DNA of 64,000 nt. Origin: an uncultured bacterium (GTDB lineage Bacteria; Babelota; Babeliae; Babelales; RVW-14). The stretch is taken from the NCBI GenBank assembly GCA_963759805.1, contig CAVXAT010000001.1, positions 295,915-359,914 on the forward strand. Reading direction: 5' to 3'. The notes beneath the pieces are model-generated. The model had not been told where the DNA came from, ran no database searches, and was given only the letters and a program-made list of their open reading frames with translations. A program made the translations under genes and the position numbers. This document shows, in pieces, positions 1 to 64,000 of this stretch (position 1 is the stretch's first letter; the number at the start of each line of letters is the position of its first letter).

Positions 1-425
1 CTTTTAAACGAAAAAGACTTTCAGGTTTTTATAACTAGTCCTATTGCTCTTGATGTTTTCGACTTTAAACAAGCCCTTTTTGTTGAAATTTAATATTTTG
101 CATGTTTTGAATTTGACTTTATTAGAATTTAGTTTAGCATCAATGCTCCAGTTTAAAGTAGCTTAATTAAAAGCGACTTAATTAGACGAAATTGACATTT
201 TTTGTAGCAAAATTGGCTTTTATGATCATTATTTATAAATAAATTTCATATTTGAAAAGTTAATGATTAATTCTTTTTCATGAAAGCAAATAAAAAAAGA
301 GCTTGATTTTCTTGTAGAATCAGTTAGATTGAATACAGTAATTGAAAGTTATAGTGGATAAGTATCCAAAAGATAAAAAACAAAAATTTTAATAGACTTC
401 ATTACTACTCTCCTTTCTCCTTTTT

Positions 426-459
426 CCGCCATGTAATTTATTACATGGCGGTTGTTTTG
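426..459 (+). terminator. Rho-independent terminator-like hairpin
   Basis: Perfect 11-bp stem CCGCCATGTAA/TTACATGGCGG, 4-nt loop, T-rich tail TTGTTTTGT. Confidence 0.7.
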
Positions 460-781
460 TGTATTCTATTTCATCTGAAAACTCCGAAAATAGCTTTTAT
501 AGTTTTGCACAAAAATCTCATGTAAAGCGCAAACCAGCTTACAAATGATAAAAACGCTTAGGCATTTCCTCTTTTGGGTTTAAAATAATTTGTTTTTCAT
601 TTTTAATTATATGTCGTTTGATTGGTTTGGATAGAATGTAATTGTAAGGGATCGTGTGACTGGTTGGGATAGCTATGCAATTAATGGTCTGTTTAATCTA
701 TCCTTTTCAATAAAGATTCGAAGGTTTAATTGCTGTTACGCGACGTCAGTCGCAGTAACTCAATTAAAATTTAGATCCATT

Positions 782-809
782 TTTTAACATAATAATCATT
801 ATCAGACGT
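782..809 (-). other. dif site (XerC/XerD chromosome dimer resolution site)
   Basis: Minus strand reads ACGTCTGATAA-TGATTA-TTATGTTAAAA in 11-6-11 architecture; XerD arm matches E. coli TTATGTTAAAT at 10/11; lies in a ~1 kb stretch with no long ORF. Confidence 0.8.
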
Positions 810-1055
810 CACTTGTCAAGCATAATTCCCATTTAATCAAACTGCCTTCTCAATCAGGGCTCAGAATTTAAGAATGTTGACCTCGGGAATTATGTGCAAA
901 TATTTCTAAGAATTACGAGGCAAACCTCAAAGAATTGCTCCTGGACGATTAAAATTTCAACTTTTTACTCGTTTTTTGCACCTCTTTGACAGACAATACC
1001 ATCTGGTTTATAATTATTTTCTATTAGAACAAAACAAGATTTAGGGGGGTATTCC

Positions 1056-2438
1056 ATGTCAAAAAAACTATTCTTTGTGCTTACTGCCACGCTCATCCTT
1101 CAAGCTGCATCACCCTTGATGGGCGCAGCGGTATCACCCCAACAGATCCCAACCGAAGCCGCAACCATCTGGGATACCTTTATAGCTGCTCTAGAAGCAA
1201 CACCAACCAATGAGTGCCAGATAAGAGATCTTTTGGATAAGAACCCGGTGCTTGTGCGTGGTACGTACACTGGTCAAGACAATTGGCTCAATGGGCGGAA
1301 TGCCCTCCATTTCGCTGCTCAAATAGGACGTGCGGATATAATTCGATTACTAGTCAAAACTTTTGGTATTGATCCCAGCACCACCATCAACAATCCTAGA
1401 TCTGATTGGCATGGTTTTTCAGCCCTTCACCTTGCTGCTAAAAAGGGACTGACCAACATTGTTCGTTTATTCCTTGAAACCTTCGAGCTTGATCCCAACA
1501 CCCGCATTAACAATCCCCTACACCCATGGCATGGCTATACAGCCCTACATCTTGCGGCTGAAAATGGTCATGCAAGCGTTGTTCATTTACTCATTAAAAT
1601 TCACTTGGTTAATCCCATCCTACCCGTTATCAATCCAGGAGATCAAGTACATGGGGCAACAGCAATACACCTTGCTGCTGAATGTGGTCATGCAAATGTT
1701 ATTCGCGAGCTTCTTGAACATGGTGTCGATCCTAAGGCCCCCATCAACAATCCTGGATCTGATTGGCATGGCTATACTGCCCTACATCTTGCCGCTGAAA
1801 GTGGTCGGACAGCTGTTATTCGGTTACTTCTTGAACAAAAAGCTTTTCCCATCAACCCCGATGCCTTCATTAATAATCCTCGAGGCAAAGGACATGGCTA
1901 TACAGCCATACTTCTTGCCACGATACATGGACATGAATCTGTTGTTCGTCTGCTCATTCAATCCTTTCGTGTTGATCCTGACATCACTACTTTTATAGAA
2001 GGGGCGACACTCCTCCATATCGCCGCTCGATTTGGCCATGCAGACATTGCTCGTTTACTTCTTGAAGATTTTTTGGCAGACCCTAACACCATTAATTGGG
2101 AAGGACGCACAGCCATCCACCTTGCTGCTGAATATGGCCATGAAGCCGTTATTCGCTTGCTCCTTGACCATAATGCCAATCCTAATCTTCCCATTATCAA
2201 CCCTGAACATCCACGGGATGGCTGGGCAGCCATCCACTTTGCTGCTGCAATGGGTTATGAAGCGATCGTTTGCTTGCTCCTTGATCATAATGCCAATCCT
2301 AATCTTCCCATTATCAATCCCGAAAATGAGCATTATGGATATACCGCTCTTTCCCTCTCTATTGAATTTGGACATTTCAATATTGTAGAATTACTTCAGT
2401 TAAGACATGTAGGGATTGTGCTGCTTCAGTACACATAA
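1056..2438 (+). CDS. Secreted ankyrin-repeat protein (about 10 repeats, mostly ~40 aa)
   Basis: Repeated G-x-T-A-L-H-L-A-A-x-x-G-H motifs; hydrophobic N-terminal signal peptide. Confidence 0.9.
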   Translation: MSKKLFFVLTATLILQAASPLMGAAVSPQQIPTEAATIWDTFIAALEATPTNECQIRDLLDKNPVLVRGTYTGQDNWLNGRNALHFAAQIGRADIIRLLVKTFGIDPSTTINNPRSDWHGFSALHLAAKKGLTNIVRLFLETFELDPNTRINNPLHPWHGYTALHLAAENGHASVVHLLIKIHLVNPILPVINPGDQVHGATAIHLAAECGHANVIRELLEHGVDPKAPINNPGSDWHGYTALHLAAESGRTAVIRLLLEQKAFPINPDAFINNPRGKGHGYTAILLATIHGHESVVRLLIQSFRVDPDITTFIEGATLLHIAARFGHADIARLLLEDFLADPNTINWEGRTAIHLAAEYGHEAVIRLLLDHNANPNLPIINPEHPRDGWAAIHFAAAMGYEAIVCLLLDHNANPNLPIINPENEHYGYTALSLSIEFGHFNIVELLQLRHVGIVLLQYT

Positions 2439-2477
2439 TTTAAAATGTGGAAAAAAAATTTTGTGGGCGCCCAGAAT

Positions 2478-3014
2478 TTAAGACCTCATCGCTCGGGCCA
2501 ACACCGAACCAGGCATCCACAGACCACAAAGACTGATAGCCAAAGCATCAGTAACGTCACTTTGAACCGAAACCCCCAATTCAGAAACTCTAGGAAACAA
2601 GCGAAAAACCATATTCGCCACCTGCTCCTTGCTCGCACCTCCAAAACCGGTAACCGCAGCTTTAACCTCACGTGGCGCAAATTCGTGCAAGATTTGTCCA
2701 TGTTGATCGGCCAAAAGATATAAGACCCCTCGCAAATACCCCAACTTTAAAAATGTTTGAGCATTTTTACCCAAAAAGGATGTCTCTAGCGCTATCTCAC
2801 GTACACAACATGTTGTAATTTTTTCATTAAAAAATTTATAGAAAATTCCGACACGAGTTGAAAGTGTCTGAGCCGAACTCATTTTCAAATAACCACAATC
2901 AATTAGAAACGTTTTGCCTGATTCTTTTTTTAAAATTGCATAACCGGTTACGTGAAAACCGGGATCAACTCCAAGAATAACCGAATCACCATTCATCTCA
3001 CTCTCCCCATTCAT
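2478..3014 (-). CDS. ruvC: Crossover junction endodeoxyribonuclease RuvC
   Basis: ILGVDPG, ALETSF, EVKAAVTGFGGASKEQV and DVTDALAI motifs. Confidence 0.95.
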   Translation of the reverse strand: MNGESEMNGDSVILGVDPGFHVTGYAILKKESGKTFLIDCGYLKMSSAQTLSTRVGIFYKFFNEKITTCCVREIALETSFLGKNAQTFLKLGYLRGVLYLLADQHGQILHEFAPREVKAAVTGFGGASKEQVANMVFRLFPRVSELGVSVQSDVTDALAISLCGLWMPGSVLARAMRS

Positions 3015-3088
3015 GACACTCTTAGAACCTTTTTATTCAAGGATAAAAAATAAATCTAAAAAATTGGACTGTCTACCGGAGAAATTTC

Positions 3089-4126
3089 TTAATGCTGATC
3101 AACGTTATCTTCTGCTTTAAGATCCAGACTAAAAAAACACGGTTTGTATTCCTTGTCTAAGATTTGAGCTATTAAAGATCTAATCTCGTCCTTGTTATTG
3201 AAAATGTTTGCTTGAATAAAATCCCTATTTCTCAGAATCTCGCGTAAGGTTTGCTTTTCAAATTGAGTTCGTGGTAATTTTTTCTCATATCCCGTCTGAT
3301 CTGTATCTGTTAATCCATCCATTATAATTGCAACTGAAATAAATCCAAGGCGTTCGAAGCAGTTGTTCAAACTCTGTTTATCAGCACAATTCAAAATTCC
3401 TGCAATAGCATGAAATAGCACACATTGATTCAACCCATAGCCATATCCAAATTGATTAAGATTCTTATTTTTGTAACGATTTATATCTAAAATGCTACGA
3501 AGTTCTATGTTACGCCTATCGATTATTTTTCGGACAGTCCCTACCCCTACTCCCTGGTTAATAACACTTAATAATTGCGCAGCCTTAAATTGAATTGCTC
3601 GATGGATATCCGCTTGGGACGGTCTTTGGGCCCAACCAACACGATAATCCTTACCGGGATCAGGTACTATGTCTTGAATAGCTGATTTTTGCACGAAAGC
3701 CTTTGAGATAGGACTGTTTTCAACCCTTGTTATAATCGAGTAAAAGTGGTCCATATCTTGTATTTTAAAATGTTCCTCTTTGTGGGGGCAGCACTCCTGA
3801 GGGGTATTTCTTAGATAACATTCAAGAGCACACGATATGCGCATTATTGCCATGTTAAGATCGGACTCTTTACTAGGTTGTGGAAATGAACTATTCCCAT
3901 CAGCATACTCCTTTGCACCACAGTACCAATAGTATTTCAGTGAAGATTGATTTTGTTCAAAATAACAACATAAAGCCTCAATGAAATCCATACTTTCTTG
4001 CTTCGTCAAATCCTTGTTTTTTAAATTATAGAAATTTAGAGAGCTGCAATCCATAGCATTAATCACGCTAAACAAATGAAGTATTCCACAAAACACTAAC
4101 TTTTTTATCTTCAAATTTATTTTCAT
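3089..4126 (-). CDS. Hypothetical secreted protein
   Basis: 345-aa ORF; signal peptide ending ...SVINA-MD; no family recognised. Confidence 0.7.
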   Translation of the reverse strand: MKINLKIKKLVFCGILHLFSVINAMDCSSLNFYNLKNKDLTKQESMDFIEALCCYFEQNQSSLKYYWYCGAKEYADGNSSFPQPSKESDLNMAIMRISCALECYLRNTPQECCPHKEEHFKIQDMDHFYSIITRVENSPISKAFVQKSAIQDIVPDPGKDYRVGWAQRPSQADIHRAIQFKAAQLLSVINQGVGVGTVRKIIDRRNIELRSILDINRYKNKNLNQFGYGYGLNQCVLFHAIAGILNCADKQSLNNCFERLGFISVAIIMDGLTDTDQTGYEKKLPRTQFEKQTLREILRNRDFIQANIFNNKDEIRSLIAQILDKEYKPCFFSLDLKAEDNVDQH

Positions 4127-4202
4127 CTTGGTCCTTGCATTGTTTTCATAAGTTTTTTATAACTCGATAAACATAATTTATACTTTTTAGTGATACTGGC
4201 AA

Positions 4203-5597
4203 TTACATTGGATACTCATGATCAGAAACGTCGTAAAACCGCGTTATATCGCCTCTAAATTTGACATTAAGTTGACCGGTGGGCCCGTTACGTTGCTTGC
4301 CAATGATTATCTCTGCAATATCCGGATTCTGCGTGTCTGGATTGTAGAGAATATCCCGATAAATGAAGAATATAACATCTCCGTCCTGCTCAATAGCACC
4401 TGATTCACGTAAGTCAGACAACAAAGGCCGTTTATCCATCCGACTTTCAAGCGACCGAGACAACTGCGACAGTGCTAAGACCGGAATTCCCAACTCCTTA
4501 GCCAAAGCTTTAAGCGAACGGGATATTGCAGAAATTTCCTGTGTTCTATTTTCATGTCTTTGACTGGAACTTATCAATTGTAAATAATCAATCACAAGAA
4601 AACTGATGTTGTACTGAGCTTTAAGCTTTCGCGCTTTTGCTCTCAATTCCAGAATATTTAGACCAGGTGAATCATCAATAAAAATTTTTGCCTCCGCCAG
4701 ACTTGCCGCAGTGTTGGTTAATTCCATCCATTCGTCAGACGAGACCATTGCATTTCGAATCTTTTGGTGCGGAATCTGCGCCTCTGCTGAGAGCATACGC
4801 AAAACTAGCTGCTCCGACGACATTTCAAGCGAAAATATTCCAACCGATGAACCGCTATGCCAGGCATTTAGGGCAAAATTAAGAGCCAGAGCGGTTTTTC
4901 CCATAGAGGGACGAGCAGCCAAAATAAGTAGATCTCCATTCTGCATACCAGATGTCAACTCATCAAATTTTGCAAACCCTGAAGGAATTCCCGTGACCCC
5001 TTCGCGAGACGATTTGACTTTGGCCAAATTTTGAAAAGTTTTCTTCAATAAGATATCAAGCTGGACAAATGTTGTCGGCGCAAGTTTATTTGAAATCTGA
5101 AAAATCTTTTTTTCTGCTGAATCAAGAACACTGTCAATCTCATCAATATCCTGATTGTAACAGGTTGTTATAATATCAGCGGCGGAATGTATCAGATCAC
5201 GCAAAACAGCTTTATCTTTAACAATTTTTGCGTGCTGCACAACAAGACCAATAGATGGAATGTCTTCCTGAAGCTCTATGAGATAGGTAATGCCCCCACA
5301 AGCATCCAGTAATTTTTTCGTATCCAGGTAATCCTGCAACACGAGCAAATCAAGTTTTTTATTAGATTGTGCCAAATCAGCAATCGCTTGATAAATAACC
5401 TGATGTTGTTTAAGCGAAAAATCGGAAGACTTTAAAATATCGGTCACTAGGGTTAAATTCTCGTCATTTAAAAGAATTGCAGCCAGTACAGCCTTTTCGG
5501 CTTCAACACTGGCCGGCAATCTTTTACCCAGCACCGATTCAGTCTGAACCGCTCTGCTTTCTTGAAAATTATCCCTGTATGCTAACTCAGACATCAA
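4203..5597 (-). CDS. dnaB: Replicative DNA helicase DnaB
   Basis: AARPSMGKT Walker A, IDYLQL, LSDLRESGAIEQD, KQRNGPTG. Confidence 0.97.
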   Translation of the reverse strand: MMSELAYRDNFQESRAVQTESVLGKRLPASVEAEKAVLAAILLNDENLTLVTDILKSSDFSLKQHQVIYQAIADLAQSNKKLDLLVLQDYLDTKKLLDACGGITYLIELQEDIPSIGLVVQHAKIVKDKAVLRDLIHSAADIITTCYNQDIDEIDSVLDSAEKKIFQISNKLAPTTFVQLDILLKKTFQNLAKVKSSREGVTGIPSGFAKFDELTSGMQNGDLLILAARPSMGKTALALNFALNAWHSGSSVGIFSLEMSSEQLVLRMLSAEAQIPHQKIRNAMVSSDEWMELTNTAASLAEAKIFIDDSPGLNILELRAKARKLKAQYNISFLVIDYLQLISSSQRHENRTQEISAISRSLKALAKELGIPVLALSQLSRSLESRMDKRPLLSDLRESGAIEQDGDVIFFIYRDILYNPDTQNPDIAEIIIGKQRNGPTGQLNVKFRGDITRFYDVSDHEYPM

Positions 5598-5646
5598 ATC
5601 CCTAGTTTAAAAATCTAAAGTGCGCAATCTAATCAATTTTTGTGTG

Positions 5647-6099
5647 TCAATTCTTTGATATATCGACAACTTTTAATGTAAACTGAGGCTTTAATTTCGA
5701 TGAAAGTCTTACAGTAACTTTATGTTCACCGATTGCTTTTACAGATTTATCAAATTCAACCTGTTTGCGGTTCACAATGATCTCATTCTTTTTAAGCAAC
5801 TCAACAATTTCGTCCGGTCCAACTGAACCATAAAGTTTTCCATCATCATGAGTCTTCTCTTTGATTGTGAGATGAAGAGATTTTATTTTTTCGGCTAACA
5901 TTGCCACTTTACTGTTGATGATTTCAGTTTTTTGCTTCACAGCTTCAACTTTCACCTTAAAACTTGAGGCATTTTCATCAGTCACTTGAGTGGCAAGCTT
6001 GCGAGGAAAAAGAAAATTTTTGGCATAGCCATCCGAAACATTTATCATCATTCCTGCCATACCAACATTTACAACGTCTTTGAGCATGTACACTTTCAT
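5647..6099 (-). CDS. rplI: 50S ribosomal protein L9
   Basis: MKVYMLKDV...VSDGYAKNFLFP, GKLYGSV; start moved to the ATG at 6099. Confidence 0.95.
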   Translation of the reverse strand: MKVYMLKDVVNVGMAGMMINVSDGYAKNFLFPRKLATQVTDENASSFKVKVEAVKQKTEIINSKVAMLAEKIKSLHLTIKEKTHDDGKLYGSVGPDEIVELLKKNEIIVNRKQVEFDKSVKAIGEHKVTVRLSSKLKPQFTLKVVDISKN

Positions 6100-6186
6100 A
6101 ATCAGCCCTCTTTTATTTGGGATTAATCGCATTTAACGATAAGTTTAAAAAACAGTAAACACGTGTAGAAAATTATAACAGAATGC

Positions 6187-7743
6187 CTAAAAATTTGTAT
6201 CCAAGAATTTTAATTTTTCATGCCCAACGTAAATAAGTGGAATCCCACTTAAAACAGATTTCAGCCTCGCCCCATCCTGCATGATTTTTTTAAAGTAACC
6301 CATAAACCAGCTGTCATTCACGGAAAATATGATATATGCAGAATTCGCCTGGCAACCCGCTGGTTTATCCCGGCTCCCGGCATTACATGCCTTAACAATC
6401 CCAGAAAAAGTTTTATAACTCGAGACAAAAAACAGCTCTGAGCATATTTGTGGAATAAAAATGATCCTGCCAACTGCAGTTGGGTTTTGCGAATCCCCAA
6501 TACAGTTAAATTCAAAATAATTCTCTTGTTTTAACTTTTTTGCCCTGGAGAATTGAGAAATCTCTTGGGAAAAAGCTTTATTCAAAAAAATACGTTGCAA
6601 CACTTCAAGCTTTTTATAAAAACGGGGGATTTTTTCTACAAATGGCACGCAATGTTTTTTAACATAAATTTTTTTTATGCGACGTTGATTTACCCAACTC
6701 ACCGCCTGACAAATTTTTCCCTTAAATTCGTGCTGTGTCCCTATGAACAGATGTGCATTGTCAGGCAGAACGCTACTCCACAGCTCAATAAACCCGGGAT
6801 AGGTATTCAACGGAAAAGGAAATGAACTCTCCGGCGCAAGGATTATAAACTGCCTGTCTTCATCCCGTCTCTCCCACAACTTTAGATCACAAAGTTTTCT
6901 GTAAATCTGATACTCATAGCTAACCGAATTTTGGTCAAAAGATGCAGTATCCGGTTTTAGATAAATAAACTCGACGCCGTCTGCTGCTGCTAGTTTGCAA
7001 GCGGGCAAGCCAGACTGATAGCCAACTCCCCTGCCAAACAAAATACCTGCAAACACACATGTTTTCGTAAATAATTCAAAATTAACCAACGGGATTAATG
7101 GATTTAAAAACGGATAACCCTCTATTCTCCCCAAAAACCACAACGCATAATTTTCAAGCAGATAAAAATAGCAGTAGCAAGTAATAAGAAATATTGAAAA
7201 TTGTGCAGCACTATAACAGTAATAGTCGCAAGAAGAGAAATAGTCGCGAACTTTTCTGAAAATTAACTGCGTAACCCAAACCCACACAGCACTTGTAAAA
7301 GAAAAATAAGTTATGCTGAACAGATAGACAAAAATAGCAAAGCATGTGCCGGATTTTACTTTATCCAGAAGCAGAACCAATAACCAGATAAAATGGAATG
7401 AAAATACGAGCACGCCCCAAGCCAAACCGTACCAGAAAACAGAAGGCCCAAACTTGCCCGCTCGTGGTGAGTGCCGGCCGATCCCTCGATACACGCACTG
7501 CGTGCGCACTCGGGACGAGCGGCCGGTGTATCGAACCATGCGGGCATAAAATTTACTTGCGATGCTACCATTTAGCGTCTGTCCCACTTTAATTAAAACC
7601 CAGAAAACCAAAAATAAAGAGGGCAAAACAAGAAATCCAAGATATTCAGAAGAAAAGAAAGCCACATCATAAAGAAGCGCTGAGAGTAAAATAAGTAACC
7701 ATAAAAGAGATCCCGGTACCATTTTGATCTTTGGTTTCAGCAT
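6187..7743 (-). CDS. Apolipoprotein N-acyltransferase-like membrane protein carrying an in-frame palindromic insertion
   Basis: Multiple N-terminal TM helices; nitrilase-like motifs APES, YVKKHCVPFVE, QICSEL, VNDSWF resembling Lnt. Confidence 0.7.
   Translation of the reverse strand: MLKPKIKMVPGSLLWLLILLSALLYDVAFFSSEYLGFLVLPSLFLVFWVLIKVGQTLNGSIASKFYARMVRYTGRSSRVRTQCVYRGIGRHSPRAGKFGPSVFWYGLAWGVLVFSFHFIWLLVLLLDKVKSGTCFAIFVYLFSITYFSFTSAVWVWVTQLIFRKVRDYFSSCDYYCYSAAQFSIFLITCYCYFYLLENYALWFLGRIEGYPFLNPLIPLVNFELFTKTCVFAGILFGRGVGYQSGLPACKLAAADGVEFIYLKPDTASFDQNSVSYEYQIYRKLCDLKLWERRDEDRQFIILAPESSFPFPLNTYPGFIELWSSVLPDNAHLFIGTQHEFKGKICQAVSWVNQRRIKKIYVKKHCVPFVEKIPRFYKKLEVLQRIFLNKAFSQEISQFSRAKKLKQENYFEFNCIGDSQNPTAVGRIIFIPQICSELFFVSSYKTFSGIVKACNAGSRDKPAGCQANSAYIIFSVNDSWFMGYFKKIMQDGARLKSVLSGIPLIYVGHEKLKFLDTNF
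7455..7546. repeat. Palindromic module element (module A nested in module A), in frame in the lnt-like gene
   Basis: TGCCCGC...GCGGGCA termini; outer CGCTCGTGGTGAG...TCGAACC with an inverted inner CGCTCGTCCCGAG...TCGAGGG copy. Confidence 0.85.
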
Positions 7744-8191
7744 TCAAATTGCCATTCGCGTTACGCTCAAGCAAACATCTTAGATTACAAACAATCTGAT
7801 TACCATTCACCAAGCTGGCAGACAAGACCAAACAATCTGTCTTGCAGACAGATTGTTTGGTCTTGATTTCAGATTTTGCCTTGGGAGCAAATACTGTAAA
7901 TCGCGCAACGTTTGCATTTTTAATTTCAACTTCAGTTAAACAAAAATTCACATCAACATCTGTTGGTTTTTTCAATTTTAAAAAGGTATCAAAATTTTTA
8001 CAAGTCAAATCAACTCCTGAATTCAAAATTCTGTTCGTCAGATAAAACCGTTTATAAAAAAGTTCACGCTGGTACTGGACGTCACACATTAAACTCGACA
8101 CATGCCAACAGCGAATGGCGGCAAGTGACACAACAAATGAAACAATAAAAACAAGTAAAAGAGCGCTACCGCATGAAAGTTTGCTCTTCAT
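7667..8191 (-). CDS. PilX/GspK-like minor pilin or pseudopilin
   Basis: G-SALLLVFIV prepilin-like N-terminus; last of three overlapping pilin-like genes. Confidence 0.55.
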   Translation of the reverse strand: MKSKLSCGSALLLVFIVSFVVSLAAIRCWHVSSLMCDVQYQRELFYKRFYLTNRILNSGVDLTCKNFDTFLKLKKPTDVDVNFCLTEVEIKNANVARFTVFAPKAKSEIKTKQSVCKTDCLVLSASLVNGNQIVCNLRCLLERNANGNLNAETKDQNGTGISFMVTYFTLSASL

Positions 8192-8811
8192 GCTACAACC
8201 CTATTCCTAAATTTTATAAAAAATTTTTGTTCAAAAATCTTTTGCTCTTGCCCAGCCGTGCCTGGCGTTTTGTCCGTCGTAGCCTTGGCGAAGTCGGAAG
8301 CCACGACTTGTCCCTCGGAGCTACCTGAGCGGGGTGGGAAGGGCGAAGCCTGGGAACAGGTACTTTTGTAAACAACCCAAACGCCACTACATTCCAAAAC
8401 AAAACTGATCTCTTTTATAGATTTGCAAACAATACAGGATGTTCTAGAAATCCACACATGCTTTACAAAATCATACTCACCCTGTGCACGCATAAGGCCC
8501 TGATTTCCAATAAACCAAGAGACCCCAATGCTCTGCGGTACATTTTTGTCAATCAGGGTTAGTTTTTTAAAAACGGACTGCTGCAAATCCCAATCAGTGG
8601 AATACTGGCTGGCACTCATCAAATCTCTTTTTAGCAGATCGAGTGCAATGGTTTGTCTATGTAAATTTTCTTGCTCGGAAGAGACGTTCATAAACTTAAG
8701 CTGCGCTCGTGAAGCCACACCCAAGAACAGTACTGATATAAATGAAAATAGAGCGAGATAAACAGTAAATTCAACTAATGAAAAGCCTTTATTCTTCACA
8801 TACTCTTTCAT
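8188..8811 (-). CDS. Prepilin-type N-terminal methylation protein (PilW/GspJ-like) with an in-frame repeat insertion
   Basis: KGFSLVEF type IV prepilin motif followed by a hydrophobic helix. Confidence 0.8.
   Translation of the reverse strand: MKEYVKNKGFSLVEFTVYLALFSFISVLFLGVASRAQLKFMNVSSEQENLHRQTIALDLLKRDLMSASQYSTDWDLQQSVFKKLTLIDKNVPQSIGVSWFIGNQGLMRAQGEYDFVKHVWISRTSCIVCKSIKEISFVLECSGVWVVYKSTCSQASPFPPRSGSSEGQVVASDFAKATTDKTPGTAGQEQKIFEQKFFIKFRNRVVA
8255..8354. repeat. Nested palindromic element (module B containing 30-bp and 33-bp inserted modules), in frame
   Basis: Removing the two inserts restores GCCGTGCCTGGCGTAGCCACGAAGGGCGAAGCCTGGG, nearly identical to the reverse complement of 40808-40844. 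Confidence 0.85.
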
Positions 8812-9209
8812 ATCTCAAGACAACAATTTTTCCCAACCAACGATTTCCACTCTACTTTAACTTTTGTAACTGACTTATCTTTATCTGGTTGAGCAAGATT
8901 CTTTTGCCCAAAAGAGCTTGGCTCAAAACTAAGCCTAAAATTACGCCCATTACTGACAAAAATAGCTGATTCGCCGTTAGTCTTATTCAAACTACCCTGC
9001 TCCAACAATTCAACCGCCATTCCCAACGCCTTATCCCGCATATAAAAAGAGTCCTGTAGCTCAAGCAGTAGTGATTGCATGCGCATTAATGAGGAGATTA
9101 GTACCAGTCCTATAACAATAGCCACCATTAACTCTATTAACAAAAAACCTGAAGAGTGTGATTTTGCCATATCAAGCCATCTTTTAATCCCACAGTTTGA
9201 CTTTAACAT
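8808..9209 (-). CDS. Prepilin-type N-terminal methylation protein (PilV/GspI-like)
   Basis: SGFLLIELMVAIVI motif; true start may be the ATG at 9170. Confidence 0.8.
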   Translation of the reverse strand: MLKSNCGIKRWLDMAKSHSSGFLLIELMVAIVIGLVLISSLMRMQSLLLELQDSFYMRDKALGMAVELLEQGSLNKTNGESAIFVSNGRNFRLSFEPSSFGQKNLAQPDKDKSVTKVKVEWKSLVGKNCCLEI

Positions 9210-9274
9210 TCCAAATCCTATAAAATTATATTAGAAATTAAATATTTCGGGCCTTTTATAAAGCCGGGGGGGCT

Positions 9275-10231
9275 ATGAAAATATCACGTATGAAAACATC
9301 ACGTTGTCTAGCAGTTATCATATTTTGCGCAGTTAGCGCAAGTATCTCGTTTTTTATCAAAGCAGATGTATTTGAGGATCTGTTTAAGAATGTTGATTTT
9401 GAACAACTGACAAAAGACATGGAAAAAATGCTTGGAGATGCAGAAGACAGCAAGGAGGGTCTACCCAAAATGCCTGCAGTGCCATCAAAAGAGGGCGTTA
9501 CTGGAATTTCTGGAGCAGCTGAAAAGGTAACAGAACCCACCGGACCGAAAAAGGATCGTCGAACTCTTTTTCTTGACCCGGATATGAAAAAAATTGAGGT
9601 TAAAAACAAAACCACAACCGAACCAACCAAAGAATCCCGTAAGGCCCTTTCTAGTTTTGTTAAAGAGATGGATAAAAATTTAAAAAATTTTGAGAATTAC
9701 ATTGAGGCCAATAAGAAACTCTCTCCTCAATTCAAAGAAAAATATCTGCATGAGATAAGAAAAAAGATCGATGAGATTGTTGTTGCAAGTGAATTGATTG
9801 ATAGCAAGAAAATTTATCAAAAAATATTTCTGACGCCCCCTGTGAGCGCCTCGACACGAAGTGCTTCACCACAAAAATCACCCACAGGATTTGGCAGCAA
9901 CATGATGATGCTACAAGATTCAATGAAGCAATTAAGACAGAGATACTTATCACTTATTGATGAGTTAAATTCATTAAATAAAAAACTAGAGGTAAGTGAA
10001 GAGGAAGAGTCTAAAGAGAAAGATAAAGCAGTTCTTGAAGAACTTGCCGGCAAAGAGGCAGAACTTTTACCAGAGTATACCGCACTGGTTCCAAGTAAAC
10101 AAAAAGTACGCGGTGCAAAACCAACACCACAAACTGATCAAAAAAAGTTAAAATCTATTAAAAAAACACATTACTCAAAAACCATAAAACCCCAAACGTC
10201 TGCAGAAGTACAAACCGGAGTACAAAGATGA
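9275..10231 (+). CDS. Hypothetical secreted, Lys/Glu-rich helical protein
   Basis: 318-aa ORF, signal/anchor sequence, 4-bp overlap with the next gene. Confidence 0.75.
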   Translation: MKISRMKTSRCLAVIIFCAVSASISFFIKADVFEDLFKNVDFEQLTKDMEKMLGDAEDSKEGLPKMPAVPSKEGVTGISGAAEKVTEPTGPKKDRRTLFLDPDMKKIEVKNKTTTEPTKESRKALSSFVKEMDKNLKNFENYIEANKKLSPQFKEKYLHEIRKKIDEIVVASELIDSKKIYQKIFLTPPVSASTRSASPQKSPTGFGSNMMMLQDSMKQLRQRYLSLIDELNSLNKKLEVSEEEESKEKDKAVLEELAGKEAELLPEYTALVPSKQKVRGAKPTPQTDQKKLKSIKKTHYSKTIKPQTSAEVQTGVQR

Positions 10232-12198
10232 AAAAATTATTTTATTTATTAATTTTACTGACAGCAGGCTTACTAAATATTAATTTATATGCCGGCGCAG
10301 AGTTACCCGTAACGGAGTTGCCTGTAACAGGTTCTACAAGTTCGGACATAGGGACCCCTGCGACAGGCTCGACTGAAGACTTATCATTCGCAGATTTTTT
10401 AAAACAGCTTGAAACAAAACAAAATTTAGATAAAGAGTCAGCTCAGGATAAAAATTTAAACAATAACGAAGGGGAACGGTTAGAACGAGAAATTGTCACT
10501 ATGTTCAACCAAAAAATAACCCCTCTTGCAAATGATATTTCAAAAATAGTTCAAAGCCCTGATGCAAAAAAAGCGCTTGAAGAGAAGATAAAAGAGCGAG
10601 AACAGAAGCAGAAAGAGGCCGAACGTAGAATAGAAAAGATGAAACTTAAACATCCATCCGGATATACCCCATCCTATCGCCCATCCAGTGGCTATGGCCG
10701 AGACTACAGCCCTTCATCCTACAAAGGTCGTAGTGATAGGTATGGAACTGGTTATGATGGATACACCCCAGGTTCAAGCTACTGGGATAAAAACAAGCCG
10801 GGTGAGAGTAAATTGGAAAGCAAAGAACCAGGTAAAGCTGGTGGTAAATCTGGAACCGGTGGTAAATCTGGAACCGGTGGTAAATCTGAATCCGAGGATA
10901 AAGAGAAAAAACATGGCGGTTCGGGCGGGGATAAAGACGTCAAAAAGGCTATCGCTTCGGTAGACCATTTAACAAAAGAAATTCGAGAAATTCTTTCACG
11001 AGAAAATAAAAAAATTGGCGATAAGACTGCAATACATGATCTGGCTACACATGGAACTCTTGTGCGCTTGAATAACCTTTTTGATAAAAGAGAAAAGGAG
11101 CTATGGAACATTCCGGAAGATAATAAGGATCTTGATAAAAAATCAAGTAAACAAGTTAGGGGCTTGCGTACAAAGGGTAGGGTTCAAAGTAAGACTAAAG
11201 TCACTGGGCAGAAAGTTAAGGGCTCCGGGAAGGAAGATAACTGGCACAGTAAAATTAAAGATTTCGCTAAAGAAAAAAAGATGTGGGAACAGTTTGCACC
11301 GCAAATTGTCAGCGCCATACAGGATCCTGAAGGTATGGCCGCGGCACAAAACGCAGGTAGCGAACTGCTTAAGTCGCTTAAACTTTATGAGTATATATCT
11401 GATTTTCCTGCCGGTTATGAATCAGAGATAAGCAAAAAAGAAAAGAAAGAGGAAAAAGAGGAACCCGAATCTCCAGAGAAGTCTGATTCTGAAAAGAAAG
11501 CAGCGGCTGAAAAGAAACCAGAGGCGAAAGGAAAAACAGATTCTGAAAAGAAGTCCAGTCCCACATTAAATAGAATAAAAATAAATACGCAGAGAATAGA
11601 AAAGCTTATTACACAAAATATAAAAGATTTGAAACCAGAATCCAAAAATCCTGCTGATATCGAAAAAATGGAGAGTTTTTTAGCACAGATCTTAAAATTA
11701 TTTAATGAGAGAGATATGGATATCGCCGGATTGGATAACCCCAAAGAAGTAATGCAAAGTAAAGAAGAAACCAAAATGTGGGGTAAGCTTCTGCCTATCC
11801 TGATTCAAGCAGTAACATATTCAGAAGAAAAAACAGGCCGTGAACTTCTTGATTCACTTGAACTTAATGAGTATATAACTGCGTCAACAATCAGTTCAGA
11901 GATAAGTAAAATTGAGGCCAAACTACTGGCCGAAAAAGCAAAATTAGAGGCCAAAACGCGCTCCCGCGCAACAATGCAAGCACTTCATAGAATTGCTCAG
12001 CGAGCACACAAAATTTGGGACAAAATCAAAGATGCAGGATTGAAGAAGCTGGTCAGTAAATTCCAACAAGAGGAAGCCAAATCCGAAGAGAAATCAGATA
12101 AAATTGAACATGCAAAATTGAAAAAGCCAATAAGCAAAAGGGCCCTTGCAAAGGAAAAAATGGCCATTGCAAAAAAGGTCCCAAAAAGAAGAAATTGA
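10228..12198 (+). CDS. Hypothetical secreted low-complexity protein with internal domain duplication
   Basis: 656-aa ORF, signal peptide, GGKSGT repeats, two similar blocks (MWxx...ELLxSLxLxEYI...SEISK). Confidence 0.75.
   Translation: MKKLFYLLILLTAGLLNINLYAGAELPVTELPVTGSTSSDIGTPATGSTEDLSFADFLKQLETKQNLDKESAQDKNLNNNEGERLEREIVTMFNQKITPLANDISKIVQSPDAKKALEEKIKEREQKQKEAERRIEKMKLKHPSGYTPSYRPSSGYGRDYSPSSYKGRSDRYGTGYDGYTPGSSYWDKNKPGESKLESKEPGKAGGKSGTGGKSGTGGKSESEDKEKKHGGSGGDKDVKKAIASVDHLTKEIREILSRENKKIGDKTAIHDLATHGTLVRLNNLFDKREKELWNIPEDNKDLDKKSSKQVRGLRTKGRVQSKTKVTGQKVKGSGKEDNWHSKIKDFAKEKKMWEQFAPQIVSAIQDPEGMAAAQNAGSELLKSLKLYEYISDFPAGYESEISKKEKKEEKEEPESPEKSDSEKKAAAEKKPEAKGKTDSEKKSSPTLNRIKINTQRIEKLITQNIKDLKPESKNPADIEKMESFLAQILKLFNERDMDIAGLDNPKEVMQSKEETKMWGKLLPILIQAVTYSEEKTGRELLDSLELNEYITASTISSEISKIEAKLLAEKAKLEAKTRSRATMQALHRIAQRAHKIWDKIKDAGLKKLVSKFQQEEAKSEEKSDKIEHAKLKKPISKRALAKEKMAIAKKVPKRRN
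10840..10887 (+). repeat. 18-bp coding tandem repeat (GGTGGTAAATCTGGAACC, ~2.7 copies)
   Basis: Read directly; encodes GGKSGT repeats. Confidence 0.85.
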
Positions 12199-12263
12199 GA
12201 TAGATTCTTCTCCAGCTAACACGTAAAAAAATTATCCCTAAAGAAACCAAAAACCTCAGTTTG

Positions 12264-12308
12264 GGCACACGTTGAGCGCCGCACCGCACCAACGTGTGCC
12301 TCTTTTTT
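12264..12308 (+). terminator. Rho-independent terminator
   Basis: GGCACACGTTG...CAACGTGTGCC stem followed by TCTTTTTT, downstream of 10228-12198. Confidence 0.75.
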
Positions 12309-12385
12309 ATCTAAACCATTGACAAAAACTCGCCAAATTCGTCATCATGAATACAGTTAGTTTCATAGGCGAAAGGAACAGTAGG

Positions 12386-12493
12386 ATGCGATCGAACAAC
12401 AAAGCGTTTATAAAAATAATAGCGCTAAAATTTTTGTGGATGATAAGTATAATTACGATTATTTTAAGCATCGTAAAGAAATTTAAAATTTAA
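12386..12493 (+). CDS. Candidate 35-aa small membrane peptide
   Basis: MRSNNKAFIKIIALKFLWMISIITIILSIVKKFKI; AAAGGA SD 8 nt upstream; TTGACA at 12319. Confidence 0.3.
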   Translation: MRSNNKAFIKIIALKFLWMISIITIILSIVKKFKI

Positions 12494-12732
12494 CATCTAC
12501 AAATTTTAAATTCATTGCTTTCCCCTCTCAGATATTTTTAAAAAAATTCTTTTTTTAAAAATTCCCAACTTAATATTTTCCGGCAACAACTAAACCTTTA
12601 TATCTAAGCCGAATTTAATTATATTTTACTTTTATTGACTAATATGAAATCGAAACCGTAGAATTAAATTGAAAAGCTAATAAATTCACATGCACTTTTA
12701 ATTCAACGTTTTTATTAAGGGGGGAGAAAAAA

Positions 12733-13728
12733 ATGAAAACAATTAGAATTTTGGTCATCACAGCGATGGTTTTACTCAGTTTCTCAAATTTTGGCATTGC
12801 CGGGCATGCAAAAAAGACTAAAACATCAGATGCTGCATCACTGACGGATCTGTCATCCGATGCTGAAACTTTAATTCCAGCGCAGCAAGCGCTGCAAGAT
12901 TTTAAATCTTATTTCAATAAACAGATCGCCAAACACAATCTATCACTATCATCCGAACAAATTGACTCGCTTACGGCTAAAAGCCGCAGCTTAATCTACG
13001 AAAGCTCACGCGAAGGCCAGATAAGCCAGGCAAATTCACGCAAGATTCAAAAAGAGTTTAAACTCTACCTCAAAACAGCGTATCCGGAAAATTTTAAAAT
13101 CAAACGCTCTCAAAACGAAGTTAATTACAAGCTAGCTCGTCGTAGAATTCGCGCAACAACAAAAGATTTTATCGTAAACAAACTACAAATCAAAAATAAC
13201 ACTGAAATAAAAGAACTTTGGGATAAAGTTAAAAGCATGGTCTATAAAAAGCTTGATAAAGCAGCATATTTTAATGATTTTAATGAGCTGGTTGTTGACG
13301 AATCTGCCATTCCGGAGATTATTGGCAAAGTTTTCACCAAGCTTGAAGCTGAGAATCCTAACGATAATAACGGTAATTCCATAAACGCCGAGATTCTAAA
13401 CCGCCACAAGCATACGCACCAACAAGCTACCGCTCCGGAAAAAATCTCTGCCCCAATTGCAGAAAAATTGGTTAGATTAATGATTCGCAATAAGGGAATC
13501 AGCGCAAAGCACAACGACACACTAACTCATAAGATAATGAAAGAAGTAAACAAAAACCTTAAAAGAGGTCGCATATCAAAAGAGTTTGTTGTGCAGACAA
13601 CAAAACGAGAAATCGAAGAGTTTATGGAGTTGAAAAGTAATGTCACCAAAAAGGCAACCGGACGATACCTGGATAGATTCATTAAAGCCATGGGACAGGT
13701 ACCAGAAACAAACCCAAATGAACCTTGA
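12733..13728 (+). CDS. Hypothetical secreted basic protein
   Basis: 331-aa ORF, strong SD, signal peptide. Confidence 0.75.
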   Translation: MKTIRILVITAMVLLSFSNFGIAGHAKKTKTSDAASLTDLSSDAETLIPAQQALQDFKSYFNKQIAKHNLSLSSEQIDSLTAKSRSLIYESSREGQISQANSRKIQKEFKLYLKTAYPENFKIKRSQNEVNYKLARRRIRATTKDFIVNKLQIKNNTEIKELWDKVKSMVYKKLDKAAYFNDFNELVVDESAIPEIIGKVFTKLEAENPNDNNGNSINAEILNRHKHTHQQATAPEKISAPIAEKLVRLMIRNKGISAKHNDTLTHKIMKEVNKNLKRGRISKEFVVQTTKREIEEFMELKSNVTKKATGRYLDRFIKAMGQVPETNPNEP

Positions 13729-13794
13729 AATTGTAAAAACCAACAAAAATCGATTAAAAATTTCTTAATCCAAAAATATAATTCTGAATTTCGT

Positions 13795-13819
13795 AAGGGG
13801 CGCATTCGCGCCCCTTTTT
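13795..13819. terminator. Bidirectional terminator-like hairpin between convergent genes
   Basis: AAGGGGCGC-ATTC-GCGCCCCTT followed by a T run. Confidence 0.75.
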
Positions 13820-13848
13820 CTACTATTTCAATTTTCACAAACTTTATT

Positions 13849-15087
13849 TTAGTTATTACTTTGTGATGCAAGTGCTTGCTTAAGCTCATTTACCTTATTT
13901 GTCTGTTCCCACGTGAAATCTGGCTCATTCTCTCGTCCAAAGTGTCCGTAGGTCGCCGTTTTTCTGTAGATAGGTCTTTTAAGATTAAGATATTTAATTA
14001 TTCCCGCAGGTTTAAGAGGAAAAACCTTTCTGACAGCTTTTTCAATTGCTTCAGAACTTGTTTGTGATGTTCCAAAAGTATTAACATAAACCGAAACAGG
14101 TTCTGCAACCCCTATGCAGTATGCAATCTGAACTTCGCATCGATCCGCAATACCAGCAGCAACAATATTTTTCGCTACATGTCTTGCCATATAAGCAGCA
14201 GACCTATCAACTTTAGATGGATCTTTTCCAGAGAAGCAACCTCCACCATGTCTGCCCATTCCACCATAAGTATCAACAATAATTTTTCTTCCTGTTAATC
14301 CCGTATCGCCTTGCGGCCCACCAATTGCAAACGATCCTGTTTCATTAACAAAATATCTGGTTTGGGACGTTACATACTTACCGCATATCGGTAAAATTAC
14401 ATTTTTTATTACCTCTTGTTTAATCACATCTTGCAAAACAGCAGGATCATGTTGCGCGGCAATAACTACGGCTGTAACATTGGCAGGCTTACCGTCTACA
14501 TATTTGACGGTAACCTGAGTTTTTCCATCCGGACGCAACCATGAAAGTGTCCTGTCTTTTCGTACCTGCGAAAGTTTGAACGCAAGCTTGTGAGCTAGAC
14601 TTATTGGCAACGGCATAAGTTCAGGGGTCTCAGTACATGCATAACCAAACATAAGCCCCTGGTCCCCTGCTCCCTGCTCATGTTCTTTCGTTTCCTTTAC
14701 CCCCTGTGCAATGTCAGGACTTTGTTTATTAATTGCCGCAATAACAGCACAACTGTCGCAACTCATTCCATAATCCGGATGGGTATATCCGGCGTCACGC
14801 AAAACACCCCGAACAACATCCTGCACATTGATTGTTGCAGATGTTGTAATTTCTCCGGTAACTACAACCATGCCAAGGGTAGCAAGCGTTTCGCACGCAA
14901 CGTGGGAATCCGGATCTTGTGCAAGTGCAGCATCAAGAACAGCATCTGATATCTGATCACAAATTTTATCAGGATGCCCTTCCGTAACTGATTCAGAAGA
15001 AAAAAGATAACTGTTTTCTCCATAAATGGGCTGGGAACAAAGAGTTAAAAATAATATTGCACTGCCCAAAAAAGATATTCGCTTCAT
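13849..15087 (-). CDS. metK: S-adenosylmethionine synthetase with an N-terminal signal-peptide-like extension
   Basis: [47 protein letters not shown]. Confidence 0.97.
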
Positions 15088-15267
15088 TACAAAACTCCTT
15101 TTAAAATTAAGAATAAAATTGGGTTGAGAATTGGGTTAAGAAAATGATTTTATATTGTTTGGAAAATAGTGTAAAGATGAAAATCGCTTCTGTTTTAATT
15201 GAGGTAAAAGAGTAGTTTCAAGTTTAAAATTCATAGTTTTTAGCGTTTTTAATCATTTATTTGCAAA

Positions 15268-15318
15268 TTGACACCGCTATCGTCATAATGAGTCTCAAAA
15301 TGACGAAACCGGCGTCAA
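15268..15318. promoter_or_regulatory. 19-bp inverted repeat upstream of the AAA ATPase gene (candidate operator)
   Basis: TTGACACCGCTATCGTCAT-N13-ATGACGAAACCGGCGTCAA, 16/19 complementary. Confidence 0.45.
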
Positions 15319-15359
15319 ATTGTTTAAAATATCGATTTGTTTTAAATAAAGGCTAAAAA

Positions 15360-16529
15360 ATGAATTTAAAATATATAACTCGAGTCTTTAAGGACCCCGA
15401 AACAAGCTATTTTCTTTTCGGTCCTAGAGGGACTGGCAAATCAACAATGACTGCGAAAAATCATCCAGATGCATTATTAATCGATTTGCGACAAGCGGAC
15501 ATTCGATATCGGCTTACTGCAAACCCAGATCATTTAACAGAGCTAGTTGGCGCACAGCCAGATGGAAAAACAATTGTAATTGATGAGATTCAAAAAATCC
15601 CGGAGCTCTTGCCAATCGTACACATGCTTATTGAAAAAAAGCGTATGTGGAAATTTATTCTTACCGGCTCAAGTGCTAGAAAGCTCAAAAGGCAAGGTGT
15701 AGATCTGCTTGGAGGACGAGCATTTAAAAAGGTACTCCATCCTTTTATGGCCTGTGAACTTAAAGAACAGTTTAATCTTGAAGACGCATTAAACTATGGG
15801 CTTTTGCCACTTCGTTTTTCTTATCCTGATTACAAATCAACATTAAATGCCTACATAGATTTATATCTGGAAGAAGAGGTAAAAATGGAAGGACTCATCC
15901 GCCACATTGAACCCTTTACCAGATTTTTGCAGATAATGAGCCTTTCTCATGGTGCCATTTTAAATGTCACAAACATTTCCCGCGAATGCCATGTAAAACG
16001 AACAACTGTAAACGAGTGGATCTCTATTTTAGAAGATTTACTGATCTGTTATCAAATCAATGTTTTTACTCAGAGAGCAAAACGAGAACTTAGCTCTCAT
16101 CCCAAATTTTATTTTTTTGATGCCGGTGTTTATCGTGCGCTACGTCCAAAATCAATAAAGGACAGTGAATCAGAAATAAATGGAGCGGGATTAGAAGGTC
16201 TTGTTGCACAACATCTGATGGCATGGAAAGATTATACAACCGAAAAGCATGAAATCTCATTTTGGCGTACAAGATCGGGAGTTGAGGTAGATTTTGTTGT
16301 TTTTGGAACACTTGGGTTTTGGGCAATTGAGGTAAAAAATACTGAAAAAATTCGTATCGAAGATCTGGCCGCTCTTTCTGCCTTTCATGAAGATTATCCC
16401 GAAGCCAAAACCATTTTTCTTTATCGCGGCAAGGAACGCATGTTAAAAAATGGTATACTCTGTTTGCCATGCGATGAATTTCTTAGCTCACTCTACCCTG
16501 ACCTGCCGTTATTACATGGATTGGGTTAG
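15360..16529 (+). CDS. AAA+ ATPase (AAA_14) with C-terminal DUF4143 domain
   Basis: GPRGTGKS, IDEIQ, LTGSS, KFYFFDAG, FWRTRSGVEVDFV...AIEVK. Confidence 0.9.
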   Translation: MNLKYITRVFKDPETSYFLFGPRGTGKSTMTAKNHPDALLIDLRQADIRYRLTANPDHLTELVGAQPDGKTIVIDEIQKIPELLPIVHMLIEKKRMWKFILTGSSARKLKRQGVDLLGGRAFKKVLHPFMACELKEQFNLEDALNYGLLPLRFSYPDYKSTLNAYIDLYLEEEVKMEGLIRHIEPFTRFLQIMSLSHGAILNVTNISRECHVKRTTVNEWISILEDLLICYQINVFTQRAKRELSSHPKFYFFDAGVYRALRPKSIKDSESEINGAGLEGLVAQHLMAWKDYTTEKHEISFWRTRSGVEVDFVVFGTLGFWAIEVKNTEKIRIEDLAALSAFHEDYPEAKTIFLYRGKERMLKNGILCLPCDEFLSSLYPDLPLLHGLG

Positions 16530-16615
16530 GAATGAGCAAATGATTGCAAAATAACGAGGTTGAAATTATGAAATTGGGAAAGTAAAATCAAGTTTGTTTG
16601 TGAAAGGATATTTTT

Positions 16616-16834
16616 ATGAGAGCTATCGAATTTTCAGGTAATATTAAAGATGGAATTGTCAAAATTCCTAAAAAATTTTTACCCAATTTAGCTGATGAAT
16701 CTGTGCGAATAATAATTCTTGTCAAAGAACAAGAACCATCAAGAAAAAAGCTTTCTTTTAAAAAACGGTTTAAATCTGTAGGCCTTGATACGCGTGGTTT
16801 TAAATTTAATCGAAATGAGGCAAATGAGCGATAA
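16616..16834 (+). CDS. Putative antitoxin (VapB-like)
   Basis: 72 aa, ends ...FKFNRNEANER, overlaps the PIN toxin start. Confidence 0.7.
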   Translation: MRAIEFSGNIKDGIVKIPKKFLPNLADESVRIIILVKEQEPSRKKLSFKKRFKSVGLDTRGFKFNRNEANER

Positions 16835-17234
16835 ATTCTTTATCGACACTAATATTTTGGTCTATTTTTATACCAAAACCGAAAAGACAAAATTAAATAT
16901 CTTAGAAAAACTTTTAAACCAAGCCGATTTGGTTGTCAGTACGCAAGTTTTAAATGAGTTATCAAATGTATTACTTAAAAAATTTAATTTATCTGCTGAC
17001 GAAATAACCATGCTAATACAGGAAGTATCGCGATGGTGCTTGGTTCATACAGTTGACATAACCACCATTATTCGCGCTCTTTATATTACCAAAAGATATA
17101 AAGTCTCTTTTTTTGATGGACTTATGATTGCCGCAGCATTGGAATGCAATTGTAAAATTATGTATTCGGAAGACATGCATCATGATTGCTTGATAGAAGA
17201 ATCATTGAGTATCGTTAATCCATTCAAGATTTGA
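16824..17234 (+). CDS. PIN-domain (VapC-like) toxin
   Basis: FIDTNILVY, STQVLNE, SFFDGLMIAAA, YSEDM, IVNPF; start at ATG 16824. Confidence 0.9.
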   Translation: MSDKFFIDTNILVYFYTKTEKTKLNILEKLLNQADLVVSTQVLNELSNVLLKKFNLSADEITMLIQEVSRWCLVHTVDITTIIRALYITKRYKVSFFDGLMIAAALECNCKIMYSEDMHHDCLIEESLSIVNPFKI

Positions 17235-17307
17235 TTAGAAATCAATTTATGCCAGGTCAAAAACTGTAAAGGATTTTTATGATCAAACAAATACAAATGT
17301 CTGGTCG

Positions 17308-17532
17308 ATGGAAACTGTTTTTCTCCCTGATTGGTGCAAGCGCTTTGGGAACGTTGACAGTTCTGCCGTATGTTTTAACACCAAAAACTTGGAAGAAGCG
17401 ATGCATGCTTACCGCATTACAACCAACGAGGTGAACAATTGCTATCCAACAATCTGTGGAATCCTGTTATTTGGCAAGAACCCACAATATTTCTTCCCTG
17501 AAGCCCGCATTATGTGTAATCATTTTCCATAG
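17308..17532 (+). pseudogene. Remnant of an AlbA_2/RecG-C-terminal-type ATP-binding transcriptional regulator
   Basis: PTICGILLFGKNPQYFFPEARI resembles the conserved middle of that family; rest of the gene absent. Confidence 0.5.
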
Positions 17533-17774
17533 AAAATTTTGAATCCAAAACCAAGAATTTATTGAGGCTGACAGTCATCAATCAAACAAATCACCCGGCG
17601 CACCTTCCTTCCCGCCATTTTCCCCAAGAACATCTTTTCCCCAACCCAAAGCATCCACCACCCCCTAATAAATTCGCTAGAATCTACCAATAACGAAGAA
17701 ATTTTATAAAAATACTACCAAATGCTATGCTATAAATATAAATTTTTAGATAGGAAGTTAAAGAAAGGGAAAAC

Positions 17775-18743
17775 ATGGTTTCTATTCAAAATGATGAATT
17801 AACAAAACAAATAATTGAGATTAAAAAAAACCACAGCGGAGAAAAAACTGAGGCCGGTGGTTTGAAAATTGAAAATTTACTTACAGATAGATTAAAACAT
17901 GATCCTGATAACATTGATCTTCTATTCAGGCTAGCTATGTTGAATGTATACGAACCATTTACAGACTATCCAGCTTGCTGTGTATTTTTTGAAAGAGTCA
18001 TCGCAGTTAGCAAAAAACACGAATCTATCGCTAACATTTGTATCAAGTATAATGATTACGATTTTTTTGCAATTAAACACGCCATTTCTTGGATCTTCGA
18101 AGGCAAAGATCGTAATTTAATTAATGACACTACCAACCAGTTGCTCAACCAAATTATTGAGACGGGCAAATGTAATAATGTTCCTGAAGCAAAGGTTTCC
18201 CTTGAGGGCGAACTTAAACATAAGCCAAACAATGTAGAAACACTATTTTTATTAGCTATGTTAGAACCTTGGGATAAAGCAATTGAATTGTTTAAAAAAA
18301 TTATCAACATAAGCAAAGAAAACGAAGCCATTGCCACGGTATTTTATGCTTACTTGGTAGATATTCACTACATAATAGATCAAGATTTATTGAACAGATT
18401 AAATAGTCTTCAAACAGACAATCCCGAAATAAATTCCATGATCAAATATGCCATTTCATGGTTCTATGCTGAAAATACACCTCATAACAATCCTATTCTT
18501 GAAGAAAAATATCTTAAAGAATCTATTGAACTTTACCAAGGACATGCATGGAACTATGTACATCTTGCAGAATTATATAATAAGCAAGGAATGGGAATTA
18601 AAGCTGAGCAACTAATGCATAAAGCTCGGTCGAATGTAAAAAAAGAATATTCTAGCAATGCTAAATTTAAAAATTATGATCCAACCAGTTTAAATCGGCT
18701 TTTAAACGAACTTATTACTGGCATCTCATCTGATAATGTCTAA
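17775..18743 (+). CDS. TPR-like helical repeat protein
   Basis: Internally duplicated DPDNIDLLFRLA / KPNNVETLFLLA helices; paralog of the next gene. Confidence 0.7.
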   Translation: MVSIQNDELTKQIIEIKKNHSGEKTEAGGLKIENLLTDRLKHDPDNIDLLFRLAMLNVYEPFTDYPACCVFFERVIAVSKKHESIANICIKYNDYDFFAIKHAISWIFEGKDRNLINDTTNQLLNQIIETGKCNNVPEAKVSLEGELKHKPNNVETLFLLAMLEPWDKAIELFKKIINISKENEAIATVFYAYLVDIHYIIDQDLLNRLNSLQTDNPEINSMIKYAISWFYAENTPHNNPILEEKYLKESIELYQGHAWNYVHLAELYNKQGMGIKAEQLMHKARSNVKKEYSSNAKFKNYDPTSLNRLLNELITGISSDNV

Positions 18744-18805
18744 GTTATAAAAATTTAGTTTTACCCTAAAAAACATGTGCTACTAAAAAACAAATAGTTG
18801 AAAAC

Positions 18806-19540
18806 ATGGTTTCTACTCAAAATGATGAATTAACAAAACAAATTATTGAGATGAGCAAGAAAAATGAAGAATTAAAAATTGAAAAGCTACTTGAAGAAAT
18901 TTTAATAAACGATCCCGAGAATATAGATATTCTCTTTAGATTAGCTTGTCTGGAAATGTACATGCCATTCGCTGATTATTACGCATGTTACATATATCTT
19001 GAAAAAATTATCTCCATTAGCCAAAAGCATGCAGTTATTGCTTCATCTTGTCTAACATACATTGAGCAAGGCTATCCAAGTGGAGACGCTACTAAGCCTG
19101 ATTATCTATATCCCATACTACGACAGGCCCTCTTATGGTTCTATGAAGTGCAAAAAACATGGGTTACTGATAATGCACTTAAACAAATAATCGAGAATGG
19201 CAAGGTTGATAATCCTGAAAAAATCAGGCACGATCTCGAAGTAAAATTACACCAAAATCCCAATGATATCGGAACGCTACTTCTCCTGTCTCTTATTGAA
19301 CTATTGTGCTCAGACACGAATCTTCAAAAAAGTGCTGGTTTTCTAAAAAAAATACTCTCATTTTGCAAAGAAACAGAGGCCACAGCCCTAGTCTTTCTTA
19401 CATATATCAAAGATCTTACTTACATTGATGAAGCCTTGATGAAGAGGGTAGATGCCCTTCATACAGACAATGCTGAAATAAATTCCATGCTTAAATATGC
19501 TGTTTCATGGTTCTATAATAACCTGAGTTCGACGTTATAA
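18806..19540 (+). pseudogene. Tandem paralog of 17775-18743, 3'-truncated by IS982
   Basis: Near-identical 5' end; similarity stops at SWFY where the IS IR begins (19521); stop codon supplied by the IS. Confidence 0.8.
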
Positions 19541-20544
19541 AAAGTTAAGCATGGGCTGGTAAATTAAGCATAAACTTGCTTCGAAGTGATGGCTTTTTTG
19601 GCAAGAAACAATATGCAACAAGTCCGGCAATAAGATTGACAACAAAGTTTGTTGGGCTGCGATGTCGAGAGTGCTCTATTTGACAGGTTTCTTTGAGTAT
19701 ACAGTTGACTGATTCTATGATTCCACGCTTACTAAGGCCAAGTCTATCTTCCATTTCCATGATTTGAATTTTCATTTTTTTCTTCAATTTTGTAATGAGT
19801 TTTATGCCTTTTGCAAAAAGCGCGTCAAAGAGCTTCTTTGAAATATATCCTCGATCTCCCCAAAGCTTTCCGAAGCACTTTCGGGCAAGGTTGGTTACTA
19901 CAGATGCGTTGTTGTCGGCAACATTACCAGGTGTGAGCATGAAAGATACTATCTCTCCGCACTAATTGATAATCAGATGAAGTTTAAATCCATAAAACCA
20001 TCCAGTAGACGTTTTTCCGCGTGCAGCAATTCCAGAAAACACCTTGTTTCTGTTGATTCGCAAATTATGACATACATGAAGCTTTGTTGAATCGATAAAT
20101 CCAAAGCCTGTACATTTGTTTTTACAACACAAATTCATAAAAATTGTTAACGGCACAAGAGCCTGCGGAACCAGCTCTATAAAGCGATTATAGCTGACGA
20201 TCCCGTCGAATGCGCCCTTCAAATCGCCACATTCTTTATAATATTTTTTAAAAGTACGATATCCAGAGTGATGAAAATAAATGAGTATCGTCAGAATGTC
20301 ACTGAGAGACATTCTTTTCTGTTCTCTTTTTACCAATGCCGATAAATCTGCAGAAATTGAATGTGCATCTAGATGTGTTTTAAAATCTTTACAAAAATTG
20401 TCTACGTCATAAAAAATTTGAGTTAAAATCATTTTACTTCCCTTTTTGAAATCCTTTTTTAGATTGGTTTTAACATTCTAAATCTATAGAGGATTTGCTT
20501 TAAGGGAAGTCCTTTTCAAAGAATTTTAATTGTCGAACTCAGGT
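19521..20544 (-). mobile_element. IS982-family insertion sequence (~1.0 kb)
   Basis: Terminal IRs ACCTGAGTTCGAC/GTCGAACTCAGGT; IS982-type transposase inside. Confidence 0.9.
19545..20432 (-). pseudogene. IS982 DDE transposase with an in-frame TAG at 19962-19964
   Basis: GWFYGFKLHLIIN*CGEIVSFMLTPGN reads through in one frame; GDRGYIS and IEHSRHRS motifs. Confidence 0.9.
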
Positions 20545-21075
20545 TATATTAATCCGTATCCATTGATTAGAGTACAAAGAACAAAAGGCTTTCTTGATTC
20601 TGATCATTTTGGACCATTTAGGATCCCAGAATTTTTAGGATTGCAATACATGGTAGATCCTCAGTTCTCAGTTTGTACTTACGATCCATCAAAACCGCTT
20701 TCTGATCAACCATTTTATAAACTTAATCAGAACGAAGTTATCAAAAACCGGTTAACCGGCACTCCTATGATTATTCCTGCACATACGCCAATGCAGGCTG
20801 ATACATTTGGCCCCATGACCATTCCTGATGGAAAGTATTGGATGATGGGTGACAGCAGAAATAATAGCGGCGATAGCCGTTACTGGGGACTGCTTGATGA
20901 AAGTTTGATTCACGGACGTGCAAGCTTTATTATTTTATCGATAGATACCTCAGAATCCTTTTGGATCTATGATCTCATAAAACACCCTATCGATTTTTGG
21001 ACAAAACACATTCGATGGAACTGTTTCTTCAAAGGATTAGGGAAGTATTACGGAAGACCTGATTTAGAAAATTAA
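20545..21075 (+). pseudogene. lepB: C-terminal fragment of signal peptidase I
   Basis: Box E YWMMGDSRNNSGDSRYWG; N-terminal part with the catalytic Ser/Lys is missing, cut at the IS982 end. Confidence 0.8.
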
Positions 21076-21120
21076 AAGCTGTACCAAAAATCCCACAAGC
21101 TGTGGGACAAACGAAACAAA

Positions 21121-21669
21121 ATGACAATGCAATATAAATTCACTTTTACCCCAATTGAAGAAAAGAATTTTCCATCATTACAATCATTATTACAAAAGTG
21201 GTTTGAAATGCCTCATGTTGAACAATGGTGGCCTGTGCCAAGAGAAGGCGAGGATTTTTTCAACTCATTTCTAAAACGCATTCGTTCCGGCACACAACCT
21301 TATCTTGTTTTGTGTAATGATATAGCTATCGGCTACATCCAATGTTATAGCGTTGATTTAACCAAAAGCACGTGGTTGCCTAAATTATCCGACAATAAAA
21401 CCGGCAATATAATTGGCATCGACCAGTTTATTGGTGAACCAGATTATCTGAACAAGGGTATCGGAACTCTCTTTATCAAAGAGTTTGTTAAAAATCTTAT
21501 AGCCAAAGATAAAACCTTGACCATTGTTGTGGATCCGGATCCAACAAATGCTGCCGCAATCAGGTGTTATGAAAAAGTAGGCTTTAAAAAACTTGGTGAA
21601 TACCAGGCGCCATGGGGCCCAGCCTTGGTTATGAGCTATAAGTTGAATGCTAAAAATTGCCAATTTTGA
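21121..21669 (+). CDS. GNAT acetyltransferase (AAC(6')-Ib-like clade)
   Basis: PHVEQWW, IGYIQ, GIDQFIGEPDYLNKGIG, DPDPTNAAAIRCYEKVGF. Confidence 0.85.
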   Translation: MTMQYKFTFTPIEEKNFPSLQSLLQKWFEMPHVEQWWPVPREGEDFFNSFLKRIRSGTQPYLVLCNDIAIGYIQCYSVDLTKSTWLPKLSDNKTGNIIGIDQFIGEPDYLNKGIGTLFIKEFVKNLIAKDKTLTIVVDPDPTNAAAIRCYEKVGFKKLGEYQAPWGPALVMSYKLNAKNCQF

Positions 21670-21787
21670 TCTATTTCTATTTAAATCTCGCGCTGTGAAT
21701 CAAAATTGCATCAATTGATTCAATTTTGATTCAATTGATGCAATTAATATTTCAATAGACTTCTTGCATAATTTGGAATTCTAAAAA

Positions 21788-21921
21788 GGCGCGCTCGTGG
21801 TTCCTTCGACAGGCTCCCAGGCTTCGCCCTTCGTGTCTACGCCGGGCACGGCAGGACGAGCGCCATCGAGCTGGCGCGCTCGTGGTGAGCTTGTCGAACC
21901 ATCACCGATAGGTGACGCGCC
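21788..21921. repeat. Intergenic composite palindromic element
   Basis: About 120 bp nearly identical to 40795-40913. Confidence 0.9.
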
Positions 21922-21952
21922 GGGTTAATGGACGACACGAGATAATTTCCCC

Positions 21953-22882
21953 CTACTTCGGTTCACTGAGAAATAATCCTGATTTTTCGCATTCACTTAT
22001 TTCAACATTAGTCCACTCTAGATTTTGTCCCATCAGCATTATATGTTCTTTGATCAAAGGATCATCAGGCCGTTCAAGCTCATTCCTACGATAGTCCGTA
22101 AGCAGATTCAGAAGAATAAGCCTTTGTTTTTTAAGCAACTCACATCTTTCCCCCAAAAGCATTTTATGACGTTTTTCTCTTTCTTGCGCCCAAATCTTAT
22201 CCATACTAGTAAGTTGTCTTATACATTCTACAATGCTTGCAACAAGTAAAAAGCCATATACAATTTGCTCATCGCTGCCATTATCATTAATAATAATATT
22301 ATCAACCAGTCGTGTTGCTGTATTTATCCATTTTAAAAGTACGCGACCTTGTGACCACGAATTTTTTACGCCATCAAAATGAGCTACGACCAACGCAGTA
22401 AATCCCTCAATTATCGGCAGTGCTATGGAATGACAAATAATCAGAGATTTTTTTAATTTTTTTTCAACATCATTTCCAGAATCATTCTCAGGTTTTTCTT
22501 CTTTTTTTATGAAGCAATCCCGAATATGTGCAAGCAAACTTGCAGAATCATACAAAGCCCAAAACCTGTCATATGATTGAAAATCAAACTCGTTTGAATG
22601 AAAATCGTTCACCTCACGCTTATTAGCAATTGCAAGAAATGAACTTGATAATCTCAGAACATCATTAAGTAAAATAAAAGCATGCCCAGCTTTTGTTTTA
22701 TGATCATTCAAATTCGCTTTGTTGGCTGCAATTCCAACGGGAATTCGGGCCAGGGCCGCTACTTCTTGCGCAAGCGCAGTGGAACAGTCAGCATTTGAGA
22801 ATGCAACAAAAAATTCGAAACCCAATAAAAAAATTATTGTTGAACGTGCAATAATTTTTGACAGTATCTTGTTTTTATACAT
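21953..22882 (-). CDS. Hypothetical membrane or secreted protein
   Basis: 309-aa ORF, signal peptide plus hydrophobic segments. Confidence 0.7.
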   Translation of the reverse strand: MYKNKILSKIIARSTIIFLLGFEFFVAFSNADCSTALAQEVAALARIPVGIAANKANLNDHKTKAGHAFILLNDVLRLSSSFLAIANKREVNDFHSNEFDFQSYDRFWALYDSASLLAHIRDCFIKKEEKPENDSGNDVEKKLKKSLIICHSIALPIIEGFTALVVAHFDGVKNSWSQGRVLLKWINTATRLVDNIIINDNGSDEQIVYGFLLVASIVECIRQLTSMDKIWAQEREKRHKMLLGERCELLKKQRLILLNLLTDYRRNELERPDDPLIKEHIMLMGQNLEWTNVEISECEKSGLFLSEPK

Positions 22883-22909
22883 TTTGTTCTCCTACAACTA
22901 ATTTTTCCC

Positions 22910-23410
22910 CTATTTCAATTCATTAAAATTCAAAATCTGAATCTTATTTCCCAGTGCACTGATAAATTTTCGTAAATCATCCGGTGATATAAATGTGGTT
23001 GCATCGTTGGTCAATGGATGAAATCCCAACGTTTGATGATCAAACAAACCCTTGTCCAGCACAACATTAACAACGTGATTTTTATCATTGATAAGGCCAA
23101 ATAGCGTCACCGAACCTGCAGTGACGCCCAGATAACTTTGCAACAAATTTTCATTAGCAAAACGTAATTCAGGGGCATGAATAATTTTGGATAAATCTTT
23201 CAATTTGATTTGCGTATCAAAAAGTGCAACCACAAGCCAAAAATTCTTTTTACTATCCTTGAGAAAAAGATTTTTGCATTGACCAAACGGTGGGAACTCT
23301 TTGAAAACAGCCACAGCTTCATCAACTGTAAAAACAGGTTTGTGACTGTGTGTTTGGTATTTTATCTTTAAATCATCTAAAAATTTGAATAATGGCTGCG
23401 CGACTACCAT
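22910..23410 (-). CDS. YbaK/ProX-family aminoacyl-tRNA deacylase (prolyl-tRNA editing)
   Basis: KNLFLKD, LGVTAGSVTLFGL, FHPLTNDAT. Confidence 0.9.
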   Translation of the reverse strand: MVVAQPLFKFLDDLKIKYQTHSHKPVFTVDEAVAVFKEFPPFGQCKNLFLKDSKKNFWLVVALFDTQIKLKDLSKIIHAPELRFANENLLQSYLGVTAGSVTLFGLINDKNHVVNVVLDKGLFDHQTLGFHPLTNDATTFISPDDLRKFISALGNKIQILNFNELK

Positions 23411-23433
23411 TTTTCATGCCCTTTTAAAATTTC

Positions 23434-26388
23434 TTATTTTTTTAAAATATCAGAGCAACGTTTGCAGAGCTGTTCAGCATTATCTGTAACTTCCCACTGC
23501 CAACAGCGCAAGCATTTAATGCCATCAGCATGCTCTACCTTAACATGCAACCAATCCAAATCGGTTTTCTCAAGGGGTTTGTTATTTTTTTCAAATTCAA
23601 CTTGAGAAACGATAAACCAGTCTTTGAAGAATCGGGTAACATCTTCCTTCTGTGCCAATTTATCGATAAATTCTTTTAGCTGCTTGCCTTCTGCTGAGTC
23701 CGGATTAATGTGAAGCAAAACTTTGCCCTCTAGTGAATGCTTAACAACACCCTTCTCTCTCAAGCCTTCAATTGACTTAAGAACAGTATCGCGCATTGCC
23801 TCCAACAACGCCCACAAATTCAAATCAGCCCCCTGCTCAAAAACAGGTCTTTCTATCCCCTGAACTCTATCGGCAATCAAGCCCTCAGGCACAGAATCTT
23901 TAAACTCTTGTGCAATTTTTGGACTTAAAAAATCCTGTAAATGAATAGACTCCGATTTATTTTTTTGGTAAAAATCAGAAACCTCTTCGGCTAAAAATGA
24001 TAGGACCGGAGCCATTAAGCGAGTAAGTGTATCAAGGTTGTGGTATAACACCGTCTGGACGGATCTGCGCAGTTGGCCGTCAGCCTTTTCTACATATAAA
24101 CGATCTTTGGATATATCAAGATAAAGTGCACTTAAATCGTTTGCACAGTAATTATTTAATGTAGAAACAACAAGAGAGAATTTATAATTATCGTAGGCAG
24201 ATCTAATTGTTTTATCAATATCAATCAGTTTTGCCATTGCATACTGATCGATTGCAAGCATGTCTTTGAATGCAACACCATCTTTTGCAATATCAAAATC
24301 ATAAAGATTGGAGATCAAAAAGCGACATGTGTTACGGATTTTTTTGTACATCTCAGACACGTTGCCCAGCAATCTTTCTGATACAACAACATCACCCTCA
24401 AAATCTGAACTTGCGACCCACAGGCGTAAAATGTCTCTGCTGTATTTTTTAACAATATCCTGCGGAGCAATAACGTTACCAAGCGATTTGGACATTTTTA
24501 ATTTATTCTCATCAACAACATACCCATGCGTTAAGATATTTTTGGTCTGGGTATGGCCATTGATAACCATTGAGCATAATAATGAGCTTTGAAACCACCC
24601 ACGATGTTGATCTGAACCTTCAAGATAAAGATCGGCCGGAACTCCCAATTTCTCTGGCTCGCGGGCCAAAACTGCAAAAAAGCTAGCCCCTGAATCAAAC
24701 CAGACATCAAGAATGTCCTGCTCTTTTTTAAATTTCGCCAAATCAGAGTTGCCGCATTTTGAGCACTTGAGATTTTTAGGTATAAGTCCAGAATCGATCA
24801 GATCTTGGACCGTAACTTTGTCCCAGTATTCAATGCCCTCTTTTTCGACTTTATCGGCAATTGCGCGAACAAATTTAGCGCTGATAAAAGCATTATCGCA
24901 ATATTCACAGAGCAGTGCCGGAATTGGAGTTCCCCAGATTCTCTGGCGGGAGATGCACCATTCCGTACGATTGGCGGTAAAAGCCAGCAGGCGGTTTTTG
25001 CCCCACTCCGGAATGAAATTAATTTTATCGATCTCTTTTAATGTATTTTGAACCAAATCGTTTTTCTGTAAGTCACAAAACCATTGATCCGTTGCTCTGA
25101 ATATCAAGCCGTTACGGCAACGCCAGCAGTGTGGATATGAGTGAGTAAAGGACTCTTTATGAACTAAACGTCCCAACTCTGCTAATTTTTTTATTACCCA
25201 AATTTGACCATCGACAACGGACATGCCATCAAGCTCTTCCGGCTTGATTCCGTAAGAGTATTTTCCCTCAGAAGAGATAGGTGAATAAACTTCAAGACCA
25301 CTTTTAACCCCAAAAATGTAATCTTCAAGCCCACAACCCGGTGCTATGTGTAAGCAGGCAGTTCCGTCTGTCGTTGTTACGATGTCACCGGTTAAAACCG
25401 GCACGTGCAAACCGGTAATGAACGGATGATTAACTTTTTTACCTGCAAAAACATCAGGATCAAATTCACAAATTTCATGCTTTTCAATATTTAGCATGGA
25501 ACAGATTTTACCGGCCAGATCTTTGCCGACGATATACGCCTGGTTTGGTTCTTTGCCTTGAATTATTACGTATTTTGCAGTTGGATTAAGAACAACGGCC
25601 CTGTTAAGAGGCAACGTCCATGGGGTTGTGGTCCAAACCAAAAATCCAATTTTCAGATTCGGTTTCTGCTCAAATGGATAAGGAAACACAAGCTGCGCTG
25701 TTTGATCTTCCAGTGGGAAAAAGACATAAATTGCTGGATCTTTGCGATCTTTGTACTCAATCTCGGCCGTGGCCAAAACCGTCTGGCACGATGCGCACCA
25801 AGGCACGGATTTGCCTTTGCGCTCGATATACCCTTTTTCAACAAAAATTCCAAATGCTCGCAAAATATCAGCTTCGTACTGTTTACTCATGGTCAGATAA
25901 GCATGATCATAGTCAGCAAGCTTGCCCATCTCCTTGAGCTCTTGACGCTGAATGGCTATCCATTTTGTTGCATAGTCACGGCAGTATTTTTTAAATGTTA
26001 CGCGATCAATTGATTGCCTGGTCGTTTCTATGCCCAACTCTGCAGTAACTTTTAATTCGATTGGCAATCCGTGGCAGTCCCAACCGGGAACTAGCGGAGC
26101 ATAGCATCCGTTCATTCTTTTTACTTTGCACACAATATCTTTTAAAATATTGTTCAGAGCATGGCCAATGTGCAGATTACCATTTGCATACGGTGGACCA
26201 TCATGCAGAACAAATTTCTTCTTGCCGTAGTTTTTTGATGTCCCTTTTTTATAAAGATCACCCTCTTCCCAGCGCTTTAAAATTTCAGGCTCTTTAATTG
26301 CAGAATTCGCACGTATCGAAAACTCGGTTTTGGGTAAATTCAGCGTATGCTGAAACGGATTTTTATTACTTTTCTCTGTCTCACTCAT
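23434..26388 (-). CDS. ileS: Isoleucine-tRNA ligase (type 1)
   Basis: HDGPPYANGNLHIGH, KMSKSLGN, C-terminal CxxC...CxxC. Confidence 0.98.
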   Translation of the reverse strand: MSETEKSNKNPFQHTLNLPKTEFSIRANSAIKEPEILKRWEEGDLYKKGTSKNYGKKKFVLHDGPPYANGNLHIGHALNNILKDIVCKVKRMNGCYAPLVPGWDCHGLPIELKVTAELGIETTRQSIDRVTFKKYCRDYATKWIAIQRQELKEMGKLADYDHAYLTMSKQYEADILRAFGIFVEKGYIERKGKSVPWCASCQTVLATAEIEYKDRKDPAIYVFFPLEDQTAQLVFPYPFEQKPNLKIGFLVWTTTPWTLPLNRAVVLNPTAKYVIIQGKEPNQAYIVGKDLAGKICSMLNIEKHEICEFDPDVFAGKKVNHPFITGLHVPVLTGDIVTTTDGTACLHIAPGCGLEDYIFGVKSGLEVYSPISSEGKYSYGIKPEELDGMSVVDGQIWVIKKLAELGRLVHKESFTHSYPHCWRCRNGLIFRATDQWFCDLQKNDLVQNTLKEIDKINFIPEWGKNRLLAFTANRTEWCISRQRIWGTPIPALLCEYCDNAFISAKFVRAIADKVEKEGIEYWDKVTVQDLIDSGLIPKNLKCSKCGNSDLAKFKKEQDILDVWFDSGASFFAVLAREPEKLGVPADLYLEGSDQHRGWFQSSLLCSMVINGHTQTKNILTHGYVVDENKLKMSKSLGNVIAPQDIVKKYSRDILRLWVASSDFEGDVVVSERLLGNVSEMYKKIRNTCRFLISNLYDFDIAKDGVAFKDMLAIDQYAMAKLIDIDKTIRSAYDNYKFSLVVSTLNNYCANDLSALYLDISKDRLYVEKADGQLRRSVQTVLYHNLDTLTRLMAPVLSFLAEEVSDFYQKNKSESIHLQDFLSPKIAQEFKDSVPEGLIADRVQGIERPVFEQGADLNLWALLEAMRDTVLKSIEGLREKGVVKHSLEGKVLLHINPDSAEGKQLKEFIDKLAQKEDVTRFFKDWFIVSQVEFEKNNKPLEKTDLDWLHVKVEHADGIKCLRCWQWEVTDNAEQLCKRCSDILKK

Positions 26389-26674
26389 GACAATCCTAAA
26401 TTAGCAAGACTCATATTGTATCCAGACCTGTCTTGCATAAAGTTAAACAGTAAATTTAAACATTAGAATTATAGAATATAAAGGCAAATTAATCAAAACA
26501 GACTTTTTTAGGCCCAAAATTACTCATCCCCGCAGGGGATCTGTTTCTTACCTCTAATCAGCCCCATTTTCCTCAACAATCTTTAAGATATATTTCAAAC
26601 TTCTTGTAATGGGAAGAGTAATTGCATTATTTTAAAGCATGTGTAAAAAATTATAAAAAAAGGGGATTCGGCCA

Positions 26675-28006
26675 ATGGAAAAAAAAATAATATTTTCAAT
26701 GTTAATACTTTCAGCTTTTACTATTTTTGCAACAACTACATCAATTAACGCCATGCGCCAAACGCCAACAGAAGTTTTGAAAACAAATTTAACACACTTA
26801 AAAAATTCGCTTGCAGGGTTAAAAAATAAATTGGAACAACTAAGCGATAGGCTGAACCAATTAAACAGCAGGTTAAAACCAATAAAGCCTGAACATCTAC
26901 CCCTAAATGAATCAATAGAACTAGACCCTGCACTTTCGCACTGGGCAACAGAGAAACACTTAACTTTGATCCATTTTAGAAGCTTGCAACAGCACAATTC
27001 ATGGATTTGTGGATACTACGCCATGTACAACGCAAAATTTATAGACAATGCAATCCGAGAAGCATTAGATCAAAATAAAAATATTCTTGAGTATATAAAC
27101 GAAAAATTAAAATCCGATGAGTACAAAGATGGTTTTAAGCTTTTTCAAAAACAAACATCGGAAGAGATATATGGAGCAGAAAACGTCCAGCTAATAACCG
27201 AAAAAATTGGAGACTTACAACAAACACCTTTTTATGTTCCAAAAGATTCAATTATTAATGGACTTGTCACAGGAAAAGCTATGTTGATCGTATATACGCC
27301 AGAACAACAGACTGCAAAATATTCCGATGATAAAATATGCCAAGAACTTACAAAAAATATAAGGGACCAACTTTTGAATGTTTCTCAAAGTTTTAAGGTA
27401 GGCGCAGCAATAATTACCGGAATAATTTATAGCAATGAATATCTAGGCCTAATGAACGAAGCAGATGCTGGAATAGCACTATATGCCGTCGATCTTAGAG
27501 ACAAAGATAAAACTTTTCTAGAGAAACTAAGAACTCATTTTGGCACGAATAACAACGATAAGGCGCTGTCAACATCAGGTTATTTTAATAATTATCTTTT
27601 TAAAGATAAGCAACCAACTAACGAAGAAATAAAACAAATCATTGATATTTTGATCAAGATAAAAAAAGAATCTGAGGGGCCAATAAAACAAGAAAAAACT
27701 ATTGAAGAAATAGTATCAACATCAAAATTAGGATTTTCGCCTGATCAATTTGCAACATCAAACACAAAAAATTTAAAAGCCAAGCTTTCGAGCATTCATA
27801 AATCACAACAGCCAGGCTTCTTAACAATCATAAAACCCTCTGGTGAACACTTTGTTATGTTAACAGTTCTAAACTTAGGAAAAAACAAAGGGGAAATTAT
27901 AATAATAATGGATTCGCTTAACACATTACCTAGTGATGACAGATACCAAAATCATATCATCACGCCTATAAAGGAACTTGGAAAGCTGTTAGATGTAAGC
28001 CACTAA
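26675..28006 (+). CDS. Secreted coiled-coil protein with candidate cysteine-protease motifs
   Basis: Signal peptide, heptad coiled coil, QQHNSWICGYY ... EHFVML ... IMDSLN. Confidence 0.7.
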   Translation: MEKKIIFSMLILSAFTIFATTTSINAMRQTPTEVLKTNLTHLKNSLAGLKNKLEQLSDRLNQLNSRLKPIKPEHLPLNESIELDPALSHWATEKHLTLIHFRSLQQHNSWICGYYAMYNAKFIDNAIREALDQNKNILEYINEKLKSDEYKDGFKLFQKQTSEEIYGAENVQLITEKIGDLQQTPFYVPKDSIINGLVTGKAMLIVYTPEQQTAKYSDDKICQELTKNIRDQLLNVSQSFKVGAAIITGIIYSNEYLGLMNEADAGIALYAVDLRDKDKTFLEKLRTHFGTNNNDKALSTSGYFNNYLFKDKQPTNEEIKQIIDILIKIKKESEGPIKQEKTIEEIVSTSKLGFSPDQFATSNTKNLKAKLSSIHKSQQPGFLTIIKPSGEHFVMLTVLNLGKNKGEIIIIMDSLNTLPSDDRYQNHIITPIKELGKLLDVSH

Positions 28007-28032
28007 GAATCAGTTAGTGTTGTAAAACCATT

Positions 28033-28656
28033 TTACAAAGTACCCTCTAAAAAACGCACGAATACCAGATAATTGTTCGTACAAGCAAGAAAAACAAAAA
28101 ATGCAGCTAAAGTTCCCCCGGATGCTATTCCACAGGCTACCGATGCTAATGTACATCCCGCATCTTCTTTGTGTTTTGCATAAAAAGGGCTAAGAACTTC
28201 TTGTTGCTCAGGTGGCAACTTTGGCCAGATCTTGTTAATTTCCGGCGAAAATTCCTCCCGGATCTTATTAATTTCTGGCAAAAGTACCTCTTTGTTTGCA
28301 TAAATCTCACCACATAAATACAAAATAAGATTATGTGAAAGTTCTTCCATTCCTGTCTTAAGCACAGGATTAAGATCAGGATCCGAGGCAAGATCTTTTA
28401 TTTCCTTCACTGTACAAATAATTTCTACAATATTATCAATTCTTAAAACTGGAAAATTAGCTTTAAATAACTCCGTATAACCAGATTCAGTGTAACCGGA
28501 CAAAATAGTATTTGTTTTATCAGTTGCAAATACAAATGTTGGCAACTTTATCGGTTCGGTCTTTGTCGACATAGCCATTAATGTATTTATAGATGAAAGA
28601 AATAAGCTCAAAAAACATATTACGTGCGACACTTTAACTAATTTCACAGATTTCAC
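28033..28656 (-). CDS. Hypothetical protein with signal peptide and C-terminal TM segment
   Basis: 207-aa ORF, GTG start with AAGGAG SD. Confidence 0.7.
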   Translation of the reverse strand: MKSVKLVKVSHVICFLSLFLSSINTLMAMSTKTEPIKLPTFVFATDKTNTILSGYTESGYTELFKANFPVLRIDNIVEIICTVKEIKDLASDPDLNPVLKTGMEELSHNLILYLCGEIYANKEVLLPEINKIREEFSPEINKIWPKLPPEQQEVLSPFYAKHKEDAGCTLASVACGIASGGTLAAFFVFLACTNNYLVFVRFLEGTL

Positions 28657-28682
28657 AGAAAACTCCTTAGCCGTAAAATTAT

Positions 28683-28706
28683 GAGGCGAGACTTTTGGGC
28701 CTCGCC
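28683..28706. terminator. Terminator-like hairpin after the FKBP gene
   Basis: GAGGCGAG...CTCGCCTC stem. Confidence 0.6.
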
Positions 28707-28717
28707 TCTTTGTTTTT

Positions 28718-29218
28718 TTACTCTTCTACTTCAAGCAGCTCAACATCAAAAAGTAATGTTGCATTTCCAGGGATAACCCCTCCCGCACCTGTCTCACCAT
28801 AAGCAAGTTGTGGTGGAATAACCAATTGACGTTTTTCGCCAACCTTCATATCCAAAACACCCTCATCCCATCCCTTGATAACCTGTCCAACTCCGATACG
28901 GAACGAGAACGGTTGATTGCGGTCAACACTGCTATCAAATTGTTTTCCCTTAACAAGTTTTTCACCATCTTTTTCTGCAAGCCAACCGGTGTAATGAACC
29001 GTGACAGCTTTTCCATTTACCGGTTTTTTTGCATCAGCCAGAGCATCCTTTAAAATTTCAAATTTAAGCCCTGATGGCAAACTTACCATTTTTTCTGTCT
29101 CTTTTTTATCCGTCTTATCAGCCATATTAGCCTCTTGCGTTGTTTTTACCGGAGGTTGAGAGCAACCACTCAGCAGTACACATGCTACACATACACAAGC
29201 CAAACCCATCTTTTTCAT
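28718..29218 (-). CDS. FKBP-type peptidyl-prolyl isomerase, lipoprotein
   Basis: LSGC lipobox; [32 protein letters not shown]; start ATG 29218. Confidence 0.92.
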
Positions 29219-29292
29219 CAAAAACTCCTCACAAAAAATATTACCCAACACGAAAAAAAACATTAACCGACACGTATACGATTGTAAATTTT

Positions 29293-30276
29293 TTAAGAAT
29301 ATTTTCTAGTCCTAATTTCATATAAATTTAAAATAGGTAAAACTGCTTTCAAAATTTTGTTAGTAATATTGTCTACACTCAAGCCAGCTTTATTTCGCAA
29401 GTAATCTCTAGATCCGGCTTCATGAAAATACTCATCCGAAAAAGCAAAGGCTTTAAATCGAATTTTTCTCTCAATATTTTGGCAAAGGTGCATTGCAACA
29501 ACATCTCCCAATCCACCAATAATGCTGTGATCTTCGATTGTAAAAATCGACAATAAAGAATTACTTCGCGAATTAATAAAATCAAAATTTAACGGTTTAA
29601 TAGTTGGAATACTACAAAGTCCAATATCTATGCCCAAATCTCTTAATTTTTTGCACACATCAAATGCAATACTCAAAATATCTCCCAATGCCAAAATCAA
29701 ATTTTTGTCACTTGGAATTAGTTCGATAGATTGACCCAACTTTATGCTAAACTTTGAATTACTGGTACTTGGGTATAAAATCTTTTCTTCGTTTTTTGAT
29801 AAACGCAAATATGCTGGGCTACGTAAATCATTAATTTGCGCCATTAAATTTTCCAATTCAAAGTTACTACCGGGAACAACTACAGTCATGTTTGGCAATG
29901 CACGCATCACTGCCACATCCTCGATTGCATGATGCGTTGCCCCCATAGCACCATAAGCAACCCCGGCGCCAACTCCCACCATGCATACGGGTAAATTTTG
30001 ATAACAGAGATCAACCCGAATTTGCTCAAAACAACGCATTGTAACAAATGGAATGATAGAATAAACAAATACCTTTTTACCAGTAAGCGCAAGGCCTGCA
30101 GCAACACCAATCATATTCTGTTCTGATATTCCTGCATTGATAAAACGATCAGGAAATTTTTCTTTAAACGGTTCAATTACAGAAAACCCCAAATCTCCTG
30201 CAATTAGATATATATCAGGGTCAATGCCAGCAAGCTCAACTAATTTTTGAATAAACAGTTTTCTCATGATTTTCAA
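29293..30276 (-). CDS. Transketolase-like C-terminal (pyrimidine-binding) subunit
   Basis: [40 protein letters not shown]. Confidence 0.9.
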
Positions 30277-31103
30277 GACAAAGTTTGTTCTAAAATCTCT
30301 TTTTTTGCATTCTCGTACTCTTGCGCGTTGGGCGATTTATAATGCCATTCGAGCCTATCTTGCATAAAACTCACACCCTTGCCTTTGGTTGTATTTGCAA
30401 TAATAACATCTGGACAATCGGAGTGTCCAGTATTTTGCAGCACCTCAATTAACCGTCCAAAACTATGTCCGTCAACAATCCTACAGTTGCAACCAAACCC
30501 TGTAAACTTTTCGTGCCAAGAACCAATGGCCACATCACTCGTCCTATCCAAAGCCTGTAAATTATTGTTATCAATAATTAAAACAAGATTATTAAGCTTA
30601 AACCGAACAGCCATCATAACAGCTTCCCAAACAGAACCCTCCTGACATTCGCCATCACCAAGAATCACATAGATTTTATTATTAATCTGATCATGTTTGC
30701 AAGCTAATGCCAAGCCAACTGCCAATGACAACCCATGGCCAAGTGATCCGGTACTTGCTTCAATTCCCGGAAAACTGTCTTTAATTGGATGACCTGTAAG
30801 CTTACTTCCATCTTTGTAATAATTTTTCAGTTCGCCAGGGTCAATGAGTCCAACGCTTGAAAGTGTTGCATAAAGGGCCGCACTAGCATGCCCCTTGCTC
30901 AAAATAAAATAATCGCGATTTTTACTTTTTTGTTTAATTAAATCTATATTTATAAATTTGTGAAAAAGCACAGTCATTATATCAACGATAGAAAACGCCG
31001 AGCCAATGTGTGAACACTTGGCAGCATTTATCATTTCAAGAATTGTAAGTCTGACTTGCCTTGCCTGATTTTGCAAAAATATTTGGTCCACTTTTTCTTT
31101 CAT
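30273..31103 (-). CDS. Transketolase-like N-terminal (ThDP-binding) subunit
   Basis: SKGH, STGSLGHGL, GDGECQEG...NN, KGKGVSFM. Confidence 0.9.
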   Translation of the reverse strand: MKEKVDQIFLQNQARQVRLTILEMINAAKCSHIGSAFSIVDIMTVLFHKFINIDLIKQKSKNRDYFILSKGHASAALYATLSSVGLIDPGELKNYYKDGSKLTGHPIKDSFPGIEASTGSLGHGLSLAVGLALACKHDQINNKIYVILGDGECQEGSVWEAVMMAVRFKLNNLVLIIDNNNLQALDRTSDVAIGSWHEKFTGFGCNCRIVDGHSFGRLIEVLQNTGHSDCPDVIIANTTKGKGVSFMQDRLEWHYKSPNAQEYENAKKEILEQTLS

Positions 31104-32046
31104 GATCTTTTATATATAAACTAATATTCTTACCAAACCACTTGAGTGATTCGGTTAAGCCATCTTTTAATAAAAATTTTGGGGTCCAATCAAGAAATTT
31201 GCTTGCTTTATTAATATCTGCTTGCCAAATTTTTGGCTCCCATGGCCTTGGGACACTTGCACCCCAACATATATCAAGTGGCCTTCCAGTTATTGCCTGA
31301 ACGGTTTTAATCACATATTTTATCGATGATTGCACACCCGTTCCTGCGTTAAAAACATACTGTTGCTCCGGCTTGACTGATGCCAACAAAACACAAAAAT
31401 CAACAAAATCTTTAACGTAAATAAAATCACGAACAAAATCCGGAGAAGACAAATTGATCTGATTATTTTGCAAAGCATTAACAAGAATCGACGGAATCAG
31501 TCGGCCCGGCATCTCGTAATCGCCATAAACCGCAAATGGTCTAACTGTATAAACCGGTAACTTATTAAAAAGAGCCTCTTTTAAACAGAATTGAGTGGCG
31601 GCAGCTTTGGCAACGCCATAATCACTCACAGGATTCAGAACATCACTCTCATGCATTTGCTGATCTTTGATGCCATATTCAGAAGAACTTCCCGTATTTA
31701 TAAAACAGTCAAAACCAACCTGCTTACATGCGTTAAGCAAATTTACAGTTCCATAAAAATTAACATCAAAAATTAATTTCTGATTTAATTGGTTTGGAAG
31801 CCCACCAAATGCAGCAAGATGAAAAATAACGTCCGGTTTAATAATTTTTATCTGATTTGATAACTGCTCATAATTAGTTAAATCAGCATCAATAAAATTA
31901 ATATGCTCTAAAACATCTTGTAAACGCCAAAGATCGCTGTTTTTTTCGACAAGCAAAAAAATTTTGCCGGCAGACGTTTTTAAAAGCTCATGCACTAAAT
32001 TTGCACCAATAAAACCCGCGCCGCCCGTAACCAGATAAGTTTTCAC
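31036..32046 (-). CDS. NAD-dependent NDP-sugar epimerase/reductase
   Basis: TGGAGFIG, SSSEYG, YGVAK, RDFIYV. Confidence 0.9.
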   Translation of the reverse strand: MKTYLVTGGAGFIGANLVHELLKTSAGKIFLLVEKNSDLWRLQDVLEHINFIDADLTNYEQLSNQIKIIKPDVIFHLAAFGGLPNQLNQKLIFDVNFYGTVNLLNACKQVGFDCFINTGSSSEYGIKDQQMHESDVLNPVSDYGVAKAAATQFCLKEALFNKLPVYTVRPFAVYGDYEMPGRLIPSILVNALQNNQINLSSPDFVRDFIYVKDFVDFCVLLASVKPEQQYVFNAGTGVQSSIKYVIKTVQAITGRPLDICWGASVPRPWEPKIWQADINKASKFLDWTPKFLLKDGLTESLKWFGKNISLYIKDHERKSGPNIFAKSGKASQTYNS

Positions 32047-33026
32047 GTCTTTTCCTTACTCTCTAAAATTTCAGAAATAACGTATGGAGGCCTATTTTTA
32101 ACCTCTTGAAATATTCTAATCAGATATTCGGCAATAATGCTTAGTGCCAAAAGCTGAATGGTTCCAAAGACAAACATGACCATTAAAAGCGTGTAGAACC
32201 CGCGTGGAGCGTCTGTTTTGAAATAAAGATACAGGTAAATAATTGCGGCAATAAAAGTCATAAATAAAGCGGACACCGCAAGTTTAGAGATAAATTCAAG
32301 GGGTTTATATGAAAAATTTGTAATTGCTTTTTTAGCCCAACTAAAATTGGAAAAAAAACTGTTGCTCGTCTTCCCATTTTCGCGTTCTTGGCGAATATAC
32401 TCAACTCCAATCTGCTTAAAACCTGCCCAAGCACGCAAACCACGCAAGTACAGATCCTTTTCGTTAAGCTTTTTTATAACATCAACGACATTGCGATCCA
32501 TTAACCCAAAATCACCAGAATCAAGCGGAATGTTAAGATAAGAGAGCCAGCGGAAAACGCGATAAAAACACTTATACCCCATTCTACGAATAAGACTACC
32601 TTTGCGTTTTTTACGCACGGCATAAACAACATCAAACCCCTGTTCCCATTTATGTATTAAATCCGGAATAACTTCAGGCGGATCTTGCAAATCTCCATCA
32701 ATCATGATAGCAGCATCACCGGTGCAATGTTGCAAACCGGCAAAAAAGCTTGGTTGCGATGACCCAAAATTACGCGACATGATAAGCGTTTTTACATTTA
32801 CATCGTCCGCTATAATTTTTTTATAAACCTGATAAGAACCGTCAGTGCTCGCATTATCTACAAAAATCAGTTCATACTGATAATTTAAATTACTAAAAAT
32901 ATTTTTAATACGTGTATGCATAGATTCGATGTTTAAAAATTCGTTATAACATGCAACAACTATTGATATCTTCTTCATACTAAAATTGCTCATTCTCAAA
33001 ATCACATTCAAGAGAAGCATACCCAA
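32043..33026 (-). CDS. GT2 polyprenol-phosphate glycosyltransferase (GtrB/ArnC-like)
   Basis: CYNE, VDNASTD, SRNFG, DGDLQDPPE, two C-terminal TM helices; true start probably 32993 or 32978. Confidence 0.9.
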   Translation of the reverse strand: MGMLLLNVILRMSNFSMKKISIVVACYNEFLNIESMHTRIKNIFSNLNYQYELIFVDNASTDGSYQVYKKIIADDVNVKTLIMSRNFGSSQPSFFAGLQHCTGDAAIMIDGDLQDPPEVIPDLIHKWEQGFDVVYAVRKKRKGSLIRRMGYKCFYRVFRWLSYLNIPLDSGDFGLMDRNVVDVIKKLNEKDLYLRGLRAWAGFKQIGVEYIRQERENGKTSNSFFSNFSWAKKAITNFSYKPLEFISKLAVSALFMTFIAAIIYLYLYFKTDAPRGFYTLLMVMFVFGTIQLLALSIIAEYLIRIFQEVKNRPPYVISEILESKEKT

Positions 33027-34053
33027 TGTTCGTATTCATGGTATTTTCCCGTATGTTACTTGCTCGGATATTAGCTTGATATACAAAAAAATTTCTGTAC
33101 CAATCTATAGTTTCAAGTAATCCTGCTTTTACACCCCATTTTGCTTGCCAACCTAAAATATTTCTAGCTTTTTCTGAGCACAGATGTTGCTCAGGAATCT
33201 CATTAGATGCCTGATTCTGAATTATTGGATGCAAATGTTTAGCATTCATCTGTTCTAAAATTAAATCCACAATTTGAATCACATTAAATGGATGATCCGT
33301 ACTAAAATTAAAACACTGTCCAATAATTTTATCATCGTCCATAGCTTGAGCTACTGTTAGATAAGCATCAACAACGTCTTTAACATAGATATAATCACGT
33401 ACGGAAAGGCCATTGGACCGAATCACAGGACGCTGATCATTTAGAACGCTTTGAATTGTTCCGGGAATAATTCGATTAAAATGAAGATCCCCGCTTCCAA
33501 AAAAATTTCCGCATCGTGTTACACACACAGGAAGATTGTAGGTATGAAAATATGACTGCGCAAGCAAATCAGTGCAACTTTTTGAAACATCATATGGATG
33601 ACGCCCTTGCATTGGAGCATCTTCGGTGTATGGTAATTTTTTTTGTGCGCCATACGCCTTATCACTTGATGCAACAACTATCTTTTTAACCCATGGCGAT
33701 AATCTGCACGCCTCAAGTAAATTCCACGATCCTTCAATGTTTGACCTGAAAGTCGAAATGGGAGATCTGTTTGCTATCCCAACAATGGCCTGTGCTCCAA
33801 GATGAAAAACCGTATTAACATCAAACTCATTTAACACTCTTTGCAAAAGATTTATATCAAGTAGATCTCCAATTACTACGTTAACTTTTTTATCAAGACC
33901 ATCTGAAAAAAATTGTGAATTCGGAACAAAATCACGAACAAGCGCAAAAACATTTGCCTCCTGCTTTAAAAGCTCGTTTACCAAATTTGGACCGAGCAGA
34001 CCCGTGCAACCTGTAACAAAAACATTTTTATTCTTCCAGTACGAGTATGTCAT
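32980..34053 (-). CDS. CDP-glucose 4,6-dehydratase-like SDR
   Basis: YWKNKNVFVTG, ASSDKAYG, PYDVSK; directly downstream of rfbF. Confidence 0.85.
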   Translation of the reverse strand: MTYSYWKNKNVFVTGCTGLLGPNLVNELLKQEANVFALVRDFVPNSQFFSDGLDKKVNVVIGDLLDINLLQRVLNEFDVNTVFHLGAQAIVGIANRSPISTFRSNIEGSWNLLEACRLSPWVKKIVVASSDKAYGAQKKLPYTEDAPMQGRHPYDVSKSCTDLLAQSYFHTYNLPVCVTRCGNFFGSGDLHFNRIIPGTIQSVLNDQRPVIRSNGLSVRDYIYVKDVVDAYLTVAQAMDDDKIIGQCFNFSTDHPFNVIQIVDLILEQMNAKHLHPIIQNQASNEIPEQHLCSEKARNILGWQAKWGVKAGLLETIDWYRNFFVYQANIRASNIRENTMNTNIGYASLECDFENEQF

Positions 34054-34065
34054 TTCAAAATCCCA

Positions 34066-34935
34066 TCAGAGTAAAGCCTGACTACTTTTTTTATGATCAA
34101 TCTTGGCTGGAGTAAATGATTCCTTTTTATCCTCCCAAATTTTCCAAGGTGCATTAGTTTGCCACAGTTTTTCAAGCAGTTCATGTTCACGCAATGTATC
34201 CATACATTGCCAAAATCCTGCGTGTTTATAAACCATTAATTGAGAGTCTCGAGCAGCGCCAAATAAAGGAGACTGCTCCAACACGCAATCTGAATTAATT
34301 GAAAGATATTTTAAAAATTCTCGCTCTAGAACAAAAAAACCTCCATTAATCCATTCATCACTAATCTGCTTCTTTTCCAAAAATGATTCAACTTGATTCC
34401 CATTAAGCTTTAAATTCCCAAATCTGGATGGAAGATTAACACCGGTCAGAGTAGCAAGACGACCATGTTGTTCATGAAATTTCAAAAGGCTTAACAGATC
34501 AACATTTGCAAGCCCATCACCGTAAGTCAGTAAGAACCTGTCGGTGTCTACGTACTTAGCAGCGCGCGCAACCCTACCACCGGTCATACAATTTTGGCCG
34601 GTATCAACCAATGTCACTTCCCAATCCTCTTGCCCAACACAATGTTCAACAATATCTCCGTTTTTTGTATTAATGGTAAAATCAATTCCGTGCAATTTAA
34701 AATTTAGAAAGTAATTTTTTATCATCTCGCTTTTGTAGCCTAAACAGATGACAAAACGATAAAAACCGAAATGAGAGTAAATTTTCATGATATGCCATAA
34801 TATTGGCATCCCACCGATTGGCACCATCGGTTTGGGTCTGAATTCCGTCTCTTCACGCAATCTTGTCCCCAAGCCACCGGCAAGTATCATCACCGGCAAA
34901 CTGTTACGTTGTAACTCGTTGCTCTTCATGCCCAC
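34066..34935 (-). CDS. rfbF: Glucose-1-phosphate cytidylyltransferase
   Basis: LAGGLGTRLREET..RPKPM, TGGR, TYGDG, GFWQCMDTLRE, APWKIW. Confidence 0.93.
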   Translation of the reverse strand: MGMKSNELQRNSLPVMILAGGLGTRLREETEFRPKPMVPIGGMPILWHIMKIYSHFGFYRFVICLGYKSEMIKNYFLNFKLHGIDFTINTKNGDIVEHCVGQEDWEVTLVDTGQNCMTGGRVARAAKYVDTDRFLLTYGDGLANVDLLSLLKFHEQHGRLATLTGVNLPSRFGNLKLNGNQVESFLEKKQISDEWINGGFFVLEREFLKYLSINSDCVLEQSPLFGAARDSQLMVYKHAGFWQCMDTLREHELLEKLWQTNAPWKIWEDKKESFTPAKIDHKKSSQALL

Positions 34936-34944
34936 TCTCCTGTT

Positions 34945-35682
34945 TTATTTTTTATTAATTTTTTGATAGACACCATACAACGTTAGCCCCCAGGGAAAAT
35001 TCAATCCTTTACGAATCAGATAATTTTCACCCTGAAGAATTTTATAAAACAAAGTATTAATGGGCCTTGCAGGAATATATGGATGATACTTTTTCTCGCT
35101 AACAGCCGCCTTTTCCCAAACTCTTTGCAATGCAACCGGAGCAAAAAGTGTGAACATCCAGTATCCAATTCGATGCTCCTTAAAATTCGACAATAAATTT
35201 CGAATCATTTTTTTGTTGTAGCGTCGCATATGAAAATGGGCCCTATCTTTTGGCCCAAAAAGTGATTTAAATGCCGGAACAGAGAAAACCAAAAAGCCAT
35301 CAGGTTTAAGAACTCTATTAGCTTCAGCAACAGCCTTTTTATCATTCGCAATGTGCTCTAGAACTTCAAACGCCACAACCATATCAAATTTATTATCTTC
35401 GTATGGAATCGCCTGCGCATCTGCAACCTGTTTTTCAACAACCATACCATCAGGAATCATATCAATTACATTTTGGTCAATATCAAATGCATAAATGGCA
35501 CCAAATTGCTTTAAAACAGCCAAATCCCCACCTGTTCCTGCACCTATTGAAAGAATTTTTAAATTTTGTTTTTTATAATCTAAATTATTAATCGAAGATA
35601 AGAGTTCTTGCTTAAGATTAATATGAGACTTAATCCAAAAGTGATCCGGTTTAAAACCGTATTCGTAGCCTTTGTAATCCAT
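34945..35682 (-). CDS. Class I SAM-dependent methyltransferase
   Basis: ILSIGAGTG, EVLEHI, LKPDG, HMRRY. Confidence 0.88.
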   Translation of the reverse strand: MDYKGYEYGFKPDHFWIKSHINLKQELLSSINNLDYKKQNLKILSIGAGTGGDLAVLKQFGAIYAFDIDQNVIDMIPDGMVVEKQVADAQAIPYEDNKFDMVVAFEVLEHIANDKKAVAEANRVLKPDGFLVFSVPAFKSLFGPKDRAHFHMRRYNKKMIRNLLSNFKEHRIGYWMFTLFAPVALQRVWEKAAVSEKKYHPYIPARPINTLFYKILQGENYLIRKGLNFPWGLTLYGVYQKINKK

Positions 35683-35864
35683 GCCATTCTCCTATAATTC
35701 AAAGACAATATTCATTACTTTTAGTTAAAATACATGAATGTATTTTAATGGAAATTAAGAATCATGCAAGCATACAAAATGCTTTGCAATTTTCATGTTT
35801 TTTGGTTTAAAATATACTGTGTAAGTTAAAAACATTGTTAATCCTTAAAATATATGGGGAATTT

Positions 35865-36368
35865 ATGAACAAAAAAAAATTTTTGGCGTTAGCATGTATC
35901 TCTTTGGTTACAAGCAACTCATCGGCACACTTATTAAGCCGCGATTTTTTCACTGAGTTCGATTCCATGGAACGACTCGTGAATAGTAAACTTAGCAAAG
36001 TAAGTATGTATAAAAATGAAAAAGCTCAAAAGTTTACCATAGAAATCGCACTGCCCGGCTTTGAAAAAAAAGATATTAAAGTAACAATCGATAACAAAAG
36101 TGGAATATTAACTGTCACAGCCGAAAGCAAAATAGAAGAAAAAGAGGAAGAGAAAAACGAAAAAAACATCTACATACAGAGAAGCGAATCTATTGAAGAA
36201 AAATATTTTAACCAGTCTTTCTCTCTACCGAGTTATGTAGACTATAAAGATGCAACCAAAGTAGAGACCACTTACAAAAATGGCATTCTAAAAATAGAGT
36301 TTCCGTTAGGCGAGAAAGAAAAATCAGATAAAATTACATTAGAGATAAAAGAAATAAACGAAGCATAA
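35865..36368 (+). CDS. Hsp20/alpha-crystallin small heat-shock protein with signal peptide
   Basis: ALPGFEKKDI, FNQSFSLP, YKNGILKI; start ATG 35865. Confidence 0.85.
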   Translation: MNKKKFLALACISLVTSNSSAHLLSRDFFTEFDSMERLVNSKLSKVSMYKNEKAQKFTIEIALPGFEKKDIKVTIDNKSGILTVTAESKIEEKEEEKNEKNIYIQRSESIEEKYFNQSFSLPSYVDYKDATKVETTYKNGILKIEFPLGEKEKSDKITLEIKEINEA

Positions 36369-36384
36369 CAAATTTATAAATTTG

Positions 36385-37320
36385 TTATGCAACCAGTAAG
36401 GGCCAGGTTTTAAAACCAACCAACTGGCATTCTGCCTGAGGAAGAATCCCGTACCGTTCTTTCACCAACTCCTGCATTTTCCTTGCAAGGCCAATAACAT
36501 CTGCACTTGTCGCACCTGGTTTGGTTACAATCATATTTGCATGCTGATGAGACACAACTGCGTTTCCCACAGACAGTTCTCCTTTGATGCCAATTTTATC
36601 AAGATAATAGCCCACAAATAAAAGCTTTTTACCATTAATTAAAAATGGAACCTCGTCATCATGGAAATTTCTGAAAAAACTGCCGCAGGTGTTTGAATTT
36701 GGATAACGACGCATGCGATGACGGATAATTTCATCATTGCGGCCCTTAGCGTAAGCAGCGTCCAGCTCATTACCCTTTTTTAATTTAAACGTTGCACTAA
36801 CAAGAAAATAATCCCCCTGCAACAATTTTGATTTATCATAACCAAAATCAAACCAAGATTTTTCGACATCTAAAATCTTTCCTGATTTTTTTTCAATAAT
36901 TCTTGCACCCACAATAAAATCAGCCAAAAAATAATCAAAATAATGGATATTGATATAAACAGATCCCCCAACAGTTCCTGGAATATGACTGAACTCCTCA
37001 AGCCCTACTAATTTTTTTGAAATACAAAAATCAATCAAATCTTGGATTTTAACCCCTGCCCCGGCAGATACTGTACCATTTTCATAATCAACATCAAGAT
37101 TACACAGTTTTGGCCTGATAACCAAACCATCAAACCCATCGTCGCTTATTAAAATATTGGCGCCTAAGCCCAAAACAAAGATTTTAAGGCTGTTTTTTCG
37201 AGCAAAATCAAGCGCAACCACAAAATCCTGCTCATTACGAGGTTCACAAAAATATTTTGCAACACCGCCTGTTTGAAACCAATTCTTATCGTTTAATGGA
37301 ACGTTTTGTTCTATTTTCAT
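36385..37320 (-). CDS. murB: UDP-N-acetylenolpyruvoylglucosamine reductase
   Basis: LGLGANILISD, IPGTVGG, CGSFFRN, VSHQHANMIV. Confidence 0.93.
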   Translation of the reverse strand: MKIEQNVPLNDKNWFQTGGVAKYFCEPRNEQDFVVALDFARKNSLKIFVLGLGANILISDDGFDGLVIRPKLCNLDVDYENGTVSAGAGVKIQDLIDFCISKKLVGLEEFSHIPGTVGGSVYINIHYFDYFLADFIVGARIIEKKSGKILDVEKSWFDFGYDKSKLLQGDYFLVSATFKLKKGNELDAAYAKGRNDEIIRHRMRRYPNSNTCGSFFRNFHDDEVPFLINGKKLLFVGYYLDKIGIKGELSVGNAVVSHQHANMIVTKPGATSADVIGLARKMQELVKERYGILPQAECQLVGFKTWPLLVA

Positions 37321-37560
37321 ACTTTCAACCAAAATTTTTTAATACTCGAATAGACAGTTAATAATCTAAATAACTAGCAAAGAGAATAATATTGTAACAA
37401 ATATTTTTAATTTTACATAAATTTCCCCCAGGGATTATTTTATTTCTAAGAGTAATTATTTATCTCAGCGCAGCGTTTAAATGCCTTTTTTAAAATATGA
37501 TTGATTTTAGAATCTGCAAACTGCTAAAATGAGTATGTAAATAAAAGAAGAGGAGGGCAA

Positions 37561-38847
37561 ATGAAGAAAATATTTTATATCTCAATAGCAATTGCCTGCT
37601 TTTTAAGCTGGATCTCAGGTAATTTGACAGCTATGCAACAGGAAACAATCAACAGCTTATCATCATCTGAAAACATACCGGTTCCACAACAAACAATAAA
37701 TAGGCTAAATTGGATAGAGACTTATCATGGGTTCTCAACCCAAATCATGTTTGACTTTTCAAACCCAATCTATTTTGAAAAAAAGATAATCAAAGAAAGC
37801 TTCCAGTTAAAGCTAATATTCCCAGGTATGCAACTTGAACAATTTAGCGTAAAACAGGTTATAGCAAAATTAAGCGAATTAAAAAAATATGGGATTATAA
37901 AAAATGTATCCGTAGCTGAAAAAAATAAAAAATTCCCAAAAGTGGTTTTATACCTAGATTTTGAAAAAACAAAACGGATAAAAGACAAAAATGATGCAGC
38001 CGGGAACACTTATGTATGCACACCAAATAGATTGCTCATCAAATGGTATAAAATGGAAGACCCAAACAGACTTATCATAGATATCTTCACGCAGGAAGAT
38101 TTAGAGAAACTAAAAAATAAAAATGAAACTATTTTATTTGCAAAAAACGACTTAATAAAATCGGATACAGCACCATCAAATTCAAAAACACACCGCATAG
38201 TTCTTGATCCCGGACATGGAGGCAAAGACTCCGGAGCAAAGGGAAACGGCTTAATAGAAAAGACCATCGCTCTAGATATTGCCAAGCGTACAAAAACCAT
38301 GCTTGAAGATAACAGATACAACGTTTTATTAACGCGCAACCAAGATTGTGACCTCTCTTTGGTCGAAAGATCTACTCTGGCCGAACAACTTAAGGCTGAT
38401 CTTTTTGTTTCAATCCATGTAAACTCAACTAAAAATACATCAACCAGACACAATGGCATAGAGACATTTTATCTTCAAAATTCAGATCTGGTTTCGCCCA
38501 CACGTCATGGCGGTTTTTTGTTTATAAATCTAAAAAAAGATCCATCTATAATAGCTTTAATTGATGAGCATATCCAAGCCAACACACAGCTCTCGCAAAC
38601 TCTTGCAAAATCAATTCAGTCATCATTGGTTAAGTTTTTAAAGTCACAGCAAATTGATATAAATGATAGAGGTATAAAAGCCGACAAATTTCGAGTACTG
38701 CTTAGAAGCCCAATTCCCGCGGCACTTGTAGAAGTCGGTTTTATAAACAATGACGAGAATGCTGCGCAACTGTCAGATAGGGAGTATCGTACTAAAATCG
38801 CCTACGGCATATTTCAAGGCATAACACAGTTTATCCAACAACAGTAA
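37561..38847 (+). CDS. N-acetylmuramoyl-L-alanine amidase (Amidase_3)
   Basis: VLDPGHGGKDSGA, EK, FVSIHVN, LVEVGFI. Confidence 0.92.
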   Translation: MKKIFYISIAIACFLSWISGNLTAMQQETINSLSSSENIPVPQQTINRLNWIETYHGFSTQIMFDFSNPIYFEKKIIKESFQLKLIFPGMQLEQFSVKQVIAKLSELKKYGIIKNVSVAEKNKKFPKVVLYLDFEKTKRIKDKNDAAGNTYVCTPNRLLIKWYKMEDPNRLIIDIFTQEDLEKLKNKNETILFAKNDLIKSDTAPSNSKTHRIVLDPGHGGKDSGAKGNGLIEKTIALDIAKRTKTMLEDNRYNVLLTRNQDCDLSLVERSTLAEQLKADLFVSIHVNSTKNTSTRHNGIETFYLQNSDLVSPTRHGGFLFINLKKDPSIIALIDEHIQANTQLSQTLAKSIQSSLVKFLKSQQIDINDRGIKADKFRVLLRSPIPAALVEVGFINNDENAAQLSDREYRTKIAYGIFQGITQFIQQQ

Positions 38848-38855
38848 TTTATAAT

Positions 38856-40181
38856 TTATGCCGACTCACTTCCCAGTCTTATAAATTTAAAATTCGCATC
38901 CTCGGCCTGCGCAATGTTTTTCAAAACATCAACATCAACCGGAATTCTGAGCTGCTTAACGTAAATTTTCAAATTTTCCGGCAAATGTTTTATATTTATA
39001 TCCCAACCATCTAACTTTTTGGGTAAAAAAGCATAATAAAGCTCATTAAATGACATCAAAATCAAACGCTCTTGCCCCTTTGCAATAAAATCTTCATGTT
39101 TGCAAAATCTTCTGTGAAAAGTAACCATACCAAGCTTTTTATCATCTTGATCAACAACCATCCAATCCGTAATCGACTTTTCAATTTTTCGTTTCTCTTT
39201 ATTGTCCGTATTTTTTTTGTATTTTTTTCTAACCAAACTAATCTTCCGCCCATCAAAGTCAAAAACTATCCTGTCCTCAAGCCCGTTATTTTTGCCATTG
39301 CCCTTTATAAGCCACTCCCAATTTTTTGAGTGATAATATTTTTCAAGGGAGGGCAACAATGGATCAATCACATCGATATTATAAATTCCATATTTTAATA
39401 GCTGGTAAATATCCAAACCTCCGGCAACATAAACAACTCTGGCCCCCTGTCTTGATTTTTCGGCGATCTGGCTAAGTGTCTGATTATTCCAATCTTTCCA
39501 TCCATCCCCTACAAGATGGTACCACATTGTTGAATAAAGAAATTTCACCAACTGGTGATCAGAATCATTATCAAGATATCTCTTAAAATCCGGCCATGTT
39601 GACGGATGGAAACAGTACTCAAAGCAACGATTTGCAAACGAAAACAGTCTCTCTTTTTCAACAATCTTGCTTGGATTAGAGAAAAACAGTCGATCAAGGT
39701 ATCTATACTTGTTGATAACTAAATTTACATCCAAATTTTGGGAATCCGCCTGCATTGCAGCATTTTGATCAGTATTTTGAGTAGATAAAAAACCATGATC
39801 TTTTAAATAAGAGACAAACCGGGGCATGTTATTTTCGATCAATTGATATATGGTCGAAAAATTTTGCCTAAACTCATCATTAATCTCCGTGCCAACTATC
39901 TGACCGTTTTCAGAGATATATCCATGTGTGCAATCGCTTAAAAACGGAACCAAACTCGTCAATTTATCTTTATATTTCAAATAACTTTTATTAAATCTCT
40001 GTAAGAAGAATTCATTCATTCTATCCGGTATATCATCAAATGACTGCATTGAATGACATCGCTGCGACAAAAACCAGTTACCAAAAACCTCCTGCGCCGG
40101 CCGAACAGTTGGGGCGGCAGAAATTTTACAAGCAAATAAAAGCACGCATGCAACAACACTTTTCTTCAAAACTCTCATCAC
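38856..40181 (-). CDS. Hypothetical secreted protein, paralog of 40308-41786
   Basis: Signal peptide; shared VY(V/I)AGGxDIYQLLKYGIYNIxVIDP and SFNELYY motifs. Confidence 0.8.
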   Translation of the reverse strand: MMRVLKKSVVACVLLFACKISAAPTVRPAQEVFGNWFLSQRCHSMQSFDDIPDRMNEFFLQRFNKSYLKYKDKLTSLVPFLSDCTHGYISENGQIVGTEINDEFRQNFSTIYQLIENNMPRFVSYLKDHGFLSTQNTDQNAAMQADSQNLDVNLVINKYRYLDRLFFSNPSKIVEKERLFSFANRCFEYCFHPSTWPDFKRYLDNDSDHQLVKFLYSTMWYHLVGDGWKDWNNQTLSQIAEKSRQGARVVYVAGGLDIYQLLKYGIYNIDVIDPLLPSLEKYYHSKNWEWLIKGNGKNNGLEDRIVFDFDGRKISLVRKKYKKNTDNKEKRKIEKSITDWMVVDQDDKKLGMVTFHRRFCKHEDFIAKGQERLILMSFNELYYAFLPKKLDGWDINIKHLPENLKIYVKQLRIPVDVDVLKNIAQAEDANFKFIRLGSESA

Positions 40182-40226
40182 ACAATTCCCTCTATCAAAG
40201 CACTAATTAATCAAAACTCGTTTCTT

Positions 40227-40286
40227 TGTCATCCTGCTGCGTCCGCCGTAGCCTTGTGCGAAGGCCGGGAACTTGATTCAGGATCC
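40227..40286. repeat. REP-like palindrome GTCATCCTG...AACTTGATTCAGGATC with a nested 33-bp module B
   Basis: Insert CTGCGTCCGCCGTAGCCTTGTGCGAAGGCCGGG. Confidence 0.8.
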
Positions 40287-40307
40287 ATGGATTAATAAGC
40301 TCCCATC

Positions 40308-41786
40308 CTAATTTATATTCGAACCTAGTTTTATAAACAAAAAATCTGAGTTATCTGCCTTTTGCATATTACATAAAACATTTTTATCAACAGGATTACG
40401 CAGTTGCTTTACAAACATCTTGAAGTTATCACCTATTTTTGAAATATCAATTCCCCAACTATCATTTAAATTATTGGACGCAATATAATAAAGTTCATTA
40501 AAAGAAATCAATAAATGTTGATTATCTTTCTCTACAAAATCTTCCTGATTACAAAATCTACGCTCAAAAACAACCTTACCCAGTACATTATCCATATCAT
40601 CAAGCACAGTCCATTCTGTCCTGCTTTGTACAATATCAACAACTTTTCCGAAAGAAAGTTCTGCTTGAAAAACACCTGTTTTATCAAAGCCTGTTCGCTT
40701 CATAACAAGTTTTACATTGCCAAAATCATACTTAACAACATCGCCAATTCCATTACTCTCGTTTTTGTTATTAAATCTCTTCTGGCACTCGCATCCTTCG
40801 ACAGGCTCCCAGACTTCGCCCTTCGTGGCTACGCCGGGCACGGCAGGACGAGCGCCATTAAGTAGGCGCGCTCGTGGTGAGCTTGTCGAACCATCACCCT
40901 TGGGTGACGCGCCAGATTCCAGAAAAAGTCTACTGTCGGGCTTGCTGACCACCACAAGCCACTCCCAAACATTAGAATAATAATCAGGCTGCGAAGGCAA
41001 CATCGGGTCAATAACCGTTATATTATAAATTCCATATTTTAGTAGTTGGTAGATATCAGTTCCACCGGCAATATAAACAACTGTTCCATTATTCTTAGTT
41101 AATTTTTGAAGTGCAGCCAACGTAGATCTGTTCCAATCCTTCCAGCCATGTCCTGCAAGATAATTCCACATAATTGAATAAATCATACGCACAATTGGGT
41201 AATTTTTGGAATATTGGAGAAGTTTTTCAAACTTCTGGGCTGTTTTTGGATTAAAACAGAATTCAAATAAGTTATTCGCAACACAAAAAAGATAGTTCTG
41301 GGTTAAAAATGGATCTGAATGGGCAAAAAGAAGCTGGGCAAAATTTTTGTATTTACCTATGACGGTCAAAAAACTAGTACTACTTTCAACGTTATTAATC
41401 AACTCATCTGAAAATCCATGTAACTCAATGTATTCGATAAATTTACCAATATCAGTTTCAAGGTATGAGTAAATATTACAAAGTCGCTCTTTTGTTTTGC
41501 TGGTAAGTTTAAATTTGTACGATAAGAAATCAATGGGTTCAAGACAGAAAAAATCGATAACGCTTTTGGTCAAATACGGCTTTCTAGCTGTCTTTTCCAA
41601 TAACTTATTAAATTCATAAACATATCCATTATCAAGCCAATTTTGATCAAGATAATTTTGCATTCCAGAAATATCTAAGTTATCGAAAACATACTGAAAA
41701 CATGGATCACTTTTATCAACCCAGCGCTGAAAAACCACGCTACTGCACATCTCGTGTCCATATGAACTCATTACTACTCCTACCAA
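40308..41786 (-). CDS. Hypothetical protein, paralog of 38856-40181, with an in-frame repeat insertion
   Basis: Colinear similarity to the neighbour except a ~60-aa extra segment; start uncertain. Confidence 0.8.
   Translation of the reverse strand: MVGVVMSSYGHEMCSSVVFQRWVDKSDPCFQYVFDNLDISGMQNYLDQNWLDNGYVYEFNKLLEKTARKPYLTKSVIDFFCLEPIDFLSYKFKLTSKTKERLCNIYSYLETDIGKFIEYIELHGFSDELINNVESSTSFLTVIGKYKNFAQLLFAHSDPFLTQNYLFCVANNLFEFCFNPKTAQKFEKLLQYSKNYPIVRMIYSIMWNYLAGHGWKDWNRSTLAALQKLTKNNGTVVYIAGGTDIYQLLKYGIYNITVIDPMLPSQPDYYSNVWEWLVVVSKPDSRLFLESGASPKGDGSTSSPRARLLNGARPAVPGVATKGEVWEPVEGCECQKRFNNKNESNGIGDVVKYDFGNVKLVMKRTGFDKTGVFQAELSFGKVVDIVQSRTEWTVLDDMDNVLGKVVFERRFCNQEDFVEKDNQHLLISFNELYYIASNNLNDSWGIDISKIGDNFKMFVKQLRNPVDKNVLCNMQKADNSDFLFIKLGSNIN
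40795..40913. repeat. Composite palindromic element, in frame
   Basis: Near-identical to 21803-21921; encodes GASPKGDGSTSSPRARLLNGARPAVPGVATKGEVWEPVEG. Confidence 0.9.
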
Positions 41787-43719
41787 CGCAAACAGTTCAC
41801 ACTGAAATTAAACTACTAAAGAACATATACTAACATTCTAGATCTGCAATAAAAATCTAACAAAAATGGCTAAAAACAACGATTTTCTCATAATCCCCCC
41901 TCTATTTGCGCCTTACGAAAATATATTCTATAATTAACAATAGAATTAATCGCAAAATTAATTATTAAATAATGGAAGTTATATTTTTATTTTTTATTTT
42001 TTGGAGGTTATATCATGAAAAAGTCGACATTTATCACATTTCTAGCGTTTTTGGCATGCCAGACTTCTAATGCAATCTGTGCAATGCAACATACTGAGGA
42101 CGAAATTTCAAAAAGCCAAGCACCCGAAGCTCAATCCCCTCATTCTACAGAGCCCAATGTTGAGGCGAAGGAAGCATTGTATGCAGCTGCCGCCGAGGGA
42201 CAAGTAAAAACACTTGAGGCTTTTGTTGAAAAATTTGGAGTTAAGCAATTATTTAAACAAATCTTTTTAACGCCAATAACAACAGGTCCTGATGTCGATA
42301 AGACAGGATTGCACGTAGTTGCTGCTAATGGACACGTAGAAATTCTTAAGTATTTTGTTGATAAATTTGGACCAGAAGTTTTAAAGATACCAATAACAAC
42401 AGGTCCTGAGGCTGGAATGACAGCATTGCACATAACTGCCGCTCATGGACACATAGAAATACTTAAATATTTTGTTGATAAATTTGGGCCAGAAGTTTTA
42501 ATGACTCCAATAACAACAGGTCCCTGGGCCGGATGGACAGCATTGCACGCAGCTGCTAACGGATGGAAAGCATTGCACTCAGCTGCCACTAATGAACACG
42601 TGGAAATTCTTAAGTATTTTGTTGATAAATTTGGGCCAAAAATTTTAACAACACCAATAACAACAGGTCCCTGGGCCGGATGGACTGCATTACACCTAGC
42701 TGCCTCTCATGGACACATCGAAATTCTTAAGTATTTTGTTGATAAATTTGGGCCAGAAGTTTTAACGACACCAATAACAACAGGTCCCTGGGCCGGATGG
42801 ACTGCATTGTATTTTGCTGCCGCTAATGGACACATCGAAATTCTTAAGTATTTTGTTGATAAATTTGGACCAGAAGTTTTAACGACACCACTAGCAACAG
42901 GTCCTAATGCCGGATGGACAGCATTGCACGCAGCTGCCGAGAAGGGATGTGTGGAAATTCTTAAGTATTTTGTTGATAAATTTGGGCCAGAAGTTTTAAC
43001 GAGACCAATAACAACGAATCCTAATGCCGGATGGACAGCATTGCACTTAGCTGCCGCTAATGGACGCATGGAAATTCTTAAGTATTTTGTTGATAAATTT
43101 GGACCAAAAGTTTTAAACACTCCTATTAATAGCCCTAACACAAGGTTTCATAACTATACGCTTTTACACATTGCCGCAAGATATGGTTGCAATGAATTTG
43201 CTCAATTTCTTCTAAACAGTAAAATGGATCCTCGTATATTGGAATCCATCGCTCTCTTCCATGACACTGATACAAGAGATGTCACACCATGCACTCCTGC
43301 AAAACTTGCTTTCAAATTCAACCACCCAGACACTGAAAATTTAATTCTTCTGGCAATGACTAAGCCAATTAAAACATGTTTGGCATGTAATCAAGAATTA
43401 CATGCTGGTAACAAATTAATACGATTTGATTGCGGACACGCTGTAACAGGAGAAATCGAGTGTTTAACTAGGGTAGGTAATGCATTTGCTGACAAATGCC
43501 CATTATGCAACAAACAAAGAATTTTGGGACAAGAAAAAGTATTGACCGTATCTGAGGATTTTTTACAAAAGGCAAGGGCATCAGACCAACAGCCACAAAT
43601 TAATTGGTCGCCTAAAACGTTTTTTGCAAAAGAATGCGTAATTTGTGGCGATGACATAAAAGCCGGCAGCACTGTTTTACGTTTATGTTGCGGGCATACA
43701 TTGTGTAAAGATCCTATAT

Positions 43720-45103
43720 CAGGACTTTGCCCTGATTTCAAATAATTGATCCAATCAATTCTGCAGCAAAATCTTCATTGTTTTTTTGAAGCAATTTTGC
43801 GATTGCATGCGCACTTTGACCAAATGACCAATTTTCGAAAAACAAAAATCATTTGACAAAATCAACAAAAAAAGGCTCTCTTTTTTTAGGAGAAAATCAG
43901 TTAAATTTACCCAAAAAAGGAGAGCCCTATGATCATGTTACAAAGAGTAATAAAACTTTTAAAAAAAGTAAACGTTCAAATTCGTACTTATGTTGTATGT
44001 TTGATTCTTACAAGTGGACGAAAAAATTGTGCCGAGATGGCTCGTACTGTTGGCGTTTCACAAAAAGGGTTGTATGCATTTTTATCAAATGCAAAGGATA
44101 ATTCGGCAGAAATAGAAAAACATCTGATTGAGTTTGCAAAATCAACGAGAGATAAAAAATTTAAGCGCACAGCTGTGGTTGATCCAACGGCTCTAATAAA
44201 AAGATACGCACAGTTAATGGAAATGCTCTGTTACGATAAAGATGGTTGTACAAAACATGTTGAAAAATTATTGGTTCCAGTTTGTGTATCTATTGTCGAT
44301 CAAAATGTAAAAATTCCATTAAATGTTGATTTTTGGATACAAAGAAAAGCTCGCGGTAGAAAAAAATATAGATCAAAAGTAGAAATTGCGCAGGAGTTAA
44401 TTTTATACTTGATTTCAAAGGGAATTGAGTTTGATTTTGTGTCTTTGGATGGTGCATTCCCAACACCAAATATGTTTGCATTTTTTCAACGAAATAGACG
44501 GTTGAAGTTTACAATGCGAACGCCAAAAAGCAGATGCGTTGTTACAAGCGATGGGAAACGCATGCAGTTGCAGCACATTCCATCATTAAAGTTAACGCGC
44601 AATTCCAGAGAAAAAACTATAAAAGCCAAACTTTATGGCAAAACATATTTTTTTACTGCATACAAACGAAAAAAGCGCTTTGGGGGATGGGAGACTGTTT
44701 TTTTAGTAAGCAATATGAATTTGCCCGCGAAAGAACAAGTTAAAGCATTTAATTTGCGTTGGCCACAGGAAAAAATAAATCGAACGTCAAAGCAAAAATT
44801 TGGTATGCACCAATGTCAGGCATTGAAATTGTCAAAACAAAAAGCTCATATCATGGCAGGATACCTTGCTCATGCAATTATCGAAGTTGCGAATATTGAC
44901 AAACAGGAAGAAAGTGTCGATAAAATTGTTAATATTTTTAGATCCAACCATTTCGACGATCTGGCCGAGGCCATAAGAAAACCACCTAAAAATAAATCGA
45001 TGCCAAACGCTGGATACACCGAAGTTTCTTCTCAAAATCATGTTCAAATTTTTTACAACAATGCTGGAGAATTCAATGTTTTAAATGCGTAGGCAAGGTC
45101 CTG
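43720..45103 (+). mobile_element. IS4-like (IS701/ISH3-type) insertion sequence, 1384 bp
   Basis: IRs CAGGACTTTGCC/GGCAAGGTCCTG; 5-bp target duplication TATAT (43715-43719 and 45104-45108). Confidence 0.92.
43929..45092 (+). CDS. DDE transposase
   Basis: VVDPT, SLDGAF, RWPQEKINRTSKQ; stop codon runs into the right IR. Confidence 0.9.
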   Translation: MIMLQRVIKLLKKVNVQIRTYVVCLILTSGRKNCAEMARTVGVSQKGLYAFLSNAKDNSAEIEKHLIEFAKSTRDKKFKRTAVVDPTALIKRYAQLMEMLCYDKDGCTKHVEKLLVPVCVSIVDQNVKIPLNVDFWIQRKARGRKKYRSKVEIAQELILYLISKGIEFDFVSLDGAFPTPNMFAFFQRNRRLKFTMRTPKSRCVVTSDGKRMQLQHIPSLKLTRNSREKTIKAKLYGKTYFFTAYKRKKRFGGWETVFLVSNMNLPAKEQVKAFNLRWPQEKINRTSKQKFGMHQCQALKLSKQKAHIMAGYLAHAIIEVANIDKQEESVDKIVNIFRSNHFDDLAEAIRKPPKNKSMPNAGYTEVSSQNHVQIFYNNAGEFNVLNA

Positions 45104-45329
45104 TATATGTAGCATGAGTCTTGCTAAGTGTCCAATTTGCAGAGCTGCAAGAATAATTAAGGATGAAACAATCGTAACATACCCCGGGCCAGATACATCT
45201 GAGCCAGAAACAAAAAAATAAAGCGCGCAACGACTTATAAAAGCAACTGTACCGTGCTTAGAAATTAAATTGCAAAAACTAAATTGTTAAATAATGGAAG
45301 TTATATTTTTATTTTTTTGAGGTTATATC

Positions 45330-47594
45330 ATGAAAAAGTCAATCTTAATAACACTTTTAGCGTTTTTTGCATGCCAGACTTCGAATGGAATCTGCGCAAT
45401 GAAACCTACTGAGGGTGAAATCTCAAAAAACCAAGCAACTGATGCTCGATCCCATCATTATTCTACAGAACCCAATGTCGGATGGACAGCATGGCACGAA
45501 GCTGCCGCTGAGGGACATGTAGAAATTCTTAAGTCTTTAGTCGATAAATTTGGGAAAGATGTTTTAAAGACACCAATAACAACAGGCCATGATGTCGGAT
45601 GGACAGCATTGCACATAGCTGCCGATAATGGAGACGTGGAAATTCTTAAGTATTTTGTTCAGCTATTTGGACCAGAAATTTTAACGACACCAATAACAAC
45701 AAGTCCTGAGACCGGATGGACAGCATTGCACATAGCTGGCGCTAATGGAGACGTGGAAATTCTTAAGTATTTTGTTCAGCTATTTGGGAAAGATGTTTTA
45801 ACGACACCAATAGCAACAGATCCACTTGCCGGATTGACAGCATTGCACCTAGCTGTCGGAGATGGGCAAGTAAAAACACTTGCGTATTTTGTTGATAAAT
45901 TTGGGCCAGAAGTTTTAACGACACCAATAACAACAGGTCACCTTGCTGGATGGACAGCATTGCATCTAGCTGCCGCTTATGGGCAGGTAAAAACACTTGA
46001 GTATTTTGTTGATAAATTTGGGCCAGAAGTTTTAACGACATCAATAACAACAGGTCCTAATGTCGGACGGACAGCATTGCACACAGCTGAGTATTTTGTT
46101 GATGGAAAAACACTTGAGTATTTTGTTGAAAAATTTGGGCCAAAAGTTTTAATGAGACCAATAGCAACAGGTCCCTTTGCCGGATGGACAGTATTGCACA
46201 TAGCTGCCGAGAAAGGACGTGTGGAGATTCTTAAGTTTTTGGTTGATAAATTTGGGCCAGAAGCTTTAAAGACTCCAATAGCCGTAGGGCCTAATGTCGA
46301 TAAGACAGGATTGTACCTAGCTGCCGCTAATGGACACATAGAAATACTTAAGTGTTTTGTTGATAAATTTGGACCAGAGGTTTTAAAGACACCAATAACA
46401 ACAGGTGATAATGCCGGATGGGCAGCATTGCATGTAGCTGCCGCGAAGGGACACGTGGAAATTCTGATGTATTTTGTTGAAAAATTTGGGCCAGAAGTTT
46501 TAACGACACCAATAACAACAGGTCCCTGGGCCGGATGGACTGCATTGTATTTTGCTGCCGCTAATGGACACATCGAAATTCTTAAGTATTTTGTTGATAA
46601 ATTTGGATCAAAAGTTTTAATGACTCCAATAACAACAGGGCTTATTACCGGATGGACAGCATTGCACCTAGCTGCCGAGAAGGGACACGTAGAAATTCTT
46701 AAGTATTTTATTCAGCTATTTGGGCCAGTAGTTTTAATGACACCAATAACAATAGGTGATAATGCCGGATGGACAACATTGTACCTAGCTGCCGCCAGGG
46801 GGCGCGTGGAAATTCTTATGTATTTTGTTGAAAAATTTGGGTCAGAAGTTTTAAACACTCCTATTAATAACCCTAACTCAGAGTTTCATGATTATACGCT
46901 TTTACACCTTGCCGCAAGACTTGGGCACAATGAATCCGCACAGTTTCTTCTAACCAGTAAAATGGATCCACGTATATTGGAATCTATCGTTCTCTTCCAT
47001 GATCCTGACACGGAAGATGTCACACCATGCACGCCTGCGAAACTTGCTTTCAAATTCAATCACCCAGACACTGAAAATTTAATTCTTCTGGCAATGACTA
47101 AGCCAATTAAAACATGTTTGGTATGTCATAAAGAATTACATGCTGGTGACAAATTAATACGATTTGATTGTGGGCACACTGTAACAGGAGAAATCGAGTG
47201 TTTAACTAGGGTAGGTAACACATTTGCTGACAAATGCCCATTATGTAACAAACAAAGAATTTTGGGACAAGAAAAAGTATTGACCATATCTGAAGATTTT
47301 TTACAGAAGGCAAGGGCATCAGATCAACAACCGCCAATTACGTTAGGTCAACAACCGCCAATTAATCCTTTACCTAAAACATTTTTTGGAAAAGAATGCG
47401 TAATTTGTCGCGATGGCATAAAACCTGGCAGCAATGTTTTACGTTTATGTTGTGGACATACGTTATGTACAAATCCTATGTGTAGCATTAGTCTTGTTAA
47501 GTGTCCAATTTGCAGAACTGCAAGAATAATTAAGGATGAAACAATCGTAACATACTCCGGGCCAGACACATCTGAATCGGAAACAAAAAAATAA
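45330..47594 (+). CDS. Secreted ankyrin-repeat protein with two C-terminal RING-like domains
   Basis: About 13 ankyrin repeats, mostly 39 aa; CLVC...CGH...C...CPLC and CVIC...CGHTLC...C...CPICR. Confidence 0.92.
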   Translation: MKKSILITLLAFFACQTSNGICAMKPTEGEISKNQATDARSHHYSTEPNVGWTAWHEAAAEGHVEILKSLVDKFGKDVLKTPITTGHDVGWTALHIAADNGDVEILKYFVQLFGPEILTTPITTSPETGWTALHIAGANGDVEILKYFVQLFGKDVLTTPIATDPLAGLTALHLAVGDGQVKTLAYFVDKFGPEVLTTPITTGHLAGWTALHLAAAYGQVKTLEYFVDKFGPEVLTTSITTGPNVGRTALHTAEYFVDGKTLEYFVEKFGPKVLMRPIATGPFAGWTVLHIAAEKGRVEILKFLVDKFGPEALKTPIAVGPNVDKTGLYLAAANGHIEILKCFVDKFGPEVLKTPITTGDNAGWAALHVAAAKGHVEILMYFVEKFGPEVLTTPITTGPWAGWTALYFAAANGHIEILKYFVDKFGSKVLMTPITTGLITGWTALHLAAEKGHVEILKYFIQLFGPVVLMTPITIGDNAGWTTLYLAAARGRVEILMYFVEKFGSEVLNTPINNPNSEFHDYTLLHLAARLGHNESAQFLLTSKMDPRILESIVLFHDPDTEDVTPCTPAKLAFKFNHPDTENLILLAMTKPIKTCLVCHKELHAGDKLIRFDCGHTVTGEIECLTRVGNTFADKCPLCNKQRILGQEKVLTISEDFLQKARASDQQPPITLGQQPPINPLPKTFFGKECVICRDGIKPGSNVLRLCCGHTLCTNPMCSISLVKCPICRTARIIKDETIVTYSGPDTSESETKK

Positions 47595-47705
47595 GCCTGC
47601 GTTTCATCGTAATTTCATAATTTCCATGTTTTGATTAATTATCAAACTAGCGATATAATGTATCAATAACAAAAATTGACTTATAAACGCTGGAAAGGAC
47701 AATCC

Positions 47706-48143
47706 ATGGAAGGTGGTGAAATTGTTCTATCATTTGAACTTCTTGTTTTGATAAATTGGTTAATGCAAAATGAAAGACAGATGTTAAACAATTTAATAAA
47801 ACACGCATTAAAAAATGGACTTGCGCAGGAGTTTGAAAAAATTTCAGACATGGACAACATCGAGGTCAATGAACAGTTTTATACAACGATAATTAGTTTT
47901 CTTCTATTCATGGAAGATGGGCTTGTACAAAACTTAAGTCAGATAAAAATCAGTAAAGATACACATGATGATATCTTTCCAGTTTTAAAAAAAATAGACA
48001 TGAAAGATATTAATATCAAACCTATTTTTTCCGGAGTAAAGCAGTCGCAGACAGCCAGTGTTGATACAGAAGAGACAAAAAATGTCTTATTCCATCAGAT
48101 TCTTAAAAATTGGAAGCCCAACAAAAACGATCTATTGAATTAA
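47706..48143 (+). CDS. Hypothetical protein
   Basis: ORF with ATG at 47706 after AAAGGA. Confidence 0.7.
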   Translation: MEGGEIVLSFELLVLINWLMQNERQMLNNLIKHALKNGLAQEFEKISDMDNIEVNEQFYTTIISFLLFMEDGLVQNLSQIKISKDTHDDIFPVLKKIDMKDINIKPIFSGVKQSQTASVDTEETKNVLFHQILKNWKPNKNDLLN

Positions 48144-48159
48144 AAGACTTTTTAGAGTT

Positions 48160-48819
48160 CTAAAACTTAAAACCTAACCTTTTCAGCCCTTGTCTCAGTT
48201 CAAACAATGGCAAGCCTAAAACTGACGTATATGATCCATTAATACTTTTTAAAAACGCCTGCCCTACTCCCTCAATAACGCCGCCACCACATGCATGCAA
48301 TGCCCATGGCTCTTTTCCAAAATAAAAATCAAAACTCTCTTCGTCGATTGAAAATTCCACTTGCGCACCAGTTGCCCAACATTGCCTTTTTTCAATTTCC
48401 CAATGAGTCCTACCAGATTGCTTCATAAGTTGCAAACAGCAGCCTGTAAAAACATCTATGGGCTGATCACGTAAAATTCTGAGCATCTCTTTTGCATGTT
48501 CAAGATCTCTTGGCTTACCAAGAATCTGATTTGTTCGAACAGTTTTTATTAAAGTGTCTGCAGTTAAAACAAAAATTCTCTTCTCTTTAATTTGACTTAC
48601 TTCGGGAAACTGCAGATGCTGCATCTTATCGCAAGCAATTGCGATCACATATTTTTCAAAATCATCGGATGGTTCAACAACAGATTCTGCACTTTTGTGC
48701 TCCAAAACTTTAAATTTAATATCGGCTAGTTTTAACAAATTTTGTCTTGGCTGTGATTGCGACCCAAGATATAAAATGTCTCGATACGAAGTATCTCGAG
48801 ACGAAGTATCAGTTTTCAT
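48160..48819 (-). CDS. maf: Maf family nucleoside triphosphate pyrophosphatase
   Basis: LYLGSQSQPR, TADT, ILGKP, INGSYTSVLGLP; start 48819 overlaps the dprA stop. Confidence 0.88.
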   Translation of the reverse strand: MKTDTSSRDTSYRDILYLGSQSQPRQNLLKLADIKFKVLEHKSAESVVEPSDDFEKYVIAIACDKMQHLQFPEVSQIKEKRIFVLTADTLIKTVRTNQILGKPRDLEHAKEMLRILRDQPIDVFTGCCLQLMKQSGRTHWEIEKRQCWATGAQVEFSIDEESFDFYFGKEPWALHACGGGVIEGVGQAFLKSINGSYTSVLGLPLFELRQGLKRLGFKF

Positions 48820-50089
48820 ATTTTTCCCATGCACCCGTAAAATTTTGTTTAACTTTACCCTCAAGCTGCAAATTAAAAAGTTTATCCTGCAACTCATCAA
48901 ATTTCAGGCCTGTTTTTATCAAGAGTTCATCAAGCGTGTACGATTTATCCAGATTACGCAAAATCCAGGCTTCGCTTTCAGCTACGCCGGACACGGCAGG
49001 AAGATCCTTCGATACATTTTGCTCAGCAAGCTTCGCAAAACACTCAGGATGAGCGGGATTAAGTAGGCGCGCTCGTGGTGAGCTTGTCGAACCATCCGTC
49101 GTAGCCTTGGCGTAGACGGACGCGCCGGGTTGCTGTAAATGTTCCCCAAACTCTTCTAGAATATCATTTGCATCACTGACGGGCTTTGCGCCCTGCTTAA
49201 TTAACTCATTGCACCCGGCACTCAATTTATCATCAATCCTGCCCGGAATTGCAAAAACGAGCCTGCCCTGCTCCAATGCACAGCGCGCTGTAATTAAAGC
49301 ACCACTTTTCACCGCAGCTTGAACAACGAGGCAGCCATGGCTTAAGCCTGATATAATACGATTTCTAGCAGGAAATGTTCCCTTATCCGGTCGTCGATTT
49401 AGAGGGAATGGCGAGATAACTGTTCCTCCACTATTCACAACCGTTTTAAACAGATCAGTATTATTTTCAGGATAAGGACGTAAAAGACCGGAGCCCAAGA
49501 CCACAACCGTTTTGCCTGCGGAATTTAACGTTGTTTGATGCGCCATCGTGTCAGCACCGATAGCACCGCCACTAACTATCGCCCATCCATTTGAAACAAG
49601 CGTTGGAATAATAGTTTGAATTGCATGCAAAGCATATTCGTCGGCAGATCGCGCACCAACTACTCCAAAATATTTAATCCGCTGATGGTCAAACATGGCA
49701 CCCGAAACATACAGCACAATCGGTGGAAAATGAATTTGACGCAAGATTTCCGGATATTCAGAACTTAAAATATCAATAATCTTTATGCCGTTTTTTTCTG
49801 CCAACACCAACTCTGTCTCTAAAATTTGCGGATCAGAAATACAATCATAAAGTTGTTGCGCACAGATTTGCGATAAACCAAATCTATTAACAAAATCAGA
49901 TATCGAATAATCGTAAATAACTTGCAGATCTAAGTTGATACCGTTTTGAGCAATCTCAGACCAGTCCGGATCGAATAAATTTGGATTTTGGTCCAGAAAC
50001 AGTTTGTGTAATATTTTAAAAACTGTTGCCGGACCAACTTTTTCAGCAAGCGATAGATGAAGTAGTACTGCTGTGTTTTTGTTATGCAT
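48809..50089 (-). CDS. dprA: DNA-processing protein DprA with an in-frame repeat insertion in the linker
   Basis: VVGAR, IVSGGAIGAD, FPARNRIISGL, SGALITA, GCNELIKQGA, C-terminal wHTH. Confidence 0.93.
   Translation of the reverse strand: MHNKNTAVLLHLSLAEKVGPATVFKILHKLFLDQNPNLFDPDWSEIAQNGINLDLQVIYDYSISDFVNRFGLSQICAQQLYDCISDPQILETELVLAEKNGIKIIDILSSEYPEILRQIHFPPIVLYVSGAMFDHQRIKYFGVVGARSADEYALHAIQTIIPTLVSNGWAIVSGGAIGADTMAHQTTLNSAGKTVVVLGSGLLRPYPENNTDLFKTVVNSGGTVISPFPLNRRPDKGTFPARNRIISGLSHGCLVVQAAVKSGALITARCALEQGRLVFAIPGRIDDKLSAGCNELIKQGAKPVSDANDILEEFGEHLQQPGASVYAKATTDGSTSSPRARLLNPAHPECFAKLAEQNVSKDLPAVSGVAESEAWILRNLDKSYTLDELLIKTGLKFDELQDKLFNLQLEGKVKQNFTGAWEKYEN
48965..49126. repeat. Array of four palindromic modules in frame in dprA
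   Basis: Contains GGCGCGCTCGTGGTGAGCTTGTCGAACCA and TCCGTCGTAGCCTTGGCGTAGACGGA. Confidence 0.9.
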
Positions 50090-50125
50090 ACCCGCCCTAG
50101 TTTGCTAAAAGAACCCGCTCGTGGG

Positions 50126-52694
50126 TTACTCTTTCGGTTCTTTTGATTTCGACTCAACTTTTTCTGTCTCTATTTTAGTAGTGTCACCAGAACTGGTGTC
50201 ACCAGAACTGGTGTCACTAGAACTAGTGTCGTCAGAACCAGCTCCGGAATCTTCGACTTTCTCAAAAGCCTTAACCGCCAACAATGTTTGCGACTCGTCA
50301 AGTCTTACTAAGCGTACGCCGGCAGCCTGACGTCCCATAGTACGAACCTCTTGCGGAGATAAACGGATGATCTTACCATTTGCGTCAATTAATAAAACCT
50401 CTGACTGATCAGTAACTTGAACCAAGCCGATTACAGCTCCATTTCTGTGCGTAGTTGGAATAGTTCTGACTCCCAATCCACCACGATGGGCAATTCTGAA
50501 ATCAGCAATTTTAACTCGTTTTCCATAACCCTTTGCCGATGCAAATAAAATATCACCACCATCTGAGATAATTTCCATACCAACTACAGAATCATTTGCT
50601 CTCAATTTAATTCCACGTACACCTGCAGCCTGTCTTCCCATGGATCTGACCTCTTTTTCATCAAATCTTATTCCTTGACCTTTGCTGGTTGCAAGAATAA
50701 TCGAGTCAGTACCGGAGCTCAATCCGCAGAACGCAAGTTCATCCCCTTCATCAAGAGAGATTGCCCTAATTCCGGTTTTTCGGATTTTTGCAAACTCCAT
50801 CGCATCCGTTTTTTTAATGACACCATGTTTTGTTACCATAACAAGAAATTTATTTTCAAGTTCTCTGGCGCAAAGCAGTTTGACAACTTTTTCTTCCTCT
50901 GGCATCTGCAGCAAGTTAACTATTGCACGGCCTTTTGCAATTCGACTTCCCTCCGGAACTTGGAACACATCCAAGCTGAAAATTCTGCCTAAATTTGTGA
51001 AAAACAGAGAGTTCGTCGTGATTTCTTGTAACAAATGCATCCTGAATAACATCATCCAACTCTTCAAGATCTGTTATACCCTGCTTACCTTTTCCACCGC
51101 GATGTTGAAGTGTGTATGTTTCTAGAGGGACTCGCTTGATGTACCCACGACGAGTCAAGGTAACAACAACATCGTCATCTGGTATCAGATCCGCTTCACT
51201 TAGAACATCAACAGCACCTTCGATTTTTGTTTTACGAGGATCGGCATATGAGGCTTTGATCTGCTCAAGTTCTTTGACAATCTCTTTGACAAGCTCTTTT
51301 TCGCTTCCCAAAATTTCTTCCAGTCTTGCAATAATTTTTTTAATATCAGCTAACTCTTCATTAATTTTGCCACGCTCAAGCCCGGTCAAGCGCTGTAAAC
51401 GCATATCAAGAATGGCTTTGCCCTGTTTTTCCGATAGATTAAATTTCTTGTTAAGATGTACAATCGCTTCTTCGGCCGTTTGCGATGCCTTGATTAAAAC
51501 GATTACCGAATCAATATTATCAAGAGCTATAATCAGACCATCAAGAACGTGTGCGCGGGCTCTGTTTTTATCAAGATCAAACTCACATCGTCTTGTAATA
51601 ATCTCTTTGCGATGCAAAATAAAGTAATCAAGCATTTCACGCAAAGTCAGGAACATTGGCTTATTATCATACAGAGAAAGCATAATAATCGACATTGATG
51701 TCTGCAATGAAGTGTGTGTATAAAGCTGGTTAACAACCACCTGAGGAATTTCACCACGTTTGAGTTCAATTACAAGACGGATACCTTCTCGTGCCGACTC
51801 ATCGCGAATATTTGAAATGCCTTCAATGACTTTATTTTTAACTAAATCAGCAATTTTTGTAATCAGATCAGATTTATTTACCTGGTAAGGAATCTCTTTA
51901 ATTATGAGTGCTGCACTCTTTTTATCCTCTTCAACATCAATCACACCGCGCATAATAAACTGGCCATGACCGGTGCGATACCCTTTTACAATCCCACCTC
52001 TTCCACAGATAACTCCACCGGTTGGAAGATCCGGACCGGGAATAATTTCAAATAATCTGTCTTCAGAAAGATTGGGATTTTTTAAAATTTCAATACAGGC
52101 ATCAACAACCTCTCCAAGATTGTGTGGGGGAATAGAGGTTGCCATACCAACTGCAATACCTGTTGAACCGTTTACAAGTAAATTTGGGACCCTGCTAGGT
52201 AAAACCGTTGGTTCTAATATAGTTTCATCAAAGTTTGGTACAAAATAAACAGTATCCTTTTCGATATCTGCCAAAAGCTCTTTTGCAATTTTGGCCATCT
52301 TTACTTCCGTGTATCGCATAGCAGCTGCAGCATCACCGTCTATCGACCCCCAGTTTCCCTGACCGTCAAGGAGGGGATAGCGCTTGGAAAATGTCTGCAC
52401 AAGACCAACCATAGATTGATAAATTGCAGAGTCACCATGTGGGTGGTAGTGACCAATCACTTCACCAACTACAGTGGCAGATTTTCTGTAAGATTTATCG
52501 TGGTAGTACCCTAGTTTGTGCATAGCAAATAAGATACGTCGATGTACAGGCTTTAAACCATCGCGAACGTCGGGAAGCGCTCTGCTGACAATGACAGACA
52601 TTGCATAATCAAGAAACGATGTTTTTAATTCTCTCTCAATCGAGAGTTTACTTACCTTTTCTAAATTTTTTTCATCTTTAGGACCGTTAGTCAT
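50126..52694 (-). CDS. gyrA: DNA gyrase subunit A, frameshifted near 51005-51011 (two overlapping ORFs)
   Basis: RDGLKPVHRR, HPHGD, AAMRYTE, GyrA-box QHRGGKG; the CTD continues in the next frame as LFFTNLGR. Confidence 0.95.
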
Positions 52695-52943
52695 TAATCC
52701 GCCCTTCCCGTAAAAAATTTATTTGGTTAAACCAACGAAATTACTCTTCCAGCTTTCAATAACCTGTCCCAGATTTATCTGTTCTAGTAACACCTGTTCC
52801 AGGCACACTTTCACGCACTTTTTCACGTTAGACAATAAGAATACCCAGCTTTAAAAAACAAGGCAAGATTTTTGCAAGAGTTCGCGTAGATTTCAGCTAG
52901 GATACAACTTTTCAGCCAAAAATTTTTAAAATTTTAACTATAA

Positions 52944-53429
52944 TTAAACAAATATCGAAATTCCAAACCAAGCAGATGCAAGAATCAACGCTGCAATCAC
53001 AGCATAAACAGCAGCAAGAACATCATCAAGCATAACGCCCCAACCCGGCGCACGTATGTCTTCAACTCTATTTATTGGATAAATTTTTGTTATATCAAAA
53101 AACCGGAAGAGCAAGAATAAAAATAGATACGCCCTCCAATCTTTGGGCAACCAGAACAGACAGAGAAACATTCCCAAAACTTCATCGATAACAATCCAAT
53201 GCGGATCTTTGATTGAAAGGGTTCTTTCAATATGCCCGGAACAAATCACGCCGATAATTAATAAAAATAAAATTACTGCCAAATCAAAAAACATAAACTC
53301 TGTTGGTAAAAAAAACGTAATTAAAGTTGTGACAAAACTTGCAGCTGTTCCAGGCCCAACTGGAACGCACCCAACATAAAAAAACGTTGATATCAGATAA
53401 CTTATTTTAAATTTTATTTTTTCATTCAT
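52944..53429 (-). CDS. pgpA: Phosphatidylglycerophosphatase A
   Basis: PGT, DPHWIVIDEVLG, FRFFDITK, GVMLDDVLA. Confidence 0.93.
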   Translation of the reverse strand: MNEKIKFKISYLISTFFYVGCVPVGPGTAASFVTTLITFFLPTEFMFFDLAVILFLLIIGVICSGHIERTLSIKDPHWIVIDEVLGMFLCLFWLPKDWRAYLFLFLLFRFFDITKIYPINRVEDIRAPGWGVMLDDVLAAVYAVIAALILASAWFGISIFV

Positions 53430-53994
53430 GTTTTTTTAAATTATTTTTTTTAAAAAATGGCTTTAAATAATCAAGTCCGGTGTACAGAGTAAAAACTGCA
53501 ACAAAATACACACTGTATCTCACAAAATAGTCAATACAAGCTAATTGATACCCGGCATTATGCAGCAGCATGTTAACAAAAAGAAAAGCAATCGATACAA
53601 ATTGCAAAACCGTTTTGCTCTTTGCAATCTTTGACGTAACCAAACTTGAACCACGCTTAATTAAAATCGTACGAAGCCACGTTATCAGTATATCCCGTAA
53701 CGCAAATACTAAAACAACCCACCACCCAATAAATCTTATGTAAGCAAAAACTGCAAAAGTCGTAAGAATCAGTATCTTATCAGCCATTGGGTCGATGAAC
53801 GCTCCAAACTTAGTCGTTATCTTATGTTTTCGGGCAAAATAGCCATCGTACGCATCAGTAACAGCAGCAATTATAAAAACAACAATTGATAAAAGCTGCA
53901 TACATGGCGTCCCGAAAAACAACCAGACAAAGACAGGCGTCAGCAGGACTCTGAAAACAGAGAGAATATTGGGCAAGTTAAAAAAATTATACAT
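53422..53994 (-). CDS. pgsA: CDP-diacylglycerol-glycerol-3-phosphate 3-phosphatidyltransferase
   Basis: NLPNILS, TDAYDGYFAR...FGAFIDPMADK. Confidence 0.93.
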   Translation of the reverse strand: MYNFFNLPNILSVFRVLLTPVFVWLFFGTPCMQLLSIVVFIIAAVTDAYDGYFARKHKITTKFGAFIDPMADKILILTTFAVFAYIRFIGWWVVLVFALRDILITWLRTILIKRGSSLVTSKIAKSKTVLQFVSIAFLFVNMLLHNAGYQLACIDYFVRYSVYFVAVFTLYTGLDYLKPFFKKNNLKKHE

Positions 53995-54022
53995 ACAGCA
54001 ACCTTAGCCTATCTGATTCAAA

Positions 54023-55054
54023 TTATTTCTGATCCAAATTATTAATGCCTAATAAATTCGATAAGTTCGAACATATACCATCGATGGAAAATATACCATC
54101 ACACAGAGAGAGAATTGCCGGTATCTGGTAAAAATTATTATCCGCCGAAAACAGGTATAAGTTATTAATAGAGTGCTTTGCAAAAAATTTTCTGACGGAT
54201 CGCAATTTTGATGGTGGCACATGCAAAACAAAATTAATATCACCCCATTGATCATTGCGTTTCAAATTCATAATTAAGTCTAATATTTTTTTAAGTGAAC
54301 AGGCATATTTTTCATTGTCATCAAATGCGTTAATAAAAAAAACCTTGCCAAACCGCTGCCCCTTTTTATCAATCCCCCACTTCATAAATCTGAGTTTTGC
54401 ATAAGTTATCCACCTACGTGGAATAAGCAATGCAGGCTTATGATTTTCTGTAAACTGTTCACTAAAAAGCTGCCGAAAAATATTAGAATAAGAGTTATTG
54501 GAATAAGAATTTTGTAACAAATCTCGATGCGTGTCTAACGCTTGATGCAAATCTAACGTTGCCCCTAACATCTTGTAAGTACGACGCTTGGCAAAATTAT
54601 ACCATTTAGTTTTTAATGCCTGGCTAACTAAAAATCCATTTTTGCTTATTTTTTTTGCAAGCCTAATATCATCACAATGTTTTTGAGACGAAAGAAGCAC
54701 AATAATTGGATATTTAAGTTCGCGTGCCTGATTGAAAATATTTTTAAAATTTTTTGTAGAACATGTATTAAGATAAAATTTATCTACAAAAACACACTCT
54801 TGTAAAAATTCAACAAATAATTTTTCTACAAATGACTGCTTGTGACTGAAAAGGCATCCACAACCCGAATTGATCCACAGATCAACTTTAATTTGAGGAT
54901 AATTTTTTGAAAATTCGGCAAGATAACTTTGTATAAATAAAAAATCTTTTAAAGACAGATCACAAATAAAAAGAATACGCTGTGCCGCCAGTAAAATATC
55001 AGATGAAATAATCTGCTGCATAGTACTACTCTGTAAGCCAAATTTGTTAAACAA
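54023..55054 (-). CDS. Divergent glycosyltransferase family 9-like protein
   Basis: RILFI...D...YPQIKVDLW and AILSLCDGIFSID resemble the GT9 termini. Confidence 0.55.
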   Translation of the reverse strand: MFNKFGLQSSTMQQIISSDILLAAQRILFICDLSLKDFLFIQSYLAEFSKNYPQIKVDLWINSGCGCLFSHKQSFVEKLFVEFLQECVFVDKFYLNTCSTKNFKNIFNQARELKYPIIVLLSSQKHCDDIRLAKKISKNGFLVSQALKTKWYNFAKRRTYKMLGATLDLHQALDTHRDLLQNSYSNNSYSNIFRQLFSEQFTENHKPALLIPRRWITYAKLRFMKWGIDKKGQRFGKVFFINAFDDNEKYACSLKKILDLIMNLKRNDQWGDINFVLHVPPSKLRSVRKFFAKHSINNLYLFSADNNFYQIPAILSLCDGIFSIDGICSNLSNLLGINNLDQK

Positions 55055-55937
55055 TATTCTGAACTTGCTCTCGAGCCTTTTCTAACTCAACTTTTACATC
55101 AACAGAAAGCGAACTGACTTCAAATGTTGGACATTTTGCCATAAGCGTATTAATTTCACGCAAAAGCTCTTGCATGATGAAATCCAAACGCTTACCCTTT
55201 TCCAGTCCAGCCTTATCCGCAAAAACATCTTTTACACTTTTCAGATGGCTGTTAAAACGGGTAATTTCTTCATGAATATCCATTTTGTTCAGTGACATGA
55301 GCAGATCTTCTGCCTGTTTCTTTGCAAACTCATCACCGCCTTGTGTCAATTTTAACTGAGCATCAACCAACTTTTTATGTTCAGCAATTGCAACATTAAA
55401 ATTCTTTTCAATTTCTGCAATTCTTTTAGCGCACAAAGCAAATCGACCTTCAAGATCTGTTTGCAACCTACGTCCCTCTTCTGCTCGCGTTTTTGTTAAT
55501 TTTTCAATCAAAAGTGCAAGCCCATCAAAAAATTCCTTCTGTTCAGCATCAGTTAATTCACTTTTTTGCTGAACAAAAACATTTGGAAATTGCATTAATT
55601 CAGCTAATTCAAGAGTTCCTGTCAGACCAAATTTTTTCTTGATTAAATCAGCAGCTTTAACATACCCCTCAATTACTTTTAATGACGGTATGACTGCATC
55701 AAAGACCTCATTGCCTTCTGTAAATCTTACAGTAAGGTAGGTTCGACCCCTAATAAGTTTTTCTTGCAACAGATTAACAATTTTTAGCTCTAGAAAACTA
55801 AATGATGCCGGAAGCTTACATAATGCTTCAAAATATCTAGTATTTATTGTTTTTAACTCAAGTTCAACAGAAAACTCGCCACTCTTTGTATGTAAAACAG
55901 TTGTCCCATTAGAATAACCGGTCATGCTAAACAGCAC
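55047..55937 (-). CDS. yicC: YicC/YloC family endoribonuclease
   Basis: SMTGY, NTRYFE, DIHEEITRF, GKRLDFIMQELLREINT, EQVQN; GTG start after AAGGAG. Confidence 0.92.
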   Translation of the reverse strand: MLFSMTGYSNGTTVLHTKSGEFSVELELKTINTRYFEALCKLPASFSFLELKIVNLLQEKLIRGRTYLTVRFTEGNEVFDAVIPSLKVIEGYVKAADLIKKKFGLTGTLELAELMQFPNVFVQQKSELTDAEQKEFFDGLALLIEKLTKTRAEEGRRLQTDLEGRFALCAKRIAEIEKNFNVAIAEHKKLVDAQLKLTQGGDEFAKKQAEDLLMSLNKMDIHEEITRFNSHLKSVKDVFADKAGLEKGKRLDFIMQELLREINTLMAKCPTFEVSSLSVDVKVELEKAREQVQNIV

Positions 55938-55972
55938 AGTAATCTCCTTTAATGAAGAACCCAACTTTGTAA

Positions 55973-56692
55973 TTAAGCACCCAAATTTGCATAAACGTTT
56001 TGAACATCGTCAAGATCTTCCACCTCTTCCAAGAATTTTATGACAGCCTCTTCGTGAGATCCTTCCACGGACACTGGTGTTTTTGGCACCCATTCAAGAG
56101 CTGCAGATTCAACCTTGAGCCCAATACCATCAACAGCTTTTCTAATCGCATCAAGATTCTGTTTCTTACATGTAATTGAAAAAATTCCATCATTAAGCTC
56201 TACATCATCAACATTGTAATCAAGTAACTTTTCAATTACATCATCTTCATTTAAATTGCCAGTTGCTCTTACAACGCCCTTGTGTTCAAACATCCAGGAA
56301 ACAGCACCATTTTCAGCCAACGCTCCACCAACTTTTGTAAAAAGATGGCGCAAAGCCGAGACGGTTCTATTCTTATTATCACTCAAAACCTCAATCATAA
56401 GAGCGGTTCCATGTGGCCCATACCCCTCATAAGTTGCCGCTTCATATGTCTCACCTCCAGCTAGCTCACCGGTTCCTTTTTTAATCGCGCGATTAATATT
56501 TTCTTGCGGCATATTGACTGATTTGGCCTTATCAACAACTAAACGCAACTTTGCATTGCCTAGCAAGTCGCCGCCGCCTTCGCGTGCGGCCACAGTTATT
56601 TCACGAATAATTTTTGTAAAAGCTTTTCCTCTCTTTGCATCGAGTGCTGCCTTTTTATGCTTTATCGTAGACCATTTCGAATGACCTGACAT
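55973..56692 (-). CDS. yebC: YebC/PmpR family protein
   Basis: MSGHSKW, YEGYGPHG, DNKNRT, DDVQNVYAN. Confidence 0.96.
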   Translation of the reverse strand: MSGHSKWSTIKHKKAALDAKRGKAFTKIIREITVAAREGGGDLLGNAKLRLVVDKAKSVNMPQENINRAIKKGTGELAGGETYEAATYEGYGPHGTALMIEVLSDNKNRTVSALRHLFTKVGGALAENGAVSWMFEHKGVVRATGNLNEDDVIEKLLDYNVDDVELNDGIFSITCKKQNLDAIRKAVDGIGLKVESAALEWVPKTPVSVEGSHEEAVIKFLEEVEDLDDVQNVYANLGA

Positions 56693-56923
56693 AAGAGTCT
56701 CCCATAAAATTTTGCAACAAAATCGGTCCCAAACTAAACTAATCAAAAAGTATATCCACAAAAAGTATATCAATCAATCCTTCGATACAATACGATGGAC
56801 AATTTTTTTATCAAATGCTGAATTTGTCCATCTGTGATATAATAAACGATCCACACCAAGCTTTGAAATAATAAGATACAAAAGCGTAAGGATACTTTTT
56901 ATACAAATAGAAAGAAATATAAC

Positions 56924-57658
56924 ATGGAAAATCAAAAAAATAACTTTGCTAAAAATTTCACAAAAAAGCCTTTTTCCGACGGTCTGCATCACATTGCGCA
57001 ATCCATTAAATTATTACAAAACAATGATCTTGAGCAAAGTTTTTTAGTCTTAAAAAATTATTTGTTAATTTCAAACGCTAGAATGCTTGAAGGAATAGCA
57101 AACACGCTTATTATGGCTATGCCCATTAGTAAACAATTAACGGAAAGTTTAGAGAGACTTAAATTGATTAGTAAATTTGATCTAGCTCTGACCCTGAGAA
57201 CTAACAAGCCATTAGATTACAGCAATGATTTGACAGGTAATATTATCAAGATCATGTCTGCAAGAGATACCCACGTTCATCCAAAGATATTTGACTGCGA
57301 ATTTAGTTCTATAGGTATAGATCCTGAAGCTAAGCAGGTAGATTTTGCTCTAGACGAAAAAAAATATCTTGATATTATTCCATCAACTTCAAAGATGTTT
57401 CAATTTTTAGATGTGTTTTTTATCGATTGGTGCAAGTGTGATGGACCATATCTTTCAAGCTTATTATGCGAATCTGTAAAATTCGCAGATGGTAATATTG
57501 GTATACTGCAAAATTTAGATTTAACTAAAGATAAAAAAATTATCGAAAGTGTGCTAAGCATTAAGATTAGGTTCTTATCTTTGATTATTCAAGAACAAAT
57601 AAATATCCAGCAAGCTGGCATTCTGGATACTAAGTCACACAAGCAACCTTTGCGGTGA
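56924..57658 (+). CDS. Hypothetical protein with a HEPN-like RxxxxH motif
   Basis: LEGIAN ... ARDTHVHPK. Confidence 0.6.
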   Translation: MENQKNNFAKNFTKKPFSDGLHHIAQSIKLLQNNDLEQSFLVLKNYLLISNARMLEGIANTLIMAMPISKQLTESLERLKLISKFDLALTLRTNKPLDYSNDLTGNIIKIMSARDTHVHPKIFDCEFSSIGIDPEAKQVDFALDEKKYLDIIPSTSKMFQFLDVFFIDWCKCDGPYLSSLLCESVKFADGNIGILQNLDLTKDKKIIESVLSIKIRFLSLIIQEQINIQQAGILDTKSHKQPLR

Positions 57659-57937
57659 TATAGTAATTTCCCTTCACATTTTCAGGTTGAAGTAGGTTCG
57701 TATCATCCTGTAAATTTTCACAAAATGATTAACACCACTAAAAGGTGTTAGAAGAAAATAATGCAAAGAAATCCCTATTTTATTGCAGATTTAAAGTACA
57801 ATAACCAAAACAGTTGCTGCAATTATTCATTTGTAATTAATTATTCATTTTTCCCCCACCCCGTTTGATAAAAGCTTTAAATATGGCAAACTGAATATAG
57901 TTGTGATAACAATTAAACAAGTTTAGGAGGTTATATT

Positions 57938-59029
57938 ATGAATTCAAGGATAAAGTATTTACTTGCATTATCGGTTATGTTAATTCTGCTTATATCAAAA
58001 ATCTTTGCTGCCGAGCAGGCTCCTGATATTAGGTATCAACGGGTATTTTTTGTACATGATTGTCCAATATGTCTTGAGACCTTGACAGCTGATGACACCG
58101 TGCAAACCACGTGTAGGCATCTTTTTCATCGACGCTGCCTTGATGGAGCACTAAGAAGAAATGATGTATGTCCTTCATGTAGGCATAACTTTGGGACTCC
58201 TGCCGCAGCGCATCCAGAGATTGTAGCACCCGCTTGTTGTGCTGCTGCCGCACTGCCTGTAGCTCCTGATGTTCCAGTTCCTCATCCGATTAATCAAGAA
58301 TTTGTTGATGCCTCCTTACATGGAAATGGTGCCAGGGTGCATGAACTTCTTGTTGCCGGTACCGATGTAAATTCTGTTGACTCAAATGGACGTACTGCAC
58401 TAATGCAGGCTTCTATGCAAGGGCATATTGCCATTGTACAAGAACTTCTTGCCGCTGGCGCTGATGTTAATAGTGTAGCTGTACCACGGGGTTATATAAG
58501 GAATGTAGGTCCTTTCGCATTGATGCTTGCTGCTGGTAATGGCGATATTGCCATTATACGGTTGCTTATTGCTGCTGGCGCTAATGTTAATGCTGATAAC
58601 GGTGGTTTTACCGCATTGATGATGGCTATAACAAATAGAAACGAACATGAGACTGCTACTCCAATCATACAAGAACTTCTTGCCGCTGGGGCAGGAGCAA
58701 CCATTAACGCCATTAACCAAGGTGGGCAAACCGCACTGTACATGGCTGCCCAAATGGGCGATACCGCCGCGGTTCAAGCACTCCTTGCCGCTGGAGCTAT
58801 TGTAGATCGTGGTAAAGGTACTGCATTGTGGATTGCCATTGAGAGAGGACATGAGGCTGTTATACAATTACTTGTTGGTGCTGGGGCAAATGTTAATGCC
58901 TATGGGCCAGATGGAAAAACTGCATTGGAGATCACATTACAAAGACGTAATGGATACATGGGAAATCGTGTGGAATATATTAAATGGTCTAATATTGAAA
59001 GAATTCTTAAACAAGCAGGCGCTTTATAG
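57938..59029 (+). CDS. Secreted RING-H2 plus ankyrin-repeat protein
   Basis: CPIC...CRHLFHRRC...CPSCR (C3H2C3), ~6 ankyrin repeats, signal peptide. Confidence 0.92.
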   Translation: MNSRIKYLLALSVMLILLISKIFAAEQAPDIRYQRVFFVHDCPICLETLTADDTVQTTCRHLFHRRCLDGALRRNDVCPSCRHNFGTPAAAHPEIVAPACCAAAALPVAPDVPVPHPINQEFVDASLHGNGARVHELLVAGTDVNSVDSNGRTALMQASMQGHIAIVQELLAAGADVNSVAVPRGYIRNVGPFALMLAAGNGDIAIIRLLIAAGANVNADNGGFTALMMAITNRNEHETATPIIQELLAAGAGATINAINQGGQTALYMAAQMGDTAAVQALLAAGAIVDRGKGTALWIAIERGHEAVIQLLVGAGANVNAYGPDGKTALEITLQRRNGYMGNRVEYIKWSNIERILKQAGAL

Positions 59030-59094
59030 TCAAAAAAGGCTTTGCCTAAACGACGGACAAGCACCATTTTTTTATTTATTTAGGAGGTTATAAC

Positions 59095-60171
59095 ATGGAA
59101 AGTGGATTTTCAAAAACAAGTATTATTTGGGCTATTCTTTTGTTCTTTTATGTATCAATAGATGCCATGACGCCCGAACAACATGAACGCGTACGACAAT
59201 CTTGAATTCTCAGAAGCCAAGTATTGCAAAACAATCCCAACCCAGAAGCTGCTGTGCAACCTGTACCACAAAATCAAAAATGTCAGATTTGTCTTGATGA
59301 TAAAACCATTCAAGACTTCAGTATCTTGTCATGTGGACATACTTATTGTACTGATTGTTTAGTGCACGTAATTGATTTGGCAATTCATGAACACAACCCA
59401 GGCTGGCTTATATGCCCAAATCAACAATGTAGACAACCATTTAATGAATATGATATCAAAAGAATTACGAATAATGATCGTGAAAAAATAGATTTGATTG
59501 CTGCAATTAAATTGCAAAAATGGGTAGCTATGCAACCTAATGCAAAGCATTGCCCAACACCGGATTGTTCTTACTTATTCATAGACGAAGAACAATATCC
59601 TCAATCAATCAAATGTCCGCAATGTGCACACGAATATTGTTCAAATTGTCTTTTGCCACATCCAATGCAGATATCATGTAAAGATGCTAAAGAACAGCGT
59701 GTATCTGATAAAAAAAGTGAAGAGTGGAAACAAGAATACACGAAACCTTGCCCTCGATGTGGAACAAACATTGAAAAGGGAGAGGGTTGTCTCTATGTTA
59801 CTTGTACCAGGTGTGGACTTGGATTTTGTTATAACTGCTTTGGAACCCATCATGTAACCGTATGCGATCTTCCAGCGGCACAACCAAGACAAAGCTTACA
59901 AGAACATCCAGCAGACGAAGCTGTAGCTCAAATGGAAGGGCATGCAGAGATGTTTCGTTGCGAACAAAGAGCACGTAAATTGGAAGTAATGCAAGCTGCA
60001 GACAGAGCACGCCAAATCCGAGAAGCTCGCGTAATACAAGCTTACGCATGGAGAAACAGTCTTTTCGAGCCAGGTGACGCCCCACGCCTAGGCTACAATT
60101 TGAAATTTCCAGGGTTAATGGGACCGCAAAAACAAGGACAAAAAGATTATCACCAATGCCTTCACAAATGA
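59095..60171 (+). pseudogene. RBR (RING1-IBR-RING2) E3 ubiquitin ligase-like gene with a damaged 5' end
   Basis: SD plus ATG at 59095; frameshift in the signal peptide and TGA at 59203; intact RBR ORF at 59224-60171. Confidence 0.8.
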
Positions 60172-60222
60172 AGATTGCTAAGTAAAGATAGCAATACATT
60201 TTTAGATAAGCACAAATCACAG

Positions 60223-60251
60223 GCCGGCATAAATTTAATGTTTATGTCGGC
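60223..60251. terminator. Hairpin downstream of the RBR gene
   Basis: GCCGGCATAAAT...GTTTATGTCGGC. Confidence 0.5.
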
Positions 60252-60280
60252 TGTTTACTTTTGAAACGAAGATGGCTTAA

Positions 60281-60351
60281 CCCATCGCTCGGCTTGTCCG
60301 ACGTAGCCACCTGGGCGAAGGCGGGAAGAGCGACTGGAACGGCAGGATGGG
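60281..60351. repeat. Intergenic nested palindromic element
   Basis: CTTGTCCGACGTAGCC...GGCGAAGGCGGG inside a TCGCTC/GAGCGA stem. Confidence 0.7.
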
Positions 60352-61328
60352 CAGCCCAGATTGCCTGGGCACCGACGTATCCATCTATGAATTTTTAGGC
60401 CTGCATTATTTCAATTGATTTTAGAAGTCTTTATAGGATATGGTAAGGGATAGGGTGCGAGTATTGAACCGTTACAACTCTTAAAATTTGATAAACAGAG
60501 CTAAGAGGATTAATTTATGAAGTTTTCTAAATACAATTTTTTATTTTATATGCTGGCTTTTTTACCCGCTTGCACATTCTTCAAGTCAGACATTAAAGAG
60601 ATCAACTCAGTCAAAGAAGTTAAATCTGTTTTTGATCGAGCATCTCAAAACGACCTGTTCGTATTTGATATTGATCAAGTGATTTTGGAACCGTCAGAAC
60701 CTGTCATGCAAGCGCAATTTTACGATAACCCTGAATTTAAAAAAATAATCGACAATTTCTATGCATTTTTTATGGCAAAGAAAAATGGTGAAAAACATTG
60801 GGATTTGTTTTTCAGTAAAATGAGACTAAAAGTTAAGGCTCAGCCAATTGAACAAAAATTGATTGATAACATTTTGGCACTGCAAAAAAGAAACATAAAA
60901 GTGATTGCCCTAACAGCGCTTGAACCTGGTAAAGTTGGCGTGATAGATCGTTTGGAAGATTGGCGATACAAGCAGCTTTTGGGTCTTGGGCTTGATTTTA
61001 GTTCAAGCTTTGCCGCTCAAGATATCGCATTGGATGAGTTACAAAAAACTGAACCTGCTGCAAAATTTAAAGCCAAAAATGGAGAGAATCCACGTTCAGC
61101 AGTTTTTTATAAAGGCATAGCATGCACCGGTTGTTTCCCAAAGGGCATTGTTTTAAAAGCCTTTCTTGAAAAAGTCAAATGCAAACCTTCACATATATAT
61201 TTCTTTGATGATAATCGTAAAAATGTTGAATCTGTCATTGAGGAAATGAAGAAAATGGGAATTCGATGCCAAGGTTTTGTTTATAAAGCTGCTACATTCA
61301 ATCAGCCAATGGATGGGCTTGATATAGA

Positions 61329-62494
61329 CAGGACTTCCTCAAAATAACAAACTGCCTGATCTAGTCTGATCTACAAAAAAAATGTACTCTCTCAGAAGGG
61401 TTTGATCGTACAAATCAAAATCTGAGGAGAGTACAATGCTTTATTCAAGCACAGTTCTAAAATATCCAGTCTTAACATTGTTGTCTAGAGGCAAGAGAAG
61501 CTTCGAAAATATGGGATTACTAATTCAGCGAAGTGGTGACACTGTAAAAAGGTTGCTACATCCAGCAGCGCACAGCTTCAATATATCAAGAAGCATTTGC
61601 CAATCTATGTTTGCAAAAAATGAAATTTTATGTGTAGGCATTGATGATACCTTGTTGCGAAAAATTTATTCGAGATTTATGCAGGGTGCTGGAATGTTCT
61701 TTGATACGAAAATTGGTCGCAGTATCATGGCTTACAAGTTGGTGATTGGCATAATCACAGATGGTAAATTTGCAATCCCAATCGATTGTGCGTACATTTT
61801 TGCAAAAGAAATTCTCGATTCAATCGACGAAAAATTTCCAACAAAAGATGAAATTGCAAAATCATTTGTAAAAACAGCCATAAAACTTTTCCCAGACAAG
61901 AAAATAATTGTGGTTGTTGATGGACTTTACACATCAGTCGAGTTTGTACGATGGTGCAAGCTCGAAAACATCAAACTGGAGGCTCGAATGCATAGCAATC
62001 GCGTTGTTGAATACGATGGCGAGCGAATTAAAATCAAAGATCTTTTGAAGAAAAATGGATTGCGGCCCTTGGGCCGCCAGATGGCTCGTACAATATCTGT
62101 CGCTTGGCATTCAATTGATCTAGAGCTTACAATCGTGCGTCGTTTTGACAAAAAAGGCAGAGAATCGATTGTCTTTCAAGTGGCAACATATAAAGCTTTG
62201 CCTCGTGAACATGTTGCAAACTATAAAAAACGATGGAAAGTTGAAGAGCTGAACAGAACCACAAAACAAGAAATCGGGTTGCAAGAATGTTTTTCTAGAT
62301 CGCTTGAAACACAGCACAATCATGTAGCGTCTGTGCTTTTGGCTTATGCGTTTGCCCAGCTGGAGCGCAAATTTTCTAGACTTGATAACGTAGAACAAGC
62401 GCTCAGACGGTTTGAGACGAAAACTGTGAACTTTTTAATTGATAGATTTTCTAGATTTTCAAAGGGCTTTCAGCACTTTGATGCGTGAGTCCTG
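61329..62494 (+). mobile_element. IS4-like (IS701/ISH3-type) insertion sequence, 1166 bp
   Basis: Ends CAGGACT/AGTCCTG; 6-bp target duplication TATAGA (61323-61328 and 62495-62500). Confidence 0.9.
61436..62488 (+). CDS. DDE transposase
   Basis: GIDDT, VVDGLY, YKKRWKVEELNRTTKQ. Confidence 0.9.
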   Translation: MLYSSTVLKYPVLTLLSRGKRSFENMGLLIQRSGDTVKRLLHPAAHSFNISRSICQSMFAKNEILCVGIDDTLLRKIYSRFMQGAGMFFDTKIGRSIMAYKLVIGIITDGKFAIPIDCAYIFAKEILDSIDEKFPTKDEIAKSFVKTAIKLFPDKKIIVVVDGLYTSVEFVRWCKLENIKLEARMHSNRVVEYDGERIKIKDLLKKNGLRPLGRQMARTISVAWHSIDLELTIVRRFDKKGRESIVFQVATYKALPREHVANYKKRWKVEELNRTTKQEIGLQECFSRSLETQHNHVASVLLAYAFAQLERKFSRLDNVEQALRRFETKTVNFLIDRFSRFSKGFQHFDA

Positions 62495-62664
62495 TATAGA
62501 AGTCGCACGTTTTCAACATGAGTTGATGAAGCAACGTAACGACGATGATTATATAAGCTACTTTGAGGCAAAGAAAATTTTAGAACAACAGAAGGGTTTA
62601 AATAAAGAGCATGCACAACCAATTCAATGCACACCGTAAGGAAGTCGATTAGTTGAATGCTTCA

Positions 62665-64000
62665 TTATATCTTCTTCTCCAATGTTTCATTAAGAAAGCT
62701 TAGAACCTCTTTCCACGCTTGCTTGTCCGCACGCGCATTGCCCTGCGCAGTTCCGCCTACAGTTTCCCAAGCTTTTGCTACAGGATGATAATAGGGGCGA
62801 CCAGGTGTTGGACCATATGGGTTTTGCACTCCGTGCCCAGCATCCGGAAACTGGAGATGTTTTCTTATAATTGTAGATTTTTTCTTATCTAAACGTTCCA
62901 TAACAAGATTGCTGAACAAAGTTGAAGGCCACATTTTGTCATCTTGCCCAGAAATAAGTAGTATTGGGCACGTGATTTTTTCAACAGGAATTGTTGCGGC
63001 TTCAACATCTTCGCTAAATTTTTTCATCAGATATAAAAAATTAGAAGTATTTTCTTCAGGATCATCAAATGTTCCCTTGTGGGCAGGAACAAGTCCTTGC
63101 TTAGCAGCTTCAAGCATTTCTTCATCAGAAGGTCTTTTTATAAATGGTATTGGCTGATTTTTGTATGTCCAAGCTGGTTTATTTCCATCTGACATTCCAG
63201 CCCACACTATGCCACTTGGTACATACGCAACAACTGCTTGCATCTGCTCAGGAAATGTTGCGGCCAGAAGAAGAACTAATTCGCCTCCTCGAGAACGACC
63301 ACAAATAGCTACATGGTTTTTATCTACCTGTGGCTGTTTTTTAAACCACTGCATTGCATTTTGAAAGTATTCCAAAGGAATGTTTTCCAAGCCTCTGGGT
63401 AGACCTTCGACTCGAAAAAATCCCAAGGCAAGTACGGCATATCCATGAGATGCAAGTAGTTGAGAGATATCTTCTGGAATTCTGCCACCTGATCCACCAA
63501 CAACAAGAACACCAGGACCATTTTGCATGTTTTTGGGATAAAATAAGGTTCCAACGATACCTTCTTCACGGATTTCTTTTCTTTCTACATCGGATGATAC
63601 AGACAGTCGATGTATTGTTTTTTGAGCCCTTAGTTTACTTTTTAAAAAAACAGATAAAAAAATTTCATTGGTATTTAATGGGCCCGTTCACTGTAAAATT
63701 TCTTTGTCAGCAGGTGCTATCGACCAGATTAATCCCATCGGATCTACGCCGCTGTATGATCCTGAAATGGGTGCTTGCTTGGCTACATTCACTACTCCTT
63801 TTCATCAGCCTGAAACGTTGCTCGTGAAGTCCAAGCATTGTTGTCTTTATCTTTGCATGAAGCCTCAATTACAATTTGTGCATTAGCTGGAAGATTTGAG
63901 ATGGAAATTTCAACAGACTCATCAATTAATGGCTTTTCTGGGGTTACAAAAATTTTGGGTGTGATTCTTCCATAGAGAAAAATAAAAACCAATATACTAA
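62665..64000 (-). pseudogene. Acyl-CoA thioesterase/BAAT-family alpha/beta hydrolase with frameshifts in its 5' part; start probably outside the window
   Basis: GRSRGGE nucleophile, DDKMWPS, DAGH; the N-terminal BAAT domain (ATFQADE..G.V...GSYSGVDPMGL) is broken near 63800 and 63640-63690. Confidence 0.8.

Follow-up and report, generated by a model that had tools for sequence, protein, structure and literature searches.

Seven GC-rich islands built from nested hairpin modules

The window, by which we mean the whole stretch of 64,000 nucleotides that was analysed, carries seven islands of 58-69% GC, compared with 37% GC for the window itself. Two small hairpin modules, A and B, make up most of these islands, and larger composites, here called E1 and E2, enclose several of them:

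7446..7565 (ends approximate), minus strand: composite E2 island, in frame in ORF 6187-7743, which has no Pfam family
8251..8356, plus strand: module B that carries a pair of B-type inserts; it reads in frame on the minus strand close to the C-terminus of ORF 8188-8811
8269..8298, plus strand: nested 30-bp module B, between GT and AGC of the outer B, read from the sequence
8306..8338, plus strand: nested 33-bp module B in the loop of the outer B; the empty-loop word has 10 copies in this genome
21756..21925, plus strand: intergenic E1-type composite
21817..21852, minus strand: nested 36-bp module B, between CCT and GAG of module A
40228..40295, plus strand: intergenic module C (CGTC/TGTC-type, a hairpin that flanks Ssn-like genes), broken by module B
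40237..40269, plus strand: nested 33-bp module B in module C; this genome has 8 empty module-C sites
40771..40932, minus strand: complete E1 composite, in frame in ORF 40308-41786
40809..40844, minus strand: nested 36-bp module B, between CCT and GAG of module A
48809..50089, minus strand: dprA, single copy, host of the island at 48965
48965..49129, minus strand: E1-derived composite of 165 bp with two A and two B modules, in the reading frame of dprA
60280..60356, plus strand: intergenic module B, enclosed by another inverted repeat rich in GC

The seven islands, both modules and their nesting thus lie where a preliminary description of this DNA had placed them, and its statement that four islands are in frame holds within stop-free ORFs. 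Across the genome of 1.5 Mb we count 152 islands, 47 of them within predicted genes. The pattern for module A matches 99 times, compared with a single match in each of the reversed and complemented controls, and by-eye removal of five CAC-stem matches and one TTT-stem match as artefacts leaves a set of 93. In a covariation test that did not require pairing, the 3-bp stem is closed by its own reverse complement in 72 of 95 A heads, the covarying stems being GGT/ACC, CCT/AGG and CCC/GGG; on reading, most of the remaining 23 had matched the inner CGA word of a nested insert. Module A consists of the tag CCGYTC, a bulged stem with a tandem G-A mismatch, and a loop of 5-76 nt, with lengths as mixed as 5, 20, 22, 24, 31, 36 and 37 nt. 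Module B, which has a GTA/GAA-type internal loop and tags other than CGTC, gives 75 strict matches (controls 1 and 1) or 128 relaxed ones (controls 2 and 2). Module C, a third hairpin that the preliminary description left unnamed, hosts the B of the island at 40227. Folding energies are weak (z -3.2 to +0.7), which is uninformative because G-A pairs are not modelled.

Nesting extends well beyond the window. We count 46 nested B inserts with clean boundaries, which fall into 19 junction classes and have a junction ambiguity of 0-2 nt. A B-anchored scan took the place of an automatic comparison of empty and filled sites, in which true inserts were mixed with tandem-duplication artefacts. In uvrC, a 36-bp B was gained within an A dimer that this genome shares with its congener G002. 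These inserts bear out the self-nesting that had been claimed. Of the 128 B copies, 67 lie outside both clean nests and tRNA ends. The composites E1 and E2 have imperfect terminal inverted repeats of their own, unlike A or B, and the E1 terminal word may resemble the ends of RPE-1. In the E2 island, an A with a GGT/ACC stem carries an inverted A with a CCC/GGG stem inside its loop. Between its terminal repeats, the complete E1 at 40771 holds a pair of A modules that meet tag to tag, together with a single nested B. The composite at 21756 reads as a terminal word (at 21756), a partial A, an inverted A with a nested B, and finally a GGCGCG...CGCGCC scaffold carrying A and a TCACC-GATA-GGTGA hairpin; the exchangeable hairpins of this scaffold are noted in the preliminary description, and we see them as well.

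GIY-YIG genes linked to the hairpins

Among 58 ORFs scanned in the window there is no mobiliser of the GIY-YIG or Y1 type, as the preliminary description had stated, but this absence comes from where the window happens to end: the rest of the genome does hold candidate GIY-YIG genes, one of them 29 kb upstream of the window. A search for nuclease genes flanked by the modules found A at UPF0213-type genes and B at Slx1-like genes. Inverted A modules enclose two UPF0213-type genes, one of them at positions 266297-266587 of contig C1, and module C brackets an Ssn-like gene, whereas two Slx1-like genes each follow a tRNA and a B, one of them being truncated and the other running off a contig end. 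For the proteins linked to A there is a match to UPF0213 (E 4e-22), while Slx1 is the best match for those linked to B (E 2.5e-10).

These pairings recur in other genomes. With hairpin detectors that had been designed after related loci were seen, A was found near 77 of 80 UPF0213-type loci from many phyla and B near one of them, with A upstream in forward and downstream in reverse orientation at 45 of the 80. Among the Slx1-like loci, which are the best 80 of 212 matches to a single protein, B is near 67, mostly upstream only, and A near two. Here B forms an outward-facing pair before the gene, often starting in the tRNA CCA end; a sense tRNA precedes 36 of the 62 Slx1-like loci with enough flanking sequence, compared with 0 of 76 UPF0213-type loci. 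Furthermore, a 10-nt word before the second hairpin of these cassettes pairs with the tRNA-CCA junction, perfectly so in 37 of 47 distinct loci and in 10 word variants. In a tree, the Slx1-like and Ssn-like groups each fall on one side of a supported branch, separate from the UPF0213-type proteins. Among 41 genomes, in which kin do not count as independent, A is present in all 15 that have a UPF0213-type gene, and the 10 genomes lacking A all lack the gene; A is still found in 16 of the 26 genomes without the gene, in up to 50 copies. Whole cassettes can also be present or absent: one A-flanked cassette is missing at the orthologous site in G002, and the C-flanked cassette sits in a hairpin loop that stays intact in that congener. 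At 35 A cassettes no target-site duplication stood out above shuffles, and a plasmid search with the Slx1-like protein returned no match.

A and B are probably dispersed selfish hairpins that flank two kinds of GIY-YIG gene and likely serve as their recognition sites, the window islands being gene-less copies. Each type of hairpin is likely to be spread by its own tiny GIY-YIG nuclease, which would cut and mobilise it.

We regard it as unlikely that the hairpins are nuclease sites spread by a DDE- or IS200-type transposase acting on composite termini, or by host recombination alone, with the cassettes as passengers or domesticated ssDNA restriction enzymes. The distinct terminal repeats of E1 and E2 suggest that another enzyme may move the composites, the genome does hold five Y1_Tnp matches and several DDE genes, and SsnA restricts transforming ssDNA in vivo (PMC11893778). 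No pair of A or B modules encloses any of the five Y1_Tnp genes, however, which removes Y1/IS200 genes as hairpin partners, and of two identical IS200 copies one is near a tRNA-linked B and its twin is not. As regards classical DDE MITEs, E1 and E2 do have terminal repeats, A cassettes show no target-site duplications, and the E1 and E2 terminal words were not seen at the ends of the three DDE loci inspected in the window. Solo B units are moreover mobile without E1 or E2 termini, and the CGTC repeats studied by Di Nocera et al. 2013 (PMC3733652) show no link to transposases.

Insertion into genes and the reading frame

Island-bearing genes include the single-copy alaS, proS, dnaE, uvrC, mnmA and dprA. 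The hosts are single-copy, stop-free and conserved, and constraint on them looks slightly relaxed rather than raised. G002 lacks the module at 30 of 41 coding sites that can be aligned, and these empty sites point to recent in-frame insertion that would add new peptide, as the preliminary description had proposed. Numerous insertions replace native sequence instead of being a clean addition. The E2 island amounts to a net gain of 66 bp over G002 with native sequence replaced, and the E1 at 40771, which is absent from the paralog at 38856-40181, to a net gain of 180 bp. In dprA, alignments indicate that a native linker of 26 residues has given way to 55 new residues; this island is missing in the congeners G002, G003 and G001.

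It had also been claimed that the modules are intrinsically of codon length, and on this point our results disagree. All five window inserts are indeed multiples of three (30, 33, 33, 36 and 36 bp), a pattern that holds for the window only. At internal coding sites, the net difference from G002 is a multiple of three in 31 of 32 cases, compared with 12 of 36 intergenic sites (p=2e-8), where the residues are uniform (12/13/11), although unrelated indels at ~80% identity partly confound this uniformity. Of the non-coding nested B inserts, 25 of 44 are not multiples of three, and lengths of 31, 35, 37 and 44 bp occur. Codon-multiple lengths therefore likely reflect selection inside genes rather than design.

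A system evolved for adding peptide segments to proteins, with modules of codon length by design, is accordingly very improbable, and we regard this idea as largely refuted. The multiples of three in the window would fit it, as would the modal nested-B length of 36 bp (23 of 46), the 8-nt and 9-nt loop variants that both yield 36, and the 33- and 36-mers that make up 7 of 13 non-coding junction classes, a mild excess (p=0.14). Against it stand the non-coding lengths and intergenic residues given above, the mixed loops of A, the origin of the 36-mers largely in one composite lineage, and the apparent slight relaxation of the host genes. Finally, it is hardly credible that the host keeps the modules as structured RNA elements for stability, termination or regulation. 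In favour of this idea, RNA could adopt the covarying stems and the internal loops rich in G-A, B adjoins 14 of 42 tRNA 3' ends, and B seems enriched between convergent genes (27 of its 88 non-genic copies, compared with ~12% of intergenic bases). Against it, the window has no Rfam match, sense-strand bias is lacking (B 40 sense and 40 antisense, A 30 and 46), conservation in a congener is missing at most sites, and copy number ranges from 0 to 98 among relatives.

Proposed spread and relation to known systems

How might hairpins spread through such small nucleases? By analogy with SsnA and NTS, the nuclease would bind its own hairpin in single-stranded DNA and nick beside it. We know of no strand-joining activity for a lone GIY-YIG domain; host repair, through strand invasion or by switching templates, in many cases at another hairpin, may then copy the unit to a new site, leaving no target duplication and often losing local sequence. 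Repeated rounds would yield nested composites that afterwards disperse as units. Insertion could occur at any length, with only stop-free copies of 3n length in tolerant loops surviving within genes, where they would give rise to new peptide segments in core proteins if translated.

The closest relative appears to be the Ssn (cd10448)/NTS-SRM system, in which a single-domain GIY-YIG gene of ~95 aa is likewise flanked by oriented hairpins with an unpaired 5' tag and accompanied by many dispersed gene-less copies; for SsnA, Chenal et al. 2025 (PMC11893778) demonstrate cleavage and not mobilisation. Judging from tag and motif, this system seems to be represented here by module C with its gene. 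Unlike Ssn, A and B pair with the UPF0213-type and Slx1-like branches, which separate in the tree from the CGTC-flanked group that we take to be Ssn, and they carry conserved G-A internal mismatches; B moreover lies on one side of its gene, often at tRNA ends. While NTS are rarely genic (2%; PMC11893778), 47 of 152 islands are so here. The degenerate SRM motif matched none of the 152 islands and none of the 80 A-linked or 80 B-linked loci, although it is insensitive, finding 3 of 13 Ssn-like loci.

The likeness to CGTC-tagged REPs and RPE, suggested in the preliminary description, is supported. Like the former, our modules are dispersed, multi-copy tagged hairpins that form dimers, insert into other palindromes, show no transposase link and lie in frame within genes for DNA repair and tRNA-related functions (Di Nocera et al. 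2013, PMC3733652). CGTC-REPs have a perfect 8-9 bp stem and a 4-5 nt loop, unlike the bulged and long-looped A, and deep multi-family nesting and nuclease partners are not among the features described for them in the accessible text (PMC3733652). Neither A nor B has their unpaired tag CGTC/TGTC/CCTC with a CCA tail, which module C fits by inspection. RPE are ~150-bp palindromes that give a recurrent peptide and sit in frame in various unrelated housekeeping genes, in a genome that is reduced and AT-rich (PMC10969869). Here too, insertions lie in frame in unrelated housekeeping genes and are absent from orthologs, but our long elements are put together as mosaics from small nested modules, and these have candidate cognate nucleases. 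The RPE1 model TIGR01045 has no match in this genome at E<=1, and NCBIfam no family for two insert peptides. As in REP/REPIN-RAYT (TnpA-REP, HUH), an autonomous gene lies between inverted hairpins alongside non-autonomous dimers, and hairpins are recognised in ssDNA (PMC3733652), as we propose for our modules; the partner here is GIY-YIG instead of HUH, and a GTAG tag is lacking.

Stand-alone prokaryotic Slx1-like and UPF0213 proteins (PDB 1zg2, 1ywl) have been treated as vertically inherited, probable repair enzymes (PMC1564403), whereas the genes described here are patchy, multi-copy and hairpin-flanked. More tentatively, it is conceivable that these GIY-YIG proteins are the mobilisers of two undescribed, transposase-free ssDNA element families, each with its own mismatch hairpin and a preference for hairpin targets, including tRNA arms. 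In that case the 10-nt word of the Slx1-like cassettes could serve as an intrinsic guide that presents the end of the tRNA as a flap. In the text open to our search, the relevant papers were those on Ssn, CGTC-REPs and GIY-YIG phylogenomics, and we found no publication on either pairing; a term search in supplements of the Ssn and CGTC-REP papers turned up no mention of the motifs or of the subfamilies by name.

In-frame insertion of palindromes is itself already known from Rickettsia, yet no settled mechanism for the movement of protein-coding palindromes of the RPE and CGTC kind was found in the literature, nor an assigned substrate for UPF0213 proteins in its searchable part. This genome offers named candidate enzyme-substrate pairs of fewer than 100 residues and ~30 nt, possibly representing new sequence-specific ssDNA nucleases beyond Ssn. 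It also holds stepwise growth of predicted new peptide in essential proteins at a high load, with dozens of genes affected in 1.5 Mb, and the empty sites of congeners allow the steps of this build-up to be dated. If GIY-YIG nucleases are indeed the mobilisers, protein-coding palindromes of the RPE type would gain their missing mechanism.

Hairpin modules and their composites

All seven GC-rich islands proposed in the preliminary description were located (58-69% GC) in the window, which spans 295915-359914 of contig C1 in a source genome of 1.5 Mb, 37% GC and 21 contigs. As read from the sequence, module A has a CCGYTC tag and two bases followed by a 3-bp stem, with a GA/GA mismatch and a loop whose length varies from 5 to 76 nt. 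Module B combines a short tag with a 6-bp stem, an internal loop of the GTA/GAA type and a loop closed by GC; the mismatches of both are rich in G-A on a single strand only. The A pattern matched 99 times across the genome (93 kept after six were removed by eye) versus once each in the reversed and the complemented genome. The covarying stems claimed for this module were borne out, since 72 of 95 heads close on a sequence complementary to the stem they carry in a search that did not demand pairing. For module B, strict criteria yielded 75 matches and relaxed ones 128 (controls 1-2). A third hairpin family, module C, carries a TGTC tag and has 76 heads in the genome, and the island at 40227 sits in one of its hairpins. 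Nested inserts in the window measure 36, 36, 33, 33 and 30 bp (the last counted by hand), recovering the lengths of 30, 33 and 36 bp, all multiples of three, noted before. Two larger composites recur, each with distinct imperfect terminal inverted repeats:

40771-40932: E1 composite, window example
island at 7455: E2 composite, window example

Among E1 copies in genes, 16 of 17 share one orientation, for which TGA in some E1 terminal variants may be a partial cause, even though the copy in the window can be read without a stop in one frame of either strand. An imperfect AT-rich palindrome lies at 21690-21750, immediately left of the island at 21756. Elsewhere in the window, gyrA (50126-52694) is divided into two overlapping ORFs by a single base more than in G002, a congener, which probably reflects a mistake in assembly or sequencing, and eukaryote-like RING/IBR and ankyrin-plus-RING proteins (59224-60171, 42015-47594, 57938-59029) are as expected for a host-associated bacterium.

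Linked GIY-YIG nucleases and module nesting

The absence of a mobiliser holds for the window, where no candidate GIY-YIG partner gene was found among the ORFs, but not for the genome, which has five small GIY-YIG genes in addition to uvrC. The proposed search for a module-flanked nuclease gene gave candidates: two genes are bracketed by inverted A (one of them 29 kb upstream of the window), one lies between copies of C, and two come after a tRNA plus B, of which one is truncated and the other runs into the end of a contig. The closest named homologue of a small nuclease of this genome is from Candidatus Babeliales, and the pairings of A, B and C with their nuclease types were seen again in relatives. 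A-linked proteins match UPF0213 structures and B-linked proteins match Slx1 best, their profiles being related to each other; in a quick tree of an 80-row subsample, the B-linked and the C-linked (Ssn-like) groups each form one supported side.

Among the best 80 of 547 UPF0213-type loci (Proteobacteria, Nitrospirota, Chloroflexota, Myxococcota and others), A adjoins 77 and B one, while among the best 80 of 212 Slx1-like metagenome loci, B adjoins 67 and A two; the 13 Ssn-like loci have A at one and B at two. A stricter A pattern occurs at 53/80 UPF0213-type loci versus 0/69 distal windows. Across 41 genomes, among which kin do not count as independent, A is present in all 15 with a UPF0213-type gene (median 24 copies), and in the 26 that lack the gene the median falls to two copies (16 carry some, one has 50). 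Conservation across 35 A cassettes (nuclease gene plus flanking hairpins) ends one base beyond the tag, and no target duplication was found at them. G002 lacks one A cassette at the orthologous site, and the hairpin whose loop holds the C cassette is intact there. Slx1-like cassettes carry a 10-nt word at the tRNA CCA with its complement just before the second hairpin:

L251-L328 (individual loci), 40-150 nt upstream of Slx1-like genes: 10-nt word pairing, starting in the tRNA CCA

The reverse complement is perfect at 37 of 47 distinct loci; when loci whose words differ are paired with each other, it is so in 27 of 1842 combinations.

Clean nesting accounts for 46 of the 128 B copies (19 junction classes); another 15 lie at tRNA 3' ends (14 of 42 tRNAs), and the other 67 are neither. 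With A/B islands totalling 9.7 kb and non-coding DNA 188 kb, nesting seems to exceed chance by a wide margin, as had been anticipated. Because composites travel as units and old inserts offer neutral ground, genuine targeting of other modules can be called no more than likely. Several nested junctions coincide with a mismatch (CCT|GAG, GT|AGC) or loop of the host hairpin. At C19:8440-9300 and C14:13118-13700, tandem arrays of tRNA gene fragments beside an intact tRNA carry B in the T-arm or the region of the D-arm, so the hairpin arms of tRNAs are a further place where B enters, with duplication nearby. In G002 (L145:11880-12560), a complete A-flanked nuclease cassette lies inside a module-C-derived long inverted repeat.

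So how might these hairpins move? SsnA binds its own hairpin in single-stranded form and cleaves a few nucleotides upstream of it; its authors remark on an IS-like layout but do not demonstrate mobility (PMC11893778). By analogy, each GIY-YIG nuclease here would probably nick next to its cognate hairpin, and host repair would then copy the hairpin unit, often into another hairpin. Such a model fits the lack of target duplications, the nesting, the arms that can be swapped and the replacement of native sequence. That the composites have a mover of their own, or that recombination suffices, we regard as unlikely; E1 and E2 terminal words were not seen at the ends of the three DDE transposase loci of the window (19545-20432, split into two ORFs; 43929-45092; 61436-62488).

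Insertion into genes and the reading frame

A dicodon gene caller of our own predicts 1340 genes (88% coding). Of the 152 islands of the genome, 47 fall within genes (a few of them being tiny or placed in questionable ORFs), 13 lie at gene edges and the other 92 are intergenic. Hosts named by NCBIfam include alaS, proS, mnmA, miaB, uvrC, dnaE, transketolase, prs, ligD, gnd, rlmN, truA, mevalonate kinase, phosphomevalonate kinase and dprA. No second copy exists for 11 of 12 host genes tested, transketolase having a distant paralog. Compared with G002, 33 insert-bearing genes are still conserved, with median differences of 0.079 at second codon positions versus 0.457 at fourfold sites. Their constraint is slightly weaker than that of 496 other genes (0.063 and 0.439; p=0.008), a gap to which misalignment near inserts may contribute.

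The comparison covered 1.37 Mb of the roughly 1.5 Mb of G002, and both flanks could be placed for 88 of the 152 islands. The expected empty sites were found, with the module absent from 30 of 41 coding sites and present at 11. Some insertions, such as those in alaS, rlmN and gnd, are near-clean and at other sites native sequence is replaced; in the window's dprA, 55 predicted element-coded residues stand in place of a 26-residue linker kept by G002 and the congener G003. Composites also grow stepwise: the A dimer of uvrC is common to both genomes and gained a 36-bp B at GT|GAG in ours, and dnaE has C in G002 and B within C in ours. In mnmA (L018), the orthologs carry different A/B composites at one position, which suggests a hot spot or divergent remodelling. 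In an ABC-F gene (L015, C1:255726-257516), E1 near the 3' end adds 106 nt, not a multiple of three, and brings a new stop, leaving a protein shorter than in G002. Neighbouring paralogs at 38856-40181 and 40308-41786 (about 440-490 aa), for which no Pfam family matched, have E1 in the second only.

Net length differences relative to G002 are distributed mod 3 as 34/3/4 at coding and 12/15/13 at intergenic sites. With coding sites nearer than 25 and 45 codons to the ends of the gene set aside, and intergenic loci limited to unique ones, multiples of three make up 31/32 coding versus 12/36 intergenic differences (Fisher p=2e-8), the latter uniform (p=0.92). Because unrelated indels blur the intergenic figure, within-genome empty sites, available for 64 of the 128 B copies, were also analysed, and there nested B inserts are multiples of three in 19/20 coding and 19/44 non-coding cases. 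Collapsed to junction classes, the latter are multiples of three in 7/13 (p=0.14 versus one third), so a mild bias may exist. The earlier claim of codon-length inserts therefore stands for coding copies and fails for intergenic ones: it is selection that keeps the frame, while a built-in codon design of the modules is very improbable. An RNA function, with neither an Rfam match in the window nor a strand bias, we hold to be very doubtful.

Relation to known systems

In-frame palindromes are already known from Rickettsia (PMC10969869), and CGTC REPs likewise have in-frame copies; CGTC REPs have moreover been described within other palindromes and without a transposase link (PMC3733652). Modules A and B lack the degenerate repeat motif of the Ssn/NTS system, the structure of CGTC-tagged REPs, a match to the model of the Rickettsia palindromic element RPE1 and the features of REP/RAYT; they resemble these systems in how they operate, and are members of none. 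Within the literature and supplements searched, we found no description of hairpin partners of UPF0213 or Slx1-like genes. What is added here is a genome-wide census, a frame test against a congener, and a three-way cross-table of hairpins and nucleases.
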